Positions 1-64,000 of a stretch of 64,000 nucleotides of DNA are shown here, piece by piece. Made by a program: the position numbers and the translations under genes. Position 1 is the stretch's first letter, and each line of letters starts with the position of its first letter. The notes under the pieces were generated by a model. It was not told where the DNA came from and did not search any database. It saw only the letters and a list, made by a program, of their open reading frames with translations. The DNA is from Bacilli bacterium (GTDB taxonomy: Bacteria; Bacillota_I; Bacilli_A; RF39; UBA660): the NCBI GenBank assembly GCA_017511805.1, contig JAFWJA010000013.1, positions 594-64,593 of the forward strand, in the 5' to 3' direction.

Positions 1-1
1 T

Positions 2-2584
2 GTAACATATTATGCTAAATGGACTGGTGATATATCAGATGCTTCATTTGCTTATAGTTCATTTATTCTTAGCGTAGGTGATGAAGATGATATTGTTATA
101 AATAATTCTTCTGATTATGAATCTGTAACTTATACTTCTAATGATACAAGTATCGTTACAGTAAATAATAGTGGTCACTTAACTGCTGTTGATGATGGTG
201 AAACAACTATTACAGTTACAGGTTCTAGATCAGGTCATACAAGAACAATTAATGTTAAAGTAACAGAAGAAATAACAGAATTTGTTGTACACTTTGATTC
301 AATGGGTGGATCAAGTGTAAATGATATGAATGTACCAAAAAATACTGCTATTGGATCATTACCAGAAGATCCAATATTAGCAGATAATATATTTGCAGGT
401 TGGTATACAAATACAAATTATTCAACAAAAGTTACAACAGATACAGTTATAAGAAGTGATGTAACATTCTATGCTAAATGGATACCAGAAAATGCAGTAG
501 CGGAGATTAATCATTCATACTTTACTTCATTACAAGATGCATTTGATTCAGAAATGACTGGTAAGACTACAATTATATTATTAAAGGATATAAGTGTTAA
601 TAATACATATTTAAATCTATATACTAAGAATCTAGGTAAAGATATTGTGTTAGATTTAAATAATAAAACAATTACAGGTACTGGTAGTCAAACTATTAAA
701 ACTAAAACATCTTTAGAAATAAAGAATGGTACTATCACTCAAAGTTCTTCAAATGGTACTATAGATATTGGTTCTGGAGGACATTTAATTATAAATAGTG
801 GAACAGTTATTAATACTGGTTCAAGAGCTGCTATATATAATGATGGTGGAACAGTTGAACTAGGTGGAACAGTTAATATAACTTCTAACGCGGAATGGGC
901 AGGTAATAATAATAGAGGAACTGTTCAAAATAAGAGTGGAACAACTATTATAACAGGTGGAACTTATATTAATACTCGTTCATCTAATTCATATGCAGTT
1001 TCAGCTACTGTAGGAACATTAACAATAGGAACAAAAGATGATATATATAATACATCTAATATAGTTATTCAAGGTGAAACAGGTGGTATTTATTCAGCAG
1101 TTAATTATTCTCTATATGATGGAATGATTAAAGGTATAACAGCTGCTGTTGAGAATGAAAGTAAAATAACTAGTATTGAAGATAATGCTACTAAAGTTAA
1201 TGATGTAGATGGTAGTTATAATATTTTATATTATACTGTACCAAATAATAAATATAGAATAGATCTTGATGCAGGTGAAGGTACTGTTAATCCAACATAT
1301 ATATTAATAGATGCTGGTGATCAAATAGGTACACTTCCAACACCTACAAGAGGAGTATATACATTTGATGGTTGGTTTGATTCAAATGATGTAGAAGCTG
1401 ATCCAACACATCAACCAACAAGTAGTGAAACATATTATGCTAAATGGCATTATGAAGCATCTAATGAAATAGTTGAATTTAGAACAACAAATGATGCTAT
1501 GGCAGAGTATTATGATAAAATTGATACATGGAAGGTTAGTTCAAGTAACTTCCCATCATGGTCATCTAGTAATAACTCACCAAATTGGGCATTAGACGCA
1601 ACTGAAAATACACCTATGAAAAATAATTTTGATGCTAATAACTGTCAATGTGCTGATGGACAATGTTCATCAAGTGGAACAGTAGCTTGTGATAAGCCAA
1701 AAGGATATTCAACAGGTTTAAGTGAAAAAGTAAACGTTTACTTATCTGATGCAGTTACTAAAGCAAAAGGAGATTTAGTTACATATGCTAAATCAAATAA
1801 TGGTGTAATATATAACTTAATCCCTGGACAAGTATATTATTGGGAAGCAGAAAGTGATGAAAACGTTCATGGTTATGTTAAATTTACTGGTGAAAGAAGA
1901 ATATTAGATACAGGAGATGTTAGAAATACTCGTGATCTAGGAGGATTACCAGTAGATACAGATTCTGATGGAACTATAGATGGAGAATTAAAGTATGGTA
2001 AATTATTTAGAGGTATAAAACTTAATTCAGCTTCAAGTGTTACAGAATTAGTTAATTTAGGAGTAACTGAAGAGTTTGATTTAAGAGAATCTAATAGTGA
2101 TCCATATAAATTATCAGATGTATCTGGTAAAAAATATCATAGAATAGAAGCACAAAACTATTATGTAAATTATAATCCTGATAATGCAACAGAAATGGGT
2201 TATTACAATATGACAAGAGCAGCTGTTAAATATGCTATGGAAGAAATAGTAAATGGTGAAAATATATACTTCCATTGCCGTATTGGAACAGATAGAACAG
2301 GTACTGTTGCTTATGTTCTAGAAGGATTACTTGGTGTTCCTGAAGAAGATCGTATACAAGATTATGAATTATCATTCTTCTATGGATTAATTAGAATTCA
2401 CCGTTATCATAATGAAAAACCTGGTTCTTCAGTAGGAACAGGTAAAGAAAGATTTGTTTATATGCATAATTTCATGCCAACAAATTCTGATATTTATGAT
2501 TGGTATATGGCAGGTTCAACTAATGTATCTGAAGACCAAGCATTAATTAATTCATTTAGAACAAAGATGATTAATTCGTACTAA
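2..2584 (+). CDS. Multidomain surface/secreted protein, 5'-partial (runs off the left edge): Ig-like (Big_2-type) domain, Listeria-Bacteroides (Flg_new) repeats, beta-helix module, C-terminal protein-tyrosine-phosphatase-like domain
   Basis: The frame of the tracked ORF (302..2584) stays open back to base 2 (VTYYAKWTGD...YTSNDTSIVTVNNSGHLTAVDDGETTITVTGS). There are G-W-[YF]...YAKW repeats. A module beginning AEINHSYFTSLQDAFD...IILLKD ends in SLYDGMIKG, the same pattern as the giant ORF modules. The C-terminus reads NTRDLGG...LFRG...DLRES...FHCRIGTDRTG, with the CX5R P-loop at 2273-2302. Confidence 0.8.
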   Translation, partial: VTYYAKWTGDISDASFAYSSFILSVGDEDDIVINNSSDYESVTYTSNDTSIVTVNNSGHLTAVDDGETTITVTGSRSGHTRTINVKVTEEITEFVVHFDSMGGSSVNDMNVPKNTAIGSLPEDPILADNIFAGWYTNTNYSTKVTTDTVIRSDVTFYAKWIPENAVAEINHSYFTSLQDAFDSEMTGKTTIILLKDISVNNTYLNLYTKNLGKDIVLDLNNKTITGTGSQTIKTKTSLEIKNGTITQSSSNGTIDIGSGGHLIINSGTVINTGSRAAIYNDGGTVELGGTVNITSNAEWAGNNNRGTVQNKSGTTIITGGTYINTRSSNSYAVSATVGTLTIGTKDDIYNTSNIVIQGETGGIYSAVNYSLYDGMIKGITAAVENESKITSIEDNATKVNDVDGSYNILYYTVPNNKYRIDLDAGEGTVNPTYILIDAGDQIGTLPTPTRGVYTFDGWFDSNDVEADPTHQPTSSETYYAKWHYEASNEIVEFRTTNDAMAEYYDKIDTWKVSSSNFPSWSSSNNSPNWALDATENTPMKNNFDANNCQCADGQCSSSGTVACDKPKGYSTGLSEKVNVYLSDAVTKAKGDLVTYAKSNNGVIYNLIPGQVYYWEAESDENVHGYVKFTGERRILDTGDVRNTRDLGGLPVDTDSDGTIDGELKYGKLFRGIKLNSASSVTELVNLGVTEEFDLRESNSDPYKLSDVSGKKYHRIEAQNYYVNYNPDNATEMGYYNMTRAAVKYAMEEIVNGENIYFHCRIGTDRTGTVAYVLEGLLGVPEEDRIQDYELSFFYGLIRIHRYHNEKPGSSVGTGKERFVYMHNFMPTNSDIYDWYMAGSTNVSEDQALINSFRTKMINSY

Positions 2585-2616
2585 AAAAACTCATTCTTTA
2601 TGAATGAGTTTTTTTT
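2583..2616. terminator. Bidirectional rho-independent terminator between convergent genes
   Basis: A-run, stem ctcattc/gaatgag, then a T-run. It lies directly between the stop at 2584 (+) and the stop at 2615 (-). Confidence 0.7.
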
Positions 2617-3211
2617 AATATTTAAAGAAAGTATATTCAGAATAAATATCAAGAGCATCTGGGAGATTAAATAAATTTGTAAATACTAGGTTATATATTT
2701 CATCTATTAGTATTAATGATACTAGTGTAATTCCAACTGTTAAGAATATTTTTTTAGGAATTTTTTTAGATAGTTTAATTAAAAATGGCATTAACATATA
2801 GTTTAAAAATAAACCACCTACAGCGAAACCTGATAAACTTAATAAACAAACATATCCATGGAAATTTAATATTTCATTTTTATAATTCCAATATCTTATA
2901 CCAAATACCTTATCAAATATAAAACCAGTTGTTAATTCAAATGTACCAGCGACTAATAAAGATATTAGTAATACTTTTAATGGTTTATCTCTAAATCTAT
3001 ATGTACAAGCTAGTATTAAAAATGAACCTATTGAATACATATTTATCCAAGGAAGAAAGTTTCCACCTCTCCAATACAAATCCTGCATACCATTATCCCA
3101 GAATGCAAACCAAAATTCAATTAACCATCCTATGAATCCTGGTATAATCATTATTCCACAGGCAATCCCTATCTTTTGCCATGTTTCTAACTCTCTTATA
3201 CTGTACTTCAT
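2615..3211 (-). CDS. Small polytopic membrane protein, possibly of the 'putative ABC-transporter type IV'/DUF1113-like family
   Basis: 198-aa ORF with about 5-6 hydrophobic segments. The family assignment is from memory of the overall sequence pattern only. Confidence 0.45.
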   Translation of the reverse strand: MKYSIRELETWQKIGIACGIMIIPGFIGWLIEFWFAFWDNGMQDLYWRGGNFLPWINMYSIGSFLILACTYRFRDKPLKVLLISLLVAGTFELTTGFIFDKVFGIRYWNYKNEILNFHGYVCLLSLSGFAVGGLFLNYMLMPFLIKLSKKIPKKIFLTVGITLVSLILIDEIYNLVFTNLFNLPDALDIYSEYTFFKY

Positions 3212-3289
3212 ACTGCACCTCTATTTTAATAATAACAAAAAAAAATAAAAAATCAAAGTGTTTTGTCAATTTACATAATAGACTATACA

Positions 3290-3298
3290 TGATATAAT
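3290..3298 (+). promoter_or_regulatory. Extended -10 promoter element (TGaTATAAT)
   Basis: tgatataat lies 26 nt upstream of the ATG at 3324. A G-rich RBS (agggggg) sits in between. Confidence 0.45.
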
Positions 3299-3323
3299 TT
3301 ATTTAATTAGGGGGGAATAATAA

Positions 3324-3971
3324 ATGAAAGATTATTCATATTCATATAATATTCTATGTAAACACAAAGAAGAAAGTGAAGATTACTTTTTATTTTATGA
3401 AAAAAAAGATGGAAAAATTATTGTTCATTTAGCTGGAGGTAGTGTAAAGGAGTTTACATATTCTAAAGAGACCGAGAATATTATTTTAGAGAGAATGGAG
3501 TTACAGGTATTAAAGTATGGAGAGTCTCTAATAAACAATTATGAAATAGATGCAGAAGAATTAATAGAAAGAGCTAGTCCATTTGTTTTATTAAGTAGTT
3601 TTGGTTCGATTACTATGATTGATGCTTCATTATTATTCTCAATATTGAATTACTCTGTTTTAAGTGGTTGTAGTTTATTAATTGGATATGGTGGAATAGA
3701 ATACTATTATTCAAAATATTTAAAAAAAGACTATGTTAAACACAAACTATTTTTAGATAATAAAGAACTTATTCAATCTAGTACATATAGAGATTTAAGA
3801 CCATTAGTTGGAGTAAATAAAAAAGCTTTAAAAGAAGCTAGGCAAAATCTTGATGAAGATCAAGCCTCAATAAATATAAATACAATTAGATTATTTAAAA
3901 AAAAAGAGATTAATTCAATTATTAACTATATTAAAGATAATAAAAAAATCTATTCTTTTAAAAGAGAATAG
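3324..3971 (+). CDS. Hypothetical protein with a central hydrophobic hairpin
   Basis: 215-aa ORF with a strong RBS. I recognise no motif. Confidence 0.55.
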   Translation: MKDYSYSYNILCKHKEESEDYFLFYEKKDGKIIVHLAGGSVKEFTYSKETENIILERMELQVLKYGESLINNYEIDAEELIERASPFVLLSSFGSITMIDASLLFSILNYSVLSGCSLLIGYGGIEYYYSKYLKKDYVKHKLFLDNKELIQSSTYRDLRPLVGVNKKALKEARQNLDEDQASININTIRLFKKKEINSIINYIKDNKKIYSFKRE

Positions 3972-3979
3972 TTTTTTTA

Positions 3980-4008
3980 TTGACTAAGGTCTTTATTAAA
4001 TATATAAT
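3980..4008 (+). promoter_or_regulatory. Sigma-A-type promoter (TTGACT-17 nt-TATAAT)
   Basis: ttgact at 3980-3985 and tataat at 4003-4008, with exactly 17 nt between them. It lies upstream of the RBS/ATG at 4033. Confidence 0.6.
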
Positions 4009-4032
4009 TATATATAATAGGAGTATGATAAT

Positions 4033-7000
4033 ATGAAGAAGTATAGAAATGTATTTATAGTTGCTTTTTTTATTGCTTTTTTCTCAACATTAGTTTTTTT
4101 ATCATATAAAGTAAATTTTGGAAGAATAATGTCAGATATTTCTTCTGTTACAAGAGAAACAATTAAAACATATGATGTAGGTGATATTGTAAAATTTGAT
4201 CCAGTTAATTATGAGATATGTGATGAAGATAGTTCTAGTAGTACTTGTCATAATTGGTACGTAGTAAGTAAGAATAACAATGTTTATGATTTATACTATG
4301 AAGGATTTGAATCTAATATGCTTTGGACAGTTAAAAATCCTGTGGATATAATTAAATCATATACTGAAAACTGGGATAATAGATTAACTATGGATAATTC
4401 ACATGATATTACATTAACCGATGACTATGGCTATTATTTTAGTGAAACAAAAGCTAGAATAATAACAGTAGATGATTATTATAATATAGATGAGTCAGTA
4501 AGAAGAAAACTATTAATTCCATATAGTCCAGAACTAAATCCATCTACACCTAGATATAAATATATGATTATTAATCCAGGTGAAGAATGTATATCTTTTT
4601 TTGGTGAAGCAGATCAATATGGTACAGGTGTTATTACTACTATGACTTATAGTAATAACATAGAGGGTGGTTATAATCCTAGTGTATATATTAGACCATT
4701 AATAAATCTTGATTTAGAAAATGGTGTAGGTAATGCATATCATGTTGTTACTGAACACGAGGTTGAATTTGTAGTAGAAGGATCTACTTATGGTGATAAA
4801 CAAACTATTATAGAAAATAATTTAGTACAAAAACCAGAAAATCCTATAAAAGAAGGGTATAGATTTAAATATTGGAGTCTAGAAGAAAATGGAAGTGCAT
4901 ATAACTTTGGAACTCCAGTAACAAGTAGTTTTTATTTATATGCTGTATTTGGTGAAATAGATCCAAGACAAAAAAGATCATTTGAATTATATGACACAAT
5001 AGATTTTGATCCAGTTAATTATGAATTTTGTGATGAAAATTATGAAGGGGATACTTGTTATCAATGGACTGTAATTAGTAAGAATGAAAATGAATATGAT
5101 ATTTATATGAATTATGCATTACCATCTATGGGATGGAGTACTGCTAATCCTGTAGATGTCATTAAGAGTTATACAAGTAGTTGGGATTCTCAGTTAACAG
5201 TAGATTCCTCATATGATGTAACTGTTAATCCAAATTATGGTTATAAATTTAGTGAAACAAAAGCAAGAATGCTATTAGCATCTGAATATAATAATTCTGG
5301 TTCTAATATAGATAAAGTTGTTAGAAGAAATGTAATTGTAACTCTATTAAATCCTGATAATAGATACATAGATTTAGTTAGAACTGATACTGAGTATACA
5401 ACAACACCATCAACTAATAATTATAATTTAATTGACTACTATTCATTTGATAGTAATGCATCGGGTACTTATGAATATAAAGCATATGTTATTCCGGTTG
5501 TTCATATTAACTTAGATAATGGTATTGGTAATTCTGAAGAAAGAGATAGAAAAAAATATACTTGTAGAAGAGCAACTAAGAATATTACTTTAGGTAAACT
5601 AAATACTGTAGGAACTTTAGAATCTGGTGATGAATTTGATTGTGATGTTGATGGTAAAGGATATAGAGAAAGATTTTACTATGTAACTGATTTAGATTCT
5701 AATAATGATTATGGTGTATTATTATATAATCAAAATGTAAAACAAGGTAATATATATAATTTTATTTGTTATAATGACAATGGTTGTCCAAGAGAAGATA
5801 GACAGTATTTTAAATATGATGATAATCCATTTCAAAATGGACCTAGAACTGCAATAACACAGTTACCAACAACAAGTCAGTGGACAAATATTTCTTTATA
5901 TAATAATGTAAGAAACATATATGATACTAACAAGAATAAGATAGTAAGTAACTTTAGTTATGAAGGAAAGGCAGCTAGATTATTAACATATGAAGAAGCA
6001 TTAAAGGCTTGTGGTGTTGAATATAGAAAAATCTATGATTCTTATATTTCAATTCCACTAAATGAACAATGTTTCTATTTAACTGATAATCTTCATTCAC
6101 ATTCTGGTGATGTAGATACAGATAAGTGGATGGAAAAAGGGTTACCAAGATTAACAAAATATAATGGACTTCCATGGGCATACTGGTTAGAAAATGTATT
6201 TGTAAGTAGTTATTTAGATGATCATGGTCGCCCAGTATATGATTATAACAATCCAAGAGTTATGAGAATGTTTGGTAATTATCAAGGTGAGGAGATGATT
6301 ACCATTGAAAATGGTAATGATGAATCAGATAAAGCAATAAGACCTGTAATTGAAGTTAAAAAAACTAAAATATATTATGGTTTAAAAGCAAATGTTACAT
6401 TTAATGATGAAGAAAGATTAACTGTTAAAACTATTGATTTAGGATCAACAGTAACACCAGTTGATAACCAAGGCAAAACTAATTATCATTTTAAACATTG
6501 GAGTTTAACAAAAAATGGTGCTGAATTTAATTTTAATACATCTATTAGTGAAGATATAACTTTATATGCAGTATATGAAATAGATAGATATAACATTACT
6601 TATAATTTAGATGGTGGTGTAGTAACAGGTAACCCAAGTACTTATACACCAGAAGATACATTCACTTTAAATAATCCAACAAAAGAAGGATATAAGTTCT
6701 TAGGATGGATAGGAACTGATTTAACTGATAAAACTATGACAGTAACAGTTCCAGTTGGTTCAACAGGTGATAGAGAATATACTGCTAATTATGAAGAAAT
6801 AGAAGATGAATGTAAGATTTATATAGCAAGTAGTGTTTACTCTGTGGATAATGATAATTTAGTAATTAGTGGTGTTCCAAAAGATGAAACAGAAGAACAA
6901 ATAGAAAGTAATTTAAATATTGAAGGTAAACTTGAAAAGATTACTAGTGAAACCGTAACTGTTTCATGTAATGATACTAAGAAAGTATATACTATTCAAA

Positions 7001-7152
7001 GAATATGGATGCCACATACTGGTATGAATATAATTAAATTCTCATTTATATTCTTATATAGTGCAGGTATAATCACAGTATTAATGTTTATAAATAGAGA
7101 AAGATTAAAGAATAAACTACTAAAAGTATCTATAAGAAATAAAAAGGAATAA
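4033..7152 (+). CDS. Cell-surface protein: N-terminal signal anchor, three copies of a Cys-containing domain of unknown function, three Listeria-Bacteroides repeats, C-terminal sortase-type sorting signal
   Basis: N-terminus is MKKYRNVFIVAFFIAFFSTLVFL. Internal duplication: YDVGDIVKFDPVNYEICDED...CHNWYVVSKNNNVYDLY...ETKARII versus YDTIDFDPVNYEFCDEN...CYQWTVISKNENEYDIY...ETKARML. Repeats of the form GY.F..W....G..F.F.....D..LYAV are present. The C-terminus is MPHTG, then a hydrophobic stretch, then a basic tail. Confidence 0.8.
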   Translation: MKKYRNVFIVAFFIAFFSTLVFLSYKVNFGRIMSDISSVTRETIKTYDVGDIVKFDPVNYEICDEDSSSSTCHNWYVVSKNNNVYDLYYEGFESNMLWTVKNPVDIIKSYTENWDNRLTMDNSHDITLTDDYGYYFSETKARIITVDDYYNIDESVRRKLLIPYSPELNPSTPRYKYMIINPGEECISFFGEADQYGTGVITTMTYSNNIEGGYNPSVYIRPLINLDLENGVGNAYHVVTEHEVEFVVEGSTYGDKQTIIENNLVQKPENPIKEGYRFKYWSLEENGSAYNFGTPVTSSFYLYAVFGEIDPRQKRSFELYDTIDFDPVNYEFCDENYEGDTCYQWTVISKNENEYDIYMNYALPSMGWSTANPVDVIKSYTSSWDSQLTVDSSYDVTVNPNYGYKFSETKARMLLASEYNNSGSNIDKVVRRNVIVTLLNPDNRYIDLVRTDTEYTTTPSTNNYNLIDYYSFDSNASGTYEYKAYVIPVVHINLDNGIGNSEERDRKKYTCRRATKNITLGKLNTVGTLESGDEFDCDVDGKGYRERFYYVTDLDSNNDYGVLLYNQNVKQGNIYNFICYNDNGCPREDRQYFKYDDNPFQNGPRTAITQLPTTSQWTNISLYNNVRNIYDTNKNKIVSNFSYEGKAARLLTYEEALKACGVEYRKIYDSYISIPLNEQCFYLTDNLHSHSGDVDTDKWMEKGLPRLTKYNGLPWAYWLENVFVSSYLDDHGRPVYDYNNPRVMRMFGNYQGEEMITIENGNDESDKAIRPVIEVKKTKIYYGLKANVTFNDEERLTVKTIDLGSTVTPVDNQGKTNYHFKHWSLTKNGAEFNFNTSISEDITLYAVYEIDRYNITYNLDGGVVTGNPSTYTPEDTFTLNNPTKEGYKFLGWIGTDLTDKTMTVTVPVGSTGDREYTANYEEIEDECKIYIASSVYSVDNDNLVISGVPKDETEEQIESNLNIEGKLEKITSETVTVSCNDTKKVYTIQRIWMPHTGMNIIKFSFIFLYSAGIITVLMFINRERLKNKLLKVSIRNKKE
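7009..7152 (+). other. Atypical cell-wall sorting signal (M-P-H-T-G, TM helix, basic tail)
   Basis: Codons atg cca cat act ggt at 7009-7023. These are followed by MNIIKFSFIFLYSAGIITVLMFI and then NRERLKNKLLKVSIRNKKE. Confidence 0.5.
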
Positions 7153-7178
7153 AATGGTTAACTATTTTATTCTTTTTT
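7147..7178 (+). terminator. Rho-independent terminator
   Basis: 9-bp stem gaataaaat/attttattc followed by tttttt. It overlaps the stop codon of the 4033..7152 gene. Confidence 0.65.
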
Positions 7179-7202
7179 AGTATAATTAGATTAGGTGATA
7201 TT

Positions 7203-8549
7203 ATGAAGAAGATGTTTTTACAGGATATAGTTAAAGTTACAAAAGGTAGACTTGTTTGTGGTGATGAGAATTTAGAATTAGGTAGTTTTTCTATAAATAC
7301 TAAGACTATAAATAATGATGAGGTATTTGTTGGAATAAAGGGTGAAAAAGTAGATGGATCTAAATTCTATTTAGATGCATTTAATAATGGTGCTATAGGT
7401 GCTATTATTAATAAGGAATCTGTTGATATTAAAGAAGTAGAAGGCAAGTTTATATTAGAAGTAGATGATACTGTTATAGCATTACAAGAAATAGCTAAAT
7501 ATAAAAGAAGTTTATATGAAGATTTACTAGTTGTAGGAGTTACTGGTTCAGTTGGTAAAACTAGTACTAAAGATATAATAGCGTTAACTTTATCTAATAA
7601 GTATAAAGTATTAAAAACTGAAGGTAATTATAATAATGAATTAGGTTTACCGTTAACAATATTAGGTCTTAAAGATGAAACAGCATTAGTACTTGAAATG
7701 GGTATGGATGGTTTTGGTCAACTTAGTACTTTATCTAAAATAGGTAGACCTAAATATGCAGTTATTACTAATGTAGGTACTGCGCATATAGCTAATTTAG
7801 GTTCTAGAGAAAATATATTAAAAGCTAAATTAGAAATATTAGATGGACTAGATAAAGATGGTAAATTATTTATCAATAATGATAATGATATGCTTAATAT
7901 GTGGAATAATAAAGAAAAGAAATCTAATGTAGTAACATTTGGTATAAATAATAAAAGCGATTATACCGCTACTAATGTTAGTTATGATGAATTAACTACT
8001 TTTACTTGTAATAATGAAGAATACAAAGTAAATGTAGGTGGTGAAGCATTTGTTTATAATGCACTATCCGCAATTGCAATAGGTACTACTTTAGGTATAG
8101 ATAAATCTATGATTAAGAACAGTTTAAGTAATATAGTTCTTACTAAAAACAGATTACAAGAAATAGATAAAAAAGGTTATAGGATTATAAGTGATTGTTA
8201 TAACGCAAACTATGATTCTATGAAAGAAGGTTTATCTAATTTAGGTAAATATAAAGATAAAAGAAAAATTGCTGTTTTAGGTGATATGTTAGAACTAGGA
8301 GAATATTCAAAAAATCTACATGAAAAAGTAGGAGAAGAAGTTCTAAATAATAATATAGATATACTTGTTACAGTAGGAACTGAAGCTAAATATATAGCAA
8401 ATATAGCTAGTAAATCAGTAGAGGTACATGAATTTGATAATAATAAAGATGCAATTAAATACTTAAATGAGATAATAAAAAAAGATGATGTAATATTAGT
8501 AAAAGCATCTCATGGTATGAATTTTACAGAAATAGTAGAAAATATATAG
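7203..8549 (+). CDS. murF: UDP-N-acetylmuramoyl-tripeptide--D-alanyl-D-alanine ligase
   Basis: Mur-ligase P-loop VGVTGSVGKTSTKD. Length and overall pattern (NNELGLPLT, DCYNANYDSM, LGDMLELG) are typical of MurF. Confidence 0.9.
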   Translation: MKKMFLQDIVKVTKGRLVCGDENLELGSFSINTKTINNDEVFVGIKGEKVDGSKFYLDAFNNGAIGAIINKESVDIKEVEGKFILEVDDTVIALQEIAKYKRSLYEDLLVVGVTGSVGKTSTKDIIALTLSNKYKVLKTEGNYNNELGLPLTILGLKDETALVLEMGMDGFGQLSTLSKIGRPKYAVITNVGTAHIANLGSRENILKAKLEILDGLDKDGKLFINNDNDMLNMWNNKEKKSNVVTFGINNKSDYTATNVSYDELTTFTCNNEEYKVNVGGEAFVYNALSAIAIGTTLGIDKSMIKNSLSNIVLTKNRLQEIDKKGYRIISDCYNANYDSMKEGLSNLGKYKDKRKIAVLGDMLELGEYSKNLHEKVGEEVLNNNIDILVTVGTEAKYIANIASKSVEVHEFDNNKDAIKYLNEIIKKDDVILVKASHGMNFTEIVENI

Positions 8550-8590
8550 AAAAAGCCACTATTTTTCATTATAAAAAAATTGCTATTTTA

Positions 8591-8617
8591 AAAGACTATA
8601 AAAATAGTCTTTTTTTT
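8591..8617 (+). terminator. Rho-independent terminator after murF
   Basis: Stem aaagactat/atagtcttt with a 4-nt loop, followed by a T-run. Confidence 0.65.
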
Positions 8618-8659
8618 AGTAAAAAAATCGACAAAATTCTTTATAAAAACAAGCAAATA

Positions 8660-8668
8660 TGGTATAAT
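8660..8668 (+). promoter_or_regulatory. Extended -10 promoter element (TGgTATAAT) at the head of the SipW/giant-protein locus
   Basis: tggtataat lies just downstream of the murF terminator and upstream of the RBS ggtaggag. Confidence 0.45.
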
Positions 8669-8684
8669 TTTATATGGTAGGAGT

Positions 8685-9830
8685 ATGAAGAATATGGGGA
8701 TTATAAAAAATAAGACAAATTATTTATTTTTATCACTATTTTTAGTATATATTTTCTTATATAGAATGCTTATAATTCCTAAGTTTTTAAAGTATTCAGA
8801 AAGTATTACTTCTGTCTTTTTAATTTTTATGTTTATTTTATCAATTATGTTTTATGGATTTAAAAAGACAACTAATACTAATTTTAAAAAGAATGTTCTT
8901 AGAAAAGTATTAAAAATAACTGGTATATATTTCTTACTAATTTATTTTATTGGATTATTTACTGGTTATTTATCTAATGCGTATTCATTAAATCCTATAT
9001 CAATCTTTAATAATATATTTTTTCAAATAATTATTATAGTAATGATTGAATTAATTAGAAGTAATTTTATAAATTACAACAAAGGTGATAAAAGAATAAT
9101 AGCGTTACTTGTTATATTACTTACTATTTTTGAAATAATACTTAATTTTAAAATGGAATATATAAGTAATACAGAAGCTATATTTAAATTTATTACTTCT
9201 AAAATATTACCAATAGCTTTTAAAAATTATATGTGTTCATATTTAACATATTATACTGATTTTGAAACTTCACTTGTTTATTCATTAATAACTGGTTTAT
9301 ATAAATATTTAGTTCCAATAGAACCTAATTTAGATAATTTATTAATTTCACTTATAAATATTTTAATTCCGTTTATTATAGTTATGAGTGTTTCTAAATA
9401 TAGATTTAATTATGATGAGACAAGAGAAAATATAGTGAGCAAGAAATATGTTAGAAAGTCTGATATACCATTAATAATTCTCCTTGGAATATTAGTTTTA
9501 CTAGTATTTGGAGTTGGACCATATAAAGTGGTTGGTATAAGATCCGGTTCTATGTCACCTGCGATTAATGTTGGAGATGCAGTTTTGTTAGAACAAAATG
9601 TATCTAAAGAAGATTTAAAAGAAAATGATATAGTTGCTTATACAAATAAAAATAATGAAACTGTTGTTCATAGAATAATAGCAATAAATAAAGATGGTAC
9701 TTATATAACTAAAGGTGATCATAATAACACTGCTGATAAAGATTATGTAAGTATAGATCAAATAACAGGGAAGGTTAAATTTAGAATACCATATATAGCT
9801 TATCCTGCTGTATATTTTGATAGGAGATAA
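8685..9830 (+). CDS. Fusion protein: polytopic membrane domain (about 8 TM, unknown family) plus a C-terminal SipW-type (ER/archaeal-type, Ser/His) signal peptidase I domain
   Basis: The C-terminal approx. 120 aa carry GIRSGSMSPAINVGDAVLL (Ser box), VVHRIIA (His where bacterial-type SPases have Lys) and TKGDHNNTADKD (GD.N box). The N-terminal approx. 260 aa are hydrophobic. The true start may be the ATG at 8694, which has better RBS spacing. Confidence 0.8.
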   Translation: MKNMGIIKNKTNYLFLSLFLVYIFLYRMLIIPKFLKYSESITSVFLIFMFILSIMFYGFKKTTNTNFKKNVLRKVLKITGIYFLLIYFIGLFTGYLSNAYSLNPISIFNNIFFQIIIIVMIELIRSNFINYNKGDKRIIALLVILLTIFEIILNFKMEYISNTEAIFKFITSKILPIAFKNYMCSYLTYYTDFETSLVYSLITGLYKYLVPIEPNLDNLLISLINILIPFIIVMSVSKYRFNYDETRENIVSKKYVRKSDIPLIILLGILVLLVFGVGPYKVVGIRSGSMSPAINVGDAVLLEQNVSKEDLKENDIVAYTNKNNETVVHRIIAINKDGTYITKGDHNNTADKDYVSIDQITGKVKFRIPYIAYPAVYFDRR

Positions 9831-9831
9831 C

Positions 9832-10395
9832 ATGAGTAAAAATTTTAAATTGTTTACTTTGTTTGTAGTATGTGCAATATCATTTATGATAGCGTTAATG
9901 ACATATTATAACGATGATAAAAACTATACAATCTTATTTATATTTTTATTAGTAGTTAGTTTAGGATATATGATTTATATAATGTTTCATAAAACTGATA
10001 AAAAAGCAGTTTACAAGAAAAAGATAAAAAAGATTATGAAAGTATATCATTCAAAACTAGTTAGAATAAATGATAACTATGAACTAACTAATGAAAATAT
10101 AGTTAAAGCAAAAAACTTAGAAGATATATTTGATTTATCAGAAGAATTTGATAGACCAATAGTTTATTTGGAAGAACCTGAATCTTGCTTATTCATTCTT
10201 CAATATGGAGAAGATATTTTATACTATATACTTAAACAAGATGAAGAAAAGGAAACTAAATTTGAAATAGCTCTAAGAAGTTATAAAGAAAGAAATAAGA
10301 AAACAGAAAAAGAATTATTATCGAATATTAATAAAACAACAATAATTCAATTAAAGAACAATAAGTTCTATAAAATAAAACCAATTAAAAAATAA
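9832..10395 (+). CDS. Small two-TM membrane protein, paralog of 35204..35755
   Basis: The tracked ORF starts at a TTG (9817). An ATG at 9832 follows an AGGAG at 9822-9826. It shares ...EDIFDLSEEFDRPIVY... and a ...NKTTIIQLKNNKFYKIKP C-terminus with the 35204 gene product. Confidence 0.7.
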   Translation: MSKNFKLFTLFVVCAISFMIALMTYYNDDKNYTILFIFLLVVSLGYMIYIMFHKTDKKAVYKKKIKKIMKVYHSKLVRINDNYELTNENIVKAKNLEDIFDLSEEFDRPIVYLEEPESCLFILQYGEDILYYILKQDEEKETKFEIALRSYKERNKKTEKELLSNINKTTIIQLKNNKFYKIKPIKK

Positions 10396-10416
10396 AAAGA
10401 AAGGTGCTGATGTAGT

Positions 10417-10975
10417 ATGAATAAATTAGTTAATTTAATCAGAAATAATAAAACTAAATTTATTCTTTTTGCTATGGCTATATTAATAGCAAGTATTACA
10501 TTAGTAACAGCTTTATTAAGTAGTAATTTAAATATTAATGGTACTGCTTATATTGAAGAAAGTAGTTGGGTTATTTATTTTACTGATGTTAGAAAGAGTA
10601 CTGATTCTGTTGCATCAGATAATGATGCTAGAATAGTTAATTATGAAAAAACTAAAATTGAATTTTCAGCAGACTTACATAGAGGTGGAGACTTTTATGA
10701 GTTTACAGTATATACAGTAAACGATGGATCTATAGATGCGATGGTAGATTCGATAGAAAAGAGTGCTTTAACAGAAGAACAATTAAAATACTTAGAATTT
10801 AATGTTACTTATGATGATGGAAGGCAAATTCAAAGATGTGATCCACTTGATGCTGGAACTAGAAGAAGAGTAAAAGCAATTGTTAAATATAAAGACGGAA
10901 TAGATATGAGTGATTATCCTGATGAAGATGTTCATTTAGATTTATTCTTTAATATAAACTATGTACAAAAAGATA
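10417..10975 (+). other. N-terminal signal-anchor plus approx. 185-aa module shared with the 187-aa and 226-aa proteins (tentatively TasA/camelysin-like)
   Basis: By-eye alignment of three stretches. First, LLSSNLNINGTAYIEESSW versus ALQTQLEINGNTTIDAVGW. Second, GGDFYEFTVYTVNDGSIDAMV versus PGDFYEFTVDIVNAGTIDAKI versus PGQYYAFSVDIKNEGNLDAKV. Third, the C-terminal D..L.L...I.YV[QE][KD]. Confidence 0.75.
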
Positions 10976-13900
10976 ATGCATGTACTCCACAAGATTTTGG
11001 TGATGAACATGTACTTACAATTGTTCCAAATGGAGGTATTTATCAAGGAAGAACAGATGAAATAAGAGTATATCTTGAAGAAGGAGATACTTATACATTT
11101 ACTGAACCAACTAGAGAATTCTATAACTTTACTGGTTGGGAAGGTGATCCTGCTGAAGGAACATATACACTAGAAGATAAAGTATTCACAATGGGTAAAG
11201 AAAATGTTACAATGACTGCTTCTTGGGAAGAAGGAGACTATGTAGCAAGAATAATGAATGTATATTATCCTTCAATTCAATTAGCATTTGATGCGGCTGG
11301 TAATACTTGGGAAGATAATACAGTATATTTATTAAAAGATACTACAGAAGATCCTACAAATAATACTGATGAAAGTTTTGTATTTAATTTAGGTGGACAT
11401 ACAGTTACAGGAACACTTACAAATAGTGTTGATGGTAATTTAACTATAGTAAATGGTAGATTTGAAAATGAAGATGAAAATGAAATAACTGTTAGAAACT
11501 ACGGTATACTTACTATGGGTGTTGATGATGATGATGTACAAGTAGAAAGTAGTATAGCTATTTGTGGTGAAACTATTGGATTACAAAATGAAGCTGGTAG
11601 TGAATTCTATTTCTATGATGGTTACTTACAAGCAGTACATGCTTTAGTAGGTGGATATACTGATAAAGCTGATGGTTACTATGTAATAGTTGATTATAGA
11701 AAATCTATTAACAAAGATAGAGTATACTTAGTTAAGAATAATAACAGAGCAGTTGCTAAAACGACTACTAATGGAGATTTATATTACTATAACTTACAAA
11801 GTGCTATAGAAGAAGTAGAAGGTAATAAAAAAGATAATCCATCTTTAACTGATTCAGATTATATTATAACTGCAATAAGAAGTTTTGAAGCTGCTTATGA
11901 AATAGATGTACATAATAATTCAAGAATATTCTTTGATACTGATGGTTATAATATAGATTTTGGTGAAAACATTACTAACGATGGATACTTTAATATTTAT
12001 AATGGACAAGATAGTATTAGTACATTAAAGATGGCTAAGACTATTGCAAATAACGGTTCATTAATAATTAATAATCTATTATTTGAAGAAACTACTAATT
12101 CAAATATTATTAATAATACTGGTACATTAGCAATAACTAATTCAACGTTACATTCAAAATATGGTAATGCAGTTAATAATAGTGCAAATGGTACTGTTAG
12201 TTTAGATAATAATACATCATTAAAATCTGATGATGGATATGGATTAAATAACTCAGGTTCTAATTTAACAATAGGTGCAGGAACAATATATGGATTTAGT
12301 AATAGTGGTACTGCTACTATAACAGGTGGAAATTATATTACATTTGTTGATAAAACACAAAATGAATATAATACAAGATATACTAATGGTATATATAATA
12401 CTGGAACTATTAATATGAATGGTGGTAGTGTTCAAAATAATATATCTACTAATCCAATTGTTAATAGAGGAACATTTAATTATTATGATGGTGATTTAGA
12501 TTCTAGTACTACATTAATTGAAAACTATTATGGTACAGTTAATATTTTAGATAATGAAATATCTACAACAGGAACTGCAATTAATAATGGTACAGTTAAT
12601 ATTAATGGTGGTGATTTAATATCAGATACTACTACAATTACTGGATCAACTAATGTAACTGTTACATCAGGTGAAGTTAAATCAAATGAAGGAACAGCAA
12701 TTAGTATTTCTGGTTCAGTAAATGTAAATGGTGGTACTGTTACAGGTAAGACACAAGCTATTTCAACTAATAACTTTACTATTAGTTCAGGAACAGTTAC
12801 TAGTGAAGGGGCAGGTGTTAGTGCTAGTTCATCAAATGTATCAGGTGGAACAATCACTTCATCAGGTGTAGGTTTATCAACAACTAATTTAAGTATGACA
12901 GGTGGTACTATTACTTCTACTGATAATACAGGTGTATATGTATCTAATGATGGTACAATTACTGGAGGTAATATTAATGGTGATCTATATGGACTATATA
13001 CAAATAATAAAATTACTTTAGGTAGTAATGATGAAAATATAAGTACAGATAGTCCAGTTATTACTGGTAATAGTTATGGTCTATATATGAATGGAAATGA
13101 CAACAATTTCTATGATGGATTTATTAAAGGTCAAGTAGATAGTTATGAAGGAGAATTTACTGGTTTACCATTAGGAGGATTTGTTGCTAGAGAAGAACAA
13201 ACAATTTCTGATACTAATTATGTAGTAAGTTATGTTTCATTCTATGAAAACTGGTTAAGAGTAGGAGAAAATGAATATAATACAATAGATGCTGCTAGTG
13301 ATGCTATTACTGGAGAATCTGGAACAATAGAAGTTATTAAAGATGCTGAAATTAACTTTGAACAAACATTTAAAGCTAATTCAACAAAAGTAATTACTTT
13401 TGATTTAAATGGTCATAATATTACAACTACTCAAAATATTACAAATAGTAGTTTAGTAAATTTAACTATTACTGATAGTGGTAATGTAGCATTTAATGCT
13501 AAAACAGGTTTTATAAATAATGGAAATGTCACTTTTGAAGGTGGAACTTATACTTCAACTAATCCATATATAGTTACAAATAATAATGTTGTTACAATTG
13601 ATGGAGCAACATTTACAACTAATAGAGATGTTATTAATAATGGTAGTCGTACATTAATAATTAATAGTGGAACTTTAAATGGTTCAACAGTAGTATCAAA
13701 TAGTTATGGTTCAGTTACTATGAATGGCGGTACTATTAATGCTACTAATTATGGTATTATTAACGGTTCATTTGAAATGAATGGCGGTACTATTAATAGT
13801 AATGACTATGGTACAGCATATACAACTGTTCATATAATAGATGGTACGATTCATACTACAAATACTGCAATCTTCTCATATGGTACAAGTACTAATATTG

Positions 13901-16900
13901 AAGGAGGTACTATAACAAGTGATAATAGTACAGCAGTTGATGGAAGAAGATATGTTTCAATTAGCGGTGGTACAATTACAGGTACTATTGGTGTATATCA
14001 TACAACATATTCTGATGGATATTATATATATCAAGATAATATGTCAATTACAGGTGGTACAATTACAGGTACTACTGGTGAAGGTATTATTACATATTGT
14101 GGAACTCTTACATATAGTGATGCTACAACAACTGGTAATACAAATGGTTTAGTAGTAAGTTATGATACAAATAATTATGGAGCAACTGCTGTAATATTAT
14201 TTGGAACTATTAAAGGTAATACAAATGGTATTTTAAATAATGATACTTTAGTATTAGGAACAAATGATGAAACAATATCTAAAACAATACCATTAATTAT
14301 GGGTGGAGATTATGGTGTTTATAATAACGATAATAGAAATGCAACATTTAGATTCTTTGATGGTATTTTAAAAGGTTTAGAAGATGGACATTATGGTTTA
14401 GTTACAGAAATACCTGATGCATCAATGGTAGTAGATGATTATGAATTTATTGATAGAGTAGAATATCAAACTGAATATATAGGTGAACAAGCTGATTGGA
14501 TTAGAGTAGGTACTAGAACATTTAATTCAATTAATAAAGCTGCTGATTATATTGGTGAATCAGGAACTATGTATTTAATGCATGATGTATCTATATCATT
14601 TGATCAAGAATTACCTACTGGTAAAGATATAACATTTGATTTACAAGGTCATAGTTTAATGATGACTAATTCACTAAAAGTAAGTGGAACAGGAACAATA
14701 ATTGATTCAGTTGGTAATGGTGGTATTACTAATATTAAACAAAATGTATTTAATGTTACTGGCAACTTAATAGTTAATTCTGGTACATATACTGCTACTA
14801 ATACAAATACAATTAGTAATTCTGGAACAACTACTATAAATGGTGGAACAATTAGAAGTACTAAAGATGGAGCTCTTGGTATATATACAACAGGAACTAC
14901 TAATGTAACTGGTGGAAGTATTGATGCACCAAGAGGTATAGAAAATAATGGTGGAACACTTAATGTATCAGGTGGTACAGTTAGTGGAACAAATGGTATA
15001 GCTATTACAACAAATGCTACTACAAGTATTTCTGGTAGTGCTTATGTAGTATCTAGTACAACAGATGGTGTATATGTAAGTAATGGAGAAACAACAATTT
15101 CAGGTGGAACAATAAAATCACTTGGAGGAACAGCAATACATCAAAATGATTATTATAATTCAACATTAAATGTAACTGGTGGAGAAATAGAAGGTAATTA
15201 TAATGGTATTACTTCAGGAACAGGTACAACTAATATATCAGGAGGACATATTGTTGGTATAACTAATGTTGGTATAAATGCTGGAGGTACTAATTATATT
15301 ACTGGAGGTACTATTGAAGGAGCAACTTATGGTGTTTATTCAAATGGAACAACAACACTAGGTAATAATGATGGAACTATATCAATAGATGAACCTTCAA
15401 TAAAAGGTGAACTATATGGTTTATATATTTATTCAGGAACAGTTAATTTCTATGATGGTATTTTAAAAGGTATAACTGATGCATATAAAAATGAAATAAC
15501 TAATATACCAGACAGAACTGAGATATTTAATGATGTTGAAAGAATAGATAATTATGATTATAAGACAGCATATTTACTTACTGAATCTGTAATCGCAATT
15601 AATACTACAACAAATGAAGAATATACAAATCTACAAGATGCATTAGATGAAGCAAAAACTGGTGAAACAGTTAAATTACTTGCTAATGTACCTTTATATT
15701 ATGAAGTAATTAATAATAATGATGATCCAATTATATTAGATATGAATGGATTTAGAATTACAACAAATAAGAGAATTATTAATAATAAAAATTTAACAAT
15801 TAAAAATGATGGAGAAAATGATAGTTTCATTAGAACATCATCTGGTATTAATTTAATAACTAATACTGAAACATTAAATGTTTATAATGTTGAAATTATT
15901 AATAATTCATCATCAGTGTATGTAATTAATAATACTGGAACTTTATCACTTACCGAATCAAAAGTAACTGGTATAAATGATATTTCAAGTTCTAATAGTG
16001 TTACTTTAGATCATTCAATTATTAGTTCATCTAACATAGCTATTAATACTAGTGGAAGTTTAAATGTAACAGGTGGAAGTATTTCAGGAAGTTATTATTC
16101 AGTATATGCAAATAATAATAAAACAAATACATTAAGTGAATGTACTATTACTGGAACATATTATAACCAAGGTGGTAATTCAACTACATTTAATTATGTA
16201 ACAATGAATTCAAGTATTCAAAACTATAGTAGTACTATTACTGCTAATGGAAGTGTATTTAACTATAGTATATTAAATGCTGGTACATTTACATTACAAA
16301 ATAATTCAACATTAAATGGTGTTATATCACAAAATAGTGGAACATTAAGTGCTATAAATTCAACTATTAATTCTAGTTCAGATAGAGTAATTTATAACTC
16401 TGGAACAATGAATATAAATAATACAAATGTTAATGTTGATAGAGATTATGGGGATAGTAGAATCTTTAATAATAACGGAACATTAAATATTACAAATGGT
16501 TCAACTATTAGTGGTGGAGCTTCTACTACTGGTGCTAGCTACATGGGTATTTATAGTTATGGTAGTGGTAATGCAACTATAGAAGATTCTAATATTATCT
16601 TAAATAGTAGAAGTAATGTATATGGTGTATATGTTGATTCTACTAATTCACATGTAACTATTAAAACAGGTAATATTGAAGTTACAGGAAGTACATCATA
16701 TGGTGCTTATTTATCCGCAGGTACATTTACAATGGGTGAAGTCGAAGTAGGTGAACATTCTGGTACAGAAGATGCAGATGTTTCACAAACTAATCCAAAA
16801 GTACAATCAATTGGTAGAGCACAAGGTATTGGTGTTAAACATAATAATGCAAACTTTGAATTCTATGATGGTATAGTATGGGGTTCTAAATATTCTAAAC

Positions 16901-19900
16901 CAGATATCACTACATTAGTTGAATTAAACTACGAAGTTACTACTTATGTAGATATGGATAATGGTTATGAATATTCAGTACTTGAATTCATGAAACACGA
17001 TTATCAAGATTCAGTTGCTATATTAAATAATGTTTATTATAGAGATGTACAAAGTGCTATTGATAAATGTGAATCTCCTAATGATGAAATCTTATTATTA
17101 AGATCTACATCAGAAAACACATTAAATATACCAGAAGGTGCAAGTGTTAAGATTAATTTAAATGGTTATTCAATAACAACTAAAGTTACTAACAATGGTA
17201 CATTTAATATATATAATGGATCTCTTCAAAGCTTTGATGAAGTAACAGTTACAAATAATGGTACTTTGATTATAGGTAAAAATGATGGAACTATATCTAG
17301 TACAAATGTCAGAATAATAAGTGAATCAACTGCTATTCAAAATAATGGAACTGTTAAGATGTATGATGGATATATTCAAGGTGTTCCTTCAATTAATGGA
17401 ACTATTGATGAAATACCAAATCTTTCTAGAATTTATACTGAAGTAACAGATCAAATGGAAAGAAAGTACTTACAATCATTAAGTGAAGAAGCAATTATAA
17501 GTGGAGAAACAAAACTTATTATTACAATAGATCCAAATGGTGGTTCATATAATGGTAGTAAAGAGGTACAAGATGTATATGAAAACTATCATGTACCTTA
17601 TACATTATCAACTCCTATTAAAAATGGATGTACATTTATTGGTTGGGAAATAAGTGATCCAAGTGTATTATCTGGAACAGGTACAGAACAAGATCCATAT
17701 GTAATTACATTAGAATTAAGTGATATTACTTTAAAAGCTAAATGGAGTATTAATGATGATGTAGTTGCTCAAATAGGAAATGAATACTATACAACAGTAA
17801 TGTCAGCTATAGAAGATGCAAAAGATAATGATACAATTACAATACTAAAAGACGTTACTGAAGATGTAACAAATAATAAAAATGTAACAATAGATTTAAA
17901 TAATAATACAATCACAGGAGCATTTATTAATAACGGAATATTAAGATTAATAAATGGTGTTATTGAAAATGCAAATGGTACAGGTCTTGTTAATAATAAG
18001 ACATTGACTATGGGTGAAAGAGATGGTGTAGTAGTTACTGATAGTGTTAAGATTATGGGTACTACACTAGGTCTTGAACAAAATGGTTCATTCAATTTCT
18101 ATGATGGTTACATCGAAGGTGATGTAGCTATGTTAGGAAGAACTAATTCAGTTCCAAATGGATATTTCTTATATAATGAAAGAAATGTTATTAAGAATTG
18201 TCAAAGAGTATACTTAATTGGTAATCCTGCTAATGCAGTTGCGGTTATTGAAGAAGGTGGAACTCAATACTTCTTCAGTTTGCAAGATGCTATTAATACA
18301 GCAACAGTTTCTGGTAGTGAAATATTTATAGTAAGAGACTTTGAAGCTACATATACAATAACTGTAGATGAAGGTGCAGATATACTAATTAACATGAATA
18401 GTTATAATATTACAACTGGTAATGATATAACTAATAATGGTACTTTAAAAATATATGATAATTCAGAAAATAAGGGTTCAATTACTAGTGCTAGAACTAT
18501 TACAAATAATGGAACATTAACAATTGAAGATATTAGCATTACAGAATCTAATACAGATAATATCGCAATTAATTCTGTAGCTAATTCTTCACTTAATATT
18601 AAAAATGCTAATATAACAGCTCAAAATGGTTATGCAGTTAAGTCTTTAGGTAATTTAAAACTTGAAGGTGATTATAATCTAGATTCAAATGATTATGCAT
18701 TATATGCTGGTGGTACTACTGAAGATATTACAACTGGTAATATAGCAGGTATGGAATTATATTCAGATTTAAATATTGGTGGTACAGTAAACGTAATATC
18801 TAAAACCGCAGCAATTGCTATAAGACAACCAGTAAATTTAACTATAGATGGTGGTTATTATAAAACAATAAATAGTAATTCAGGTATCTATAATGAAGGT
18901 GGTTCATCTACTATAACTATGAATTCTGGAACTATTGAGGCATACTATGGATTCTCATGTAGTTCAGGAACAACTACTTATACATTGAATGGTGGAACAA
19001 TAACTGCTAGTGATCAAGGTGCTAGAATGTATTCTGATAACTGTAATTTAACAGTTAACGATGGATCTATAACAGGTACTAATTATGGTGTTTATACATA
19101 TGGTCAATCTAATAAAATAAATATTAATGGTGGAACAATTACTGCTACTAGTTATGATGGTATTAGAGATGATAGAAGTAAAAATACAACTAGTTCTGAT
19201 GGTGAATATCCATATTTCTCAAAAATCAATGTATTAGGTGGAACAGTTACAGGTGCAAGATATGGTATTTATGAAATATATTCTAGAACAACTATTGGAA
19301 ATGCAGAAGTAAAAACAACATCAACTAGTAATAGTTATTATGCTATATATAATGGTGATTGGTCTAACTTATATATTAATGATGGAGCATTTGTTAATGC
19401 ACCATATGCATGTGGTATATATTGTTCAGGTGGTGTTGATATTCTTGGTGGAAGAGTAGTAACTGGACATAATAATGGATATGGAATCTACAGTAATTTT
19501 ATGGGATTAAATATGAGTGGTGGTTCTATTGAAGCAACAGGTAATAGCTCATATGGTATTTATTCTAATTCAAATTACTTTAAGATGAATATGACAGGTG
19601 GATCTATTACATCAAAGAATATAGGTGTTGCATTAGTAAATAGTGGAAACTACACAAGAGAATTTACTATGACAGGTGGATCTATTCAAGGTGATACTTA
19701 TGGTGTATATCAAACACAAAACTTTACAACAACTATAGGTAATGCTGAAGATGAGTTATCCACAACAATTCCTTATATAACAGGTGGTTTATATGGATAC
19801 TATAAAACAGCAGGAACTGCATATTTCTATAATGGTAGATTAAGAGGTCTAACATATGGATATAATGATATATTCAATAATATAAGAACAAAGATGGATA

Positions 19901-22900
19901 TCGCAGAGGTAACAGAAACTAGTGATATCGATCAAAATATAAAAACATATTCTGTTTCAGAATATTCATCTACTCCAGAATCAAATACACCAAAAGCTGG
20001 TGCTGGTTATGCAAAAATTACATATCTAGATGATTCTGGTAGTGTATATACTCAAAATCAACAATTTGATTATCCATATATGGGTTCTGAAGATACATTC
20101 ATACCTCTAGATTCAGGTAGATATTCTATAGAAGTATGGGGAGCTCAAGGTGGTACATATGATTCAACATATTATGGTGGCTATGGTGGCTACTCATATG
20201 GTGAAATAGAATTAAGTGCTGGTGAAACACTATATATTAATGTCGGTGGACAAGGTTCTTATACTGGTTCAATAGTCGACGGAGGATATAATGGTGGAGG
20301 ATCTGGTAGATATCGTGGAGGTTCTGGTGGTGGAGCTACATCAATAGCTACAGCATCTGGATTACTTTCAGAATTAGAAAATAATAAAGCTTCAATCTTA
20401 ATTGTCGCTGGAGGCGGCGGTGGAGGAGCTTATACAAATAGTGCAAATGGTAGTGCAGGAGGTTCTGGAGGAGGATTCGAAGGAGCAGACTCAATTATTA
20501 ATGCACGTGGAGATAACGTTCCTAACGGTTTCGGTAAAGGTGGAACTCAAGATCATGCTGGATGTGCAAGTAATAGTAAAAATTACTGTGGTGCATTTGG
20601 TCAAGGTGGTACATCTACAATGGATACTAGTTATTATGGATCCGGCGGTGGTGGCGGAGGCTACTACGGTGGTGGTACTGGTTACTATGATGGTGGAGCT
20701 GGAGGTTCTGGATATAATGGAAACTCTAGATTAACTAACAAAGTAATGTATGGTTACAGTGTTCCAATGACAAACGATGTTTGGATTAATAATTACTTAG
20801 TTGAAAGAGCGGGATTCATCGAAGTAAATGGAGAAACATTTAATAGCTTTGATGATGCATCAGAATATATCATAGATAACCTAAATGGCGTAGGAACAAT
20901 GAATATTGTTAAAGATGCTACTGTTCAAGAAGTAAGTACTATTTCAGGAACAACAATCACTTTAGACTTACAAGGACATGTATTAACAACAACTAAGACT
21001 ATTAACAATGAAGCAGACTTAACTGTTGAAGATGGTTCTACTCTAAAAACAGGAAAGATTGAAGATAATAAAGATAACGCATTTACTAATAAAGGATCTA
21101 TTACATTAGATGGTGTCTATGTTAAATCAACTGGATACAATGTAATCAATGGTTCTACCGGAACAGGTAGTATCGTTCTTAAGAATGGTAGTACACTTGA
21201 AGGTGCTAGAGGTATTTTATTAAATGCAGCTCAAAGTGTTACTATGAGTGATACAACAATTATTGCTACAACTGATGCTATTAGAAGTGATGCTGCTGCA
21301 ACAGTTACAATTAATTCTGGTACAATAACATCTTCAGATGTTGGTATTAGACTTCAAACAGATAATAATACATTAACTATTAATGATATAACTTTAACAG
21401 GAACTAATTATGGTGTTTATAACTATGGTCAATCTAGTGTAATAACTATTAATGACGGTACTATAACTGCTAATAATTATGATGGTGTTAGAGATGATAG
21501 ATCTAAGAGTACAACTACTTCAAATAATGAACATATATATTTCTCTAAGATTAATATTAATGGTGGAACAGTAACTGCTGGTAGATATGCAGTATATGAT
21601 ATTTATAGTTATGTTAATGTATCTAATGCAGAATTAAAATCTACTTCAACAAGTTATGCAGTATATAATTATGATTGGGGTATATTTAGCTTAAATGATG
21701 GAGCATTTATTAATTCTCCTAATGGTGATGGTGTATTCTTAAACTCATCAATTTATATACATGATGGAAGTAGAATTTATGCAGGACATACTTCAGCATA
21801 TGGTATTGGTGGATATTATATAAATGTTGTTATGGATGGTGGTTCTATTGAGACACCAGGATCTAATGCTTATGGTATTAGAGATACTCAATATGAATGT
21901 AATATTAATATCTCAGGTGGTTCAATTACTTCAGGTAATATTGGTGTTGGTTTAAATAATAGTGGAAACTATACAAGACAATTTACTATGACAGGTGGAT
22001 CAATTCAAGGTGATACTTATGGTGTATATCAAACACAAAACTACGCTACTACAATAGGATCTGAAGAAGCAGAATTATCAACAACTATTCCATATATAAC
22101 TGGTGGTTTATATGGATACTATAAAACAGCTGGAACATCTAATTTCTATAATGGTAGATTAAGAGGTTCTACATTTGGTTATAATGATGAATTTAATAAC
22201 ATTAGAACTAAAAAGACTATAGTAACTGAATATGAATCAGGAACTATTGATTCAACATTAACTTATTCAACTGATCAAGTATCTGAATATCCTATTTCAA
22301 ACTATGCTAAAGCAGAAAATGGTTATGTAAAATTAACATATCTTGGTGAAACTGTAGGAACATGTACTAATAACCAAGTATATGAATTTGATTATACAGG
22401 TGAAGAAGAAACATTTACGGTAGAGTGTCCAGGTGATTATAAGATAGAAACTTGGGGAGCTCAAGGTGGTTCTTATAGTGAAACATATAGAGGTGGTTAT
22501 GGAGCATATTCAACTGGTACTATTTCATTAGTATTAGATGAAGTATTATATATTAATGTTGGAGAACAAGGTTACCATTGTGAAGTAAACTCTGGAAGAT
22601 GTGAAGGTACATATAATGGTGGTGGAGTTGCTATCGCAGGTAACCAAGATTCAAGTACTGGTGGTGGTGCTACTTCAATTGCTTTATCATCAGGAACATT
22701 ATATGAATTAGGTCAAAATAGTTTACAATCTGACGTTATCATAGTTGCTGCCGGTGGTGGTGGTACTGGACAAACTGGTTATGGTGGTGAAGGTGGAGGT
22801 CTTCTTGGATCTTCAGGAACTGCTAGTAATCTTGATTATAACCATTTATATGGTGGTACCGGTGCTTCTCAAACAACTGGTGGTACTAGAGAATCTGGTG

Positions 22901-25900
22901 GACTATGTGGTTCATCTGGATTAAACTCAACTGGACAATTTGGATTAGGTGGAGCTTCAGCCGATTCTTCTTGTGGAGGATCTGGTGGTGGAGGTGGATA
23001 CTACGGTGGTGGTGGTTCACTTCGTCAACATAATGGTGCTGGTGGAGGATCAAGTTATATTGGTCATTCTAGATTAAGCGATGCTGTTATGTATGGATAT
23101 AAGGTTCAATCTTCCGCAGGAGTTTGGGTAAATAACTATCTAGGAGATATGGAAGGATTCTTACAAGTAGGTTCTGAAGTATTTAATAGTTTTGAAGATG
23201 CTAATGCATATATAGTTGAAAATCTATCTGGAACAGGAACTATTAATGTTATAAAAGATGCAACTATAACAGAATCAATAACATTCCCAGAAAGTACAAA
23301 TATAACAGTTGATCTAAAAGGTCATAAGTTAATTACATCAAATACAATAATTAATAATTCAAGTCTAGTTATTCAAGATACAGTAGGTAATGGTGTTATT
23401 CATAATAAGAAAGGTGACACAATACAAAATAACTTAAACTTAACAGTAGATGGTGCTAAGTTAAAGACATCTGCGGATGCGGTTATATGGGCAAAAACTG
23501 GAACTGGAGTTCTATTAATTAAAGGTAATTCAGTATTAGAAGGATCTAGAGCGATAGTTCTTGATTCTGCTCAAAAACTTACTGTATCTGATACTTATAT
23601 GCATACTACATCTGATGCTATAAGATCTAATGTAGCTAATGCCAATATTACTATTAATTCAGGTACTAATATTGATGCTGGTGATCTAGGTATTAGACTA
23701 CAAAATTCTGGTAATACTTTAGTAGTTAATGGTGGTACTATAAAAGGTACTAATTATGGTATATATAGTTATGGAGCTACTAATACTATTACAATTAATG
23801 ATGGTATTATAACAGGTACTAATAATGATGGTATTAGAGAAGATTATACTTCAAGTGGAGGTACACTTTCAGTATTAGGTGGAACTGTTACTGGTGGTAG
23901 ATATGGTATTTATTGTTATGGAGAATTATTGACAGTAGAAAATGCAGAAGTTAAAACTACATCAGCTAATAGAGATCACTATGCAATATATACTAGTTGG
24001 GGTACAACTCATATTAATGATGGAGCATTTATAAATGCACCTGATGCATCAGGTATCTGGGCAGAAGATGATTTATATATAGAAGCAGGCAGTAGAATAT
24101 TTGCTGGTAATAGATCAGCATATGGTATCGCAGAAAGATGGTCAAATACATTTGTTATCAATGGTGGTACTATAGAAACTCCTGGTTATAATGCAATGGG
24201 TATTTATTCATATGATAATCTAGTTAACTTAACTATGAACAGTGGTACAATAACTTCTGGTCATATAGGGTTATACTTAAATACATCTAGTAATTATACT
24301 AGAGTAGTAAATATTTATGGTGGTTCTATTTCAGGAGAAACTTATGGTATTTATCAACCACAAAACTATACAACAACAATAGGTGATAATGAAAGTGAAT
24401 TATCAACAACAGTTCCATATATAACTGGTGGATTATATGGTATATATAATACAGCAGGTACTGTTAATTTATATAGTGGTAGATTAAGAGGTCAAACTTA
24501 TGGATACTACAATGCAATTAATGATATAAGAGAAGAAAAAGTCATAAAAGAAGAAATAGAAGGTAATGAAGATATTGGTGTAACATCAACATATTCAGTT
24601 AATACATCATCAAGTACCGCAACTGCTAAAATTCCAAAAGCGGGCGCAGGATATGTAAGAATTACATACTTAGATGAAACTAATGCTACTTATACACAAA
24701 ATCAAACATTTGAATATAGTTACTTAGGTTCTGAAGAAACATTTACTCCTTTAGTAACTGGTAATTATTCATTAGAAGTATGGGGAGCTCAAGGTGGTTC
24801 AATTAATTCTAGTTATCTTGGTGGTTATGGTGGTTACTCATATGGTGAAATTGAATTAACTGCTAATGAAACACTTTATATTAATGTTGGAGGACAAGGT
24901 TCATATGGAAGTTCATCTATTCCAGGAGGATATAATGGTGGTGGTATTGGTACAGGTGGTTACTGTAACGGTACACGTTATGCTGCTTCTGGTGGAGGTG
25001 CTACTCATATAGCTACATCATCAGGAGTATTATCTTCACTTGAAAATGATAAATCATCAATCTTAATTGTTGCCGGTGGTGGTGGAGGTTCATCATCATA
25101 TGGAGCATATGGTTCTGGAGGATCCGGAGGAGGATTCAAAGGAGCAAATGGTCAATTCACATTAAGTGGACATAGTTATTCACAATATGCTACAGGTGGA
25201 ACTCAAACATCAGGTGGTATCTTTGGTAACAGTTATGCTTTACAAAAGAATGTAGTTTCAGGTTCATTTGGACAAGGTGGAAATCTTGATACAAGATCTT
25301 GTTCTGAAGGTTCTGGAGGTGGTGGAGGCTACTACGGTGGTGGATCCGCACTATTTGGTACAGGTGGTGGAGGTTCTGGTTATATTGGAAGCTCTAGATT
25401 AACTAACAAAGCAATGTATGGTTATAGCGTACCAATAACATATGGTTCATGGATAAATAATTATTTATCTGATCCAAAACAAACTATTCTTAATGTAGAA
25501 CAAGATGTTACATACTCAAATCTTCAAACTGCATTAGATGAAGTAGAAGATGGAGAAACATTACAATTATTAGATGATATATCTATAACATATGATTTAG
25601 AAACTCAAGAGAATATTAACTTTACATTAGATATGAATGGTTATAATTTAGATACAACAAAACAAATAACTAATAATTCTAATATGAAGATAATTAATAG
25701 TACTGTGGATAGTACAGAAGAGGAAGAAATAGTAGTAGAAACTAGTGAAAGTATTTATTACTATAATGGTACTAAGTATAATAACTTATATACTGAAAAT
25801 ACATATCAAGTAGATCAAGCTACATTTGAAACAAATTATATTGATTTACCAAATGATGGTTCAGGTTATTATATTGTGTATACTGATACTATTGATTTAA

Positions 25901-28900
25901 GTCAATATAATACAATAATAGTAAAAAAGACCAACTTTGTTGGCACAAGAGCTAAGTTTGCAGAAAATCCTAACTTAGTAGGAAATGTAGGAGATACTAT
26001 TTCTCCAACATGGCAAAATATATCTGGTGATATATATGCTGCAGATATTAGTTCATACAATGATGGTAATAAGAAATTCTATATAGATGCAGATTCTGGA
26101 GAAAATGCAGGATATGTTTACTATATAGCATTCTCATCAAAAACATTAAGTGAAGTAACAGAAGATTCAAGTTTTGTTGATAATCCAACAGTAACTTATT
26201 CAAAAGCATTTAATTATACTGGAAATGAACAAGTATTCACTGCTCCAGAAGATGGAGTATATAAATTAGAATCTTGGGGAGCTTCTGGTGGAGATGCTAT
26301 TTGGAGTGATAGTGTTAGATATCCAGGTGGATATGGTGGATATTCAACAGGAACTATAAGCTTACATAAAGGTGATAAATTATACATCAACGTTGGTGGA
26401 GCTGGAACAGATGATTGTAGAGAAGACTGTGATGGTGGATACAACGGTGGTGGTATTGCATCAGGAAGTGATGGGGCAGGTTATGGAGCAATATATGTCA
26501 TAACTGCTGGTTCAGGAGGAGGAGCTACTTCAATAGCTACTGAAACTGGATTACTTGAAGATCTAGAATCTAAAAAATCATCGATTGTCTTAGTATCTGG
26601 TGGAGGAGGCGGAAGCTTAATCCACAGATACGAAAATGCTGAAAACTGGTGGCAAGGTTATGGTGGTTCTGCTGGTGGATTTGAATCTACCGCAGGTGCT
26701 ATTCCAGTAGCTGGAAGAAGTATAAGTCCAACTGTAGCTACTCAAACTACACCAGGTACAGGTTATAGCCAAAGTAGTTATTATGGACAAGGATCATTTG
26801 GTAAAGGACAAGATGGTAACTTACATAAAGATGTTGCTAACTGTGCTGGTGCCGGTGGTGGTTACTATGGTGGTGGTGCATCTGGTTATACATCAACTTC
26901 AGGTGGTTCAAGTTATATTAATACATCAGTATTAAATAATGCTTATATGATGTGTTATAACTGTACTGAATCTAATACCACTGAAACAAAGACAATTTCA
27001 ACAACAAATACTGCTTCTACACCAACATCTGAATATGCAAATGAAGGTGATGGGTACGTATTAATTACATCAATTAATGCAAAAGAAAATAATGATCAAA
27101 CATTTAATTATACTGGTTCAGAAGAAGAATTCACTGTTCCAGTATCAGGTATCTATAAATTAGAAACTTGGGGAGCTCAAGGAGGAGCAGCTATTTGTAA
27201 TAATGGAGACTGTGAATCAACACCAGGTTATGGTGGATATGCAGTCGGTGAAATATATTTATCACAAGGTACTAAACTATATATTAATGTAGGTGGTAAA
27301 GGAGGAAAAGGAACTCTAAATGCTTGCTCTACTGGAGGTTATAATGGTGGAGGTACAGGAACTAACGATGGAGGTTCTTGTGGTTCAACAGAAGATAATG
27401 AAGCCTCTGGTGGAGGAGGAGGAGCTACATCAATAGCGACAACATCTGGTCTTCTATCTACATTAGAAAATAATAAAAATAGTATATTAATAGTCTCTGG
27501 AGGAGGAGGAGGAGCTTCATACAATTATGACTCTGGTTCTGGAGGCGGTGCCTTTGGTGGTATTACTTCTACAACCAACCAAACTGAAGTAAGTCAGACT
27601 ACTGGTTATGCATTTGGTCAAGGACAAAATGCAACAGGAGCTGGTGATTCAGATGGTGTTGGAGGAGGAGGAGGAGGCTACTACGGTGGCTACTCTAACA
27701 ACGTAAGCTTTAAATCAGCTGGATCAGGTGGTTCAGGTTATATAGGAAATTCAAGATTAAATACTAAACATATGGCTTGTTATGATTGTGATATATCAAG
27801 TGAAAGTAGTTCAAAAACTATCTCAGTAACAGATGTATCTGAAACACCAGTTGCTAACTATGCTAAGATTGGTGATGGTGCTGCAAAGATATCATTTGTA
27901 AGAACTACATCTACAGTTGAATTTGATTATACTGGTGATGTTCAACAGTTTGTTGCTCCAGAAACAGCTAAGTATAAAATAGAAGCTTGGGGAGCTCAAG
28001 GTGGATCGACAGATTTAAATTCTGGTGGTAAAGGAGCATATACATCAGGTATCATTGATTTAAATAAAGATGATGTCATATATGTTTACGTTGGTGCAAC
28101 GCCAGGTGATGATTCTAGATCAGTTGCCGCATATAATGGTGGTGGTTTATCGTCAGGAGAACCTGAATATAGTTCAGGTGGTGGTGGTGCTACTGACATT
28201 AGATTAGTATCAGGAACTTGGAATGATCAATCTTCATTAGCTTCAAGAATAATGGTTGCAGGAGCTGGTGGAGGAGCATATACATATGAATTAAGTAACT
28301 TTAAATTTGATGGTGGTGCAGCCGGTGGATTAGAAGGAGCAACTGGAGAATACTCAAATACTTGTGCTTCAACAGGTGGTACTCAAACTAGCGGTGGAAC
28401 ATGTTCATCGAATAATTCTACTGCAGGTTCATTTGGACAAGGTGGTAATTCTGTAGGAGGAAGAGCTTCTGGTGGAGGTTCAGGATACTATGGAGGAGCT
28501 GCTAGATATGATGCACCTGGCTCTGGTAGTGGAGCAGGAGGTGGATCATCATATATCTCTGGATATAGAGGATCTATAGCTATAACTTCAGGATCAGATT
28601 TAACTCCAAAAACTGGATGTACAAGTGGTACAAACGATATCGAATGTTCATACCACTATTCAGGAAAAATATTTACTAATTCTAAAATGATAGATGGTGC
28701 TTCAACTATGCCAACACACGATGGAACTAGTACAATGGTTGGTAATAGTGGAGATGGATATGCAAAGATTACTAAAGTAGAAGCAAGTCCAATAACAGAA
28801 TTTGATTATACTGGTGATGTTCAAGAATATACAGTTCCAGCAACTGGTACATATAAGATTGAAGCTTGGGGAGCTCAAGGAGCAAGCCAAACTGACACAA

Positions 28901-31900
28901 ATGGTGGAGCTTATACATCTGGAACAATTACATTAACAAAAGATACTAAATTATACATATATGTTGGTGAAAAGGGTAATTACACTAGAACTGCTACATT
29001 TAATGGTGGTGGTGTTGGTGGATTAAGTAATGAGTCAAATCCTGATGATCTTGGAAACTCTGGAGGAGGAGCAACAGATATACGTCTAGTAAAAGGTACA
29101 ACTTGGGATGATTCAAGTTCTCTAGCAAGTAGAATTATGGTTGCTGGTGGCTCTGGAGGAGGAGCTGATAGTTTATATGAAACTGCTGGTGAATATTCAA
29201 TCGCAGGTGGATTAACTGGTGGCTCTGGCGGATATTATTCTGGTCATTCATATGTAGGTCAAAATGGACAAGGTGGAACTCAAACAGCTGGTGGAGCAGC
29301 AGGAGTAAATCATTATTCAGCATCAGGTACAAATACATCAGGAAGCTTTGGTCAAGGTGGTTCATCACAAAGTACATCTGCTTATAAAGGTTCCGGCGGT
29401 GGTGGCGGAGGCTACTACGGTGGAGGAGCTGGAGGAAGTACTATGTCTGGCGGAGCTGGTCAAGGTGGTGGCGGTGGTTCATCATATATCTCAGGATATA
29501 AAGGATCAGTTGCTATAACATCTGAACAAGATCTAACTCCAAAATCAGGATGTTCTGATGGAACAACTAATGTTGAATGTTCATATCATTATTCAGGTAA
29601 TGTATTTAAGAATGCAATAATGAAAGATGGTGCTTCAACTATGCCAACACATGATGGAACTAGTACAATGGTTGGTAATAGTGGAGATGGATATGTAAAG
29701 ATTACATTTATTGAAAATGATCCTGTTACCGAATATGGCTATACAGGAACTGCTCAAGAATTCACTGCTAAAAAGACTGGTAAATATAAAATAGAAGCTT
29801 GGGGAGCTCAAGGATCAAGTAGACCTGATAATAGATCTGGTGGTCCAGGAGCATATACATCTGGTATTCTAGATTTAAATCAAGGTGATACTTTATATGT
29901 TTATGTCGGTGGAACAGGAGCTTCTGAAAAAAATAATGGTGCAGGTAATACAATACCATATGGTGAGTATGCATTTAATGGTGCTTCAGGTGGTAATTAC
30001 ACTTGTTATTCATATAACAATACAACTGCTTACAACAATTATGGTGGAGGAGCAACGGATATTAGATTAGTTTCAGGAAACTGGGATGATAGTACATCAC
30101 TTGCTTCAAGAATTATGGTTGCTGCTGGAGGAGCTGCTGCTAATGAAAATGCAGATGGAGTTCCAGGAGGAGCATTAACAGGATACGATGGAATACATGG
30201 TACAGGTGGTACTCAAACATCTGCAGGTGGACCAAGAAGTGGTTCATTTGGTAAAGCTGGTATTCCAGTATATGGTGGATATAGATGTAATGGTAGTATT
30301 GCTTCTGGTGCAGGTTCTGGATATTATGGTGGAGGAGCTTATGATCAAGATAGAGATAACAATGGAATGGGATCAGCTGGATCAGGTTCATCATATATTT
30401 CAGGATATAAAGGATCAGTTGCTATAACATCAGCATCTGATACATCTCCAAAAACTGGATGTACAAATGGAACAACGGATGTTACATGTTCATATCACTA
30501 TTCAGGAAAAGTATTTACAAATACATCAATGAGAGATGGTGCTTCATCAATGCCAACGCATGATGGTGAAGGTACTATGACCGGTAATGAAGGTGATGGA
30601 TTTGTTAAGATTACATATATTGAAGAAAAAGAAGAAGTAAGACCAGTAGACTTTGATTATACAGGAAGTGAACAAGTATTCACTGCTCCAAAAACTGGTA
30701 CTTATAAATTAGAAACTTGGGGTGCCCAAGGTGGTGGACCAGGTACAATTAATAATAAAGTAGCACTTGGTGGTTACGGAGGTTATTCAACAGGTGAAAT
30801 AACTTTAAATGCTGGTGATACATTATATATCAATGTTGGAGGAAAAGGTACTTATGGTAGAAGTGATCCTCAAACAGGTGGATATAATGGTGGAGGTAAT
30901 GTCTCTAATCGTCATGGTGATTCTAATGAAGTAAGAGCATCAGGAGGCGGAGCTACATCAATAGCAACTTCAACTGGTACATTATATGAATTAGGTCAAA
31001 ATAGTAAACAAGGTGATGTAGTTATAGTTGCCGGTGGCGGTGGTGGTTCACATTTAAATAGTGTATCTTCGTCATACTCTTATGGAGGCTCTGGTGGAGG
31101 ATTCATCGGAGGAGGATCTTCAGGAGTAGGAGATGGAACATATAACTTAAATAATGGTGGAACACAACTTGAAGTAGGTAGCTCAAGTACAAGCTGGGGT
31201 GTATCTGATTATGGTGACTTTGGAAAAGGTGCTTCTGCTTCACAAAATGGTGCAGGTGCCGGAGGTGGATACTACGGTGGTGGTGTCGGAGTAAGAGGTT
31301 CTGGTGGAGGATCTGGATATATTGATACTAGCGTTTTAGCTAATGCTAAAATGGTTATGTATCAAACAGATCAAGGTTATAAATCAACTGAACCAGAAAC
31401 ATATACAGATATTACTAGTGATGTTAATGAAGAAGCAGTATCTGATAATGCTAAATCAGGTGATGGTTTTGCAAGAATAACATACGTACCTGATAATGGA
31501 GAAAACATAACAGAAGAAGTAATTAGTGTTACAACTGTTACAAACTTCACATATGATTCTGTATTGAATAATCAATATGATGAAATGGTAGTTAGTAATG
31601 GTAAGTTAATATCAACTGTAGCTAATTCAGGAAATGCTTCAGTAACTTATTACAATAATCCAATAAGAGTTACAACTACTAAAGTAAATAATATGACTAT
31701 TATGGGTTCAATAGATTACTATAATAATAAAGATGATAATTCTTTAGGAACTCTATATGTTGGATTATCAAAGACTAATTCAAATAACATAGACTTTGAT
31801 TACTATGATGAATATGAAATTGACTCAACAACCGCAAAAACAATAGACTTTGAATTTACACCAGATGAAGTTGGAGATTATTATTTCAAGATAATTCTAG

Positions 31901-33594
31901 TTCATAATGATTCATATGCATATAGCAATATATTTGCTGAATTAAATAATTTAAAGATTAGAACTATAAAGAAAAAATCTGAAAGAGAATATAGTCCAAG
32001 TTCTATAAATAATGGTGTAAGTACAACATTATTTATAAATAATAGTACATTAGATATAGAAAATGTTAACTTTGATGTATATAACCTAGTTGAAGGAACA
32101 AGTAATTCAGTATTAACAATTGATGGTTCAACTATTAAAGGAGATAATAAAGCAATTAATAGTTCAGGTGATATAACTGTAACTAATTCAAGTATTGTTT
32201 CTCCATATGGTATAGATTCTAAGAAAGACTTGGTATTAAGTAATTCATCAATTAGATCTACAAATCAAGGTATAATTAATTCTGGAACAATGACTATTAC
32301 TAATTCATCAGTTTCAGGAACATCATATGGTATATATGTTAATTCTTCTGGAAATAGTACAGTTACAAATTCAGTTATTAAATCTACATCAGTATCTGTT
32401 TATAAACAAGGTTCTGGATCAATAGATTTAACAAATGATACTATGACTGGTAGTGTTCAAAATAGTGGAGCATCAAGTACATTAACTGTTACTGGTGGAA
32501 GTATAACTGGTCAAATATCTAACTCAGGTACATCAACATATTCTAAAGTACCAATTACTTATACAAGCAATTATTACAATGCAGAAAACTTAATTAATAA
32601 CTCAGGTATATTAAACATGAATGAATCAGAAGTTACATTTAATAGTACTTATGCATCAGGTTCAAGTTATAGAACTAGTGCTCTATATAATACAGGAACT
32701 GTTGATTCATATAAGACTAAATATAATGTATTCCATACAAATGGTTATTATAAATGGATGATAGGTATTAATAATAGTGGTTTATTAACATCTAATAGAG
32801 ACTCAATTGAGATAACAGGAGCAGGTGCTTCATATGCAATCTTAAATGATACAAGCAATGATTGTACTATAACTAATATCAATATTAATTCTCATGATAA
32901 TGGTAGTGAAATATATGGTATTAGAAACTTAAGAGGTAAGATTAATCTTAATGGTGGTTCTGTTTCAATGAACAATAATACATTTACTCATGGTCTATAT
33001 ACTAGTGGTACAAGTAATACTATTGTTACAGATACAGTATTTACATTAACTAATAACTCTAATAACAGTAAAGCAATTTACATGCAAGATGATGGAGGTA
33101 CTGTTACAGTAGTAAGAGGTACATTTAGTGCAAGTGCTACTGGTGAAGCAGATGCTATATATATGGATAATGGTACATTAAATATTCAAGATGGTATATT
33201 TAACGCTAACTCTACTAGTGGAACAGCATATGGATTAAAGATGTCTAATGGTACTGCTACTATAGAAAAAGGAACTGTTAGTGCACATGGTACAAATGCT
33301 TATGGTATTTATATGACTAGAGGTACTTATACTCAAGGTATTCCAGATAATTCAGGATATGAAACAGCTGATGTATCAATTACTGATCCTCATATTGAGG
33401 CTATTGGTACAACAGAAGGTACTGGAATAAGTATGGGTTCAGGTTCATTCAATTTCTATGATGGTATTATTATAGGTTCAACTAGATCAAGAGTTGCGGG
33501 TGACATAGTAACTAATACAGATACAAACTTTCAAGTTAAGACAGATATAGATGAGAACAACTATAGTTACTCTATACTAGAATTTATAAAGTAG
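10417..33594 (+). CDS. Giant exported modular protein (7,725 aa): SipW-type signal-anchor and TasA-like module, Flg_new repeats, about 11 beta-helix-like modules, nine glycine-rich (ALK/LTK-GRD-like) domains, no C-terminal wall anchor
   Basis: Single uninterrupted ORF of 23,178 nt with an RBS aaaggtg upstream. Strong internal repeat structure. Ten F/Y-Y-D/N-G-x-[ILV]-x-G module caps at approx. 13108, 14353, 15448, 16861, 17359, 18097, 19825, 22144, 24468 and 33454. Nine W-G-A-[QS]-G motifs. Confidence 0.9.
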   Translation: MNKLVNLIRNNKTKFILFAMAILIASITLVTALLSSNLNINGTAYIEESSWVIYFTDVRKSTDSVASDNDARIVNYEKTKIEFSADLHRGGDFYEFTVYTVNDGSIDAMVDSIEKSALTEEQLKYLEFNVTYDDGRQIQRCDPLDAGTRRRVKAIVKYKDGIDMSDYPDEDVHLDLFFNINYVQKDNACTPQDFGDEHVLTIVPNGGIYQGRTDEIRVYLEEGDTYTFTEPTREFYNFTGWEGDPAEGTYTLEDKVFTMGKENVTMTASWEEGDYVARIMNVYYPSIQLAFDAAGNTWEDNTVYLLKDTTEDPTNNTDESFVFNLGGHTVTGTLTNSVDGNLTIVNGRFENEDENEITVRNYGILTMGVDDDDVQVESSIAICGETIGLQNEAGSEFYFYDGYLQAVHALVGGYTDKADGYYVIVDYRKSINKDRVYLVKNNNRAVAKTTTNGDLYYYNLQSAIEEVEGNKKDNPSLTDSDYIITAIRSFEAAYEIDVHNNSRIFFDTDGYNIDFGENITNDGYFNIYNGQDSISTLKMAKTIANNGSLIINNLLFEETTNSNIINNTGTLAITNSTLHSKYGNAVNNSANGTVSLDNNTSLKSDDGYGLNNSGSNLTIGAGTIYGFSNSGTATITGGNYITFVDKTQNEYNTRYTNGIYNTGTINMNGGSVQNNISTNPIVNRGTFNYYDGDLDSSTTLIENYYGTVNILDNEISTTGTAINNGTVNINGGDLISDTTTITGSTNVTVTSGEVKSNEGTAISISGSVNVNGGTVTGKTQAISTNNFTISSGTVTSEGAGVSASSSNVSGGTITSSGVGLSTTNLSMTGGTITSTDNTGVYVSNDGTITGGNINGDLYGLYTNNKITLGSNDENISTDSPVITGNSYGLYMNGNDNNFYDGFIKGQVDSYEGEFTGLPLGGFVAREEQTISDTNYVVSYVSFYENWLRVGENEYNTIDAASDAITGESGTIEVIKDAEINFEQTFKANSTKVITFDLNGHNITTTQNITNSSLVNLTITDSGNVAFNAKTGFINNGNVTFEGGTYTSTNPYIVTNNNVVTIDGATFTTNRDVINNGSRTLIINSGTLNGSTVVSNSYGSVTMNGGTINATNYGIINGSFEMNGGTINSNDYGTAYTTVHIIDGTIHTTNTAIFSYGTSTNIEGGTITSDNSTAVDGRRYVSISGGTITGTIGVYHTTYSDGYYIYQDNMSITGGTITGTTGEGIITYCGTLTYSDATTTGNTNGLVVSYDTNNYGATAVILFGTIKGNTNGILNNDTLVLGTNDETISKTIPLIMGGDYGVYNNDNRNATFRFFDGILKGLEDGHYGLVTEIPDASMVVDDYEFIDRVEYQTEYIGEQADWIRVGTRTFNSINKAADYIGESGTMYLMHDVSISFDQELPTGKDITFDLQGHSLMMTNSLKVSGTGTIIDSVGNGGITNIKQNVFNVTGNLIVNSGTYTATNTNTISNSGTTTINGGTIRSTKDGALGIYTTGTTNVTGGSIDAPRGIENNGGTLNVSGGTVSGTNGIAITTNATTSISGSAYVVSSTTDGVYVSNGETTISGGTIKSLGGTAIHQNDYYNSTLNVTGGEIEGNYNGITSGTGTTNISGGHIVGITNVGINAGGTNYITGGTIEGATYGVYSNGTTTLGNNDGTISIDEPSIKGELYGLYIYSGTVNFYDGILKGITDAYKNEITNIPDRTEIFNDVERIDNYDYKTAYLLTESVIAINTTTNEEYTNLQDALDEAKTGETVKLLANVPLYYEVINNNDDPIILDMNGFRITTNKRIINNKNLTIKNDGENDSFIRTSSGINLITNTETLNVYNVEIINNSSSVYVINNTGTLSLTESKVTGINDISSSNSVTLDHSIISSSNIAINTSGSLNVTGGSISGSYYSVYANNNKTNTLSECTITGTYYNQGGNSTTFNYVTMNSSIQNYSSTITANGSVFNYSILNAGTFTLQNNSTLNGVISQNSGTLSAINSTINSSSDRVIYNSGTMNINNTNVNVDRDYGDSRIFNNNGTLNITNGSTISGGASTTGASYMGIYSYGSGNATIEDSNIILNSRSNVYGVYVDSTNSHVTIKTGNIEVTGSTSYGAYLSAGTFTMGEVEVGEHSGTEDADVSQTNPKVQSIGRAQGIGVKHNNANFEFYDGIVWGSKYSKPDITTLVELNYEVTTYVDMDNGYEYSVLEFMKHDYQDSVAILNNVYYRDVQSAIDKCESPNDEILLLRSTSENTLNIPEGASVKINLNGYSITTKVTNNGTFNIYNGSLQSFDEVTVTNNGTLIIGKNDGTISSTNVRIISESTAIQNNGTVKMYDGYIQGVPSINGTIDEIPNLSRIYTEVTDQMERKYLQSLSEEAIISGETKLIITIDPNGGSYNGSKEVQDVYENYHVPYTLSTPIKNGCTFIGWEISDPSVLSGTGTEQDPYVITLELSDITLKAKWSINDDVVAQIGNEYYTTVMSAIEDAKDNDTITILKDVTEDVTNNKNVTIDLNNNTITGAFINNGILRLINGVIENANGTGLVNNKTLTMGERDGVVVTDSVKIMGTTLGLEQNGSFNFYDGYIEGDVAMLGRTNSVPNGYFLYNERNVIKNCQRVYLIGNPANAVAVIEEGGTQYFFSLQDAINTATVSGSEIFIVRDFEATYTITVDEGADILINMNSYNITTGNDITNNGTLKIYDNSENKGSITSARTITNNGTLTIEDISITESNTDNIAINSVANSSLNIKNANITAQNGYAVKSLGNLKLEGDYNLDSNDYALYAGGTTEDITTGNIAGMELYSDLNIGGTVNVISKTAAIAIRQPVNLTIDGGYYKTINSNSGIYNEGGSSTITMNSGTIEAYYGFSCSSGTTTYTLNGGTITASDQGARMYSDNCNLTVNDGSITGTNYGVYTYGQSNKININGGTITATSYDGIRDDRSKNTTSSDGEYPYFSKINVLGGTVTGARYGIYEIYSRTTIGNAEVKTTSTSNSYYAIYNGDWSNLYINDGAFVNAPYACGIYCSGGVDILGGRVVTGHNNGYGIYSNFMGLNMSGGSIEATGNSSYGIYSNSNYFKMNMTGGSITSKNIGVALVNSGNYTREFTMTGGSIQGDTYGVYQTQNFTTTIGNAEDELSTTIPYITGGLYGYYKTAGTAYFYNGRLRGLTYGYNDIFNNIRTKMDIAEVTETSDIDQNIKTYSVSEYSSTPESNTPKAGAGYAKITYLDDSGSVYTQNQQFDYPYMGSEDTFIPLDSGRYSIEVWGAQGGTYDSTYYGGYGGYSYGEIELSAGETLYINVGGQGSYTGSIVDGGYNGGGSGRYRGGSGGGATSIATASGLLSELENNKASILIVAGGGGGGAYTNSANGSAGGSGGGFEGADSIINARGDNVPNGFGKGGTQDHAGCASNSKNYCGAFGQGGTSTMDTSYYGSGGGGGGYYGGGTGYYDGGAGGSGYNGNSRLTNKVMYGYSVPMTNDVWINNYLVERAGFIEVNGETFNSFDDASEYIIDNLNGVGTMNIVKDATVQEVSTISGTTITLDLQGHVLTTTKTINNEADLTVEDGSTLKTGKIEDNKDNAFTNKGSITLDGVYVKSTGYNVINGSTGTGSIVLKNGSTLEGARGILLNAAQSVTMSDTTIIATTDAIRSDAAATVTINSGTITSSDVGIRLQTDNNTLTINDITLTGTNYGVYNYGQSSVITINDGTITANNYDGVRDDRSKSTTTSNNEHIYFSKININGGTVTAGRYAVYDIYSYVNVSNAELKSTSTSYAVYNYDWGIFSLNDGAFINSPNGDGVFLNSSIYIHDGSRIYAGHTSAYGIGGYYINVVMDGGSIETPGSNAYGIRDTQYECNINISGGSITSGNIGVGLNNSGNYTRQFTMTGGSIQGDTYGVYQTQNYATTIGSEEAELSTTIPYITGGLYGYYKTAGTSNFYNGRLRGSTFGYNDEFNNIRTKKTIVTEYESGTIDSTLTYSTDQVSEYPISNYAKAENGYVKLTYLGETVGTCTNNQVYEFDYTGEEETFTVECPGDYKIETWGAQGGSYSETYRGGYGAYSTGTISLVLDEVLYINVGEQGYHCEVNSGRCEGTYNGGGVAIAGNQDSSTGGGATSIALSSGTLYELGQNSLQSDVIIVAAGGGGTGQTGYGGEGGGLLGSSGTASNLDYNHLYGGTGASQTTGGTRESGGLCGSSGLNSTGQFGLGGASADSSCGGSGGGGGYYGGGGSLRQHNGAGGGSSYIGHSRLSDAVMYGYKVQSSAGVWVNNYLGDMEGFLQVGSEVFNSFEDANAYIVENLSGTGTINVIKDATITESITFPESTNITVDLKGHKLITSNTIINNSSLVIQDTVGNGVIHNKKGDTIQNNLNLTVDGAKLKTSADAVIWAKTGTGVLLIKGNSVLEGSRAIVLDSAQKLTVSDTYMHTTSDAIRSNVANANITINSGTNIDAGDLGIRLQNSGNTLVVNGGTIKGTNYGIYSYGATNTITINDGIITGTNNDGIREDYTSSGGTLSVLGGTVTGGRYGIYCYGELLTVENAEVKTTSANRDHYAIYTSWGTTHINDGAFINAPDASGIWAEDDLYIEAGSRIFAGNRSAYGIAERWSNTFVINGGTIETPGYNAMGIYSYDNLVNLTMNSGTITSGHIGLYLNTSSNYTRVVNIYGGSISGETYGIYQPQNYTTTIGDNESELSTTVPYITGGLYGIYNTAGTVNLYSGRLRGQTYGYYNAINDIREEKVIKEEIEGNEDIGVTSTYSVNTSSSTATAKIPKAGAGYVRITYLDETNATYTQNQTFEYSYLGSEETFTPLVTGNYSLEVWGAQGGSINSSYLGGYGGYSYGEIELTANETLYINVGGQGSYGSSSIPGGYNGGGIGTGGYCNGTRYAASGGGATHIATSSGVLSSLENDKSSILIVAGGGGGSSSYGAYGSGGSGGGFKGANGQFTLSGHSYSQYATGGTQTSGGIFGNSYALQKNVVSGSFGQGGNLDTRSCSEGSGGGGGYYGGGSALFGTGGGGSGYIGSSRLTNKAMYGYSVPITYGSWINNYLSDPKQTILNVEQDVTYSNLQTALDEVEDGETLQLLDDISITYDLETQENINFTLDMNGYNLDTTKQITNNSNMKIINSTVDSTEEEEIVVETSESIYYYNGTKYNNLYTENTYQVDQATFETNYIDLPNDGSGYYIVYTDTIDLSQYNTIIVKKTNFVGTRAKFAENPNLVGNVGDTISPTWQNISGDIYAADISSYNDGNKKFYIDADSGENAGYVYYIAFSSKTLSEVTEDSSFVDNPTVTYSKAFNYTGNEQVFTAPEDGVYKLESWGASGGDAIWSDSVRYPGGYGGYSTGTISLHKGDKLYINVGGAGTDDCREDCDGGYNGGGIASGSDGAGYGAIYVITAGSGGGATSIATETGLLEDLESKKSSIVLVSGGGGGSLIHRYENAENWWQGYGGSAGGFESTAGAIPVAGRSISPTVATQTTPGTGYSQSSYYGQGSFGKGQDGNLHKDVANCAGAGGGYYGGGASGYTSTSGGSSYINTSVLNNAYMMCYNCTESNTTETKTISTTNTASTPTSEYANEGDGYVLITSINAKENNDQTFNYTGSEEEFTVPVSGIYKLETWGAQGGAAICNNGDCESTPGYGGYAVGEIYLSQGTKLYINVGGKGGKGTLNACSTGGYNGGGTGTNDGGSCGSTEDNEASGGGGGATSIATTSGLLSTLENNKNSILIVSGGGGGASYNYDSGSGGGAFGGITSTTNQTEVSQTTGYAFGQGQNATGAGDSDGVGGGGGGYYGGYSNNVSFKSAGSGGSGYIGNSRLNTKHMACYDCDISSESSSKTISVTDVSETPVANYAKIGDGAAKISFVRTTSTVEFDYTGDVQQFVAPETAKYKIEAWGAQGGSTDLNSGGKGAYTSGIIDLNKDDVIYVYVGATPGDDSRSVAAYNGGGLSSGEPEYSSGGGGATDIRLVSGTWNDQSSLASRIMVAGAGGGAYTYELSNFKFDGGAAGGLEGATGEYSNTCASTGGTQTSGGTCSSNNSTAGSFGQGGNSVGGRASGGGSGYYGGAARYDAPGSGSGAGGGSSYISGYRGSIAITSGSDLTPKTGCTSGTNDIECSYHYSGKIFTNSKMIDGASTMPTHDGTSTMVGNSGDGYAKITKVEASPITEFDYTGDVQEYTVPATGTYKIEAWGAQGASQTDTNGGAYTSGTITLTKDTKLYIYVGEKGNYTRTATFNGGGVGGLSNESNPDDLGNSGGGATDIRLVKGTTWDDSSSLASRIMVAGGSGGGADSLYETAGEYSIAGGLTGGSGGYYSGHSYVGQNGQGGTQTAGGAAGVNHYSASGTNTSGSFGQGGSSQSTSAYKGSGGGGGGYYGGGAGGSTMSGGAGQGGGGGSSYISGYKGSVAITSEQDLTPKSGCSDGTTNVECSYHYSGNVFKNAIMKDGASTMPTHDGTSTMVGNSGDGYVKITFIENDPVTEYGYTGTAQEFTAKKTGKYKIEAWGAQGSSRPDNRSGGPGAYTSGILDLNQGDTLYVYVGGTGASEKNNGAGNTIPYGEYAFNGASGGNYTCYSYNNTTAYNNYGGGATDIRLVSGNWDDSTSLASRIMVAAGGAAANENADGVPGGALTGYDGIHGTGGTQTSAGGPRSGSFGKAGIPVYGGYRCNGSIASGAGSGYYGGGAYDQDRDNNGMGSAGSGSSYISGYKGSVAITSASDTSPKTGCTNGTTDVTCSYHYSGKVFTNTSMRDGASSMPTHDGEGTMTGNEGDGFVKITYIEEKEEVRPVDFDYTGSEQVFTAPKTGTYKLETWGAQGGGPGTINNKVALGGYGGYSTGEITLNAGDTLYINVGGKGTYGRSDPQTGGYNGGGNVSNRHGDSNEVRASGGGATSIATSTGTLYELGQNSKQGDVVIVAGGGGGSHLNSVSSSYSYGGSGGGFIGGGSSGVGDGTYNLNNGGTQLEVGSSSTSWGVSDYGDFGKGASASQNGAGAGGGYYGGGVGVRGSGGGSGYIDTSVLANAKMVMYQTDQGYKSTEPETYTDITSDVNEEAVSDNAKSGDGFARITYVPDNGENITEEVISVTTVTNFTYDSVLNNQYDEMVVSNGKLISTVANSGNASVTYYNNPIRVTTTKVNNMTIMGSIDYYNNKDDNSLGTLYVGLSKTNSNNIDFDYYDEYEIDSTTAKTIDFEFTPDEVGDYYFKIILVHNDSYAYSNIFAELNNLKIRTIKKKSEREYSPSSINNGVSTTLFINNSTLDIENVNFDVYNLVEGTSNSVLTIDGSTIKGDNKAINSSGDITVTNSSIVSPYGIDSKKDLVLSNSSIRSTNQGIINSGTMTITNSSVSGTSYGIYVNSSGNSTVTNSVIKSTSVSVYKQGSGSIDLTNDTMTGSVQNSGASSTLTVTGGSITGQISNSGTSTYSKVPITYTSNYYNAENLINNSGILNMNESEVTFNSTYASGSSYRTSALYNTGTVDSYKTKYNVFHTNGYYKWMIGINNSGLLTSNRDSIEITGAGASYAILNDTSNDCTITNININSHDNGSEIYGIRNLRGKINLNGGSVSMNNNTFTHGLYTSGTSNTIVTDTVFTLTNNSNNSKAIYMQDDGGTVTVVRGTFSASATGEADAIYMDNGTLNIQDGIFNANSTSGTAYGLKMSNGTATIEKGTVSAHGTNAYGIYMTRGTYTQGIPDNSGYETADVSITDPHIEAIGTTEGTGISMGSGSFNFYDGIIIGSTRSRVAGDIVTNTDTNFQVKTDIDENNYSYSILEFIK
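20055..20810 (+). repeat. Glycine-rich domain copy 1 (WGAQGG type)
   Basis: YSIEVWGAQGG (tgg at 20137)...LYINVGGQG...GGGATSIA...ILIVAGGGGGGA...GSGGGGGGYYGGGTGYYDGGAGGSGY. Confidence 0.8.
22375..23150 (+). repeat. Glycine-rich domain copy 2
   Basis: YKIETWGAQGG (tgg at 22453)...LYINVGEQG...GGGATSIA...IIVAAGGGGTG...GGSGGGGGYYGGGG. Confidence 0.8.
24700..25470 (+). repeat. Glycine-rich domain copy 3
   Basis: YSLEVWGAQGG (tgg at 24781)...LYINVGGQG...GGGATHIA...ILIVAGGGGGS...GSGGGGGYYGGGS. Confidence 0.8.
26200..31490 (+). repeat. Back-to-back array of six glycine-rich domains (copies 4-9)
   Basis: W-G-A-[QS]-G codons start at 26275, 27169, 27988, 28867, 29800 and 30718, a spacing of 819-933 nt. 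Each unit begins F[DN]YTG..[QE].F..P..G.YK[IL]E.WGA and ends G[DE]G[YFA].[KRL]I[TS]. Confidence 0.85.
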
Positions 33595-33602
33595 GTGATA
33601 AT

Positions 33603-34397
33603 ATGAAGAAGATGAAAGAAATTTACAAAAAATTTATTGCTTATGCTAGTAAAAAAGAAAACTTTGGAAAGGTATTACTAGGAATATTACTTTTAATATT
33701 CCTAGTACTTACCATTATTTATTTTATCGGTACTGGTAGAATAAGTAAGATAGAAGAAGAAAAGATTACTAGAGAAAGTGCAAAATATTTAAGTTATATA
33801 GAGGATATAACAGAGTCTGATAGTGATGAAATAGATAAGTACATTATATTTGCTTTAGATTATTCTTTATATAATGAGAATAATTCAAGTATGACTTCTG
33901 AAGAAATATCAAAATTTATAAAAACTAATTTAAATATAGATGTTGATAAAGAAAAGATTATTAATTTAGGTATTACAGAAGAAATGCTTGCAAAGAATAT
34001 TACTTATGATGCCGGTAAAGATATATATACCATTAATCAAAAAGAAGTAACTGGTAAACAAATAAGTGAGACTAAAATTATTTATTATAAGTTAAATAAT
34101 ATTAAAAAAACTACAAAGTCTTCTTATAAAGCATTTTATGATAAATATGTTATTACTAATCCATATGATATGTTAAATTATTATATTGATAAGAATGCTG
34201 AAGAAGATAATAAAGAAAAAATAGTAGATATTACAGCAATAAGAAATTATTTACTTGGTTCTAGTAGTGTTTCAAATGTTAAAGAGATAATAAAGAATAA
34301 TGAAGATGATTTAAGTAAATATGCTGAAACAGATGGTAGTGTTACTATATCTTATAGTCTAGTTGGTGATGAACTAGTTATAGATGGAATTAATTAG
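33603..34397 (+). CDS. Single-pass membrane-anchored protein, unknown family; paralog of the next gene
   Basis: 264 aa with one N-terminal TM (VLLGILLLIFLVLTIIYFIG). It shares IIFALDYSL..., ...LGITEEMLAK... and ...YDKYVITNPYDMLNYY with the 34406 product. The gene starts 8 nt after the giant ORF stop. Confidence 0.7.
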   Translation: MKKMKEIYKKFIAYASKKENFGKVLLGILLLIFLVLTIIYFIGTGRISKIEEEKITRESAKYLSYIEDITESDSDEIDKYIIFALDYSLYNENNSSMTSEEISKFIKTNLNIDVDKEKIINLGITEEMLAKNITYDAGKDIYTINQKEVTGKQISETKIIYYKLNNIKKTTKSSYKAFYDKYVITNPYDMLNYYIDKNAEEDNKEKIVDITAIRNYLLGSSSVSNVKEIIKNNEDDLSKYAETDGSVTISYSLVGDELVIDGIN

Positions 34398-34405
34398 GTG
34401 ATATT

Positions 34406-35170
34406 ATGAGAAAAAAGAAAAAGAATGATATGATTAATATTGGTAAGTATTCTATCAAAAAAACAATATTGTTAAATATACTAGTTTTATTATTAATAGT
34501 CAGTTTAATATTTATATTAATATATAATTTTAAATTAACTAATCTTGAAAGAGTAAAAATAGAAGAATTTAATAAAAGAACAGAGAATTACATGGAAGAT
34601 TATGTAGATTCTGATGATGATGGTAAATATATAATTTACGCAATTGATTATTTAAGTAATGTAAATAATCAAAATGAAATTTCAGTAAAAGAAGTATTAG
34701 ATGTTATTAATGATACTTTTAATGAAGAGATAGATGAAAAAAAATTATATAGCATTGGTATAACTAATAAGATGCTAGAAAAAGGAATTGTATTAGATGA
34801 TAAAAATAAAAAGTATATTATTAGTAATGTTAGAACTAGACAAGATATCGCAGAAGAAAAAATAATAAAATATGAACTTATTAATATATCTAAAAAAAGT
34901 AGAAATAAGTTTGTGTTAACATATAAAAAATATGTAATAGATGATCCCTATCAAATGCTGAATTATTATAATAATTCGGATAGTAAAACATATGATGAAA
35001 AAATAAGTAAGACTATTATTTCTTATTTAAAAGGTGAATCTGATGTTTATAGTGTAAAGAGTATTATTAATAAGGATAATATAGATAAATTTGGTAAGGA
35101 AGATGGAAAAAGAGAAATTACTTTAATTGTTAATAGTAATGATAAATTAACTATAGAAAAAATTAAATAA
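34406..35170 (+). CDS. Single-pass membrane-anchored protein, unknown family; paralog of 33603..34397
   Basis: 254 aa with an N-terminal TM. Carries IIYAIDYLS..., ...IGITNKMLEK... and ...YKKYVIDDPYQMLNYY. Confidence 0.7.
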   Translation: MRKKKKNDMINIGKYSIKKTILLNILVLLLIVSLIFILIYNFKLTNLERVKIEEFNKRTENYMEDYVDSDDDGKYIIYAIDYLSNVNNQNEISVKEVLDVINDTFNEEIDEKKLYSIGITNKMLEKGIVLDDKNKKYIISNVRTRQDIAEEKIIKYELINISKKSRNKFVLTYKKYVIDDPYQMLNYYNNSDSKTYDEKISKTIISYLKGESDVYSVKSIINKDNIDKFGKEDGKREITLIVNSNDKLTIEKIK

Positions 35171-35203
35171 ATATGTTATCATATTATATAATAGGAGTCA
35201 TGT

Positions 35204-35755
35204 ATGAAAAATAATGTATTCAAAAGTGGTTTTATATCAATATTGTTTGTAATAATATTAATTATTTTTCTAATTATGGGTAAAATAGAATTTGCTTTAA
35301 TAACAATAGTTTTACTTATAATATGTTTATTAATATTCTTTATGTCAGTAAGAACTATTAACAAACCTAATGGATATTTTTATGATTATATTCATAATAT
35401 CCTGGAACAAAATGAAAATATATTAGTAGAAATTGATAAATTTCCTAGTTTTACAAATAAGAAGATATATAGGACTACAACAATAGAAGATTTATTTAAT
35501 TTAGAAAAAACAGTAAAAAAACCAATTTATTATACTTATAATAATGATTCTTATGATTTTATTCTTATAGATAATAAAAAGATATATGTTAATACTATAA
35601 AGAAAGATGAAAAAATAATATCTTGTTTAGATTTATATCTTAAAGAGTTAAATGATAAAAAAAATGCATATAACTTGATTGAGGATTTAGACAAGACGAC
35701 TATAATAAAGGTCGATAAGGATAAAGAATTTATTGTTTATCCTTTGAATAAATAA
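35204..35755 (+). CDS. Small two-TM membrane protein, paralog of 9832..10395
   Basis: AGGAG at 35193-35197 precedes the ATG at 35204. Carries ...IEDLFNLEKTVKKPIYY... and a ...DKTTIIKVDKDKEFIVYP C-terminus. Confidence 0.7.
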   Translation: MKNNVFKSGFISILFVIILIIFLIMGKIEFALITIVLLIICLLIFFMSVRTINKPNGYFYDYIHNILEQNENILVEIDKFPSFTNKKIYRTTTIEDLFNLEKTVKKPIYYTYNNDSYDFILIDNKKIYVNTIKKDEKIISCLDLYLKELNDKKNAYNLIEDLDKTTIIKVDKDKEFIVYPLNK

Positions 35756-35783
35756 AAAATAGATTACGAAGGGAGTAAAAAAA

Positions 35784-36347
35784 ATGAATAAGAAATCTAA
35801 TTTTTTAAAGAAAAGATCGTTTGTAATTGCATTATTTCTATTATTAATTGCAGGAATTACATTAGGATATTCTGCATTACAAACACAACTTGAGATTAAC
35901 GGTAATACAACAATCGACGCAGTAGGATGGGATATCCATTTTGCTAATGTAAATGTAACACAAGGATCAGTAGCTATTGGAGCTGGAAACCAAGCAGCAA
36001 CTATTGATTCAGAAGATACAACTAAGATGAGTTATAACATAACATTAAAAAATCCAGGAGACTTTTATGAATTTACAGTTGATATAGTTAATGCTGGAAC
36101 AATTGATGCTAAAATAAGTGAAATTGTTGCTGATCAATTAACAGCAGCTCAAGATGTATATACTAATTATACAGTTACATATACAAATAATACTATTCCT
36201 GCCGCAGAAGATAAACTAGCTCATGGACAAACTAAAACTTTAAAAGTTAGAATTGAATTTGATACAGATATAGATCCAGATGATTTACCTACAGAAGGTG
36301 CTAATCTTGATTTAGACTATCAAATACTATATGTTCAAGATAGATAA
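35784..36347 (+). CDS. Small exported protein consisting only of the signal-anchor plus the shared TasA-like module (candidate major subunit)
   Basis: 187 aa with RBS gaagggag. Collinear with giant-protein residues 1-185. A strong terminator follows immediately. Confidence 0.8.
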   Translation: MNKKSNFLKKRSFVIALFLLLIAGITLGYSALQTQLEINGNTTIDAVGWDIHFANVNVTQGSVAIGAGNQAATIDSEDTTKMSYNITLKNPGDFYEFTVDIVNAGTIDAKISEIVADQLTAAQDVYTNYTVTYTNNTIPAAEDKLAHGQTKTLKVRIEFDTDIDPDDLPTEGANLDLDYQILYVQDR

Positions 36348-36374
36348 AAAAACATATTTAATATGTTTTTTTTT
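36346..36374 (+). terminator. Rho-independent terminator after the 187-aa module gene
   Basis: Stem aacatat/atatgtt extended by A/T pairs, then a T-run of at least 8. Confidence 0.7.
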
Positions 36375-36416
36375 GTCTTATTTTATGGTATTATATAATA
36401 TATAATAGGTGATAAA

Positions 36417-37097
36417 ATGAATACAAAAAAGAATAATCGAAATAGATTTATATATGCCTTTTCTTTAATAGTAGTTTTAATACTTGTATCTATTATATAT
36501 GCATCTTTAGCAGTTAATATAGGTATTAAAATCAATAAAGAAAAAGCTTTAAATCCTGATACATCAACTCCTATAGATGTGGTTCCAATTCCAGAACCAG
36601 AACCAACTGGTACTAGAAAGAGAAGAGTTATACCAACACCAACACCAATTCCAGAACCAGATATACCTGTAATAGTTCCTGATGATATTAATTGGAAAAT
36701 AGAATTTGATAATTTAGTTGTTAAAAGTGGTTCAGTACAAGCTGTAACTGATGCTCATATATTATCTAGTAAAACTGATATAGCATATGAAATAATATTA
36801 ACAAAACCAGGTCAATATTATGCATTTAGTGTTGATATTAAAAATGAAGGTAATTTAGATGCTAAAGTATATGAGTCGGTTAAAACAGGATTATCTAGTA
36901 TGCAAACTAAATATTTAACATATGATGTTACATATAATGATGGAACACCTATATCTGTAGATGATGTGTTAGAAGCAGGAACTAGAAAAAAAATAAATGT
37001 AATTGTTAAGTTTAATGATGATGCTTCAGAAGATGATTTACCTGATTATAGTGAAACATTAAAATTAACTTATAAGATTACATATGTAGAGAAGTAG
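36417..37097 (+). CDS. Exported or anchored protein: signal anchor, Pro-rich linker, shared TasA-like module
   Basis: 226 aa. TM is FIYAFSLIVVLILVSIIYASL. The linker PIDVVPIPEPEPTGTRKRRVIPTPTPIPEPDIPVIVPDD lies within approx. 36546-36685. The module that follows aligns with the 187-aa protein and the giant N-terminus. Confidence 0.8.
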   Translation: MNTKKNNRNRFIYAFSLIVVLILVSIIYASLAVNIGIKINKEKALNPDTSTPIDVVPIPEPEPTGTRKRRVIPTPTPIPEPDIPVIVPDDINWKIEFDNLVVKSGSVQAVTDAHILSSKTDIAYEIILTKPGQYYAFSVDIKNEGNLDAKVYESVKTGLSSMQTKYLTYDVTYNDGTPISVDDVLEAGTRKKINVIVKFNDDASEDDLPDYSETLKLTYKITYVEK

Positions 37098-37105
37098 GTG
37101 ATAAT

Positions 37106-38272
37106 ATGGATATACATAAGAAAAATAGAGTTATTATTTCTAGTATGATATTTTATCTAATATTATTTTTCACTTTAATATTCCTTTTATTACCTAATTA
37201 TGCGACATTAATAAATGGTATATTTGTACTTGCTTTAACAGTATCATCATTTCTAATGTTTCATTATAAAAAACTAGAAGTGAATGAATATGAAAGTAAA
37301 ATAACTAGATTAGTATTTATATCTATACTGGTATTCTTTACAATTATATATTTATTAGGAATATTTACTGGTTATGGAAGAAGTGTATTTTCAGTTGATT
37401 TTATTTCAATAATGAAAAATGCATTTATTCCTTTAACAACTGTTATATTATTAGAGTTATTTAGATATATGTTTATATCTAATAATAAAGGTAATAAACA
37501 CGTAACTAGAGTAATAACAATATTAATAATATTTTTAGATATTGCAATTAATTTATATAGATTTGATTTAACTATATCTAATATATTTATATTTTTAACA
37601 GTAACTGTATTACCACTAGTATTTAAAAATATAATGCTTAGTTATATTACAAAGAATGTTAATTATGTTCCTTGTTTAATATATGTAATACCATTATGTT
37701 TATATAAATATATAGTATTATATAAACCATTACTAGGTAATTATTTGAGTTCTGTATTATTCATCGCATTACCTGCATTAATATATATTTATTCTTCAAG
37801 AATAATATCTAGTAAAATAGAAGGTAAAAAAGGAATGAGTGTTCTAAGAGTAGTTAGAATATTTGTATTAGATATACCTTTAATACTATGTTTTACTATA
37901 TTTATAGGTTTAATATCTGGTTACTTTAAATATCATCTAATTGGAGTAGAAAATAGTACTATTTCTTACATAAAAAGAGGAGATGCGATAATGATAGATA
38001 AATCTTATTCATATAGAAAATATGAAAAAGGTGATATTATTGCATATAAAGATGGTAAGAAAAATATAATTGCGACAGTATCTAGGGTAGAAAAAGATAA
38101 CTATAATAACATAAAAGTATATATTACAACTGTAATAAATACTGAATCAAAAGATACTTATAAATTAATTGAAGAAGATAATGTTCTAGGTAAATATGTT
38201 AACTTTAAAATTGATTATATTGCTAAACCAACTGTTTGGTTTAAAGAACATGTTACAGATAATTTAAATTAA
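37106..38272 (+). CDS. Paralog of 8685..9830: polytopic membrane domain plus a degenerate SipW-like domain (probable pseudo-peptidase)
   Basis: The N-terminal domain aligns (GIFTGYGRSVFSVDFISIMKNAF...LLELFRYMFISNNKGNK versus GLFTGYLSNAYSLNPISIFNNIF...MIELIRSNFINYNKGDK). In the C-terminal domain the His box VVHRII is replaced by ATVSRV, and the GDHN box is absent. Confidence 0.75.
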   Translation: MDIHKKNRVIISSMIFYLILFFTLIFLLLPNYATLINGIFVLALTVSSFLMFHYKKLEVNEYESKITRLVFISILVFFTIIYLLGIFTGYGRSVFSVDFISIMKNAFIPLTTVILLELFRYMFISNNKGNKHVTRVITILIIFLDIAINLYRFDLTISNIFIFLTVTVLPLVFKNIMLSYITKNVNYVPCLIYVIPLCLYKYIVLYKPLLGNYLSSVLFIALPALIYIYSSRIISSKIEGKKGMSVLRVVRIFVLDIPLILCFTIFIGLISGYFKYHLIGVENSTISYIKRGDAIMIDKSYSYRKYEKGDIIAYKDGKKNIIATVSRVEKDNYNNIKVYITTVINTESKDTYKLIEEDNVLGKYVNFKIDYIAKPTVWFKEHVTDNLN

Positions 38273-38275
38273 GTT

Positions 38276-38303
38276 AAAAAGGACTAACAAAGTTAGTCTT
38301 TTT
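38276..38303 (+). terminator. Rho-independent terminator closing the locus
   Basis: Stem gactaac/gttagtc with loop aaa, then a T-run. Confidence 0.65.
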
Positions 38304-38304
38304 A

Positions 38305-38313
38305 TGTTATAAT
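38305..38313 (+). promoter_or_regulatory. Extended -10 element (TGtTATAAT) for miaB
   Basis: tgttataat lies 22 nt upstream of the ATG at 38335. A GGAGG RBS sits at 38325-38329. Confidence 0.5.
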
Positions 38314-38334
38314 ACTTTCGTGTTGGAGGCGTTT

Positions 38335-39762
38335 ATGGAAAAGATAAAACCTTCTTATTCTAAAGCTAGAAGAAGAACTAAAGAAGAAGTTAAAATATTA
38401 ACTGATGCATATATAATGAATAATGAATTAAGTAAATTAGGTATAGGTAAAACATATCATATTATTACTTATGGATGTCAAGCTAATGTTAGAGATAGTG
38501 AAACTATTAAAGCAATATTAGAAGATATGTCATTTACTGAAACAGATGATATGGAAAAGGCTGACTTAATATTACTTAATACATGTGCTATTAGAGAAAA
38601 TGCTCATAACAAAGTATTTGGTATGATAGGTAGAGTTAAACATTTAAAAGAAAAAAGACCAGATATAATACTTGCTATTGGTGGATGTATGGCTCAAGAA
38701 GTATCTGTTGTTAATGAACTAGAAAGAAAGAAAAAGTACGTTGATGTAGTATTTGGTACTCATAATATACAAAACTTACCTAAATTAATTAGTGAAGCAA
38801 TGGATAAAAATGAACAAGTAATTGAAGTATTCTCAAAAGAAGGGGATATAGTAGAAAACTTACCTGTTAAAAGAGATAGTATGTATAAAGCATTTGTTAA
38901 TATCATGTATGGTTGTGATAAATTTTGTACATATTGTATAGTACCATTTACTAGAGGTAAACAAAGAAGTAGAAGAAAAGAAGATATATTAAAAGAAGTA
39001 GAAGATTTAGTTAAACTAGGTTATAAAGAAGTAACTCTTTTAGGACAAAATGTTAATGCTTATGGTAAAGATTTAGATGAGAGTATTACTATGGCTGAAC
39101 TTTTAGAAGAAGTATCTAAAACAGGTATTGAAAGAGTAAGATTTGTAACATCTCATCCGTGGGATTTTACTGATGATATGATTGATGTAATAGCAAAATA
39201 TGATAATGTTATGCCATATATACATTTACCTCTTCAATCTGGATCAGATAGAATATTAAAATTAATGGGTAGAAGATATAATAAAGAAAGCTATTTAGAA
39301 TTATTTCATAAGATTAAAGATAAAGTTAAGAACGTTACTATAACAACTGATATAATTGTAGGTTTCCCAGGTGAAACAGAAGAAGACTTTAAAGAAACAT
39401 TAGAGGTTGTTAATGAATGTAAATATGATGGTGCATATACATTTATATATTCACCAAGAGAAAATACACCAGCAGCGTCTATGAAAGATAATGTTTCTTT
39501 AAAAGAAAAAGAAGAAAGATTAGCTAGATTAAATGAACTTATTAATAAATACTATAAAGAAAGTAATGATAAGATGGTTAATCAAGTTGTACCAGTTCTT
39601 ATAGAAGGTGTTTCTGATAAAAATGAAACTATGTGCGCAGGTTATACTGATACTATGAAACTAGTTAATGTTAAATGTTCTAAAGATTATATAGGTAAAA
39701 TAGTAAATGTTAAAATTACTGAAGCTAAAACTTGGAGTTTAGATGGAGTACTAGATGAATAA
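38335..39762 (+). CDS. miaB: tRNA-2-methylthio-N6-dimethylallyladenosine synthase (radical SAM methylthiotransferase)
   Basis: N-terminal YGCQANVRDSE, the radical-SAM motif GCDKFCTYCIVPFTRG, and a C-terminal TRAM-like end. I moved the start from the tracked GTG (38320) to the ATG behind the GGAGG. Confidence 0.9.
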   Translation: MEKIKPSYSKARRRTKEEVKILTDAYIMNNELSKLGIGKTYHIITYGCQANVRDSETIKAILEDMSFTETDDMEKADLILLNTCAIRENAHNKVFGMIGRVKHLKEKRPDIILAIGGCMAQEVSVVNELERKKKYVDVVFGTHNIQNLPKLISEAMDKNEQVIEVFSKEGDIVENLPVKRDSMYKAFVNIMYGCDKFCTYCIVPFTRGKQRSRRKEDILKEVEDLVKLGYKEVTLLGQNVNAYGKDLDESITMAELLEEVSKTGIERVRFVTSHPWDFTDDMIDVIAKYDNVMPYIHLPLQSGSDRILKLMGRRYNKESYLELFHKIKDKVKNVTITTDIIVGFPGETEEDFKETLEVVNECKYDGAYTFIYSPRENTPAASMKDNVSLKEKEERLARLNELINKYYKESNDKMVNQVVPVLIEGVSDKNETMCAGYTDTMKLVNVKCSKDYIGKIVNVKITEAKTWSLDGVLDE

Positions 39763-40090
39763 TATTTTAGAAGATGTTCTAGAATTAAAAGAATTAATAC
39801 TAGAAACGGATGAATATAAGAATTATAAATCTAGTTTAAATAAAATAGAAAGTAATAACAAAGTTAATACTTTAATAAAAGATATAGTATCTAAACAAAA
39901 AGAAATAACTAATAAAGAATATAAAAAAGTAGACACAAGTCTACTTGAACAAGAACTAGATTCTTTATATGAAGAACTAAATAATATAAAAGAGTATAGT
40001 GATTATATAGAGAACTCTATATTATTAAATAATTTAATAACAAATATTCAAAATAGATTTGAAGAATACTTTAATAGTTTAGTTAGTTAA
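39755..40090 (+). CDS. YlbF/YmcA-family regulatory protein (RicA-like)
   Basis: 111-aa helical protein overlapping the miaB stop. In Bacillus subtilis ymcA directly follows ymcB (miaB). The call rests on synteny and size, not on a motif. Confidence 0.5.
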   Translation: MNNILEDVLELKELILETDEYKNYKSSLNKIESNNKVNTLIKDIVSKQKEITNKEYKKVDTSLLEQELDSLYEELNNIKEYSDYIENSILLNNLITNIQNRFEEYFNSLVS

Positions 40091-40127
40091 AAAAACAATT
40101 CAGATTATTTTTCTGAATTGTTTTTTT
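40089..40127. terminator. Bidirectional terminator
   Basis: A-run, stem caattcaga/tctgaattg, then a T-run, between convergent genes. Confidence 0.7.
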
Positions 40128-41106
40128 CTAATTTATTTAGATAATATATAACTATACCACCTAAAACAAACGCAACCATTAATCCACATACTTTTTCGGT
40201 AGTTAGATTTAATGTTCCTTCTAAGTTCATTGGTAATATTATTGCACTTGCTATTATAAATCCTAATATTAGACTCATAGTATTTCCTTTATGATTCTTT
40301 AATAACCTAGTTAATATCTTAGAACTTACTACAATACCAATTAAAACTCCTATTGCTAATATACCAAGTTTAATATATATATTAAAATCAAATTTAGTTA
40401 TATCAGCAACATATCCTCTAATTAAATCATATCTTCCTAATACAAGCATTACCATAGATCCAGATATACCAGGGAATATCATTGTAGCACCACCAACAAT
40501 ACCTAATCCAAATAATATTAACATATTCATAAACCCACTATCATCAGTTACTTTACTTATACCACCATGTAAGTTAAAGTATTCAAGTATGCCTATAATA
40601 GCAACTCCAACTAAGAAATAAAAAATATTAAATCTTTCGCCTTTCATTTCTTTATTATATATTAATGGAATACTAAATATAATTAATCCCATAAACCAGA
40701 ATATTGTTTCTGCTTCCATATGATCTAAAGTATATCCTAATATTTTAGCAAATACAACTAGACCAACTGCAACACCAATTAATACTTTTAATACAAATAT
40801 AATACTTTGTTTTCTAGTATCTGTTTTTCGTTTAAATATATCACTTATTGAATATGCTAACTTATCAAATAGACCAAATATAACCATCATTGTTCCACCA
40901 GATACACCAGGAATAATATTAGCTATACCAACAGCAATACCTCCAAAGAATGATCTTAATTCGAATCTTTTTTCTTTATTTCTCTTTTCTAATTTCTTTT
41001 TATTCTTTTCTTCTTTCTTTAATACTCTTAGTTTTTGTTTTTTTGCCTTAGAAAGATGTTTTTTCTTTTTTTTAGGTTCTTTTTCTTTTTTACCAAATAG
41101 TTTCAT
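40105..41106 (-). CDS. DUF368-family membrane protein (family recently linked to undecaprenyl-phosphate translocation) with a Lys-rich N-terminal extension
   Basis: Two copies of the PG[VI]SGG[TS]M motif (IIPGVSGGTMMVIFG and IFPGISGSMVMLVLG). The N-terminal approx. 50 aa are KKEKEPKKKKKHLSKAKKQKLRVLKKEEKNKKKLEKRNKEKR. The start was moved to the ATG behind the GGAGG (MKLFGKK). Confidence 0.75.
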   Translation of the reverse strand: MKLFGKKEKEPKKKKKHLSKAKKQKLRVLKKEEKNKKKLEKRNKEKRFELRSFFGGIAVGIANIIPGVSGGTMMVIFGLFDKLAYSISDIFKRKTDTRKQSIIFVLKVLIGVAVGLVVFAKILGYTLDHMEAETIFWFMGLIIFSIPLIYNKEMKGERFNIFYFLVGVAIIGILEYFNLHGGISKVTDDSGFMNMLILFGLGIVGGATMIFPGISGSMVMLVLGRYDLIRGYVADITKFDFNIYIKLGILAIGVLIGIVVSSKILTRLLKNHKGNTMSLILGFIIASAIILPMNLEGTLNLTTEKVCGLMVAFVLGGIVIYYLNKLEKNNSEK

Positions 41107-41141
41107 GTTCTTAACCTCCAATATAATTATATCATAAATCG

Positions 41142-41170
41142 TTGACTTTTAAACGAATTATTGATAAAAT
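41142..41170 (+). promoter_or_regulatory. Sigma-A-type promoter (TTGACT-17 nt-TAAAAT, with TG extension)
   Basis: ttgact at 41142-41147 and taaaat at 41165-41170, with tg at 41162-41163. Confidence 0.55.
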
Positions 41171-41202
41171 GATAACGAATTTAAAGAGAGAGGAGTGAAA
41201 AC

Positions 41203-41301
41203 ATGAAGATAAGATTTTTTGATATTTTAAATTTGTTTAAAGTTAGTAGTGAGATTAAGGAGAAAAATCGTTTTGTTTTTACTCCTGGTTTTGCTTGCTA
41301 A
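41203..41301 (+). CDS. Untracked 32-codon ORF (MKIRFFDILNLFKVSSEIKEKNRFVFTPGFAC) between a promoter and the ABC exporter gene; leader peptide or small exported peptide
   Basis: Strong RBS agagagaggag 7 nt upstream of the ATG. A hairpin (aactact...agtagtt) plus T-run lies directly after the stop, at approx. 41301-41326. Confidence 0.3.
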   Translation: MKIRFFDILNLFKVSSEIKEKNRFVFTPGFAC

Positions 41302-41346
41302 CTACTTTTAAAGTAGTTTTTTTAATGGAATAAAAGAGGTGATATT

Positions 41347-43101
41347 ATGAAAAAAAATAAAAAAGAAAAAAGAAATAAAGAATTAAAAAAGTTTAAAACC
41401 ATTTGGGATTTATTAAAAGAAGATAAAAAGAATTTAATTATTTCATCTATTTTATTAGTAATCGCATCACTTGCTACATTACCTACTGGATTTTTAAATG
41501 GTGCTGCTACTGAAAGTATTACTAAGATGGAATTAAATAAAGCAGTTATATATCTTATAATTTACTTTTTAATAGTAGTATTAATGGAGGGTGTTTTATA
41601 TAGCTCAGCTAGTGCAATGCTTCAAAAAGTAGAGTCAAGGTTAACTAGAAAATTAGGTTTTAATACATATATTAAAGCACTTGATTTACCTGCTAAAGCA
41701 TATGAAAAACTATCATCTGGTGAAGTAATTAATAGAATAACATCAGATGCTGATTCACTATCATTTGTTTTTGGTAGATTATTAGATACATTTACTCATA
41801 TTGTAGGTTCTATTCTTCTATTATTTTATATTTTCTTTATTTCACCAATAATTGGTTTAGAAATAGTATTAGTTGTTACTATATTAATATTTGTTATAAA
41901 AAAGTTTAATCCAATACTAATTAAGACACATAAAGAAAGAAGAAAAGAACAAGATAAATTCGCATCTCTTACTAATGAATCTATAAGAGGTATTAGAGAA
42001 TTAAAAACTCTTGGTATTAAAAATAATTTAATTACTGATATGAGAGATTTAATTAAAGATATATTAAAAACTAGTATTAAAGAAATTGATACTAGAAGGA
42101 AATATGATATTATTACTAGATTTATTAGAGTTATATTAGAAGTAGGTTGTTTTATAACATGTATCATATTACTTTATTATGGAAAAACAAGTCTAACTTT
42201 CTTTATAGCTATGACATACTATATTTATAGATATATGTATTTAATGGATGCGATAAATATGTTAACAACTGATTATCAAAAAGTATCAGTTGCGGTAGGA
42301 AGAGTTAATGAATTATTACAAAATGAATTATATCAAGATGAAAAATTTGGTGATAAAGAATTTGATTCTAAAGGTGTAATTGAATTTAAAAATGTTACAT
42401 TTGGTTATCCAAGAGAAAAGAATGTATTAGAGAATTTTAATCTTAAATTAGAACCAAATAAAAAGATTGCTATTGTTGGTAAATCTGGTCAAGGTAAATC
42501 AACATTATTTAATCTTTTAACAAGAGTATTTGATGTTAAAAAAGGATCTATTACATTAGATGGAGTTAATATAGAATCATTAACAGAAGATAGTTTAAGA
42601 AAGAATATTTCTATTATTAGACAAGAACCATTTGTATTTAATAGAACTATTAAAGAAAACTTTAAATTAATTAATCCTAAAATAAAAGTAGATGAAATAA
42701 GAGAGTATACAAAACTTGCTTACTTAGATGAATATATTATGTCTTTACCAAAGGGATATGATACTTTACTTGGTGAAGGTGGAGTAAACTTATCTGGTGG
42801 ACAAAAACAAAGACTTGCTATTGCTAGAACACTTGCTAAGAAGTCAAAAGTTATACTATTTGATGAAGCAACTTCAGCTCTAGATAATAGTTCTCAAAAC
42901 TACATAAAAAAGACAATAGATAATTTAGTTAAAGATCATACTGTTATAATAGTTGCGCATAGATTATCAACAATAATAGATGCTGATATTATATATGTAG
43001 TAGATAAGGGTAAAATCGCAGGTTCTGGTACTCATACAGAATTATTAAAAACAAATAAAATATATAAAAACTTATATGAAACCGAATCTTTAAATTCGTA
43101 A
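41347..43101 (+). CDS. ABC exporter, fused permease and ATPase (type I exporter, MsbA/MDR-like)
   Basis: Six-TM N-terminal half. Walker A GKSGQGKST, signature LSGGQKQRLAIAR and Walker B ILFDEATSALD. Confidence 0.9.
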   Translation: MKKNKKEKRNKELKKFKTIWDLLKEDKKNLIISSILLVIASLATLPTGFLNGAATESITKMELNKAVIYLIIYFLIVVLMEGVLYSSASAMLQKVESRLTRKLGFNTYIKALDLPAKAYEKLSSGEVINRITSDADSLSFVFGRLLDTFTHIVGSILLLFYIFFISPIIGLEIVLVVTILIFVIKKFNPILIKTHKERRKEQDKFASLTNESIRGIRELKTLGIKNNLITDMRDLIKDILKTSIKEIDTRRKYDIITRFIRVILEVGCFITCIILLYYGKTSLTFFIAMTYYIYRYMYLMDAINMLTTDYQKVSVAVGRVNELLQNELYQDEKFGDKEFDSKGVIEFKNVTFGYPREKNVLENFNLKLEPNKKIAIVGKSGQGKSTLFNLLTRVFDVKKGSITLDGVNIESLTEDSLRKNISIIRQEPFVFNRTIKENFKLINPKIKVDEIREYTKLAYLDEYIMSLPKGYDTLLGEGGVNLSGGQKQRLAIARTLAKKSKVILFDEATSALDNSSQNYIKKTIDNLVKDHTVIIVAHRLSTIIDADIIYVVDKGKIAGSGTHTELLKTNKIYKNLYETESLNS

Positions 43102-43129
43102 AGATAGTAAAATTTTACTATCTTTTTTT
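43102..43129 (+). terminator. Rho-independent terminator
   Basis: Palindrome agatagtaaaa/ttttactatct followed by a T-run. Confidence 0.65.
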
Positions 43130-43168
43130 CATTCTTTTGTGTTATTATAATTAAGAGGAGGAGTATCA

Positions 43169-43597
43169 ATGAAAAAAATTGACAATGATAAGGTAAAAGA
43201 AAAGAGTAAAGGTTTCATTGAAGAATTTAAAGCATTCGTTTTAAGAGGAAACGTAATGGATATGGCAATAGGTGTCATTATAGGTACTGCATTTGCAGCT
43301 ATTGTAACAGCTTTAACAGAAGATTTTATTAATCCATTAATTGATTCTATAGGTGGAGCTGAAGTTCAAGGAAAGATTGCTATCTGGGGTGGTCAATCGC
43401 TTAACTGGGGACATTTTGTAACAGCTATTATTAACTTCTTAATAATGGCACTAATATTATTCTTAATGCTTAAAGGTGTTAATAAACTAGTATCTAAGAG
43501 AAAGAAGAATGAAGAAGTTGCAGCTCCTGTTAAATCAGATGAAACTATTCTTTTAGAAGAAATAAGAGATTTATTAAAAAAACAAAATAAGAAGTAG
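43169..43597 (+). CDS. mscL: Large-conductance mechanosensitive channel
   Basis: FKAFVLRGNVMDMAIGVIIGTAFAAIV...FINPLI; two TM segments; 142 aa. Confidence 0.9.
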   Translation: MKKIDNDKVKEKSKGFIEEFKAFVLRGNVMDMAIGVIIGTAFAAIVTALTEDFINPLIDSIGGAEVQGKIAIWGGQSLNWGHFVTAIINFLIMALILFLMLKGVNKLVSKRKKNEEVAAPVKSDETILLEEIRDLLKKQNKK

Positions 43598-43611
43598 GAA
43601 GGAATAAAAAT

Positions 43612-44505
43612 ATGGCAGATATGTTAGTTGCTAGAGATATTGTAAAAATCTATGGCAAAAGAACTGTATTAAAAAAAGTAAACATGAATATCCAAAAAGG
43701 TGATATTTATGGTTTTATAGGTAAAAATGGTGCTGGTAAAACTACTTTCATGAGAGTTATTTTATCACTTACTTATCCACAATCTGGAGATGTAAAATTA
43801 TTTGGTGATAAAACACTTCAAGAAGTAGGTTTAAAAGTTGGATCATTAATAGAAGCACCAGGTATTTATAAGAATTTAACTGGAGAAGAAAACTTAAGAA
43901 GATTTTCTATTCTATATGGAGCAGATCCAGATAAAGCACCAGAATTATTAAAATTAGTAGGTTTAAATAATACTGGTAAAAAGAAAGTAAAAGATTATTC
44001 TTTAGGAATGAGACAAAGACTTGGAATAGCTATTGCTTTAATAGGTGATCCAGAATTATTACTTCTAGATGAACCAATTAATGGTTTAGATCCAGAAGGT
44101 ATTAAAGAAATAAGAGATTTAATTCTTAAATTAAATGAAGAAAAAGGTATCACATTCTTAATTTCATCTCACTTATTAGATGAACTTGGTAAAGTTGTTA
44201 CTAAGTATGGAATAATAAATGATGGTGAAATGCTAGAAGAAATAGATGCTGAAGAATTAAGAGAAAAATGTAAACAAAAATTAACTATTGAAGTAGATGA
44301 TTTAGCTAAAGCTATGTCTATAGCTGCGAAAATAGTTAAGGAAGAAAATCTATCTGGTAATAAACATATTATGACTGTTGAAGGTGAAGTATCTAAAGCT
44401 GCTGAGCTTAATACTGCACTTGTAAAAGGCGGAGTAGCTGTTAAAGCTATCTATCCTAATTCAGATACTTTAGAAGAATACTTTATGAAAAGGATAGGTG
44501 AGTAA
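43612..44505 (+). CDS. ABC transporter ATP-binding protein (ABC-2 type)
   Basis: Walker A GKNGAGKTT, signature YSLGMRQRLGIA and Walker B LLLLDEPINGLD. Confidence 0.9.
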   Translation: MADMLVARDIVKIYGKRTVLKKVNMNIQKGDIYGFIGKNGAGKTTFMRVILSLTYPQSGDVKLFGDKTLQEVGLKVGSLIEAPGIYKNLTGEENLRRFSILYGADPDKAPELLKLVGLNNTGKKKVKDYSLGMRQRLGIAIALIGDPELLLLDEPINGLDPEGIKEIRDLILKLNEEKGITFLISSHLLDELGKVVTKYGIINDGEMLEEIDAEELREKCKQKLTIEVDDLAKAMSIAAKIVKEENLSGNKHIMTVEGEVSKAAELNTALVKGGVAVKAIYPNSDTLEEYFMKRIGE

Positions 44506-44506
44506 T

Positions 44507-45223
44507 ATGAGTAGATTATTAAAAGTTTATTTAAGAAATATATTTAAACAAAAAGGATATTATGTATGTACAGGTATTAGTTTACTAATAGGTGTAATTA
44601 TTCCTTTTATAATATCTTTATTTATTAAAAGCACTGATACAATTACATTAGCTAGTAGAATAGTAGATTCATTTAAAGTAGATATAATTATAGTTATATT
44701 TGTAACATTATTTGTATGTAGTGATTTTACTGATGGAACTGCTAAAAACTTTATAGCAAGAGGTTATTCTAGAAGACAAATACTATATGGTAAATATTTA
44801 GCTTCTTTAATAGCAGTAGGAGTATACTTCTTAGGATGTTTAGCATTCACATTAGCATTCTTTGCTAAAGATGGATTAAACTTCACAATATCTGATCTTT
44901 ATATGATATTAGCAGCAATAGCTACAGCAGTAGCATCAACTGGTTTATATGTAATAGTTGCTAATACTGCAGAAAAAGTATCAACAGGTATTGCAGTAAA
45001 CATAATAATGTTCTCATTCTTCAGTTTATTATTAGAAGGATTAACTACATTATTAAAACTAAATATTAATTTATCTAATTATTGGATTACTGGTCTAACT
45101 GGTTTAATGGGAGAAAAAGCTGTATTAGTTGATCTATTCAAGGTAATAGGTATAGCAGCAGTATATCTAGTATTACTATTTGAGATAAGTAATTTTATAA
45201 TAAAGAAAAAAGAAGTAAAATAA
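44507..45223 (+). CDS. ABC-2-type permease
   Basis: Six hydrophobic segments, translationally coupled to the ATPase gene. The ATG at 44507 sits behind AGGTGAG; the tracked start at 44498 is a GTG. Confidence 0.7.
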   Translation: MSRLLKVYLRNIFKQKGYYVCTGISLLIGVIIPFIISLFIKSTDTITLASRIVDSFKVDIIIVIFVTLFVCSDFTDGTAKNFIARGYSRRQILYGKYLASLIAVGVYFLGCLAFTLAFFAKDGLNFTISDLYMILAAIATAVASTGLYVIVANTAEKVSTGIAVNIIMFSFFSLLLEGLTTLLKLNINLSNYWITGLTGLMGEKAVLVDLFKVIGIAAVYLVLLFEISNFIIKKKEVK

Positions 45224-45226
45224 AAA

Positions 45227-45257
45227 AATATACAAAATATCTTGTATATTTTTTTTT
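45227..45257 (+). terminator. Rho-independent terminator
   Basis: Stem aatatacaa/ttgtatatt followed by a T-run. Confidence 0.65.
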
Positions 45258-45261
45258 ATTT

Positions 45262-45270
45262 TGTTATAAT
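45262..45270 (+). promoter_or_regulatory. Extended -10 element (TGtTATAAT) for the tRNA gene
   Basis: tgttataat ends 17 nt upstream of tRNA position 1. Confidence 0.5.
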
Positions 45271-45287
45271 CTATATGTAATTTTGAT

Positions 45288-45364
45288 GGCGATGTAGCTC
45301 AGTTGGCTAGAGCGTTCGGTTCATACCCGAAAGGTCGTGGGTTCGACCCCCTCCGTCGCTACCA
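45288..45364 (+). tRNA. tRNA-Met (anticodon CAT), elongator type, CCA encoded
   Basis: Cloverleaf folded by hand: acceptor GGCGATG/CGTCGCT, D-arm GCTC AGTTGGCTA GAGC, anticodon arm TTCGG-TTCATAC-CCGAA, T-loop TTCGACC, 3' ACCA. It closely resembles the Bacillus elongator tRNA-Met as I remember it. A lysidine-modified tRNA-Ile2 cannot be formally excluded. Confidence 0.85.
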
Positions 45365-45377
45365 TATAGATTATAAC

Positions 45378-45400
45378 CGAACTTAATAGTTCGTTTTTTT
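45378..45400 (+). terminator. Terminator hairpin of the CGAACT/AGTTCG family (copy 1)
   Basis: cgaact-taat-agttcg followed by ttttttt. Confidence 0.65.
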
Positions 45401-45431
45401 ATGAATACTTGTAGTTTACATGGAGGTTTAA

Positions 45432-46226
45432 ATGCAAATAATACATAATAATAACTTAAATAAAATAAGCACGAGAGAAGATCTTATTGAACTTCTAAAA
45501 AAATATAAAGGTATATTAACTGATCCAACTATCAGTTATTTAAAATCTTTAATAGATTTAGATTTTTCTGTTATTAATAATTATATAGATGAAAGTGGAA
45601 GATCTGCTTTATCTGAATTAGAAATATATAAAAAGGCAACAATTTATAATATTTATAATAGAGCATTAAACTTATTTAAACAAAATGATTCGGAATTAAC
45701 AATTTCAGGTAATGATGAAGGTATTGAAGGATTAAAAGTATATTCTAAAATAGGAGATAGAAACTTAATATTATTTGATTATGATTATAAAGATAGTATA
45801 GTAAATTTATCTTTATTTAAAACAATTGAAAGTAAAGAACAAAGAGATGAAGAATTAAGAAGAGTAATGTACGAATTAGATAAACTATATGATGAAAAAA
45901 ATCCATATCATTCTATTCCTAATACTTATGGTGGACCTGCTTCTCAATGGGTTTTTGAACACACTAAAAAAATACAAGAATATGAAGAAAGATTTAATCA
46001 ATTAGTTTCTAAAAAAGAATTAACTGATGAAGATAAAAAAGAAATAGAAATAACAAAAAAGTATCATGAATTATTATTAGAAGATTATGGATTAATAAAT
46101 AAGGACTTTGAAAAAGAACCTAATTTTCATATTTTAGATTTTGATAGAGATAGAACAAAAATGCATAAAACTCTTGTTAAAAAGATGCCATGTACAAATA
46201 TTAAAAACAATATTAAATTTATTTAA
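45432..46226 (+). CDS. Hypothetical protein
   Basis: 264-aa hydrophilic ORF. I recognise no motif. Confidence 0.55.
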   Translation: MQIIHNNNLNKISTREDLIELLKKYKGILTDPTISYLKSLIDLDFSVINNYIDESGRSALSELEIYKKATIYNIYNRALNLFKQNDSELTISGNDEGIEGLKVYSKIGDRNLILFDYDYKDSIVNLSLFKTIESKEQRDEELRRVMYELDKLYDEKNPYHSIPNTYGGPASQWVFEHTKKIQEYEERFNQLVSKKELTDEDKKEIEITKKYHELLLEDYGLINKDFEKEPNFHILDFDRDRTKMHKTLVKKMPCTNIKNNIKFI

Positions 46227-46230
46227 AAAG

Positions 46231-46255
46231 TCGAACTAGAAATAGTTCGTTTTTT
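46231..46255 (+). terminator. Terminator hairpin of the CGAACT/AGTTCG family (copy 2)
   Basis: cgaacta-gaaa-tagttcg followed by ttttttt. Confidence 0.65.
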
Positions 46256-46267
46256 TATTTTGAAATA

Positions 46268-46296
46268 TTGTAAAACGTACAAATGTATGATATAAT
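46268..46296 (+). promoter_or_regulatory. Sigma-A-type promoter (TTGTAA-17 nt-TATAAT, TG-extended)
   Basis: ttgtaa at 46268-46273 and tataat at 46291-46296, with tg at 46288-46289. Confidence 0.55.
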
Positions 46297-46321
46297 TAAT
46301 TGCGAAAGTAAGGAGGGTAAT

Positions 46322-47167
46322 ATGGAAAATAAAATAATTTCGTTAACTAAATCATTTGAGGATGAAAGAATTAGAACTGTTTGGGATAAAGAACAAGAAA
46401 AATATTTTATAAGTGTTGTTGATATAGTTAAAGTTTTAATAGATTGTGATTATCAGCAAGCAAGAAATAATTGGAAGGTAATAAAATTTAGATTGAAAGA
46501 AGAAGGAAATGAAACGGTTACAAATTGTAACCAGTTGAAATTGAAAGCAACTGATGGAAAAATGAGAATGACTGATGTTGTTGATATAGAAGGAATGTTT
46601 AGAATTATTGAATCTATTCCTTCAAAGAAAGCCGAACCTATAAAACAATGGCTTGCTCATTTAGGTAAGGAAAGAACAGATGAAGAATTTGATCCTGAAA
46701 TAACAATAAATAGAGCATTAGAAACCTATAGAAGAAAAGGATATTCAGATGATTGGATTAACCAAAGATTAAAGGCTATTGATGCAAGAAAAGAATTTAC
46801 TGATGAACTTAAAAATAATGGTATAGAAAGTTGTAAAGATTATGCTATATTAACAGATTTACTTACTAAAACATGGAGTGGTTTTTCAACAAAAGAATAT
46901 AAGTCATATAAAGGATTAAAAAAAGAGAATTTAAGAGATAATATGACAAATATGGAATTAGTGTTAAATATGCTTGCTGAAGTATCTTCAACGGAAATAT
47001 CAAAATCAAATATAGAAAAGAATAAAGCTAGTGCAAAGGATTCTATAATAAAAGGTGGAACTATTACTAAAAATACAAGGGAACAAATAGAAAAAGAAAC
47101 TGGTAAGAAAATAGTTACTAAAAAGAATAATAAGAATATCGGTCAAGCAAAAATGATAGATAATTAA
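46322..47167 (+). CDS. Bro-N domain protein (phage anti-repressor/BRO family-like)
   Basis: FEDERIRTVWDKEQEKYFISVVDIVKVL...LKLKATDGKMRMTDVVDIEGMFRIIESIPSKKAEPIKQWLA matches my memory of the Bro-N pattern. The start was moved to the ATG behind AGGAGGG because the tracked start lies inside the promoter. Confidence 0.6.
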   Translation: MENKIISLTKSFEDERIRTVWDKEQEKYFISVVDIVKVLIDCDYQQARNNWKVIKFRLKEEGNETVTNCNQLKLKATDGKMRMTDVVDIEGMFRIIESIPSKKAEPIKQWLAHLGKERTDEEFDPEITINRALETYRRKGYSDDWINQRLKAIDARKEFTDELKNNGIESCKDYAILTDLLTKTWSGFSTKEYKSYKGLKKENLRDNMTNMELVLNMLAEVSSTEISKSNIEKNKASAKDSIIKGGTITKNTREQIEKETGKKIVTKKNNKNIGQAKMIDN

Positions 47168-47168
47168 G

Positions 47169-47191
47169 TCGAACTATATAGTTCGATTTTT
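47169..47191 (+). terminator. Terminator hairpin of the CGAACT/AGTTCG family (copy 3)
   Basis: Perfect palindrome tcgaactat/atagttcga followed by ttttt. Confidence 0.6.
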
Positions 47192-47212
47192 ATTTTATTT
47201 TTTATATATATG

Positions 47213-47221
47213 TGTTATAAT
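47213..47221 (+). promoter_or_regulatory. Extended -10 element (TGtTATAAT)
   Basis: tgttataat lies 15 nt upstream of the ATG at 47237. Confidence 0.4.
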
Positions 47222-47236
47222 TTTCTCGGTGATTAC

Positions 47237-47866
47237 ATGAAAAACAATAGAATAGTAGACATATCACAATTTTATGATGAAAATGTAGGAACAATAAATA
47301 GATTAACAATGAATAGTTCTATAGAAACTCTTTCAAAGTTTGATAAATTGCTACCGGATGAAGATGAAATTTCTTCTGACGATATTGCTACTTCATGGAG
47401 ATATGGATATTTAATGAAATACTTTATGGGTGTAATAGTTACAGATGAATTAGATAAAGATACTACTCAAGATGTTCGTAATTATAATAATATTATAGAG
47501 AATATTAGATTTAGAATGTTTATTATGTTTTTTAGAGAAAACTATAGTAACAATGTTATATATTATGAAGAATTTGTTAAGTTTAGTAGATTATTAAATG
47601 AAACTATTATTCATGATGAAGATATAGTTAGTGTCGATTTTAAAGATAAAATTATTAGTTCATTAAAAACATATTCTAATGATAGTTTAGGAGTAGTTTA
47701 TAATATTATTCATGAACTAAGTGGTAAAGAATATAAATTTGATAAGAATAAATTAAAATTAGTTATTGGTAGGGTTAAAACTATGAGTTTAGACTCTTTT
47801 GATGAAGAAGTTGATAAAATAGAATCTAGAAAAAATATTTTGAAATTAATAAAAAAAGAAGATTAA
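47237..47866 (+). CDS. Hypothetical protein
   Basis: ORF of about 209 aa from the ATG at 47237. The tracked start at 47210 overlaps the -10 element. No motif recognised. Confidence 0.5.
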   Translation: MKNNRIVDISQFYDENVGTINRLTMNSSIETLSKFDKLLPDEDEISSDDIATSWRYGYLMKYFMGVIVTDELDKDTTQDVRNYNNIIENIRFRMFIMFFRENYSNNVIYYEEFVKFSRLLNETIIHDEDIVSVDFKDKIISSLKTYSNDSLGVVYNIIHELSGKEYKFDKNKLKLVIGRVKTMSLDSFDEEVDKIESRKNILKLIKKED

Positions 47867-47885
47867 TGATATAATCTTTTTTTTA

Positions 47886-47894
47886 TGTTATAAT
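47886..47894 (+). promoter_or_regulatory. Extended -10 element (TGtTATAAT)
   Basis: tgttataat lies upstream of the RBS gaaggag and the ATG at 47927. Confidence 0.45.
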
Positions 47895-47926
47895 TAAATT
47901 GATAGTATAGTGAAGGAGTGAATATT

Positions 47927-48361
47927 ATGAAAAAGAAAATGCTATTAGGATTATTAGTAACTATTCCATTTTTAACTGCATGTGGAAGTAATGGTGGTAG
48001 TGGTAATGTTATGAGATGCTCAGATTATTCAGGAGCTGAAATGAGTGGTTACGCATTCAAGTTTGATGGTGATAAACTATCAAAAATGGGAATGTTTGAA
48101 GGTATTGATTTAAATAAAGTCAGTAAAGAAGATGGATGTACTGATAAATCAAGTTGTACTAAATTAGCTGAAACTGCATTACCAGAATGTGAAAATGATG
48201 AGTATATGGAAAGTTGTAATATTGAATCTGATGATGATACAGTAATAATAGTAGGTTATTATAATGAAAAAGGAATGAAATCTGAAAGAAATTATAGTGT
48301 AGGTATGTCTAAATCTGAAGTTAAAAAACAAGCTGAATCAGAAGGATTTACTTGTAGATAA
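47927..48361 (+). CDS. Small Cys-rich lipoprotein
   Basis: MKKKMLLGLLVTIPFLTAC with lipobox L-T-A-C, followed by GSNGGSG and seven further Cys residues. Confidence 0.7.
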   Translation: MKKKMLLGLLVTIPFLTACGSNGGSGNVMRCSDYSGAEMSGYAFKFDGDKLSKMGMFEGIDLNKVSKEDGCTDKSSCTKLAETALPECENDEYMESCNIESDDDTVIIVGYYNEKGMKSERNYSVGMSKSEVKKQAESEGFTCR

Positions 48362-48384
48362 ATGAACTATTAGTTCATTTTTTT
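48362..48384 (+). terminator. Terminator hairpin, variant of the same family (TGAACTA/TAGTTCA; copy 4)
   Basis: atgaacta-t-tagttcat followed by tttttt. Confidence 0.55.
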
Positions 48385-48433
48385 CTTGCTTTAAATTATT
48401 ATTAGTATATAATAGTTTGTTATAGGTGATATT

Positions 48434-49087
48434 ATGTCAAAAGAAGAAAATGTATTTAATTATTATCTTTTATGTAATAAATTAAAAGATGTTGTAAGAA
48501 CAGGTTGGAAAGATTGGAATGTTAAAAGAGAAAGAGTAGAAAGCATTGCGGAACATATTTTTGGAGTTCAAATGCTTGCGATTGCGATGAAATCAGAATA
48601 TCAATATAATATAGATATTAAGAAAGTAATATTTATGCTTGCTATTCATGAACTAGGAGAAACTATTATAGGTGATTTGACACAATTTCAAATAACAAAA
48701 GAAGAAAAAGAAAAAATAGAACATGAGGCTGTTCATAATATTTTATCTTCATTAATAGATGGTGAAAAAATAGAAGAATTATTTTTAGAATTTGATGCTC
48801 ATGAGACACTTGAAGCTTTATTTGCGTATCAATGTGATAAACTAGAATGTGATATACAATGTAAGTTATATGATCAAGAAAACTGTGTAGATTTAAATCA
48901 TCAAGAGAATAATGCTACTGCATCTAATAAAGAAGTAAAGGAATTGTTAGATAGTGGTAAGTCATGGTCAGATATGTGGATGGAGTTTGGTCAAAAAAGA
49001 TATCCATATGATAATAATTTTATGTCAGTGTCTGAATATGTAAAAGGAATAAAGAAAATTAAAAAACTAAAACTAGAAAATAACTAA
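48434..49087 (+). CDS. HD-domain phosphohydrolase (YfbR-like 5'-deoxynucleotidase family)
   Basis: ESIAEHIFGVQMLAI...LAIHELGETIIGDLT, i.e. an H...HE..E...GD metal-binding pattern. Confidence 0.7.
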   Translation: MSKEENVFNYYLLCNKLKDVVRTGWKDWNVKRERVESIAEHIFGVQMLAIAMKSEYQYNIDIKKVIFMLAIHELGETIIGDLTQFQITKEEKEKIEHEAVHNILSSLIDGEKIEELFLEFDAHETLEALFAYQCDKLECDIQCKLYDQENCVDLNHQENNATASNKEVKELLDSGKSWSDMWMEFGQKRYPYDNNFMSVSEYVKGIKKIKKLKLENN

Positions 49088-49113
49088 TATGTTATAATTT
49101 AAGAGGTGATAAC

Positions 49114-49803
49114 ATGAAAATAGGTATAATATTTGCTATGAAGGAAGAACTAGATGCACTTCTTTCTAAAATAGAATTAAAGAATAGTTATGAAATATTT
49201 GATTTAACATTTTATGAATGTGAATATAATAATTTGGAATGTGTATTAGTAGAATGTGGTATTGGTAAAGTAAATGCTGCTAGATCTACTCAAATACTTA
49301 TAGATAACATGAAAGTAGATTATATTATTAATATAGGTGTTGCAGGAGGAATATCTAGTGATTTAGACGTATGTGATATAGTAGTAGGAGAAAAATTAGT
49401 ACAACATGATTTTGATTTAACTGGTTTTAATCATGAAAAAGGATATATACCAAATGTAGGAAAATATATAGATGCTGATGAATACTTAGTTAAAGTTGCT
49501 ATGGATAATAGTGAAGGATTAAGTGTTCATAAAGGAGTTATTGCGTCAGGAGATATATTTGTTACAGAAGAAAAAATGAGTGATAAGATTAATACTAAAT
49601 TTGATGCTCTTTGCGTTGAGATGGAAGGAGCTAGTATAGCGCAAGTTTGTTACTTATCTCATATACCATTTTTAGTAATTAGATCTATATCAGATTCACC
49701 TAAAAAAGGTAATAATAAAATGACATATGATGAATTTGTAGTTAAGAGTTCAGACATAGTTTCTAACTATATGATAAAGATTTTAACATCATTAAATAAT
49801 TAA
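49114..49803 (+). CDS. mtnN: 5'-methylthioadenosine/S-adenosylhomocysteine nucleosidase
   Basis: MKIGIIFAMKEELDAL...GIGKVNAA...GVAGG...VEMEGASIAQVC...IRSISD. Confidence 0.9.
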   Translation: MKIGIIFAMKEELDALLSKIELKNSYEIFDLTFYECEYNNLECVLVECGIGKVNAARSTQILIDNMKVDYIINIGVAGGISSDLDVCDIVVGEKLVQHDFDLTGFNHEKGYIPNVGKYIDADEYLVKVAMDNSEGLSVHKGVIASGDIFVTEEKMSDKINTKFDALCVEMEGASIAQVCYLSHIPFLVIRSISDSPKKGNNKMTYDEFVVKSSDIVSNYMIKILTSLNN

Positions 49804-49816
49804 TGATGTTTTTTTG
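49786..49816 (+). terminator. Rho-independent terminator overlapping the mtnN stop
   Basis: Stem acatcatta/taatgatgt followed by a T-run. Confidence 0.6.
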
Positions 49817-49904
49817 TGTAAAAAACGTGAAAACAATGTAAAAAAATAAAAAAGTAAAATCAACTTAAAAGTACATTATTAAATGTACTTTTTTTCTTTA
49901 CACG

Positions 49905-49913
49905 TGGTATAAT
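49905..49913 (+). promoter_or_regulatory. Extended -10 element (TGgTATAAT) for murD-murC
   Basis: tggtataat lies 18 nt upstream of the ATG at 49931, with RBS gaggtgg between. Confidence 0.45.
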
Positions 49914-49930
49914 TATATAGAGGTGGCACT

Positions 49931-51268
49931 ATGTTTAATAACAAAAAAATATTCATATTAGGTATGGCAAGAAGTGGTTATGAAGCTGCTAAATTATTAT
50001 CTAATTATGATAATGAAATTCTTGTTACTGATATGAATGAACAAGATAAAGAACAGGTATCTGAATTAGAAAAGAAAAAGGTTAAAGTAGTTATAACAGA
50101 AAATCCAATAGACTTATTAGATGATACATATGATTATGTTATAAAGAATCCAGGTATTAAATTTGATCATCCATTATTAGTTAAAGCAAGAAGTCTAAAT
50201 ATAAAGATTATAAATGAAGTTGAAATGGCATATGACTTTTTAGATAAAGATATAAATATTATAGGTGTTACAGGTAGTAATGGTAAAACAACTACAGTTA
50301 ATTTAATATATAAGTTCTTAGTAGAAGAAAAAGATAATGTTATATTAGGTGGTAATATAGGAACACCACTTTCACACTATGCATTAGATGTTAAAAAAGG
50401 AACATATTTAGTATTAGAAATTAGTGACCATCAATTACTAGATATGTATAACTTTAAAACTAATGTGTCAGTATTAACTAATATTACACCTACACATTTA
50501 GATTTCCATCCATCTTATGATGTATATAAGAATACTAAAAAGAAAATATTTCAAAATCATACAGAAAAAGATATTGCTGTTATAAATAGTGATGATCCAG
50601 AAAGTATGAATGTAACAAAAGATATTCCTAGTACTAAATATTATTATGGTACTGATAAAAATGATAAAGCTTACTATGATGAAACAGGAATATATTATGA
50701 TAATAAATTAATAATAAAACTAGAGGATATAGTTTTAAAAGGTAATCACAATTACCAAAATATATGTGCATCTATCGTTGCTGTCAAAGAGTATGGTGTT
50801 ACGGATGAAACAATCTCTAAAGTACTTAAATCTTTTGGTGGTGTTGAACATAGATTAGAATTTGTAAAAGAATATAATGGTATTAAATTTTATAATGATT
50901 CAAAAGCAACTAATTGTGTATCAACAAATATTGCATTAAAGTCATTTAGTGATCCAACAATACTTTTATTAGGTGGAACTGATAGAGGTCATTCATTTTA
51001 TGATTTAGAAGAATCTATATCAAATGTTAAATGTATATTTGCGTATGGAGAAACAAAGGATAGAATAGAAGATTTTTGTAAAGATAAAGGTATAACTTGT
51101 TATAAGTTTGATACATTAAAAGAATGTATGATGAAAATAAAAGATGTAATGGAAAAAGGTGATATAGTACTTTTATCACCAGCATGTGCATCTTGGGATC
51201 AATATAAGAAATTTGAAGATAGAGGTAATGAATTTAAGGAGTTAGTCGAGGTGATAACAAATGCTTAA
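49931..51268 (+). CDS. murD: UDP-N-acetylmuramoylalanine--D-glutamate ligase
   Basis: N-terminal Rossmann-type motif ILGMARSG, P-loop GVTGSNGKTTT, and FGGVEHRLE. Confidence 0.9.
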   Translation: MFNNKKIFILGMARSGYEAAKLLSNYDNEILVTDMNEQDKEQVSELEKKKVKVVITENPIDLLDDTYDYVIKNPGIKFDHPLLVKARSLNIKIINEVEMAYDFLDKDINIIGVTGSNGKTTTVNLIYKFLVEEKDNVILGGNIGTPLSHYALDVKKGTYLVLEISDHQLLDMYNFKTNVSVLTNITPTHLDFHPSYDVYKNTKKKIFQNHTEKDIAVINSDDPESMNVTKDIPSTKYYYGTDKNDKAYYDETGIYYDNKLIIKLEDIVLKGNHNYQNICASIVAVKEYGVTDETISKVLKSFGGVEHRLEFVKEYNGIKFYNDSKATNCVSTNIALKSFSDPTILLLGGTDRGHSFYDLEESISNVKCIFAYGETKDRIEDFCKDKGITCYKFDTLKECMMKIKDVMEKGDIVLLSPACASWDQYKKFEDRGNEFKELVEVITNA

Positions 51269-52625
51269 GAAACATATTTATATGATAGGTATTGGTGGTA
51301 TCAGTATGGGTGGTATTGCTAAAATACTAGTTAATTATGGCTATAAAGTATCTGGTTCAGATATGGTAGAAAATGATGAAGTAAAAGAACTTGAAGAACA
51401 AGGTATTAAAGTAAATATAGGTCAAGTAAAAGAAAATATTACTGATGATATAGATTTAGTTGTTTATACAGCTGCTATATCAGATACTAATGAAGAATTA
51501 GTTGAAGCAAGAAAAAGAGGAATTGAAACTATAGAAAGAGGAGTGTTCTTAGGAGAATTAACTCTTAACTTTGAAGATTGTATAGGAGTTGCGGGTACTC
51601 ATGGTAAAACAACTACTTCATCAATGGTATCATGTGTATTTGTTGAAGCTAAAAAAGATCCATCTATTCAAATAGGAGCTAATCTATCTGTTATAGGTGG
51701 AAATTATAGAGTAGGACATAGTGATTATTTTATAATTGAAGCATGTGAATATAAAGATAGTTTTCAAAACTTTAAACAAAGAAGTGCAATAATTACTAAT
51801 GTAGATAATGATCATTTAGATTATTTTAAAACATTAGACAATATATCTAAATCATTTGAAGAATATGTATCACATTTACCAGAAAATGGTGTACTAGTTC
51901 TTAATATGGATAATGAAAGATGTTATGATTTAAGAAATTATACTAAAGCAGAAGTAGTAACTGCTAGTTTCAATAATGAAAAGGCAGACTTTAATGCTAA
52001 AAATATAGAGTATGATGATAGAGGTTGTGCTTCATATGATGTATATAAAAAAGGTGAATTTGTAACAAGAGTTAAACTTAATGTAAAGGGAGAACATAAT
52101 GTACTTAATTCACTTGAAGCATATGCATTATGCGATTGGTATAAAATAGATTCTAAAGATATAGTAAAAGGACTTGCTAATTTCACAGGAGCATCTAGAA
52201 GAATGGAATATAAAGGTAAGTTTAATGGAGCTAATGTATATGATGATTATGGTCATCATCCAACAGAAATAGAAGCTACATCTAATGCAGTACTTAAAGA
52301 AAAATATAATGAAAGTTATGCTATATTTGAAGCTCATACTTATAGTAGATTTTATGAACATAAAGAAAGTTTTGCTAAGTCATTATCAAAATTTGATCAT
52401 ATTATAGTTATTGATATATATGCAGCTAGAGAAGAAAATACATTTGGTGTTAAACCTGAAGAACTAGTAGATATACTAGTTAAAGAAGGAAAAGATGCAG
52501 TTTATATTAGTGATTATGATGAAATAAAAGAATATTTAAAAGAAAGAGTAAAAGAGGGCGATTTAATTATTACATTAGGTGCAGGAAATGTAACAAAGAT
52601 TGCCTCAAAATTAGTGGAGGATTAA
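51261..52625 (+). CDS. murC: UDP-N-acetylmuramate--L-alanine ligase
   Basis: HIYMIGIGGISMGGIA, P-loop GVAGTHGKTTTSSM, and GASRRMEY...DDYGHHPTEI. Confidence 0.9.
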   Translation: MLKKHIYMIGIGGISMGGIAKILVNYGYKVSGSDMVENDEVKELEEQGIKVNIGQVKENITDDIDLVVYTAAISDTNEELVEARKRGIETIERGVFLGELTLNFEDCIGVAGTHGKTTTSSMVSCVFVEAKKDPSIQIGANLSVIGGNYRVGHSDYFIIEACEYKDSFQNFKQRSAIITNVDNDHLDYFKTLDNISKSFEEYVSHLPENGVLVLNMDNERCYDLRNYTKAEVVTASFNNEKADFNAKNIEYDDRGCASYDVYKKGEFVTRVKLNVKGEHNVLNSLEAYALCDWYKIDSKDIVKGLANFTGASRRMEYKGKFNGANVYDDYGHHPTEIEATSNAVLKEKYNESYAIFEAHTYSRFYEHKESFAKSLSKFDHIIVIDIYAAREENTFGVKPEELVDILVKEGKDAVYISDYDEIKEYLKERVKEGDLIITLGAGNVTKIASKLVED

Positions 52626-52626
52626 T

Positions 52627-53490
52627 ATGAAGAAATTATTTGGTGGAATTAATTTAACTTGGAAAAAACTAATTGTTTTTTCCATACTTATAGCTATATA
52701 TGTTGCAGTTATGATGGTAATACCTATAACAAAAGATACTTCTTTTAGAGATATAGGAACTACATTTGAATGGTGGATATTATTTGGAGTATTAATAATA
52801 GTAAATAGTAAATCTCCAGTAGATTCGATGTTAAAATGTTTTGTATTTTTCTTAATAAGTCAACCACTTATTTACTTATTACAGGTACCATTTTATGATC
52901 AAGGATTTAAAATATTTGTTTATTATCCATATTGGTTTAAATGGACACTAGCAACAATACCTATGGGATTCATTGGTTATTATATTAAAAGAAAAGACAT
53001 TATTAGTGTATTAATACTATTACCTGCATTAGGTTTATTAGCATTCCAAGGTATAGGTTTTTTATCAGCAACATTAGATAGTTTCCCATCTCATTTATTA
53101 TCTACAATATTCTGTTTTGCATCAATTATATTTATAGCAATTGGAGTATTTGATAAGTGGTTATATAGATTAATTACAATAGGGATAATTGCAGTGGGTT
53201 CAGTTGGATTCTTAGTATATGAAGGTGCTTTTGATAAAAACTTTGAACAAGTATATCAATTAAATCAATACGATATTCAACTTACTGAAACAGCTGAAAT
53301 AACTAGTTTTAGTGGTTCAACTAATGGTAATGCTGAAATTGTAAGTACAGAATATAATACAGTAAAACTATCAGGTAAAGGTAATAATACTTATAAATTT
53401 ACCATAGATGATGGTAATGGTAATAGTTATGATTTTAAATATTACTTTGATTCAAACACAAAAGAGATAAAATTAGAGTTAGTTAAATAA
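52627..53490 (+). CDS. Polytopic membrane protein with a C-terminal soluble domain, unknown function
   Basis: 287 aa with about 7 hydrophobic segments. It starts 1 nt after murC. Confidence 0.6.
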   Translation: MKKLFGGINLTWKKLIVFSILIAIYVAVMMVIPITKDTSFRDIGTTFEWWILFGVLIIVNSKSPVDSMLKCFVFFLISQPLIYLLQVPFYDQGFKIFVYYPYWFKWTLATIPMGFIGYYIKRKDIISVLILLPALGLLAFQGIGFLSATLDSFPSHLLSTIFCFASIIFIAIGVFDKWLYRLITIGIIAVGSVGFLVYEGAFDKNFEQVYQLNQYDIQLTETAEITSFSGSTNGNAEIVSTEYNTVKLSGKGNNTYKFTIDDGNGNSYDFKYYFDSNTKEIKLELVK

Positions 53491-53497
53491 AACATGT

Positions 53498-53534
53498 AAA
53501 TAGAATATAGAAATATATTCTATTTCTTTTTTTT
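53498..53534 (+). terminator. Rho-independent terminator
   Basis: 11-bp stem aaatagaatat/atattctattt followed by a T-run. Confidence 0.7.
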
Positions 53535-53535
53535 A

Positions 53536-53544
53536 TGTTATAAT
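53536..53544 (+). promoter_or_regulatory. Extended -10 element (TGtTATAAT)
   Basis: tgttataat lies upstream of the RBS aggaggg and the ATG at 53564. Confidence 0.45.
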
Positions 53545-53563
53545 GATACTAGGAGGGTAATAT

Positions 53564-53920
53564 ATGAATGTAGAGATATTAACTAAAAATAAAATAGATG
53601 TTAACCATGGATTAGAATTACTAGGAGATATGGATTTTTATAATGAAACACTTGGTACTTTCTATGACAATATAGATAAAAATTTAAAAGATTTAAAGAA
53701 ATTTAAAGAAAGTGATGATTTTGAAAATTATGGAATATTATCACATTCTATAAAATCTGATTCTAAATACTTAGGATTTATGGATCTTGCTGAAATAGCT
53801 TTAAGTCATGAAATGGCTGGTAAAGGATCAGATAAAAAGTTTATTGAAGAAAACTATGATTCTTTTGTAGAAGAAATAAATAGAATTGTTGGTGTAGTCA
53901 AAGAATATTTAGGGAGGTAA
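53564..53920 (+). CDS. Stand-alone HPt (histidine phosphotransfer) domain protein
   Basis: LSHSIKSDSKYLGF fits the HPt H-x-x-K-[GS]-x-x-x-x-x-G motif. It is a 118-aa helical protein. Confidence 0.65.
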   Translation: MNVEILTKNKIDVNHGLELLGDMDFYNETLGTFYDNIDKNLKDLKKFKESDDFENYGILSHSIKSDSKYLGFMDLAEIALSHEMAGKGSDKKFIEENYDSFVEEINRIVGVVKEYLGR

Positions 53921-53922
53921 AT

Positions 53923-54330
53923 ATGAGTGAATTTAATCCAATTATAAGTGAGAAAGCTATATTAGTAGTAGATGATAGTAATATTACTAGAAATCTAATA
54001 GATCATGTATATAAAGATAAATATAAAGTACTTATGGCTAGTGATGGAAAAGGCGCAATGGATATAGTAGATGTTATGAAAGACTCTATTGTGGCTATTC
54101 TATTAGATTTAAATATGCCAGATGTAGATGGATTTGAAGTACTAGATTATTTTGTACAAACAAAAGTAATGGATACAATACCAGTATGTATTATTACAGG
54201 AGAAGATGCTCCTGAAATAATAGGTAAAGTTAAAACTTATCCAGTTAGTGCTATTTTATTAAAACCATTTAGTACTGAACAAATAGAAACTGTTGTTACA
54301 AAAGCAATGGAATTAAAGGGAATTAAATAA
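53923..54330 (+). CDS. Single-domain response regulator (CheY-like receiver)
   Basis: ILVVDDSNITRNLI...ILLDLNMPDVDGFEVL...IITGE...LLKPF. Confidence 0.85.
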   Translation: MSEFNPIISEKAILVVDDSNITRNLIDHVYKDKYKVLMASDGKGAMDIVDVMKDSIVAILLDLNMPDVDGFEVLDYFVQTKVMDTIPVCIITGEDAPEIIGKVKTYPVSAILLKPFSTEQIETVVTKAMELKGIK

Positions 54331-54352
54331 AGCAAGAAATTGCTTTTTTTTT
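54330..54352 (+). terminator. Short hairpin plus T-run after the receiver gene
   Basis: Stem aagcaa/ttgctt followed by ttttttt. The stem is weak (6 bp). Confidence 0.45.
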
Positions 54353-54358
54353 GTATTT

Positions 54359-54367
54359 GTGGTATTA
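54359..54367 (+). promoter_or_regulatory. Extended -10-like element (TGgTATTAT)
   Basis: tggtattat lies 30 nt upstream of the ATG at 54397. Confidence 0.35.
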
Positions 54368-54396
54368 TATCTACTCGTTGTGAAAGGGGTTTTACA

Positions 54397-55821
54397 ATGA
54401 AAGATATTATTACAAATGATAATATCGAAGTATTAGATGAAAGAAAAGATTTTTTACTTAGACAAAGATATGAATATAGAAAAAACCTTGAATCTAATTG
54501 CTTCGCACTAGATGTATTAAAACGTTCAATTAAAGTATTAATTGAATCTTTTTCTGATGATGGACATCAAGTTGCGTATATGGAAAGTAGAATTAAATCT
54601 GAAAATAGTTATTTAAATAAAGTTGATAAAAATCTTTCTAAGAATAAGCTTTTACCTTATGAAGATTTTCATGATATTGTAGGATGCAGGGTAGTCTTCT
54701 TAAGTATTTCTGATATTAAAGATTTTATTAGTCTTATTAAAAAATCAGAAGATTTTAAAATAATAGAAGAAAAAAACTATATATCTGAAAGTAAAGATAG
54801 TGGTTATAGAAGTTATCATTTAATATTAGAGATGCCTTTAAGAATTCAAGAGGAAGAAAAAACAGTAAAGGTAGAATTACAATTAAGAACTATCCTAATG
54901 GATATATTTGCACGTGAGGAACATAAATTAAGCTATAAAGGTAACTGTTCAGCAGAAGATAAAAAAATATTAAAAGAACTTAGTGATAGATTATTATTCT
55001 ATGATATAAACTTATCTGGATTTCTAGATGTTGCGAATAGAACATTTAGTTCTGATAGATATATACCTACTCAAAATATTTTTGAAATATCTAAATGTAG
55101 TTATGAGTTTGAAAAGGTATTCCATTACTATGAATTTATTCAAGGTGAAATGGAAAAAATGATAAAAGAAATTATTTCTGGATTTAGTGGTTCTGATGAT
55201 ATACTTCACGTTAGTTCTAGAATTAAAAAAGTTAAAAGTATAACTAGAAAAATTAAAGAAATGAATGAAGAAAGAAAAGCAAAAGGTTTAGATGAATTAC
55301 CTATATCTATTGATACTATTTTATATCAATTAAGAGATGTTGTTGGTTTTAAAATTGTATGTACTGATATAGATACTGCAAAAGAATTTATTAAATATGT
55401 TAAAGAATATTTTGAAACTAGATCACAAGTTACAATGTCAAATGAAAAAGATAATCTTGAAATAGATAGACAAAAAGATACTGGTTATAGAGGTTATAAA
55501 GTAAATTTAAGTTTTATGCTTCCTGTATTAAATGGTACTAAAGAAATACAAACTGAATTAATTATTAGAACGATGGTTATGGATGCTTGGGCACTTCAAG
55601 ATGATAGAATTTATTCTAAGACTAATGTTCCAGAAGCTTTATCTACAAACTTAAGAACATTAAGTGGAGAATTATTAAATCTTGAATATACACTTAATGA
55701 ATTAAGAACTCATAGAACTGAAAAATATAAAGCTAAAGATATAATATCTGAATTAGATCAATATGAAAAAACTAAAAAGAAACCTAAGAAATTAGTGTTA
55801 GAAAAAAAAGATGAAGAATAA
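54397..55821 (+). CDS. Protein with two tandem RelA/SpoT-type (p)ppGpp-synthetase-like domains
   Basis: Domain 1: ESRIKSENSYLNK...DIVGCRVVF...SGYRSYHLIL...VELQLRTILMDIFAREEHKLSYK. Domain 2: SSRIKKVKSITRK...DVVGFKIVC...TGYRGYKVNL...TELIIRTMVMDAWALQDDRIYSK. The start was set at the ATG behind gaaagggg; the tracked upstream extension overlaps the promoter and terminator. Confidence 0.8.
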   Translation: MKDIITNDNIEVLDERKDFLLRQRYEYRKNLESNCFALDVLKRSIKVLIESFSDDGHQVAYMESRIKSENSYLNKVDKNLSKNKLLPYEDFHDIVGCRVVFLSISDIKDFISLIKKSEDFKIIEEKNYISESKDSGYRSYHLILEMPLRIQEEEKTVKVELQLRTILMDIFAREEHKLSYKGNCSAEDKKILKELSDRLLFYDINLSGFLDVANRTFSSDRYIPTQNIFEISKCSYEFEKVFHYYEFIQGEMEKMIKEIISGFSGSDDILHVSSRIKKVKSITRKIKEMNEERKAKGLDELPISIDTILYQLRDVVGFKIVCTDIDTAKEFIKYVKEYFETRSQVTMSNEKDNLEIDRQKDTGYRGYKVNLSFMLPVLNGTKEIQTELIIRTMVMDAWALQDDRIYSKTNVPEALSTNLRTLSGELLNLEYTLNELRTHRTEKYKAKDIISELDQYEKTKKKPKKLVLEKKDEE

Positions 55822-55835
55822 TTCATCTTTTTTTA
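55808..55835 (+). terminator. Rho-independent terminator overlapping the stop codon
   Basis: Stem aagatgaa/ttcatctt followed by a T-run. Confidence 0.6.
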
Positions 55836-55912
55836 TTCCCAAAATTTCACACAATTTTTACATAATGATTTTACAGTTATTTTCTAATATATTAGTCAAG
55901 AGGAGGGATATT

Positions 55913-56611
55913 ATGGCTATAACCATAATAGATAGAATGGAACAAAAATACTTTATTAGTTTTGACAAGTATAAAGAATTAATGAATAAAATAGAAGATA
56001 AACTTGTTAAAGATAAGTATTTTAATGAAAGAATATATAATATTTATTTTGATAATGATGAATATGAATTTATTGTGAAATCATTAGATAAACCTATCTA
56101 TAAAGAAAAGGTTAGATTAAGAAGTTATTCTGAAGCTAAAGAAGGTACTAATGTGTTTTTAGAAATAAAAAAGAAGTTCATGGGTCATGGTAATAAAAGA
56201 AGAGTTGTTATTGATTATAATGATGCGATTAATTATATAGATAATAATATTATTCCAGATACCAATAAACAAATAATGTATGAGTTAGACTATACATTTA
56301 AAAAGAATAATTTAAAACCTAAAATAAGTTTAACTTATGATAGATTATCTTATGCATTTAAAGAAGATGAATCATATAGAGTAACATTTGATACCAATAT
56401 TAGATATAGTAATAAAAAACTAGATCTAGTTAATATAGATGATGAAGACTCATTATTTAATGATGGATATATTATGGAAGTTAAAACTTTAAAGGGATAT
56501 CCAATATGGTTTTCAAAAGCATTAAATGAATTAAAAATATATCCTACTTCATATTCAAAAGTAGGTGAAGCTTATAAAAAATTAAAAAAAAGGAATGAAT
56601 TATATGTTTAA
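55913..56611 (+). CDS. VTC-domain (polyphosphate-polymerase-like, triphosphate-tunnel fold) protein
   Basis: IDRMEQKYFIS...NIYFDNDEYE...YKEKVRLRSY...LEIKKKF...KRR matches my memory of bacterial VTC proteins. The ATG at 55913 sits behind AGGAGGG. Confidence 0.65.
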   Translation: MAITIIDRMEQKYFISFDKYKELMNKIEDKLVKDKYFNERIYNIYFDNDEYEFIVKSLDKPIYKEKVRLRSYSEAKEGTNVFLEIKKKFMGHGNKRRVVIDYNDAINYIDNNIIPDTNKQIMYELDYTFKKNNLKPKISLTYDRLSYAFKEDESYRVTFDTNIRYSNKKLDLVNIDDEDSLFNDGYIMEVKTLKGYPIWFSKALNELKIYPTSYSKVGEAYKKLKKRNELYV

Positions 56612-57266
56612 TAGTATTATAGGTGATAGTTTAACTTTTTTCTCAGCAAGTATATGTATTCTTACTTCTATTATATTAGGTATATTTATATCTTTTATAC
56701 ATATGAAGACAACTAAATATAATAAAAACTTTATTGTGTCATTATCAGTACTTCCTTTAATAGTAAGTATGATTATAATAATGGTAAATGGTAATCTAGG
56801 AACATCTGTTGCCATAGTAGGTGCTTTTTCATTAATTAGATTTAGAAGTATTCCTGGTAATTCAAAAGAAATAGTTTCTGTATTCTTAGCGATGTCAGTA
56901 GGACTTGCTATAGGTATGGGACAAGTAGTATTCGCATCCCTAATAACTTTAGTAACAGGTTTAGTATTATTAATGTTAACTTATTCTAAATTTGGTATAG
57001 AAGAAACTAAATATAAAACACTTGATATACTTATACCAGAAGATTTAGATTATGATACAGTATTTGATAAAGTATTAAAAAAATATACTGAATTATTTGA
57101 AATAATAAAAGTAAAAACATCTAATATGGGTAGTTTATATGAACTAAAATATAAAATAGAAATGAAGAAAAATATTTCTGAAAAGAAATTTATAGATGAA
57201 CTTAGAGTGTTAAATGGTAATTTAAAGATAAGTATTAGTAAAGCAGAAACGGAGGAGATGTTATAG
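56595..57266 (+). CDS. DUF4956-family membrane protein
   Basis: Four TM segments followed by a soluble C-terminal domain. This family is the usual partner of bacterial VTC genes. The start could be 56604. Confidence 0.55.
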   Translation: MNYMFNSIIGDSLTFFSASICILTSIILGIFISFIHMKTTKYNKNFIVSLSVLPLIVSMIIIMVNGNLGTSVAIVGAFSLIRFRSIPGNSKEIVSVFLAMSVGLAIGMGQVVFASLITLVTGLVLLMLTYSKFGIEETKYKTLDILIPEDLDYDTVFDKVLKKYTELFEIIKVKTSNMGSLYELKYKIEMKKNISEKKFIDELRVLNGNLKISISKAETEEML

Positions 57267-58498
57267 TGAAAAATAAAAGTATAACTATATTAATTATTGT
57301 GTTATTAGTATTAATTGGAGGAATAACTACTTATTTAGTATTCTTTAATAATAAGGTAGATGATATTAAGAAAGAAGATACTAAGACTGAAACTAAAACA
57401 GAGACTAAAACAGATACTACATCAACAGATAAATATGATTTTAGTAGTTATGAAACTAGTGATATAGATTTAAATAAAGAAAGTAAATTATCTATTACAA
57501 AACAAGGTGTTTATAATTTATCAGGTACATTAAATGGTTATATTGAAATAAATACTGAAGAAAACGTGGTGCTTTCTTTTAAAAATGTAACTATTAATAA
57601 TACAAGTGGACCTTGTATAAATGTAGTTAACGCTAAAAATGTATATATTAAATTAGAAGGAGAAAATACTCTTACAGATGGATCAAATTATACTGGATTT
57701 GAAGAAGCTGATGCCTGTATTTATAGTAAAGATGATTTAATTATATATGGCGATGGAATACTAAATGTAAATGCTAATTATGGCGATGGAATTGTATCTA
57801 AAGATGATTTAGAAATAAATTCAGGTACTTTTAATATAACTTCTAATGATGATAGTATTAAAGGTAAAGATTCAGTATCTATAGAAACAGGTACATTTAA
57901 TATTAAAGCTGGTGGAGATGGTATTAAAACTACTAATGAAGAAGATATAAATAAAGGTATTATTACTATTAATGGAGGAGATATAACTATTAATAGTACA
58001 ACAGATGGTTTTGATTCTACAAATAAAATAATAATTAATAATGGTAATATAAATATTGATTCAGGTGATGATGGAATACACGCAGATGGTTATATAGAAA
58101 TAAATAATGGTACTATAAATATATCAGGAGTAGAAGGAATAGAATCTACTACTATTAAAATAAATGATGGTACCATCAACATATCTGCATCAGATGATGG
58201 AATTAATTCCGGTAACAAAAGATCTGATTATCAAGTATTAACTGAAATAAACGGAGGAAATATAACAATAAAAATGGCTCAAGGAGATACTGATGGAATA
58301 GACTCAAATGGTGATTTAACAATTACTGGTGGAACTATAAATATAACAGGTCAATCTGCTTTTGACTATGATGGAACAGCTACATATACTGGAGGTACAT
58401 TAATTGTTAATGGAGAAGAAATACATGAATTAACTAATCAAATGATGGGACCAGGTGGTATGGAACCAGGAGGAATGAACGGTCAAAGAATGAGATAA
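57266..58498 (+). CDS. Membrane-anchored beta-helix protein of the Cthe_2159-like carbohydrate-binding family
   Basis: GTG start 7 nt after GGAGGAG. It has an N-terminal TM, a TKTETKTETKTD linker, and repeated ..GDGI / DDGI[HN] / EGIE ..I.I.[NG]G.[IF]NI units. Confidence 0.6.
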   Translation: MKNKSITILIIVLLVLIGGITTYLVFFNNKVDDIKKEDTKTETKTETKTDTTSTDKYDFSSYETSDIDLNKESKLSITKQGVYNLSGTLNGYIEINTEENVVLSFKNVTINNTSGPCINVVNAKNVYIKLEGENTLTDGSNYTGFEEADACIYSKDDLIIYGDGILNVNANYGDGIVSKDDLEINSGTFNITSNDDSIKGKDSVSIETGTFNIKAGGDGIKTTNEEDINKGIITINGGDITINSTTDGFDSTNKIIINNGNINIDSGDDGIHADGYIEINNGTINISGVEGIESTTIKINDGTINISASDDGINSGNKRSDYQVLTEINGGNITIKMAQGDTDGIDSNGDLTITGGTINITGQSAFDYDGTATYTGGTLIVNGEEIHELTNQMMGPGGMEPGGMNGQRMR

Positions 58499-58526
58499 AA
58501 AAGTGGTAATTATTTACCACTTTTTT
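58497..58526. terminator. Bidirectional terminator
   Basis: Stem aagtggtaa/ttaccactt flanked by an A-run and a T-run, between convergent genes. Confidence 0.7.
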
Positions 58527-59031
58527 AATATTCATCTGAATGACTAAAATATCCGTTTATTAATTCTTTACTTTGATTAATACTAATAAATGCATTATTA
58601 TCAATAGAATTAATTAGACTAATTAATTCATTCTTTCTTTTATTATTAATAAAAGAATAAATTATGTAATTCTTTGTTCCATATAATCCATGCGCATCTA
58701 TTATAGAACCTGAATATCTATGATTTTTTAATATATCAAATACTTCATTTTTATTGGTTATAATTTGAACAAGTAATTTCTTTTTAGATAATTTAGTAGT
58801 TAATAAAGAAGCAAGATATGTTCCAATAGAATATCCAGCTGCGTAACTAATCGCAATTAATATTTCATTCCCATCGTCCAAAGCTAATTTAATTATTAAA
58901 AACCAAATAATAACTTGAATAAAACTAAGTACTGAACTCATTATTCTTTTTTCATCTATTAATAATATTGTAGATATAGTTGAAGTAAAAGCTTCAACTA
59001 TTTTTAAAACAAGTATAAGTATAAATAACAT
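58525..59031 (-). CDS. UPF0316/DUF2179-type membrane protein
   Basis: Three TM segments followed by a soluble approx. 80-aa C-terminal domain (...HRYSGSIIDAHG...NAFISI). The family assignment is from memory. Confidence 0.5.
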   Translation of the reverse strand: MLFILILVLKIVEAFTSTISTILLIDEKRIMSSVLSFIQVIIWFLIIKLALDDGNEILIAISYAAGYSIGTYLASLLTTKLSKKKLLVQIITNKNEVFDILKNHRYSGSIIDAHGLYGTKNYIIYSFINNKRKNELISLINSIDNNAFISINQSKELINGYFSHSDEY

Positions 59032-59104
59032 ATAATCACCATTATTAGTTTTTAATTTATTTAAAAAAATATTCTAATATGATAGAATATTTTTAGGTGG
59101 TTTT

Positions 59105-59920
59105 ATGAAACTTAAGGTAGATAATTTTAATTTAAAAGATACTGTTACTTGCGGACAAATATTTAGATTTGAGGAAGAACAAGATAATTCATATACTGTT
59201 ATTCTTGCTGATAGAGTAATTAATATAAAACAAGTAGGAAATGAATTAGAAGTTACATCTTCTAATGAAGATAATTTAGAAGAAGTAATTAGAAACTATT
59301 TTGATTTAGATTTTGATTATGAAACCATTAATAATAAATTAATAGAAATAGATAAAAATAATAAAGAAATAATAGATTCATGTTTAGGACTTAAAATGAT
59401 TAATGAACCTAGATTTGAAACTATCATTAGTTATATTTTATCTTCAAATAACAGAATACCTCAAATAAAAAAAGCACTAGATAATATATCTATGACATAT
59501 GGTCATAAAGTTCTATTTAATAATAAAGAGTATTACTTATTTCCAACTAAAGAAAAGTTAAGTAAATGTGATATAGATACTTTAAGAAATTGTAAAACAG
59601 GTTTTAGAGATAAATATATTTATGAATTTTTAAACAGTAATTTTGATATCAATAAAATAGATACTTTGTCTTCAGAAGACGCACTTAATTATTTAAAGAG
59701 TTTAAATGGTGTAGGAGATAAAGTAGCATCTTGTATATTATTATTTGGTTATCATAGATTTGATGTATTTCCAATAGATACATGGGTTAAAAAATATATG
59801 AAAGATAAATATAATATTGAGGGTGTAGATAACATACAAAAATTTGTTAAAAATAAATATAATGAATATTCAGGTTTAGCTATTCAATACATGTTTCACT
59901 ATAAAAGAAATAAGAGTTAA
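59105..59920 (+). CDS. ogg: 8-oxoguanine DNA glycosylase/AP lyase (HhH-GPD superfamily, Ogg1-like)
   Basis: N-terminal FNLKDTVTCGQIFRF (OGG_N-like). The HhH-GPD region reads LNGVGDKVASCILLFGYHRFDVFPIDTWV. Confidence 0.75.
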   Translation: MKLKVDNFNLKDTVTCGQIFRFEEEQDNSYTVILADRVINIKQVGNELEVTSSNEDNLEEVIRNYFDLDFDYETINNKLIEIDKNNKEIIDSCLGLKMINEPRFETIISYILSSNNRIPQIKKALDNISMTYGHKVLFNNKEYYLFPTKEKLSKCDIDTLRNCKTGFRDKYIYEFLNSNFDINKIDTLSSEDALNYLKSLNGVGDKVASCILLFGYHRFDVFPIDTWVKKYMKDKYNIEGVDNIQKFVKNKYNEYSGLAIQYMFHYKRNKS

Positions 59921-59936
59921 ATTTTATTTCTTTTTT

Positions 59937-59945
59937 TGGTATAAT
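59937..59945 (+). promoter_or_regulatory. Extended -10 element (TGgTATAAT)
   Basis: tggtataat lies 18 nt upstream of the ATG at 59963. Confidence 0.4.
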
Positions 59946-59962
59946 TATTATAGGTGGTTTCC

Positions 59963-61702
59963 ATGAGTAAAAAAAGTGATTTTTTTAGTAAGTATTTTTT
60001 CATTATTGTATATTTAATTTTTGTGGTTGGTCTTATTATAGTTTCAAACATATATTTTTTAGAAGCATCAAATACAGATAACAGAGGATTAGATTATATA
60101 GGTGAAGCAATTGCGAAAGGTATTTTTATGTTAGCTGTCATTAGGTTATTCTTTATAATAGTTCCTGTAATTGTTTCTATAGTGTTCATTATTAGATATG
60201 TAGGATTAAATATTAATGAGAATACAAAGAGTTCTATAGTTTGCGTGCTAAAAACTATTAGTTCATATTTTATTTATTATTCTATTTCATCATTGATATT
60301 GCACTTTGCTTTAAATATTGATTCTGAATTATATATGTCAAGGATATTTATTAGATATATATCAGTAATTTTAGCTTTATATCCAGTAGGTAAGTTATTA
60401 TTGAATAAGGAAAGATTGTCAAGATTATCAGTTCTTTTTTTGATAGTATTTATTCCTGCATGCAATTTTATATTACCTTTCTTTACTAATAATATATATG
60501 ATATGGATTTTCAATTAATAATTCTTTATTCTTTATTAGAAGTATCATGTTTAATTACTTGTTTTAGGCCAGCATATAAGGAAGATTCTTATAAAACTGA
60601 ATCAAATAAAATCAGTTATATAGTATTTGTAGGATCTATTATTACTTTAATAATTAGCTCATTATTGTTAAGTAACGTAGATAACTATATTTATTCTAAA
60701 GATATAGATAAAGTAAAAAATGAAAAACTAAGTGATAGAAATATATATTGTCTAACTCCATATAAAACAAAAGATAATTCTATTTATTTTACTGTATCCA
60801 TGACATCAGATTGCTCCTATGAATATTCTAATAATAAAAATGATTTAGTAGATTACAGATTATATTCTGTTGATAAAAACTTAAATGTAAATTTTGTTAA
60901 ATACATGTTTAATTATTTGAATGATTTTGGTGGAGAAACAGATTATTTATATTATATAAGTGATAGAAATTTATATAAATTATTAAATAATAATGAATCA
61001 GAAAAATTGTTCAACAATGTTTATATATCAGATTTAGCGGGTGTTTATGATAATAAGTTCTATTATGAAGAAAACTATGGTGATTGTACAACTATAGATA
61101 TTAGTACAGGTGAATTAAATACTAAAGTTAATTTTGATTGTAGATTTATGCCTAGAAGTATGAATGAGTATTATTTTGTGAATGAAGGTGATACTTTATT
61201 AAAGAATGCCTATTTTATTAATAAAAAAACTAATGAAAAAATATGGGTCGATAGCTTTAATAAAGATTATGAGAATAAAAAAGGTATTCTATATGCTAGT
61301 GATATTATAGATATATATAATGATGAATTATATTATACTAATATTACTAATAAGCATATTTATTTAAGAAAGATTAATATGAGAACTGGAGTAATCACGG
61401 ATATATCAGAATTAAATACATTGTTGAAATTAGATTATTATGAATCTACTAATATTTGGTATGAAAAAAGAAAAACGATTATTATTCGAGATAACTATTT
61501 ATATTATTCTAATCGTGATGATAGTGGATTAATATACAAAATAAACTTAGATACTTTAGAAAAAGAAAAAGTTAATAATATACAGAATAGTTATCCATAT
61601 GATGTTATAGATGATTATTTATATTACACAACATATAGTAGTGATAAAACAACAAGTTTCTATAGAATAAAAGATGGTATAAATGAGATAATAGTAGAAT
61701 AG
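59963..61702 (+). CDS. Polytopic membrane protein with a C-terminal beta-propeller-like (DUF5050-like) domain
   Basis: The N-terminal approx. 240 aa are hydrophobic. The C-terminal part has repeated Y[YF].....L[YI][KR][IL] units, e.g. NYLYYSNRDDSGLIYKINLDT. The ATG at 59963 sits behind AGGTGG. Confidence 0.55.
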   Translation: MSKKSDFFSKYFFIIVYLIFVVGLIIVSNIYFLEASNTDNRGLDYIGEAIAKGIFMLAVIRLFFIIVPVIVSIVFIIRYVGLNINENTKSSIVCVLKTISSYFIYYSISSLILHFALNIDSELYMSRIFIRYISVILALYPVGKLLLNKERLSRLSVLFLIVFIPACNFILPFFTNNIYDMDFQLIILYSLLEVSCLITCFRPAYKEDSYKTESNKISYIVFVGSIITLIISSLLLSNVDNYIYSKDIDKVKNEKLSDRNIYCLTPYKTKDNSIYFTVSMTSDCSYEYSNNKNDLVDYRLYSVDKNLNVNFVKYMFNYLNDFGGETDYLYYISDRNLYKLLNNNESEKLFNNVYISDLAGVYDNKFYYEENYGDCTTIDISTGELNTKVNFDCRFMPRSMNEYYFVNEGDTLLKNAYFINKKTNEKIWVDSFNKDYENKKGILYASDIIDIYNDELYYTNITNKHIYLRKINMRTGVITDISELNTLLKLDYYESTNIWYEKRKTIIIRDNYLYYSNRDDSGLIYKINLDTLEKEKVNNIQNSYPYDVIDDYLYYTTYSSDKTTSFYRIKDGINEIIVE

Positions 61703-61726
61703 AAATAGGAATTAAATCCTATTTCT
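61701..61726. terminator. Bidirectional terminator
   Basis: Stem gaaatagga/tcctatttc between convergent stops. Confidence 0.6.
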
Positions 61727-62752
61727 TTTAATTATATTAAAAGAAATAATAATTAATAATATTGGATTGTAGTAAATAAATAAGTAATACTTTTTAGTAA
61801 TAATACTAGCGATAGTAGTATTACTAAACAAAACAAGTGATAATATAAAACTAATTGGTATAACTATATATTTTAGTCTTTCTTTATTAATATGTTTTAA
61901 ATATTCAATTATAAAATTTAAACTCATAACAGTAGATATGAATATAGAAAACAACCATTCAAATGTTGATATATTTTCAATATGCTGAATAAAATCAAAA
62001 TAATTAATCTTCTTCATTAATGAATATTCTGGATAACTAAATAGACTAGCTAGATCTATTCCAAATACTCCAATTATATAAATGAATAATAGTAATAGAT
62101 TTACTAAACTAATTATAAAGAATAGAGTGGTATTCTTAGTTTTAATATCAGGTATAGTAAGTAACATAAACATAGGTGTAACAAAATAAGAACTAAATAT
62201 AAAAGAGTCTTTAATAATAGTTATTATTGGTGTATTAAATAGAGGTTTAAAGTTATCTAAATCTATGCCAGAATATAAATTAGTAACAGAAAATAATATT
62301 ATTAAAAAAGTAATAATAAATAATAAACCAGATACTTTTGATATTGTTCTTATACCTTCTTTTTGACACCATATAACAGGTATAAGAAATAGTAAAATAA
62401 TTATAAAACTAGGTGTAGAATCTAGATACTTATTTTGTATATAAGTATTAATACTCCATAAAAGATATATAAAATATAGAATAAATATAAGTACTAAAAA
62501 TAGATTAATAATCTTACCAAGTTTTCCATAAACTAGATCTATCTTTTTAAAGATATTTAATTCTTTTTTATAATTAATAATCTTAGTAATAAAGAATAAT
62601 ATAACTAATGAAATAATACTACCTAAAATACAAGAATATATAGTACCTGTTTTAGAACTATTTAGTATTTCATTTAATCCAGTATGAATAAACATAGTCT
62701 CTGTAATAAAAAATATAATTGAATAAAAACTAATACTCTTTAATTTATTCAT
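61712..62752 (-). CDS. Spore germination receptor B subunit (GerAB/GerKB-type permease)
   Basis: 346 aa with about 10 TM segments, translationally coupled downstream of a Ger(x)C lipoprotein gene. Confidence 0.7.
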   Translation of the reverse strand: MNKLKSISFYSIIFFITETMFIHTGLNEILNSSKTGTIYSCILGSIISLVILFFITKIINYKKELNIFKKIDLVYGKLGKIINLFLVLIFILYFIYLLWSINTYIQNKYLDSTPSFIIILLFLIPVIWCQKEGIRTISKVSGLLFIITFLIILFSVTNLYSGIDLDNFKPLFNTPIITIIKDSFIFSSYFVTPMFMLLTIPDIKTKNTTLFFIISLVNLLLLFIYIIGVFGIDLASLFSYPEYSLMKKINYFDFIQHIENISTFEWLFSIFISTVMSLNFIIEYLKHINKERLKYIVIPISFILSLVLFSNTTIASIITKKYYLFIYYNPILLIIISFNIIKRNRI

Positions 62753-63863
62753 TTTTTTCTCCTTTAATACTATTATCTAGTTCTCCTTTTCTAGATATAT
62801 TTACATTAGTATTTATATATAGTTTATATTCTTCATTATTATAATCCGGATATTCTAAATAGATTAATCTTTTTAAACCAAGAAATTCACTTTTAGAACT
62901 ATCTTGTACTTTTAATACTTTATCAATATATTCTTTTAATTTATCTTCAGTTTTAGACTCTAATTCTTTTATAGTATCTTCATTTATATCTTTATTACAG
63001 TTATATTCATTTAAATTACCATTACTATTAATATCTATTTTTATTTTATTTTTATTAACATCGTATTTAGTTTCACTTTTTATAATAGAAATAGATGCAT
63101 AGTTATCACCACATTTTATTGGTACAATTAATTCATTTATATTATTTCTAACTAGATTATAACCAATAGTTTCTTCTTCGTTTAAATATCTTTCTAATTT
63201 ACCATTACTTGTAATCCCTATATTACTAAGTACAATTTTAGTATCAGGATCAGTCGTTTTAGTATTATCTAAACTAGTACCCTCATCATTAAAATTTTCT
63301 ACTTCAATTACTGATACAACTGGATCAATATAATCTTTTAAATAAAATGAAACAAATTCATCTAACTTAGAAGAATAGGTAAGAGCGCTATCAAGATAAG
63401 CACTATCTATTTCATTTTTAACAAAGTCTGCAGGTATTGTTCCGCCCGAAGTCATAACCTTAATAACATCAACAGCCTTTATATTTTTAGAAATAGTAAT
63501 ATTAAATTCAGTTTTAATTTCAGGTAATCTTTGAAATAAATCAATAACGTCTATAATACTATCTTTCGCTACTTCTTCTGATATAACTAATTTGCTTAAA
63601 TGACCTCCAAATAACTTTTTATCTGCTTTATTAGTCATATTTCTAAGTGCTTCTTCAATAGTATTACCTTCTTCAGTATATACAATTACTTTACTAGAAT
63701 CAGTATCTTCATTTTTTATATTCATAACCTGCGCACCAACTATATATTTATTATCTTCTTTATCTATTGAAATAGATGAAACTATTCCAATTTTATTTAA
63801 TTCTTTATAGTTATAACAACCAGTTAAAAATATAATTAGAATTATTATTAATATCTTTTTCAT
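62745..63863 (-). CDS. Spore germination receptor C subunit (Ger(x)C-family lipoprotein)
   Basis: MKKILIIILIIFLTGCYNYKELNKIGIVSSISIDK, i.e. a lipobox followed by the typical GerAC N-terminus. Confidence 0.8.
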   Translation of the reverse strand: MKKILIIILIIFLTGCYNYKELNKIGIVSSISIDKEDNKYIVGAQVMNIKNEDTDSSKVIVYTEEGNTIEEALRNMTNKADKKLFGGHLSKLVISEEVAKDSIIDVIDLFQRLPEIKTEFNITISKNIKAVDVIKVMTSGGTIPADFVKNEIDSAYLDSALTYSSKLDEFVSFYLKDYIDPVVSVIEVENFNDEGTSLDNTKTTDPDTKIVLSNIGITSNGKLERYLNEEETIGYNLVRNNINELIVPIKCGDNYASISIIKSETKYDVNKNKIKIDINSNGNLNEYNCNKDINEDTIKELESKTEDKLKEYIDKVLKVQDSSKSEFLGLKRLIYLEYPDYNNEEYKLYINTNVNISRKGELDNSIKGEKNE

Positions 63864-64000
63864 AGTTTCTCCTTTATATAATCGTAACTAAAGCTTTTTA
63901 TTGAACATATTCTAGTAAAGAATAAAACTGTTCCTATAAATATTCCATATAATCCAGTAAAAGAACCAAGTATTAAAAATATTAATTTCCATATTCTAAT
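63860..64000 (-). CDS. Spore germination receptor A subunit (GerA family), 3' end only; runs off the right edge
   Basis: The reverse strand reads ...IRIWKLIFLILGSFTGLYGIFIGTVLFFTRICSIKSFSYDYIKEKL*, with its TGA overlapping the GerC ATG (ATGA). The C-terminal ...S[FL].Y.Y pattern is typical of GerAA/KA. Confidence 0.6.
   Translation of the reverse strand: MRIWKLIFLILGSFTGLYGIFIGTVLFFTRICSIKSFSYDYIKEKL

Follow-up and report, generated by a model that had tools for sequence, protein, structure and literature searches.

A probable AbpX-type surface-fibre locus with a conserved degenerate peptidase paralog and a giant predicted tip protein in an uncultured Bacilli bacterium

The window analysed here, 64,000 nucleotides long, comes from a Bacilli bacterium of gut type that is uncultured and low in GC. 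An ORF check of this window places nine co-oriented genes on the + strand at 8685-38272, downstream of a Mur ligase gene, with a hairpin terminator on either side and intergenic gaps of -14 to 69 nt. The nine genes fall into four paralog families, A to D, and the features of the locus are as follows.

8590-8617, + strand: hairpin with U-run, 3' of the Mur ligase gene (-8.8 kcal/mol, z -2.46 vs. shuffles)
8640-8668, + strand: promoter-like site TTTATA-17-TATAAT with extended -10 TG (10/12 consensus matches)
8685-9830, + strand: A, ORF of 381 aa
9817-10395, + strand: B, ORF of 192 aa
10417-33594, + strand: C, ORF of 7,725 aa
33603-34397, + strand: D, ORF of 264 aa
34406-35170, + strand: D', ORF of 254 aa
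35204-35755, + strand: B', ORF of 183 aa
35784-36347, + strand: C', ORF of 187 aa
36343-36377, + strand: AT-rich hairpin with U-run immediately 3' of the C' stop codon (from folding)
36417-37097, + strand: C'', ORF of 226 aa
37106-38272, + strand: A', ORF of 388 aa
38277-38303, + strand: hairpin with U-run closing the operon (-11.6 kcal/mol, z -4.09 vs. shuffles)
38284-38313: promoter-like site of the next gene, which is MiaB-like (consensus scan)

A first-pass annotation of the same DNA had proposed these nine genes, their positions and their topologies, all of which were recovered: every ORF is present, A/A', B/B', D/D' and the C-modules are homologous, and hydropathy and structure models agree on polytopic A and A', two-TM B and B', and a single N-terminal TM helix in C, C', C'', D and D'. 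The flanking terminators were likewise recovered, both hairpins with their U-runs folding better than shuffled sequences, and the hairpin at 8590-8617 marks the upstream operon boundary. A consensus terminator scan called neither of the two on the + strand, which is attributed to their AT-rich stems with too few G-C pairs; the hairpin at 38277-38303 was called by the scan on the - strand. The promoter-like site at 8640-8668, a consensus match only, lies 17 nt 5' of the A start codon and scores highest within 8000-11000. The hairpin at 36343-36377, lying in an 86-nt stretch that folds at -17 kcal/mol (z -3.2), is a putative partial terminator that may raise the output of C' relative to C'' and A'. 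However, the near-mirror gene order that had been proposed as a property of the locus is not conserved, as the same families occur in other orders in the related loci L085, L088-L090 and L005, and it has no evident significance.

The nearest described systems are the abpX loci, reported in a January 2026 preprint from Thermoproteota, Bacillota and Chloroflexota, in which AbpX subunits are encoded together with an SPase I of ten TM helices, DUF5305 as the accessory protein, and tip proteins (Sleutel et al., bioRxiv 10.64898/2026.01.04.697558). The gene order [C-like]n-A-DUF5305 was found in ~45 species, archaea and Chloroflexota included. Of 47 loci whose peptidase is a fusion, 42 contain a C/AbpX-like ORF, and of 33 whose peptidase is of the ordinary SipW type, 5 do. 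The gene families thus co-occur in many genomes, and this refutation test, set beforehand with the first-pass annotation, did not refute it. A', C'', B', D/D' and the giant protein are conserved across five or more divergent Bacilli MAG lineages.

A consists of a polytopic membrane domain (~aa 1-255) followed by a TM anchor and a peptidase domain (aa ~256-381). The C-terminal part matches TIGR02228, the archaeal/ER-type signal peptidase I family (MEROPS S26B), at 92 bits where the cut-off is 51.85; the S26B/SipW-type assignment, which had been set beforehand as a test of the first-pass annotation, therefore stands, and the domain is S26B/SipW-like in the broad sense. Its catalytic set comprises Ser289 (SM motif), His329 (HR motif), Gly-Asp345 and Asp351, rather than the bacterial Ser/Lys dyad, and these columns are intact in all ~45 orthologs. 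From the intact Ser/His/Asp, the peptidase of A is predicted to be an active archaeal/ER-type signal peptidase I. The N-terminal domain has no match in Pfam and carries invariant E122 and R125; hydropathy gives at least eight strong TM segments, an approximate count, with ten TM helices reported for the SPase I of abpX loci. Identification of A as a SipW equivalog (NF046067) was considered and rejected at 68.8 bits vs. a cut-off of 190.

B, which together with B' had been taken for a family of unrecognised kind, is a DUF5305 protein (PF17231: E 2.4e-11, 43.9 bits vs. a gathering score of 29). The match covers only profile positions 117-209 of 217, and when compared with the full DUF5305 architecture, TM1-ectodomain-TM2-cytoplasmic domain, B keeps a pair of neighbouring TM helices together with the cytoplasmic domain and lacks the ectodomain. 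The gene after A encodes DUF5305 in all ten diverse loci tested, full-length in seven and short in L005, L007 and L010. Pfam did not detect PF17231 in B', which is tied to DUF5305 via B (28% identity across the cytoplasmic domain, E 2e-10; B HMM to B', E 5.5e-64) and via its orthologs in L085 and L088-L091, some of which have precomputed PF17231 matches. B' is thus probably a second truncated, DUF5305-like two-TM protein.

The C-modules of C, C' and C'' share 37-39% mutual identity (E 1e-26 to 2e-32). A Pfam domain is found in none of 287 C' homologs, and PF12389 (TasA/camelysin) gave no match to C', C'' or the N-terminus of C at E 0.1 or better. In profile alignment by hhalign, the C-module matches the AbpX family profile with 99.0% probability (E 4.6e-18, 172 columns) and the single Pyrococcus abyssi AbpX sequence with 79% (E 1.5e-5), and in loci from archaea, Chloroflexota and Clostridia, AbpX itself and the C HMM match the same ORFs, which lie 5' of A-type peptidases. 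The C-module is thus homologous, over its full length and with the strand region included, to the TasA superfamily's AbpX branch, consistent with the earlier claim that the C proteins are of fibre-subunit type. An AF2 model of C' (pLDDT 87) gave Foldseek matches in the PDB that were marginal (E ~1e-3, TM 0.27-0.40), the top three being 8aur (TasA fibre), 7pnb (Saci_0406 Sulfolobus thread) and 7ueg (Pyrobaculum bundling pilus). All three are strand-donation filaments. A PGD...NxG motif is common to the C-module and TasA.

AbpX is a demonstrated strand-donation polymer, with a low pI (~4) and ~15% Asp+Glu when mature and with a processing site whose position is a predicted one (bioRxiv 10.64898/2026.01.04.697558). 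Mature C' has a calculated pI of 4.05 and 15.9% Asp+Glu, vs. 4.05 and 14.9% for mature AbpX and 4.69 and 15.8% for mature C''. C', preceded by the ribosome-binding site GGGAG, has a predicted cleavage between GYS30 and A31 and the predicted donor strand ALQTQLEINGNTTI, and is a candidate for the major fibre subunit. The strand consensus of the C family is A-L-S-T-T-L-N-I-N-G-T, with Leu at position 2 in 39 and Thr at position 4 in 35 of 43 sequences. The AbpX donor-strand signature, i.e., an aromatic residue at mature position 2 and an acidic one at 4, is absent here, suggesting that calcium-triggered assembly may not apply.

The giant protein C begins with a signal anchor that leads into a module resembling AbpX (together aa 1-~195, nt 10417-11001; C-module HMM, E 1.7e-61 over aa 6-185), followed by a Listeria-Bacteroides-type repeat near aa 203-272 (weak Flg_new/TIGR02543 matches), a long N/T/G-rich region and, in the C-terminal half, the ALK/LTK glycine-rich domain PF12810 (920 bits, 8 stretches, the best at nt 27961-28776). 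No anchor motif was found at its C-terminus. As its N-terminus is the same module as that of the subunits, C would be incorporated in the fibre as the tip, and it is predicted to be a tip adhesin; the giant tip proteins of this and related loci have 5,000-7,700 aa. D, which adjoins the giant gene in L005 and L087-L091, is bitopic, its N-terminal TM helix being followed by an acidic ectodomain of ~215 aa that is modelled as alpha/beta (AF2 pLDDT 88). A fold search of the PDB returned nothing significant for it, only weak NTF2/VirB8-like matches at E 0.07 or worse, and D' likewise has no informative fold match. The D family has 150 representatives, all stand-alone, and D and D' (35% identity, E 5e-28; D HMM to D', E 6e-76) occur as a tandem pair in every complete related locus.

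A' is 31% identical to A (E 6e-45) and scores 33 bits against TIGR02228, under the cut-off of 51.85. Its peptidase site is degenerate (Ser289 to Thr, His329 to Ala, KGD to TVI), in agreement with the first-pass annotation, which had called A' apparently inactive, while E122 and R125 of the N-domain are kept. Its orthologs, of 388-405 aa, include intact ORFs in L085, L088, L089 and L090 whose sites are degenerate too, lacking Ser, His and GD. C'' (C HMM, E 6.6e-62) carries a Pro-rich spacer of ~45 aa separating an AYA/SL-type strand from the jelly roll, and in its orthologs a spacer of 45-70 aa is kept, Pro/Glu/Lys-rich or of low complexity. C'' and A' are jointly missing in the close relative L091 and are therefore dispensable for core function. 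C'' is a candidate for a base subunit or an adaptor.

What the analysis itself shows are homologies, catalytic residues kept or lost, a fold model and conserved synteny. The reading we consider likely is that the locus builds a surface fibre that assembles by donor-strand complementation, belongs to the TasA superfamily's AbpX branch and has dedicated processing machinery. C, C' and C'' would enter the membrane via Sec as signal-anchored precursors, and A with the DUF5305 protein B would cut them after a small-x-small motif, i.e., GYS/A in C', VTA/L in C and AYA/S in C'', sites placed by alignment with the AbpX processing site, itself predicted. Cleavage would release an amphipathic N-terminal beta-strand (consensus ALSTTLNINGTxxI), which would enter the jelly-roll groove of the next subunit, so that, judging from homology and fold, the acidic C' would polymerise and C would be built in as the tip adhesin, showing its Listeria-Bacteroides repeats, N/T-rich repeats and glycine-rich domains. 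C'', A' and B' might, speculatively, form a non-cleaving base/anchor module or adaptor, and D/D', as bitopic partners linked to the giant gene, may be membrane-anchored holdases or scaffolds. No cell-wall anchor (LPXTG, SLH or sortase) that would retain the fibre was seen in the locus, a point against the fibre reading.

The same genes could be read without a fibre, the N-terminal module being a sorting/processing tag and A/B serving to mature two small matrix proteins as well as the giant adhesin and to release them or anchor them in the membrane. The missing AbpX calcium-binding signature, the marginal fold matches to filament subunits and the fact that profile searches of the locus proteins recognised no anchor or usher-like component all suit a tag. 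However, the homology to strand-donating AbpX is full-length and includes the strand region, C' has the acidic composition of AbpX, and in many related loci 2-7 small C paralogs stand in tandem, as major/minor pilin sets typically do and as a tag would hardly account for; this reading is unlikely. It is very unlikely that A' and B', perhaps with D', merely remain from a segmental duplication and are decaying without any role, the locus depending on A, B and the C proteins alone. The lost catalytic residues of A' fit such decay, as does the ~60%-identity relative L091/L092, in which A' and C'' are replaced by unrelated genes, yet B' is retained in that relative, A' orthologs ~30% identical to A stay intact with E122/R125 in at least five divergent lineages, and C'' orthologs always lie directly upstream of A', even through rearrangements. 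The intact ORFs, the retention of B' and this adjacency indicate purifying selection.

An orthologous relationship to the Bacillus tapA-sipW-tasA biofilm operon is extremely improbable. In B. subtilis, a dedicated S26B-type peptidase is likewise encoded beside secreted jelly-roll subunits that polymerise by donor-strand exchange (PMC9674648), and the PGD...NxG motif is shared. However, TasA belongs to PF12389, which the C-module does not match at E 0.1 or better; hhalign against an approximate TasA sequence reaches 0.9% over 23 columns vs. 99% for AbpX; SipW is a simple peptidase without a polytopic domain, and A falls far below its equivalog cut-off; no TapA-like chaperone was found in the locus; and the TasA operon has neither DUF5305 nor a giant tip protein. 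Orthology is effectively refuted and the relation holds at the superfamily level only. The original proposal of a fibre locus with a dedicated SipW-type peptidase thus survives in kind, although A falls outside the SipW equivalog and the C-module outside TasA/PF12389.

Like the abpX loci, the probable fibre locus encodes small acidic subunits, here predicted to form jelly rolls, that have a long signal anchor and a predicted donor strand at the N-terminus. Also shared are a dedicated SPase I fused to a polytopic membrane domain, a DUF5305-type accessory protein, minor subunits resembling AbpX and a predicted tip protein. It differs in lacking the aromatic-2/acidic-4 calcium signature, in a DUF5305 cut down to two TM helices and the cytoplasmic domain, in a second peptidase paralog, catalytically dead, which comes with a truncated DUF5305 and a spacer-bearing subunit, in the D/D' pair, in a tip protein of 5,000-7,700 aa with ALK/LTK glycine-rich domains, and in that SLH/LPXTG anchor, sortase and c-di-GMP genes were not seen in it; the preprint makes no mention of the hosts here, uncultured low-GC MAGs of class Bacilli. 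The claim that the locus was undescribed therefore fails for the core machinery, which is already known, having first been described in that preprint, but holds, as far as found, for the D/D' family, the conserved dead A' with C'', and the giant tip protein.

A more specific joint reading, unlikely as a whole, makes A'/B'/C'' a non-catalytic anchor, the polytopic domain an usher/polymerase and D/D' export chaperones for C. If true, A'/B'/C'' would retain a base subunit that is not cleaved or is let go slowly, and so give a Gram-positive cell an anchor or a platform for assembly that needs no sortase. The polytopic domain, which is universally conserved and whose invariant E122/R125 are kept even in dead A', would be the usher/polymerase equivalent for TasA-superfamily fibres, and D/D' would serve in the membrane as chaperones specific to the export of the 7,725-residue tip adhesin.

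Haloarchaeal taf loci (Tat-fimbriae, or Tat-dependent bundling pili) also encode a DUF5305 protein, TafG, and when their dedicated peptidase, TafD, is deleted, pilins are no longer processed and fibres do not form (PMC11821415, PMC12337348). Strand-donation pilins, a dedicated multi-TM signal peptidase and DUF5305 are thus shared, whereas Tafi pilins carry Tat signals and form a separate subunit clade, and TafD has four TM helices, an N-terminal peptidase domain and an Ig-like C-terminal domain. Among solved structures, the A peptidase domain is closest to human SEC11A/C (E 1e-13) of the eukaryotic/archaeal signal peptidase complex, although the locus here is substrate-dedicated rather than a general secretory peptidase. 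A putative resemblance extends to the accessory subunits: the membrane accessory subunits are likened to the SEC11 complex in a remark in bioRxiv 10.64898/2026.01.04.697558, and B gives a weak Pfam SPC25 match, at E 0.002 and below cut-off.

The nine-gene locus at 8685-38272 (+ strand) is a conserved variant of an AbpX-type locus, with features that are new relative to the January 2026 preprint that defined the AbpX clade within the TasA superfamily (bioRxiv 10.64898/2026.01.04.697558). All nine co-oriented ORFs are present exactly where the first-pass annotation had placed them, and their spacing is tight, from a 14-nt overlap up to a 69-nt gap. A and A' each fuse a polytopic membrane domain to a signal peptidase I domain, B and B' are two-TM proteins, D and D' are bitopic, and C (the 7,725-aa giant), C' (187 aa) and C'' (226 aa) are signal-anchored proteins with a common C-module. 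The paralogy claimed for these genes proved real, i.e., E 6e-45 for A/A', 2e-10 for B/B', 5e-28 for D/D' and 1e-26 to 2e-32 among the three C-modules, and the membrane topologies were borne out by hydropathy and two structure models. The following features flank or punctuate the locus.

Features at the boundaries of the locus and within it
Upstream of the locus: Mur ligase gene
8590-8617: AT-rich hairpin with U-run, upstream of the locus, after the Mur ligase gene
8640-8668: good promoter-like site, upstream of A
36343-36377: AT-only hairpin followed by a U-run, within the operon, directly 3' of the C' stop codon (z -3.2)
38277-38303: hairpin with U-run, downstream of the locus
Downstream of the 38277-38303 hairpin: MiaB-like gene

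The hairpin at 36343-36377 resembles attenuators found after major pilin genes.

None of the 287 database relatives of C' carries a name or a Pfam domain. NCBIfam returned no family for C', C'' or D' at E 0.1 or better, and the other Pfam and NCBIfam matches of B', C', C'', D and D' were sub-threshold, well below the curated cut-offs. The AlphaFold2 model of C', built on 43 sequences, is confident (pLDDT 87): a signal-anchor helix and ~25 disordered residues precede a beta-sandwich. The three top PDB matches, with marginal scores (E about 1e-3), are all donor-strand-complementation filaments: the TasA fibre, the Sulfolobus Saci_0406 thread and the Pyrobaculum bundling pilus. When the C profile was run against PDB sequences, in a copy without the AbpX entries 9SJ2 and 9RHP, only chance matches came back, to collagenase PKD-like domains (E >= 0.6). 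The C profile was then compared with the AbpX sequence of Pyrodictium abyssi, taken from the supplement of the preprint. The single sequence matched at 79% (E 1.5e-5), and a profile built from AbpX and 12 homologs, the latter drawn from the related loci fetched here, matched at 99.0% (E 4.6e-18) over 172 columns. With TasA, for which a provisional sequence served as query, the PGD...NxG motif alone aligned (0.9%). The sequence evidence for the predicted relationship of the C-module is stronger than the fold evidence.

The AbpX processing site TYA|QW aligns with GYS30|A31 of C', and the 14 residues that follow in C' (family consensus ALSTTLNINGTxxI) align with the AbpX donor strand. For mature C', the pI is 4.05 and Asp+Glu make up 15.9%, nearly identical to AbpX. 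The Ca2+-binding signature of AbpX, aromatic at position 2 and acidic at position 4 (bioRxiv 10.64898/2026.01.04.697558), is replaced in the C family by Leu and Thr. The C' gene has a strong ribosome-binding site, and the hairpin and U-run that follow it fold better than shuffles. C' looks like the major fibre subunit.

The C-terminal 125 residues of A score 92 bits against TIGR02228, the archaeal/ER-type signal peptidase I model (curated cut-off 51.85), whereas the Bacillus SipW equivalog cut-off of 190 is not reached (68.8 bits). The closest solved relatives of this domain are human SEC11C and SEC11A (E 1e-13). The Ser-Met, His-Arg and Gly-Asp/Asp motifs are present in A and kept in all ~45 full-length orthologs. 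In A' they are replaced by Thr, Ala and Thr-Val-Ile, and A' is therefore read as inactive, as the first-pass annotation had correctly surmised. Pfam returned no family for A' at E 0.1 or better, and a search of 29 A-family members at E <= 1 gave no consistent match to the ~255-residue polytopic N-domain. Readings of this domain as CPBP/Abi or exosortase-like were dropped, since no His or Cys is invariant in the alignment. Within it, a TM segment without a family match (residues 110-132, window 9012-9080) carries Asn110, Glu122 and Arg125, which show no or almost no variation from archaea to Bacilli, Glu122 and Arg125 being invariant; the catalytically dead A' still has all three. The A' orthologs of four related loci (L085, L088, L089, L090) are likewise intact ORFs of 392-405 aa with degenerate active sites that keep Glu122/Arg125. 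Because conservation of the polytopic domain reaches from archaea to gut Bacilli and its Glu/Arg pair survives in a copy without proteolysis, it probably has a job of its own beyond positioning the protease.

B scores above the gathering threshold of DUF5305, with the match confined to TM helix 2 and the cytoplasmic domain. The AbpX preprint describes loci that join AbpX subunits to a ten-TM SPase I, a DUF5305 accessory protein and tip proteins. In the haloarchaeal Tafi system, pilin processing genetically requires a dedicated peptidase, TafD, whose partner is a DUF5305 protein, TafG (PMC11821415, PMC12337348). From the AbpX preprint and this TafD/TafG precedent, the core of the locus is therefore of a described kind. 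The first-pass reading as a fibre/adhesin assembly locus was right in kind, and its term "undescribed" fails for the AbpX-type core and, as far as the literature searched shows, stands for the conserved extra parts, the preprint text containing no mention of paralogs, inactive peptidases or Bacilli.

A scan with an A alignment, one genome per species, returned 80 loci, which were sorted by ORF length into those encoding the polytopic fusion (47 of 80) and those encoding an ordinary short SipW-type peptidase. A C/AbpX-like ORF occurs in 42 of the 47 fusion loci, compared with 5 of the 33 others. Gene order was resolved for about 45 fusion loci, whose hosts are uncultured Bacilli, Erysipelotrichaceae and "Tenericutes", Clostridia, and MAGs of Anaerolineales, Bathyarchaeia, Thermoproteota, Archaeoglobaceae and Thermoplasmatales. 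In the recurrent arrangement, one to seven small single-TM C/AbpX-like genes are followed by A and next by a two-TM protein. The protein downstream of A was DUF5305 in 10/10 loci tested, full-length in most and truncated in the nearest relatives of the window. In L010 (11151-12059), a DUF5305 homolog lacks the ectodomain and ends, on the cytoplasmic side, in a long C-terminal tail that is low in complexity and rich in Glu/Pro/Lys. In several Bacilli MAGs (L045 2197-7282; L017, L020, L023, L035), 4-7 tandem small C-family paralogs precede A, which suggests extensive subunit diversification.

As a feature of such loci, the mirror arrangement was rejected. Gene orders differ between related genomes, and the arrangement is therefore incidental.

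Gene order in the window and in related loci
Window: A-B-C-D-D'-B'-C'-C''-A'
L085: A-B-D-D'-C''-A'-B'-C'-C
L088, L089 and L090: C-D-D'-C''-A'-B'-C'
L005: C'-A-B-D-D'-C

What does recur is adjacency. A' always lies immediately 3' of C'' in orthologous loci, and all C'' orthologs carry a 45-70-residue spacer, Pro/Glu/Lys-rich or low-complexity, that separates the AYA|SL-type strand from the jelly roll. Both genes are absent from a relative of ~60% identity (L091/L092), whose cluster is A-B-C-D-D'-B'-C'. In L091, the place of C''-A' (12777-14953) holds an AAA ATPase gene on the opposite strand together with two ORFs (231 and 66 aa) that do not match the A or C HMMs. The D-D' tandem adjoins the giant gene in L005, L088, L089, L090 and L091, with a single D in L087; in L085 the pair comes after A-B. 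Also in L085, an Hpt/response-regulator gene (7230-8177) separates A from a C-like gene of 174 aa, and upstream of it lies another giant gene (>3,068 aa).

Among 1.8 billion representatives, a profile search picked out 150 members of the D family, all stand-alone and about 240-310 aa. The D model is confident (pLDDT 88) and alpha/beta, and the fold search with it gave no significant match. NTF2/VirB8-like folds were matched at probability 0.3 or less, and homology to VirB8 was not adopted on that account. That D is a split-off DUF5305 ectodomain is also unsupported, as L006-L008 have a short B without D and the D model is not a beta-sandwich.

C and its orthologs (5,453-7,725 aa) combine an N-terminal C-module with ALK/LTK glycine-rich domains (GRDs). 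In the giant gene, Tandem Repeats Finder found no repeats and self-BLAST returned the self-match alone; the repeats are divergent. GC within the gene climbs from about 0.27 to 0.39 at 20000-32000, coinciding with the GRD region (20-27% Gly), and the rise is therefore read as a coding-composition effect rather than foreign DNA.

The most likely mechanism of the locus is Sec insertion, cleavage by A/B and strand donation. C proteins would be inserted by Sec as signal-anchored precursors and cut at the small-x-small site by A, with the help of B; the freed N-terminal strand would then be donated into the neighbouring subunit, giving a C' fibre with the giant C adhesin at its tip. Readings as a type IV pilin or a sortase pilus were rejected: the sequences inspected by eye showed no class III signal motif and neither LPXTG nor sortase. 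Neither a sortase nor an LPXTG or SLH anchor was recognised in the locus. The thread, bundling-pilus and AbpX papers each state that the assembly machinery and anchor are not known (for AbpX, bioRxiv 10.64898/2026.01.04.697558), and the unexplained parts of the locus bear on what assembles and anchors TasA-superfamily fibres. From their linkage, C'', A' and B' may form a base, anchor or adaptor, and D and D' may likewise have a role in the system; these five proteins are concrete, testable candidates for the anchoring and assembly steps that are still missing. The system can also carry very large cargo: in animal-associated, uncultured Bacilli the fibre module is N-terminal on 5,000-7,700-aa adhesins, which may be relevant to attachment to hosts or particles.

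Two more large proteins (302-2584 and 4033-7152), both without the C-module, lie a short way upstream of the Mur ligase gene and contain Listeria-Bacteroides repeats (Flg_new), the former also with a Y_phosphatase3 (tyrosine phosphatase family) domain. A tRNA gene at 45288-45361 is the sole Rfam match in the window.

Follow-up and report, generated by a model that had tools for sequence, protein, structure and literature searches.

Fibres of the TasA superfamily assemble by donor-strand exchange, an N-terminal strand of one subunit being inserted into the beta-sandwich of the next. The closest described relative of the locus analysed here is AbpX of the archaeon Pyrodictium abyssi, a donor-strand fibre solved by cryo-EM (PDB 9SJ2, also 9RHP; Sleutel et al., bioRxiv 10.64898/2026.01.04.697558). 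The same work reports that the segment following the signal peptide is unstructured in the AbpX monomer, that subunits of the AbpX-like clade have a pI of about 4 and about 15% Asp/Glu, that the peptidase of this clade is a many-pass enzyme with about 10 TM helices, and that AbpX loci code in addition for minor subunits and for proteins predicted to sit at the tip. DUF5305 proteins have been described as signal peptidase accessories both in AbpX loci and in the haloarchaeal tafi loci (bioRxiv 10.64898/2026.01.04.697558; PMC11821415, PMC12337348). In Bacillus subtilis (TasA/TapA/SipW; 8AUR, 5OF1), TasA is a secreted beta-sandwich with an N-terminal donor strand, the operon includes a dedicated ER/archaeal-type signal peptidase, and the accessory protein TapA carries a related strand. 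The TasA-family protein BsaA of Clostridium perfringens forms donor-strand exchange oligomers reported to be membrane-anchored; its C-terminal fusions are exported and displayed, its operon has several paralogs, suggesting heteropolymers, and in the authors' model the signal peptide holds subunits until cleavage by SipW (PMC11580942). The tafi cluster (TafA/C/E/F) associates a signal peptidase, TafD, with a DUF5305 protein, TafG (PMC11821415), and in tafi/Tat-dependent bundling pili the major and minor pilins, a predicted tip and the anchor share a pilin-like domain and use strand donation (PMC11821415, PMC12337348).

In the window, the whole stretch of 64,000 nucleotides analysed, positions 8685-38272 carry a series of forward-strand genes that we favour, with somewhat better than even confidence, reading as a single gene cluster for a Sec-dependent TasA-superfamily fibre, nearest to AbpX and devoid of chaperone and sortase. 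It opens with a many-pass signal peptidase I of 381 aa (8685..9830), for which about 7-8 TM helices are predicted ahead of a C-terminal S26 catalytic domain, and a 192-aa protein of the Pfam family DUF5305 (9817..10395; two TM helices and a C-terminal domain), whose TTG start codon lies within the 3' end of the peptidase gene. A giant protein of 7,725 aa follows (10417..33594), with an N-terminal module and then repeats and glycine-rich domains. Downstream are two paralogous membrane proteins with a single TM helix by hydropathy (264 aa, 33603..34397; 254 aa, 34406..35170), a small DUF5305-like membrane protein of 183 aa (35204..35755; paralogous to the 192-aa protein, BLASTP E = 2e-10), a 187-aa protein consisting of the module only (35784..36347), a 226-aa module protein (36417..37097) and a full-length, degenerate paralog of the peptidase (388 aa, 37106..38272). 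The pair of single-TM proteins recurs in two related loci (L011 and L042), again beside module genes and the peptidase.

The earlier note had proposed that residues 1-185 of the giant protein are collinear with the entire 187-aa protein and with the C-terminal 150 aa of the 226-aa protein. Pairwise BLASTP bears this out: residues 1-184 of the giant protein align with residues 1-185 of the 187-aa protein (37% identity, E = 4e-32), residues 50-185 with residues 92-226 of the 226-aa protein (38%, E = 3e-26), and the two small proteins with each other (39%, E = 2e-27). Judged from these alignments the three are homologous. A family HMM run in six frames over the whole window found exactly three copies of the module (E = 7.6e-77, 6.9e-62 and 1.2e-51), the fourth-best match having an E-value of 0.24. 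The motifs quoted in that note were all recovered: L-x-I-N-G...I...W follows the TM helix, PGDFYEF[TS]V..N.G..DA lies in the core and L.L.[YF].I.YV closes the module. The similarity of the 226-aa protein proved broader than its C-terminal part, as the signal peptide and post-TM motif are also kept. Its N-terminus, IIYA/SLAVNIGIKIN (slashes mark cleavage sites here and below), matches HMM positions 3-39 (i-E 3.4e-4) and includes a donor-strand-like motif, S30-N40 (36504..36536). An insertion of ~50 proline-rich residues (about 36537..36689) separates this motif from the core (W92-K226); the ortholog in L011 lacks the insertion.

Standard family models give the module no name. In the three window proteins no Pfam or NCBIfam family passed threshold for the module and nothing TasA-related appeared; Peptidase_M73 (TasA/camelysin) and the SipW-related NCBIfam models gave no match to them at E up to 1, and phmmer and hmmsearch against PDB sequences returned only chance matches. 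The analysis covered a family profile of 269 sequences, an alignment of 41 homologs, 146 cluster representatives and 78 related loci. None of the members examined passed any Pfam or NCBIfam threshold or carried a source name. Below threshold, Peptidase_M73 was found in 10 of the 41 homologs (best E 2.6e-4) and DUF11 in 16, with DUF4352, CARDB and fn3 matches besides; the TapA model matched one homolog (E 3.6e-4). DUF11, DUF4352 and CARDB match the same members, and on our reading the PGD..N.G motif is therefore not specific to TasA. Against a single TasA sequence the family aligned only over a 20-residue PGD..N.G stretch (hhalign probability 1%), and a direct relation to TasA is not demonstrable at this level.

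The connection to fibre subunits runs through AbpX. In hhalign the family matched the AbpX profile at 94.1% (E = 1.3e-7) over 146 collinear columns, among them the last part of the signal peptide and the donor strand; for the core by itself the figures were 83% and E = 8.7e-6. None of the controls, 20 with shuffled columns and one reversed, exceeded 0.7%. The AbpX profile is shallow, the homolog search having yielded only five relatives; the family HMM matched all six AbpX-family sequences collinearly. Structural comparison points in the same direction. Among 350,542 PDB chains searched with Foldseek, the three best matches of the mature 187-aa model were all TasA-superfamily fibre subunits, namely, in this order, the TasA fibre 8AUR, the Sulfolobus thread 7PNB and the AbpA pilus 7UEG (probability 0.97-1.00), followed by chaperone-usher pilins. 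With marginal E-values (1.6e-3 to 4.3e-3) and low TM-scores (0.31-0.46), the fold support comes from rank rather than score. The full-length model including the signal helix retrieved only generic Ig-like sandwiches, no TasA-family match being near the top (7PNB ranked 43rd). Alignments and models place the module as a distant member of the TasA superfamily, with archaeal AbpX as its nearest relative. The TasA-type kinship proposed in the earlier note thus stands for fibre subunits by way of AbpX and for the fold as ranked by Foldseek; for TasA/camelysin itself it does not, Peptidase_M73 appearing in homologs below threshold and in none of the window proteins.

Conservation across the family, cargo-bearing members included, peaks in the part of the module that would act as donor strand. 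After a G-Y-A site comes a consensus of about 14 residues, ALSTTLNINGTSxI, and in the numbering of the giant protein L36 and I38 are conserved at 97% and G40 at 100%. In the giant protein the predicted Sec signal peptide covers residues 1-32 (10417..10512) and ends in V-T-A, with predicted cleavage after A32, this end being set by alignment to the family G-Y-A and the AbpX T-Y-A/Q-W sites. The putative donor strand, LLSSNLNINGTAYI, would occupy residues 33-46 (10513..10554), as indicated by conservation and by the AbpX alignment, where it lies in register with the AbpX strand W2-I12. The beta-sandwich core extends from W51 to Q184 (10567..10968) by BLASTP, alignment and HMM. In the 187-aa protein the predicted strand is A31-I44 (35874..35915), after a signal peptide of residues 1-30 (G-Y-S/A). 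In the alignment of QWSETLSLSATI, the AbpX donor strand, to ALSTTLNINGT, positions 2, 6 and 8 are hydrophobic and in register. Two AbpX hallmarks are absent: the aromatic at position 2 (Leu in 87% of the 269 sequences and likewise in each of the three window proteins) and the acid of the calcium site at position 4 (Thr in 67%, Ser in 22%), making calcium-triggered assembly doubtful.

The 187-aa protein, our candidate major subunit from homology and AF2 models, is predicted (pLDDT 86 full-length, 92 for the mature part) as an eight-stranded beta-sandwich at residues 49-185, with core pLDDT above 90; a stretch of 17-20 residues behind the signal peptide (31-49) has low pLDDT and no secondary structure in two AF2 models. 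Its mature form is acidic (pI 4.05, Asp+Glu 15.9%). The small proteins terminate directly in YVQ/YVEK, and in cargo-bearing members no conserved strand-like segment able to occupy the groove in cis was evident after YVQ, so that self-complementation was set aside. The 226-aa protein may possibly be a spacer or basal anchor subunit. With AbpX these proteins share a Sec signal peptide ending in [GT]-Y-A, an amphipathic strand unstructured in the monomer, an acidic mature subunit of about 155-163 aa with a pI of about 4, and a PG...N.GTI.A core motif, at only remote similarity (18-25% identity). The module falls short of TasA by about 100 aa. Three other assembly types were rejected: a type IV pilin (no G/F-T-L-x-E leader, the G-Y-A site lies after the helix, and the sole related match is ComGF at E 0.069), a sortase/LPXTG pilin (no sorting signal in the giant or the small proteins) and a BsaA-type isopeptide lock. 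BsaA is locked by an Asn-Glu-Lys triad, and the 41-sequence alignment holds no invariant or near-invariant Lys column.

The peptidase genes strengthen the link to AbpX. The 381-aa enzyme matches the archaeal-type signal peptidase I model TIGR02228 (E = 3.3e-26, 92 bits for a cutoff of 51.85 bits) with its S-M, H-R and KGD.N..D catalytic motifs intact. It is 39% identical to the peptidase encoded beside abpX in P. abyssi (BLASTP, E = 2e-17), which has 380 aa and a catalytic domain placed as in the window enzyme, and the profile comparison with it covers 300 columns (hhalign 99.2%, E = 2e-19); the many-pass N-domain alone has no significant similarity to that enzyme (probability 0.9%). The 192-aa protein matches DUF5305 (E = 2.4e-11, 43.9 bits, cutoff 29 bits) and weakly SPC25 (E = 0.0019), and is probably an accessory subunit of the peptidase. 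The arrangement, a many-pass signal peptidase I of ~380 aa (~7-8 TM helices here by hydropathy) with an adjacent DUF5305 gene, is that of AbpX loci. SipW of B. subtilis, in contrast, has few TM helices, peptidase architecture likewise sets the window apart from the BsaA system, and for the tapA-sipW-tasA operon neither a DUF5305 gene nor giant cargo fusions have been described. The tafi and bundling pili, compared here by description, resemble the window in clustering a signal peptidase with DUF5305, and differ in export by Tat instead of Sec and in their archaeal hosts. The second window peptidase (31% identity to the first, E = 6e-45) has Ser changed to Thr, His to Ser, and has lost GDxN; to judge from these residues it is probably inactive. 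Such degeneration occurred in two of 26 sequences compared, this copy and one in L011, each adjoining a 226-type subunit.

Beyond its module, the giant protein consists of cargo: a Flg_new_2 repeat, beta-helix-like repeats and nine ALK/LTK-type glycine-rich domains. The absence of a wall anchor claimed for it was confirmed, as no C-terminal sorting signal was found, residues 12-40 are the sole hydrophobic segment and a second TM helix is absent; its four LPXTG-like strings are all internal and none is followed by a TM helix. The locus differs from AbpX loci in having neither an SLH nor an LPXTG anchor. An ortholog lies in the syntenic operon of L042 (41% identity over giant residues 190-1526).

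The pairing of a ~180-aa subunit with cargo-bearing relatives recurs in related genomes, all from uncultured bacteria and mostly gut and rumen MAGs (Bacilli/Erysipelotrichaceae), hosts unlike that of AbpX. The family comprises 6,472 clusters at 50% identity. Of the 78 related loci, 26 carry the peptidase and 28 carry DUF5305. In 24 of the 26 peptidase-bearing loci a ~180-aa module gene stands directly upstream of the peptidase, with DUF5305 following and often a cargo-bearing module gene next; one locus (L008) has up to five module-only genes in tandem beside the peptidase. Cargo lies C-terminal to the module in 115 of the 146 sampled cluster representatives (~79%), and cargo-bearing paralogs are often scattered across the genome, again a departure from AbpX. 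Because cargo-bearing members are the majority and often dispersed, the giant protein is one of many possible cargoes and no exception. Bulky cargo in most members fits one-to-one docking or an export handle as well as a long fibre.

In the mechanism that we propose, module proteins would be exported through their N-terminal signal peptide and cut at the conserved G-Y-A site by the 8685..9830 peptidase, probably jointly with the DUF5305 protein. The ~14 residues thereby exposed would serve as donor strand and insert into the sandwich of the next subunit, by homology with TasA, AbpX and BsaA. The acidic 187-aa protein would be the repeating subunit, and the giant protein would enter the same polymer through its N-terminal module, probably at the tip or as the first-assembled subunit, and display ~7,500 aa of adhesin-like cargo. 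Joining by the module would replace a wall anchor, and the 226-aa protein with its proline-rich spacer may, together with the inactive peptidase paralog, form the cell-proximal end. The tip adhesins of chaperone-usher pili, FimH and PapG, offer an analogy only. They too combine a pilin domain working by strand complementation with an adhesive part, but this domain is C-terminal, has no donor strand of its own and requires chaperone and usher, whereas the window module is N-terminal with its own strand and the locus encodes neither.

Alternatively, the module might be an export and processing handle that does not polymerise, a pro-region with a juxtamembrane Ig-like domain that steers proteins to the peptidase/DUF5305 complex. 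Cargo would then be released or held in the membrane by an uncleaved signal anchor, with the 187-aa protein as a free-standing paralog. The prevalence of cargo among the cluster representatives agrees with this, as does one genome (RGIG2316) with 21 dispersed cargo loci, none with a peptidase nearby. Conservation peaking at the cleavage site is what a peptidase recognition element would give. Internal tandem modules (P0121, P0149) lack the strand, so the sandwich may be stable without a donated strand. A handle leaves unexplained why the beta-type pattern of the ~14 residues is amphipathic and matches the register of an established donor strand, why the nearest relatives in sequence and fold are all donor-strand fibre subunits, and why module-only genes accumulate beside the peptidase; we consider it unlikely.

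Less probable again is strand insertion serving docking in place of a long fibre. Cargo would plug one-to-one or in short chains into a membrane acceptor, for instance the 226-aa protein with the inactive peptidase, the whole being a sortase-independent anchoring device in which the 187-aa protein is a short adaptor or cap. One handle common to many different cargo paralogs per genome, the proximity of 226-type subunits to dead peptidases in the window and L011, and the membrane anchoring reported for BsaA oligomers (PMC11580942) speak for it. The 226-aa protein nevertheless retains a normal-looking cleavage site and donor motif, characterised relatives all form long fibres, and the dead peptidase, found in only two of the 26 sequences, cannot be a general requirement for docking. 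Least credible of all is that the module is a generic CARDB/DUF11-like Ig domain, its sandwich and PGD..N.G convergent or clan-wide and the peptidase housekeeping: sub-threshold DUF11, DUF4352 and fn3 matches alongside Peptidase_M73, weak Foldseek scores and the UniRef name of AbpX itself, CARDB domain protein, would suit it, but the hhalign match spans the signal-peptide end and donor strand with clean controls, the three top PDB matches are all TasA-superfamily fibre subunits, and the peptidase is of the rare AbpX-linked many-pass type, keeping tight synteny with DUF5305 and the module genes in 24 of the 26 loci that carry it.

Returning to the Sec-dependent fibre, we can extend it tentatively, at somewhat less than even confidence, to the family as a whole. 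The module would be a universal N-terminal plug, by which dozens of otherwise unrelated surface proteins in each genome, the largest of 7,725 aa, are exported, cut by the peptidase/DUF5305 pair and strand-inserted into a common fibre or membrane base of ~155-aa subunits, independently of sortase, with the dead peptidase paralog perhaps as anchor.

TasA-type donor-strand fibres described so far are matrix or pilus scaffolds of small subunits, and their tip proteins are known as predictions only, from a small number of loci in archaea and clostridia. The shared module suggests that these uncultured gut bacteria may use strand insertion to fasten very large adhesin-like proteins to a fibre or an anchor. 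If the module polymerises or docks, this would explain how giant adhesin-like proteins are retained at the surface without LPXTG. It would also provide a sequence rule, G-Y-A/A-L-S-T-T-L-N-I-N-G ... W, then PGDFYEF, for finding surface proteins in metagenomes, and a self-assembling handle tolerant of very large C-terminal cargo.

The giant protein of 7,725 aa (10417..33594), the module-only protein of 187 aa (35784..36347) and the protein of 226 aa (36417..37097) carry homologous modules. In BLASTP comparisons, residues 1-185 of the 187-aa protein aligned with residues 1-184 of the giant protein (37% identity, E 4e-32), residues 92-226 of the 226-aa protein with giant residues 50-185 (38% identity, E 3e-26), and the two small proteins with each other (E 2e-27). 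This confirmed the homology that the earlier note had placed between giant residues 1-185 and the whole 187-aa protein, and all the motifs it listed were found in the module proteins. It had confined the similarity of the 226-aa protein to the C-terminal 150 aa. The core is indeed collinear there, but the N-terminal part is also kept: this protein retains the signal peptide and the post-TM motif (IIYA/SLAVNIGIKIN), separated from the core by a proline-rich insertion of ~50 aa. A six-frame search with the family HMM recovered exactly these three copies in the window (next match, E 0.24). The mature 187-aa protein has a pI of 4.05 and 15.9% acidic residues.

A word-indexed search gave 287 close relatives of the 187-aa protein, among which no named member or Pfam domain was found. 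By exhaustive profile search the module family comprises 6,472 clusters at 50% identity with E <=1e-3, 1,626 of them with E <=1e-30. The module was N-terminal in all 150 best matches listed; 115 of 146 new cluster representatives exceed 250 aa and therefore bear C-terminal cargo, up to 2,212 aa. The 78 genomic loci retrieved are without exception from uncultured bacteria, and almost every one belongs to a gut or rumen MAG with the label Bacilli, Erysipelotrichaceae, Tenericutes or Bacillota. Column statistics located the best-conserved stretch at the end of the signal peptide and the ~20 residues that follow: G28 97%, Y29 89%, A30 88% / A31, L32 87%, then S, T, T, L36 97%, N, I38 97%, N, G40 100%, T, S, x, I44 82% and W49 99%. 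Downstream of W49 lies the core motif PGDFYEFTVD..N103.G.TIDA (N103 100%). The donor-strand-like segment is extremely conserved, on cargo proteins too. Two relatives, P0121 (480 aa) and P0149 (880 aa), carry two or three tandem modules, or an internal module between glycine-rich domains. Since these internal copies are without the donor-strand motif, the sandwich may be able to fold with no strand donated to it.

Neither Pfam nor NCBIfam placed the three window proteins in a TasA-related family. Among 41 homologs, sub-threshold matches were to Peptidase_M73 (10/41), DUF11 (16/41) and the TapA model (1), and family members also matched DUF4352 and CARDB below threshold. In view of the DUF11, DUF4352 and CARDB matches, the PGD..N.G motif, likened in the earlier note to that of TasA/camelysin-family proteins, is read as common to those Ig-like families and not TasA-specific.

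A closer relative was AbpX of Pyrodictium abyssi, a subunit of the TasA superfamily; in its cryo-EM fibre (9SJ2) an N-terminal donor strand holds the subunits together (bioRxiv 10.64898/2026.01.04.697558). Its sequence was taken from the supplement of that January 2026 preprint and agrees with PDB 9SJ2/9RHP. With hhalign, the module profile (269 sequences) matched the AbpX profile with 94.1% probability and E 1.3e-7 over 146 collinear columns, and the core alone with 83% and E 8.7e-6; one reversed and 20 column-shuffled controls stayed at <=0.7%. The family HMM matched all six AbpX-family sequences collinearly. The alignment pairs ..GYA/ALSTTLNINGT.. of the module with ..TYA/QWSETLSLSAT.. of AbpX, so that the hydrophobic donor-strand positions W2, L6 and L8 of AbpX (bioRxiv 10.64898/2026.01.04.697558) correspond to module L32, L36 and I38. 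A single TasA sequence, verified with 8AUR, aligned with the module just over the 20-residue PGD..N.G segment and at 1% probability; the relation to TasA itself therefore appears indirect. The proposal of a TasA-like module thus holds as kinship through AbpX and not as a direct TasA match. These profile comparisons make the module a remote homolog of TasA-superfamily fibre subunits, and very probably a member of that superfamily. Calcium-triggered assembly should not be assumed for the module proteins.

In the full-length AF2 model of the 187-aa protein (pLDDT 86), a TM helix spans residues 6-31, the low-confidence segment 33-49 is unstructured, and eight strands form a beta-sandwich with pLDDT >90. 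In the mature-only model (pLDDT 92, pTM 0.83) the first 20 residues were again unstructured. Foldseek returned only generic Ig-like matches with the full-length model. With the mature model, the top three among 350,542 PDB chains were the TasA fibre 8AUR, the Sulfolobus thread 7PNB and the Pyrobaculum bundling pilus AbpA 7UEG, with chaperone-usher pilins ranking after them. The scores are marginal (E 1.6e-3 to 4.3e-3, TM 0.31-0.46) and the ranking, not the E-values, was taken as evidence. The predicted fold resembles that of TasA-superfamily subunits.

The gene cluster, bounded by a murF-like gene (7203..8549, assigned by sequence inspection) and a miaB-like gene (38320..39762, sequence inspection plus radical-SAM and TRAM Pfam matches), contains both a peptidase and its DUF5305 partner. 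Directly upstream of the giant gene, a 381-aa signal peptidase I (8685..9830) combines ~7-8 TM helices with an S26 domain at its C-terminus, and matches TIGR02228 above cutoff (E 3e-26). AbpX-associated signal peptidases are unusual in having ~ten TM helices (bioRxiv 10.64898/2026.01.04.697558). The P. abyssi enzyme is of similar length (380 aa) and has the catalytic domain in the corresponding place (39% identity, E 2e-17); it matched the profile of 26 family-locus peptidases at 99.2% over 300 columns; the membrane domain alone showed no significant similarity to it. DUF5305 (9817..10395, above Pfam cutoff) is the proposed signal peptidase accessory in AbpX and tafi loci (bioRxiv 10.64898/2026.01.04.697558; PMC11821415; PMC12337348). 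Its gene has a TTG start 14 bases before the peptidase stop codon (9817..9830), an overlap consistent with translational coupling of the proposed partners.

The giant gene is followed by genes for two single-TM proteins that are paralogs of each other and have no family assignment (264 aa, 33603..34397; 254 aa, 34406..35170). Next come another DUF5305-like protein (E 2e-10 against that at 9817..10395), the 187-aa and 226-aa module genes and a paralog of the peptidase over its full length (37106..38272, E 6e-45). The single-TM pair recurs in the related fibre loci L011 and L042, and therefore probably belongs to the system. In the peptidase paralog the catalytic Ser, His and GDxN are all replaced, making it probably a pseudo-enzyme. 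Among 26 sequences compared, only this copy and that of L011 (L011:6127-7296) are degenerate, the others keeping the catalytic motifs; each has a 226-type module gene and two ~260-aa membrane proteins beside it.

The operon layout is conserved. The peptidase is present in 26 of the 78 loci, in 24 of them immediately preceded by a module-only gene of ~180 aa; DUF5305 follows, then often cargo-bearing module genes. In L042 the genes run subunit, peptidase, DUF5305, membrane-protein pair and giant ortholog, the last 41% identical over giant residues 190-1526. In Clostridium sp. CAG:417 (L008:7998-10900), five tandem module-only genes (178-183 aa) lie directly upstream of peptidase and DUF5305, which suggests several alternative or mixed fibre subunits per locus. 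Other cargo-bearing paralogs are scattered: one MAG (RGIG2316) has 21 separate loci, none with a peptidase nearby.

Donor-strand fibre loci with a dedicated signal peptidase, DUF5305, minor subunits and predicted tips are already known for AbpX, tafi, TasA and BsaA (bioRxiv 10.64898/2026.01.04.697558; PMC11821415; PMC12337348; PMC11580942). In the literature searched we found no description of the module sequence family, its size or its limitation to uncultured Bacilli of gut and rumen, the prevalence of C-terminal cargo, the 7,725-aa protein being one case, the scattered cargo paralogs or the inactive peptidase paralog.

As its cargo, the giant protein bears a single Flg_new_2 repeat, beta-helix-like repeats and nine ALK/LTK-type glycine-rich domains (WGAQG... 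motif; window 20000..31500, giant residues ~3200-7000). The first of these nine copies in one bacterial protein was missed when residues 1-4000 were scanned whole with Pfam, and found with 900-aa pieces. A hydrophobic segment occurs in the giant protein only once (residues 12-40), and its C-terminus bears no sorting signal.

We propose that the signal peptide would be cleaved after G-Y-[AS] and the released strand would enter the beta-sandwich of the adjacent subunit. The 187-aa protein would be the repeating unit, and the giant protein would join through its own module and so be kept on the cell with no need of a wall anchor. TapA nucleates TasA, and in the BsaA model subunits are tethered by the signal peptide until SipW cuts (PMC11580942). 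By this analogy the first-entering subunit would end up distal, which makes the giant protein a plausible fibre tip. More speculatively, the 226-aa protein with its proline-rich spacer and the dead peptidase paralog may together make up the cell-proximal end. Because most sampled members bear cargo, two alternatives stay live, in which the module docks proteins one-to-one or serves purely for export. We regard the full fibre-with-cargo mechanism as on balance probable.

Two other surface-type proteins were noted. The ORF at 2..2584 extends past the 5′ end of the window (2..301 has no in-frame stop codon); its visible part joins Listeria-Bacteroides repeats to a C-terminal tyrosine-phosphatase-family domain (Y_phosphatase3, E 1e-21; HCRIGTDRTG motif), a pairing unusual for a surface-type protein. 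The 1,039-aa protein at 4033..7152, also with Listeria-Bacteroides repeats, ends in W-M-P-H-T-G, then a hydrophobic stretch and finally a basic tail, an arrangement that resembles a variant sortase sorting signal. If this signal is genuine, the organism may anchor other proteins by sortase, unlike the giant protein.

What the first reader, a model, noticed from the sequence alone, without database searches (positions are those of the whole stretch)
10417..33594. Uninterrupted 23.2-kb ORF encoding a 7,725-aa modular protein
One ORF takes up 36% of the window. After the N-module the architecture is as follows. A Flg_new repeat lies at approx. 11000-11235. Next come six beta-helix-like modules with GG[TS]I[TN]-type approx. 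20-aa periodicity, each opening with a ...Y.[ST][IL]..A.D.A....TI.L[LI]KD-type segment and closing with F/Y-Y-D/N-G-x-[ILV]-x-G; a second Flg_new repeat (approx. 17515-17750) lies between the fifth and sixth. Three beta-helix+GRD super-repeats follow, then a truncated module, an unassigned domain, six GRDs, a second unassigned domain, and a final beta-helix module. The GGxI periodicity recalls polymorphic-membrane-protein-type repeats of parallel beta-helix adhesins. The size, the reiterated near-identical segments and the absence of stop codons make this both a biological curiosity and an assembly-quality question.
Basis: seen in the sequence. Interest (0 to 1): 0.65.

Follow-up and report, generated by a model that had tools for sequence, protein, structure and literature searches.

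The report
Giant fibre-borne surface protein gene
A real, conserved 7,725-residue surface protein of an uncultured ruminant-gut bacterium, built from beta-helix rods and nine ALK-type glycine-rich domains, starts with a small domain shared with neighbouring pilin-like genes and sits in a dedicated signal-peptidase cassette, so it is most likely the giant adhesive subunit of a TasA/AbpX-like fibre.

Summary
The ORF at 10417-33594 (7,725 aa) is real. Five full-length orthologues (5,453-6,572 aa) are collinear with it, and unitigs from independent gut metagenomes tile it without a mismatch at single-copy depth. The repeats are old (at most 79% nt identity, longest exact repeat 43 nt), not near-identical.

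Architecture: leader, Flg_new, six beta-helix modules, Flg_new, one module, three module+GRD super-repeats, then a terminal module split by a lineage-specific 2,085-aa insertion (X1, six GRDs, X2). A module model (pLDDT 95.8) is a right-handed beta-helix. The GRDs are true ALK/LTK-type domains.

Two small neighbouring proteins and about 6,000 protein clusters share this leader. In 15 loci it lies in a cassette of small subunit, multi-TM Ser-His signal peptidase I (TIGR02228), DUF5305 protein and large cargo. That is the layout of AbpX/Tafi/TasA donor-strand fibre loci. Profile similarity to AbpX is modest (E 7e-5 to 4e-4) but in register.

Best reading: a fibre-borne giant adhesin. Polymerisation and expression are untested.

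The parts
8685..9830 (+). SipW-A: dedicated ER/archaeal-type (Ser-His) signal peptidase I with a polytopic N-terminal membrane domain (about 8 predicted TM helices) and a C-terminal catalytic domain
   Evidence: TIGR02228 at 92 bits (cut-off 51.85), plus a SipW model hit and Pfam S26/S24 hits. The SGSMSP, VVHRI and TKGDHN motifs are conserved in the window copy and in 14 orthologues. TM helices are from a hydropathy scan.
9817..10395 (+). DUF5305-like accessory protein A (192 aa, 2 TM helices)
   Evidence: Pfam DUF5305 at 43.9 bits (cut-off 29), E 2.4e-11. Two TM segments. Always follows the peptidase gene in 15 related loci.
10417..33594 (+). Giant ORF, 7,725 aa
10417..10518 (+). aa 1-34: N-terminal TM/signal segment. 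Cleavage is predicted after V-T-A34, by register with AbpX (LTYA|QW...).
   Evidence: Helix 12-34 in the model. Hydropathy. Alignment to AbpX.
10519..10566 (+). aa 35-50: conserved segment LLSSNLNINGTAYIEE, the candidate donor strand (hydrophobic residues at mature positions 2, 6 and 8)
   Evidence: L38, I40 and G42 are nearly invariant in the family. The segment has low pLDDT and no secondary structure in the monomer model. Same register as the AbpX donor strand W2/L6/L8.
10567..11001 (+). aa 51-195: acidic beta-sandwich core of the leader domain (motif PGDFYEFTV..VNDGSIDA)
   Evidence: Core pLDDT about 95. 36-37% identical to the two small proteins. pI 4.45, 19.9% Asp+Glu.
11008..11235 (+). 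Flg_new (Listeria-Bacteroides) repeat 1
   Evidence: Flg_new_2 at 27.0 bits (cut-off 23.6); TIGR02543 at 23.5 bits (cut-off 20.95)
11233..17514 (+). Six beta-helix modules (a, m1-m4, b). Each has a conserved N-cap, a variable number of coils and a C-cap ending F/Y-Y-D-G-x-[ILV].
   Evidence: Alignment A3, domain map, model of m3 (nt 14482-15582) with pLDDT 95.8, Foldseek neighbours mostly beta-helices
17515..17754 (+). Flg_new repeat 2
   Evidence: Pfam Flg_new at 20.9 bits, below the cut-off of 27. 37% identical to repeat 1 over about 100 aa.
17752..18234 (+). Minimal beta-helix module c (caps only)
18235..25452 (+). Three super-repeats, each a beta-helix module plus one ALK/LTK-type glycine-rich domain (m5+GRD1, m6+GRD2, m7+GRD3)
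   Evidence: 50-71% aa and 65-70% nt identity between copies. PF12810. Domain map.
25474..25710 (+).
   Evidence: Contiguous with the terminal body in orthologues P0052, P0054 and P0056
25711..31959 (+). Lineage-specific nested insertion of about 2,085 aa: X1 (nt 25717-26202, unassigned), GRD4-GRD9 (nt 26200-31521) and X2 (nt 31507-31992, unassigned)
   Evidence: Absent at this point in the orthologues. Both junctions are spanned by single unitigs. PF12810 total score 920 bits, 8 stretches reported. GRD profile hits the ALK, SCD-2 and LTK structures. X1 and X2 have no Pfam, NCBIfam or mutual similarity.
31960..33591 (+). Body and C-cap of the terminal beta-helix module. Ends ...YSYSILEFIK, with no LPXTG motif and no C-terminal TM segment.
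   Evidence: 53% identical to the C-terminus of P0052. The C-terminal motif is conserved in the orthologues. No LPXTG motif.
33603..35170 (+). Two tandem paralogous single-pass membrane proteins (264 and 254 aa), function unknown. Found otherwise only in the giant-bearing locus L001.
35204..35755 (+). DUF5305-like paralogue B (183 aa)
   Evidence: Homologous to the 9817-10395 protein
35784..36347 (+). Small leader-only protein (187 aa): candidate major fibre subunit
   Evidence: 37% identical to giant aa 1-195. pI 4.05. A subunit of this size lies just upstream of the peptidase gene in 12 of the 15 cassette loci.
36417..37097 (+). Second small leader protein (226 aa), with a 45-aa Pro/Glu/Thr-rich linker between the strand segment and the core: candidate minor or adaptor subunit
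37106..38272 (+). SipW-B: paralogue of the polytopic peptidase that has lost the Ser, His and GDxN motifs (probable pseudo-peptidase)
   Evidence: Weak TIGR02228 hit at 33 bits, below cut-off. Alignment with 15 active-looking homologues.

Best explanation
The gene encodes a giant exported surface protein. It is the large 'cargo' or tip-type subunit of a TasA-superfamily (AbpX/Tafi-like) fibre system in an uncultured, low-GC gut bacterium of ruminants.

Proposed mechanism:
1. The N-terminal TM signal targets the protein to the Sec translocon. (Inferred.)
2. The neighbouring multi-TM Ser-His signal peptidase I, helped by the DUF5305 protein, cleaves it around Ala34. (Inferred from the register with AbpX and from the conserved cassette.)
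3. Cleavage frees a conserved amphipathic strand (LLSSNLNING...). This strand inserts into the acidic beta-sandwich of a neighbouring leader domain. The same domain makes up the two small proteins encoded downstream, so the giant is held non-covalently on, or at the end of, a fibre of small subunits. (Inferred, not tested.)
4. The remaining 7,500 residues form a passenger. About 4,400 residues are right-handed beta-helix rod; at roughly 28 residues and 0.48 nm per coil that gives a rough estimate of 75 nm. The rod is interspersed with two Flg_new repeats, nine ALK/LTK-type glycine-rich domains and two unassigned domains, which present binding surfaces far from the cell.

Shown here: the ORF is real and conserved; the module is a beta-helix by a confident model; the GRDs are genuine; the leader is shared with the small proteins; the cassette is conserved; the peptidase keeps its catalytic motifs.

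Inferred: the cleavage site, the donor-strand attachment, the adhesive role and the ligand.
For: Reality and conservation:
- The ORF statistics are given.
- Orthologues are collinear over 3,300-5,300 aa at 40-55% identity and share the same C-terminal ending.
- Unitigs from independent samples tile the ORF with 0 mismatches. Unique pieces have 1x depth and the 32-43-nt connectors have 2x depth.

Leader domain:
- It is 36-37% identical to the two small proteins.
- The family has 6,030 cluster representatives at E<=1e-3, and 298 genomic stretches were confirmed, with labels of uncultured gut Bacilli/Firmicutes bins among the 80 listed.

Cassette:
- The order small subunit, peptidase, DUF5305, large leader protein occurs in 15 of 79 loci. 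All four giant-bearing loci (window, L001-L003) have it.
- The peptidase hits TIGR02228 above cut-off, keeps its Ser/His/GDxN motifs and has about 8 TM helices.
- The DUF5305 hit is above the Pfam cut-off.

Literature:
- Exactly this gene set defines AbpX-like and Tafi donor-strand fibre loci: a dedicated SPase I with many TM helices, DUF5305, minor subunits and variable tip proteins (bioRxiv 10.64898/2026.01.04.697558; PMC11821415; PMC12337348).

Similarity to AbpX:
- hhalign aligns the domains end to end at E 7e-5 (63% probability) and E 4.3e-4 (34%). Twenty shuffles reach at best E 0.061.
- The cleavage site, the donor strand and the PG..FT..N.G.I.A motif are in register.
- The strand segment is conserved but unstructured in the monomer model, as reported for AbpX.
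- pI is 4.05-4.64 and Asp+Glu is 16-20%.

Anchoring:
- There is no LPXTG motif or C-terminal TM segment, so the only possible attachment is N-terminal.
Against: - Homology of the leader to the TasA superfamily is only modestly supported. Probabilities are 34-63%. There is no Pfam Peptidase_M73 or other family hit and no PDB hit with the profile.
- Foldseek gives no match at E<=1e-3. The TasA fibre ranks 16th (E 0.056, TMq 0.28), and AbpX (9sj2/9rhp) is not in the top 50.
- Only 15 of 79 leader-gene loci lie next to a peptidase gene. The leader could therefore be a general anchor rather than a fibre subunit.
- The family has Leu, not the 'Trp clamp', at mature position 2.
- No multimer modelling, proteomic data or usable RNA data are available. 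The only 'RNA' run is labelled GENOMIC and is thin and even.
- The key comparison paper is a preprint.
Confidence: 0.55

Rival explanations
1. The giant is a membrane-tethered adhesin. The N-terminal helix is an uncleaved signal anchor, the leader beta-sandwich is only a membrane-proximal stalk shared by many surface proteins of this lineage, and the peptidase cassette serves other substrates.
For: The leader is found on thousands of proteins with unrelated cargo, many per genome, and most of those genes are not next to a peptidase gene. The 226-aa paralogue tolerates a 45-aa linker after the TM-proximal segment. Structural similarity to pilins is not significant.
Against: Leader-only proteins of about 190 aa, with no cargo, are conserved right next to the peptidase gene. 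That makes little sense for a mere anchor. The segment after the helix is nearly invariant and matches the AbpX cleavage and donor-strand register. The giant gene directly follows the peptidase and DUF5305 genes in two of the four giant-bearing genomes (window, L002); L003, whose contig begins in the DUF5305 gene, shows the same adjacency, and in L001 two small membrane-protein genes lie between.
Confidence: 0.25
2. The protein is a secreted or matrix-embedded multi-enzyme. On this reading the beta-helix modules are polysaccharide-active catalysts (epimerase, lyase or hydrolase), and the GRDs and Flg_new repeats act as spacers or binding modules for plant or mucin glycans in the gut.
For: The best structural neighbours include the alginate C5-epimerases AlgG and AlgE4, phage tailspike depolymerases and pectate-lyase-like proteins. 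The habitat is the ruminant gut. A Cthe_2159-type beta-helix carbohydrate-binding protein is encoded nearby.
Against: No glycoside hydrolase, lyase or epimerase family is detected in any module at E<=1. Foldseek E-values are weak (0.04 or worse) and equally include non-enzymatic adhesins such as pertactin, Vag8, UpaB and Ag43. The conserved positions are in the caps, not in a groove-like active site.
Confidence: 0.12
3. The ORF is an assembly artefact, caused by mis-joined or miscounted repeats, or it is a silent gene remnant.
For: Short-word unitigs break at nine points between 19.7 and 30.4 kb, where paralogues share 31-43-nt words. The order of pieces there is not independently proven. No long reads were found and there is no expression evidence.
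Against: Mismatches and gaps are zero in at least two independent samples, and depth is even. In the 28.4-30.6 kb stretch examined in detail, unique pieces have 1x depth and shared connectors exactly 2x. Repeats are at most 79% identical. An open frame of 7,725 codons has a chance probability of about 1e-308. Five full-length orthologues have the same grammar.
Confidence: 0.03

Closest known systems
AbpX-like fibre loci of the TasA superfamily (Pyrodictium abyssi AbpX and bacterial homologues in Bacillota and Chloroflexota; bioRxiv 10.64898/2026.01.04.697558)
   Same: The gene set matches: small acidic subunits with a long signal and an amphipathic N-terminal strand, a dedicated SPase I (TIGR02228) with many TM helices, a DUF5305 accessory protein with 2 TM helices, minor subunits, and a variable 'tip' protein sharing the subunit domain. 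The profile alignment is in register.
   Different: Sequence similarity is marginal. Position 2 of the putative mature strand is Leu, not Trp. The leader family is far larger (about 6,000 clusters) and carries very diverse cargo. The cargo here is 7,500 aa, much larger than the tip proteins mentioned in the passages read. No SLH or LPXTG anchor gene is seen in the locus.
Haloarchaeal Tat-fimbriae (Tafi: TafA-G; PMC11821415, PMC12337348)
   Same: A dedicated signal peptidase (TafD) is paired with a DUF5305 protein (TafG), and such pairs can be duplicated. There are small pilins, plus larger subunits (TafC, TafF) whose N-terminal domain resembles the pilins. Assembly by donor-strand exchange is proposed for Haloarcula Tafi from AlphaFold models (PMC11821415) and shown in the PNAS 2025 structure of the Natrinema pilus.
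   Different: Tafi are archaeal and mostly Tat-dependent, and TafD has 4 TM helices with an N-terminal catalytic domain. Here the system is bacterial and Sec-type, and the catalytic domain is C-terminal after about 8 TM helices.
Bacillus subtilis tapA-sipW-tasA operon
   Same: The operon logic is the same: a dedicated SipW-type Ser-His peptidase is encoded among its substrates, and one substrate is a major fibre subunit assembled by donor-strand exchange (PMC9674648, listed; the analogy is stated).
   Different: SipW is about 190 aa and is not fused to a multi-TM N-terminal membrane domain like the one here, and there is no DUF5305 partner. No Pfam family was detected in the leader or in the family members scanned. 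TapA and TasA are about 250 aa.
ALK/LTK glycine-rich domain (Pfam PF12810; structures 7LIR, 7LRZ, 7NWZ, 7NX0)
   Same: All nine GRDs match the Pfam model. Their profile hits the solved ectodomains over about 220 columns.
   Different: In animals the domain is a single cytokine-binding unit of a receptor kinase. Here nine copies are strung along a bacterial surface protein, six of them in tandem. The ligand is unknown.
Giant beta-helix adhesins of diderm bacteria (pertactin, Ag43, FHA, chlamydial Pmps)
   Same: They share the right-handed parallel beta-helix rod as the main structural element.
   Different: There is no autotransporter barrel, no TPS domain and no Pmp repeat signature. Related loci come from bins labelled Bacilli or Firmicutes. 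The beta-helix here is broken into capped modules with their own conserved N- and C-caps. That module type has no Pfam or NCBIfam model.

Membership tests
TasA superfamily / AbpX-like donor-strand fibre system | Dedicated ER/archaeal-type signal peptidase I (TIGR02228) with an unusually large number of TM helices, encoded in the locus | tested here: met
   TIGR02228 at 92 bits vs a cut-off of 51.85. Ser, His and GDxN motifs kept. About 8 TM helices by a crude hydropathy scan, against ten reported for the family.
TasA superfamily / AbpX-like donor-strand fibre system | DUF5305 accessory protein encoded next to the peptidase | tested here: met
   Pfam DUF5305 at 43.9 bits vs a cut-off of 29. 2 TM helices. 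Adjacent in 15 loci.
TasA superfamily / AbpX-like donor-strand fibre system | Small subunits (about 150-220 aa) and larger 'tip/minor' proteins sharing one subunit domain in the same locus | tested here: met
   Proteins of 187 and 226 aa are 36-37% identical to giant aa 1-195. The cassette is conserved.
TasA superfamily / AbpX-like donor-strand fibre system | Detectable sequence homology of the subunit to TasA, AbpX or other superfamily members | tested here: inconclusive
   hhalign to AbpX gives E 7e-5 at 63% and E 4.3e-4 at 34%, with shuffles at E 0.061 or worse. No Pfam family such as Peptidase_M73 and no PDB hit with the profile.
TasA superfamily / AbpX-like donor-strand fibre system | Jelly-roll core structurally similar to TasA or AbpX | tested here: inconclusive
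   The model is confident (core pLDDT about 95), but Foldseek finds no match at E<=1e-3. TasA 8aur_A ranks 16th (E 0.056), and AbpX is not in the top 50.
TasA superfamily / AbpX-like donor-strand fibre system | Conserved amphipathic N-terminal strand after the cleavage site, unstructured in the monomer; acidic subunit (pI about 4, about 15% Asp+Glu) | tested here: met
   The consensus GYA|xLSxTLNIxG is in register with AbpX TYA|QWSETLSL. pLDDT is about 60 for residues 35-50. pI 4.05-4.64 and Asp+Glu 16-20%. Position 2 is Leu, not an aromatic residue.
TasA superfamily / AbpX-like donor-strand fibre system | Polymerisation by donor-strand complementation | not testable with these tools
ALK/LTK glycine-rich domain (PF12810) | Match to the curated model above its gathering score | tested here: met
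   920 bits over 8 stretches in the C-terminal half. GRD1 alone scores 112 bits vs a cut-off of 24.5. Nine copies by own HMM and by WGAQGG/GGGATxI motifs. Profile hits ALK, SCD-2 and LTK chains at E 1e-9 to 5e-4.
Chlamydial polymorphic membrane protein / autotransporter adhesins | Pmp repeat signature (Pfam Chlam_PMP) and a C-terminal autotransporter barrel | tested here: not met
   No such Pfam hit in any of ten pieces at E<=1. The C-terminus is a beta-helix cap conserved in the orthologues.
Right-handed parallel beta-helix (pectate-lyase-like fold) | Three-stranded coils stacked into a right-handed helix | tested here: met
   The AlphaFold2 model has pLDDT 95.8 and pTM 0.90 and is all short strands. 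Most of the top 50 Foldseek neighbours are right-handed beta-helix proteins, the rest mostly other beta-solenoids (SufB/SufD), with TMq up to 0.46 but E 0.04 or worse. This is fold class only, not a family assignment.
Sortase-anchored LPXTG surface proteins (MSCRAMM type) | C-terminal LPXTG motif followed by a TM segment | tested here: not met
   No LPxT[GANS] motif anywhere in the protein, and the protein ends ...ILEFIK. The same holds for five orthologues.
Listeria-Bacteroides repeat (Flg_new) | Match to Pfam or TIGRFAM repeat models | tested here: met
   Copy 1: Flg_new_2 at 27.0 bits (cut-off 23.6) and TIGR02543 at 23.5 bits (cut-off 20.95). Copy 2 is below cut-off but homologous to copy 1.

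The most novel reading that the evidence does not exclude
The leader domain is a general, sortase-independent 'plug'. After cleavage by the multi-TM peptidase/DUF5305 machine, dozens of different cargo proteins per genome dock by donor-strand exchange onto a common TasA-like fibre. These cargo proteins range from 200-aa binding modules to 7,700-aa giants. This would give these small-genome gut Bacilli a modular, non-covalent surface-display system, and the giant would be its extreme cargo. The roughly 6,000-cluster leader family would then be a large unrecognised bacterial branch of the TasA superfamily.
Probability: 0.3. Interest if true: 0.8.

Novelty: new variant of a known kind. Interest (0 to 1): 0.55.

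Why it matters
If the reading is right, donor-strand (TasA/AbpX/Tafi-type) fibres are not only matrix scaffolds. In a widespread, uncultured group of gut bacteria they would also carry enormous adhesins, an arrangement known so far mainly from chaperone-usher and sortase pili.

The finding gives a concrete, testable function to three things that have none at present:
- a leader-domain family with thousands of members;
- the multi-TM signal peptidase and DUF5305 pair in bacteria;
- bacterial ALK-type glycine-rich domains.

It also defines a capped beta-helix module that has no database model. It documents how such giants grow: here by a 2,085-aa block nested into a loop of the last module.

Practically, it shows that this 23-kb ORF in a metagenome bin can be trusted for annotation.

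Tried and rejected
- Whole-protein Pfam scan of the first 4,000 aa returned nothing. This was a bias-correction effect, and piecewise scans recovered the GRD and Flg_new hits.
- Whole-protein self-BLAST returned only the identity hit. It was replaced by window-wise BLAST.
- The homology search with the C-terminal 706 aa was swamped by low-complexity words and gave 3 hits. The search with the minimal module gave 23 unnamed fragments. No relative carries a name.
- Exact look-up of the peptidase protein found no encoding contig.
- Single-sequence searches of a GRD and of a beta-helix module against PDB sequences gave nothing. Only the nine-copy GRD profile worked.
- NCBIfam has no model for any piece of the giant.
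- X1 and X2 are not similar to each other or to any family.
- A TasA-like fold for the leader could not be shown by Foldseek.
- Pmp/autotransporter reading rejected. LPXTG anchoring rejected.
- No Nanopore run was found.
- The one 'RNA' run is labelled GENOMIC and covers the giant and the housekeeping genes alike, thinly. It gives no expression evidence.
- The many 'joints' listed by read laying have 20-25-nt sides or come from paralogue cross-mapping. They are not structural variants.
- Literature searches for giant proteins in RF39-type Bacilli or for SipW systems in these lineages found nothing specific.
Full report
1. THE OBSERVATION

A single ORF runs from 10417 to 33594 on the + strand. 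It has an ATG start, a TAA stop, 7,725 codons and an AAAGGTG ribosome-binding site 8 nt upstream. The window has about 25% GC. With the ORF's own base composition a stop codon is expected every 11 codons or so. The chance of 7,725 open codons is about 1e-308, and the other five frames carry 391-1,210 stops. GC rises to 34-40% between 20 and 31 kb. This is the glycine-rich part of the protein; Gly makes up 14.9% of all residues.

2. REPEATS AND ASSEMBLY

They are not.
- The best internal DNA match is 79% over 350 nt.
- The three super-repeats are 65-70% identical over 1.3-2.2 kb.
- The longest exact repeat is 43 nt.
- At protein level the copies are 25-71% identical.

All sampled 31-mers of a 4-kb stretch are held by at least ten gut-metagenome runs. 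X1, X7 and X10 have identical contig sets and must be one data set. X2, X3 and X5 differ in contig breaks and depth.

Their unitigs tile 9000-38400 with 0 mismatches and 0 gaps. Breaks occur only between 19.7 and 30.4 kb, where paralogues share words of 31 nt or more. In the stretch laid in detail (28.4-30.6 kb), the deep runs show unique pieces at 1x (250 and 180) and the 32-43-nt connectors at exactly 2x. Depth across the rest of the ORF is even. Nothing is collapsed or extra. What remains unproven is the order of pieces across those two-copy connectors, and no long-read run was found.

Strains about 99% identical occur in goat, bovine and sheep gut metagenomes.

3. ORTHOLOGUES

Three genomes of the species-representative set carry collinear ORFs that run off the fetched DNA. 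They are open for more than 2,800 to more than 3,500 codons at 43-46% identity.

The exhaustive profile search returned full-length relatives of 5,453, 5,469, 5,896, 6,386 and 6,572 aa. They are collinear with the window protein over 3,300-5,300 aa at 40-55% identity. Four of the five end with the same ...ILE[FY]xx motif (the fifth ends ...VLKFNM), and none has an LPXTG motif. The window's protein is the largest seen.

4. ARCHITECTURE

HMMs built from the window's own domains give this grammar. L is the leader, F is Flg_new, [and ] are the N- and C-caps of a beta-helix module, and G is a GRD.

WINDOW = L F []x6 F [] []G []G []G [ X1 G G G G G G X2 ]

All giants share L F x6 F G. The rest varies, with 3-5 GRDs in the orthologues against 9 here.

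Each module has three parts:
- a conserved N-cap of about 65 aa (...Y.S.Q.A.D.....TI..L.KD......I.LDLNG..IT);
- a variable number of coils;
- a conserved C-cap of about 100 aa ending ...G.YG.Y...G..NFYDG.L.G.

Three modules are caps only. There are therefore seven complete modules before the super-repeats, not six.

In P0052, P0054 and P0056 the N-cap of the last module continues directly into its body. In P0052, for example, residues 5712-5817 match window 4994-5098 and residues 5820-6386 match window 7182-7725. In the window, 2,085 aa lie between these two parts: X1, six GRDs and X2 (nt 25711-31959). The 'truncated' and 'final' modules are thus one module with a nested, lineage-specific insertion. 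Single unitigs span both junctions.

5. DOMAIN IDENTITIES

Beta-helix module. The AlphaFold2 model of aa 1356-1722, built with the twelve internal paralogues as alignment, has pLDDT 95.8 and pTM 0.90. Most of its Foldseek neighbours are right-handed parallel beta-helices, including AlgG, AlgE4, pertactin, Vag8, UpaB, Ag43 and phage tailspikes; the rest are mostly other beta-solenoids such as SufB/SufD. TMq reaches 0.46, but no E-value is at or below 1e-3. The fold class is supported but no family. Pfam and NCBIfam have no model for the module, and there is no Pmp or autotransporter signature.

GRDs. PF12810 scores 920 bits in the C-terminal half. GRD1 alone scores 112 bits. A profile of the nine copies hits the solved ALK, SCD-2 and LTK ectodomains at E 1e-9 to 5e-4.

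Flg_new. Copy 1 passes the curated cut-offs. Copy 2 does not, but it is homologous to copy 1.

X1 and X2 remain unassigned.

6. THE LEADER AND ITS CASSETTE

Residues 1-195 are 36-37% identical to two small proteins encoded downstream, at 35784-36347 (187 aa) and 36417-37097 (226 aa).

The model (pLDDT 86, core about 95) shows a TM helix at 12-34, an unstructured but conserved segment at 35-50 and a seven-stranded beta-sandwich.

The family has 6,030 cluster representatives at E<=1e-3. There are 298 confirmed stretches in species-representative genomes; the 80 listed come from uncultured gut and rumen bins, most labelled Bacilli or Firmicutes (for example Clostridium sp. CAG:417) and a few carrying other, probably mis-binned labels, often with many per genome. 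Cargo behind the leader is usually 110-1,350 aa.

In 15 of 79 loci the order is conserved: small leader protein (about 190 aa), peptidase (about 395 aa), DUF5305-like protein, large leader protein. All four giant-bearing loci have this cassette.

The peptidase matches TIGR02228 above cut-off. It keeps the Ser (G-S/T-x-S-M-x-P), His (VHR) and TKGDxN motifs in the window copy and in 14 orthologues. About 8 predicted TM helices precede its catalytic domain.

The next gene is DUF5305 above the Pfam cut-off, with two TM helices.

The window holds a second copy of the set: a DUF5305-like gene at 35204-35755 and a peptidase paralogue at 37106-38272. That peptidase has lost all three catalytic motifs.

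7. COMPARISON WITH WHAT IS KNOWN

DUF5305 appears in only four held papers, and all are on archaeal or cross-domain TasA-like fibres.

In Haloarcula Tafi, TafD (signal peptidase I) is needed to process the pilin TafA. TafG (DUF5305) is proposed to assist it. Larger subunits share the pilin domain.

The AbpX preprint describes bacterial and archaeal loci with a major subunit, AbpX-like minor subunits and variable tip proteins. These loci also have a dedicated SPase I with ten TM helices and a DUF5305 accessory protein with two TM helices. It lists the subunit hallmarks: a long signal, an amphipathic N-terminal donor strand that is unstructured in monomer predictions, a jelly-roll core, and pI about 4 with about 15% Asp+Glu.

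The printed AbpX sequence is cleaved at LTYA|QWSETLSLSATISTG and buries W2, L6, L8, A10 and I12. The leader consensus is GYA|xLSxTLNIxG, and the giant reads VTA|LLSSNLNING. This gives hydrophobic residues at positions 2, 6 and 8 in the same register, with S3, T5 and L6 identical in the consensus.

hhalign aligns the two domains end to end. With the 22-sequence profile it gives E 7e-5 at 63% probability. With a 167-sequence profile it gives E 4.3e-4 at 34%. Twenty shuffled AbpX sequences reach at best E 0.061 and 0.9%.

The leader domains have pI 4.05-4.64 and 16-20% Asp+Glu.

Against this:
- there is no Pfam or PDB sequence hit;
- there is no significant Foldseek match, with TasA 8aur ranking 16th at E 0.056;
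- position 2 is Leu rather than an aromatic residue.

8. MECHANISM

I take the locus to be a bacterial AbpX/Tafi/TasA-type fibre system. The 187-aa protein is the likely major subunit. The 226-aa protein, with its 45-aa Pro/Glu/Thr linker, is a likely minor or adaptor subunit. The giant is the tip-type or decorating cargo.

The giant has no C-terminal anchor, so its only attachment can be N-terminal. Leader-only proteins conserved next to the peptidase gene make sense only if the domain itself assembles.

The passenger is 57% beta-helix module (4,428 aa). The m3 model has about 13 coils in 367 aa. At 0.48 nm rise per coil (established geometry of beta-helices), this gives roughly 75 nm of rod, plus the GRDs. 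This is an estimate.

Not shown: the cleavage site, the strand exchange, the ligand and expression. The only 'RNA' run is labelled GENOMIC and covers all genes thinly.

The rivals are an uncleaved membrane anchor (0.25), a polysaccharide-active multi-enzyme (0.12) and an artefact (0.03).

9. NOVELTY AND SCORE

Giant adhesins, beta-helix rods, GRDs and TasA-like fibre loci are each known. New here:
- their combination;
- the size of the cargo;
- the capped module type, which has no database model;
- the very large unannotated leader family in gut Bacilli;
- the documented nested insertion.

I rate it a new variant of a known kind, with interest 0.55.

Noticed in passing
window 37106-38272: The second polytopic signal-peptidase paralogue (SipW-B) has lost the catalytic Ser, the VHR His and the TKGDxN motif. 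All 15 other homologues keep them. It is possibly a pseudo-peptidase that still binds leader peptides, for example as an anchor or chaperone.
   Followed up: partly
window 1-2584: The ORF listed as 302-2584 is open up to the first base of the window, so the gene is cut by the window edge. Its product has Flg_new repeats, one minimal beta-helix module of the same capped type (closing YSLYDGMIKG) and a C-terminal Y_phosphatase3 (tyrosine phosphatase family) domain. This looks like a surface or secreted phosphatase built from the same parts.
   Followed up: partly
whole window (36 ORFs of at least 150 aa): No ORF ends in TGA (TAA 29, TAG 7). With table 11 all genes read through cleanly, so TGA seems simply unused here. 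I did not test whether it is unassigned or recoded in this lineage.
   Followed up: no
window 33603-35170; L001 8318-9839: Two tandem paralogous single-pass membrane proteins (264 and 254 aa) have no family hit. Among the 79 related loci they occur only in giant-bearing locus L001. They may be accessory factors specific to the giant.
   Followed up: partly
window 36417-37097: The 226-aa leader protein carries a 45-aa Pro/Glu/Thr-rich insertion between the conserved strand segment and the beta-sandwich core. This would lengthen the tether if the strand is a donor strand.
   Followed up: no
window 4033-7152: A 1,039-aa protein has a different signal anchor and three Flg_new repeats. It also has an internally duplicated N-terminal domain of about 300 aa with a Cys-containing motif (FDPVNYE.CDE...C..W.V.SKN) and a weak DUF7435 hit.
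   Followed up: no
window 7203-8549, 49931-52625: Three Mur-ligase genes are present (a MurF-like gene, a gene with a MurD-like N-terminal domain and a further Mur ligase). The organism therefore makes peptidoglycan, although it resembles wall-less relatives in GC content and gene density.
   Followed up: no
window 45288-47167: A tRNA-Met gene is followed directly by genes with a YlxM-like HTH (weak) and a BRO-N domain. This may be the edge of an integrated mobile element or prophage remnant.
   Followed up: no
window 57266-58498 and 54340-56611: A Cthe_2159-family beta-helix carbohydrate-binding protein (250 bits) is encoded here. Nearby is a RelA/SpoT-type small alarmone synthetase gene overlapping a VTC-domain gene.
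   Followed up: no
L038 5180-8078 (Clostridium sp. CAG:417 scaffold): Five leader-only genes of 181-192 aa lie in tandem directly upstream of the peptidase gene. This looks like an expanded set of fibre subunits in that genome.
   Followed up: no
runs X1, X7, X10 (studies P1, P2, P3): Three runs filed under three different studies give identical unitig sets and nearly identical depths across the locus. They appear to be one data set deposited repeatedly.
   Followed up: partly
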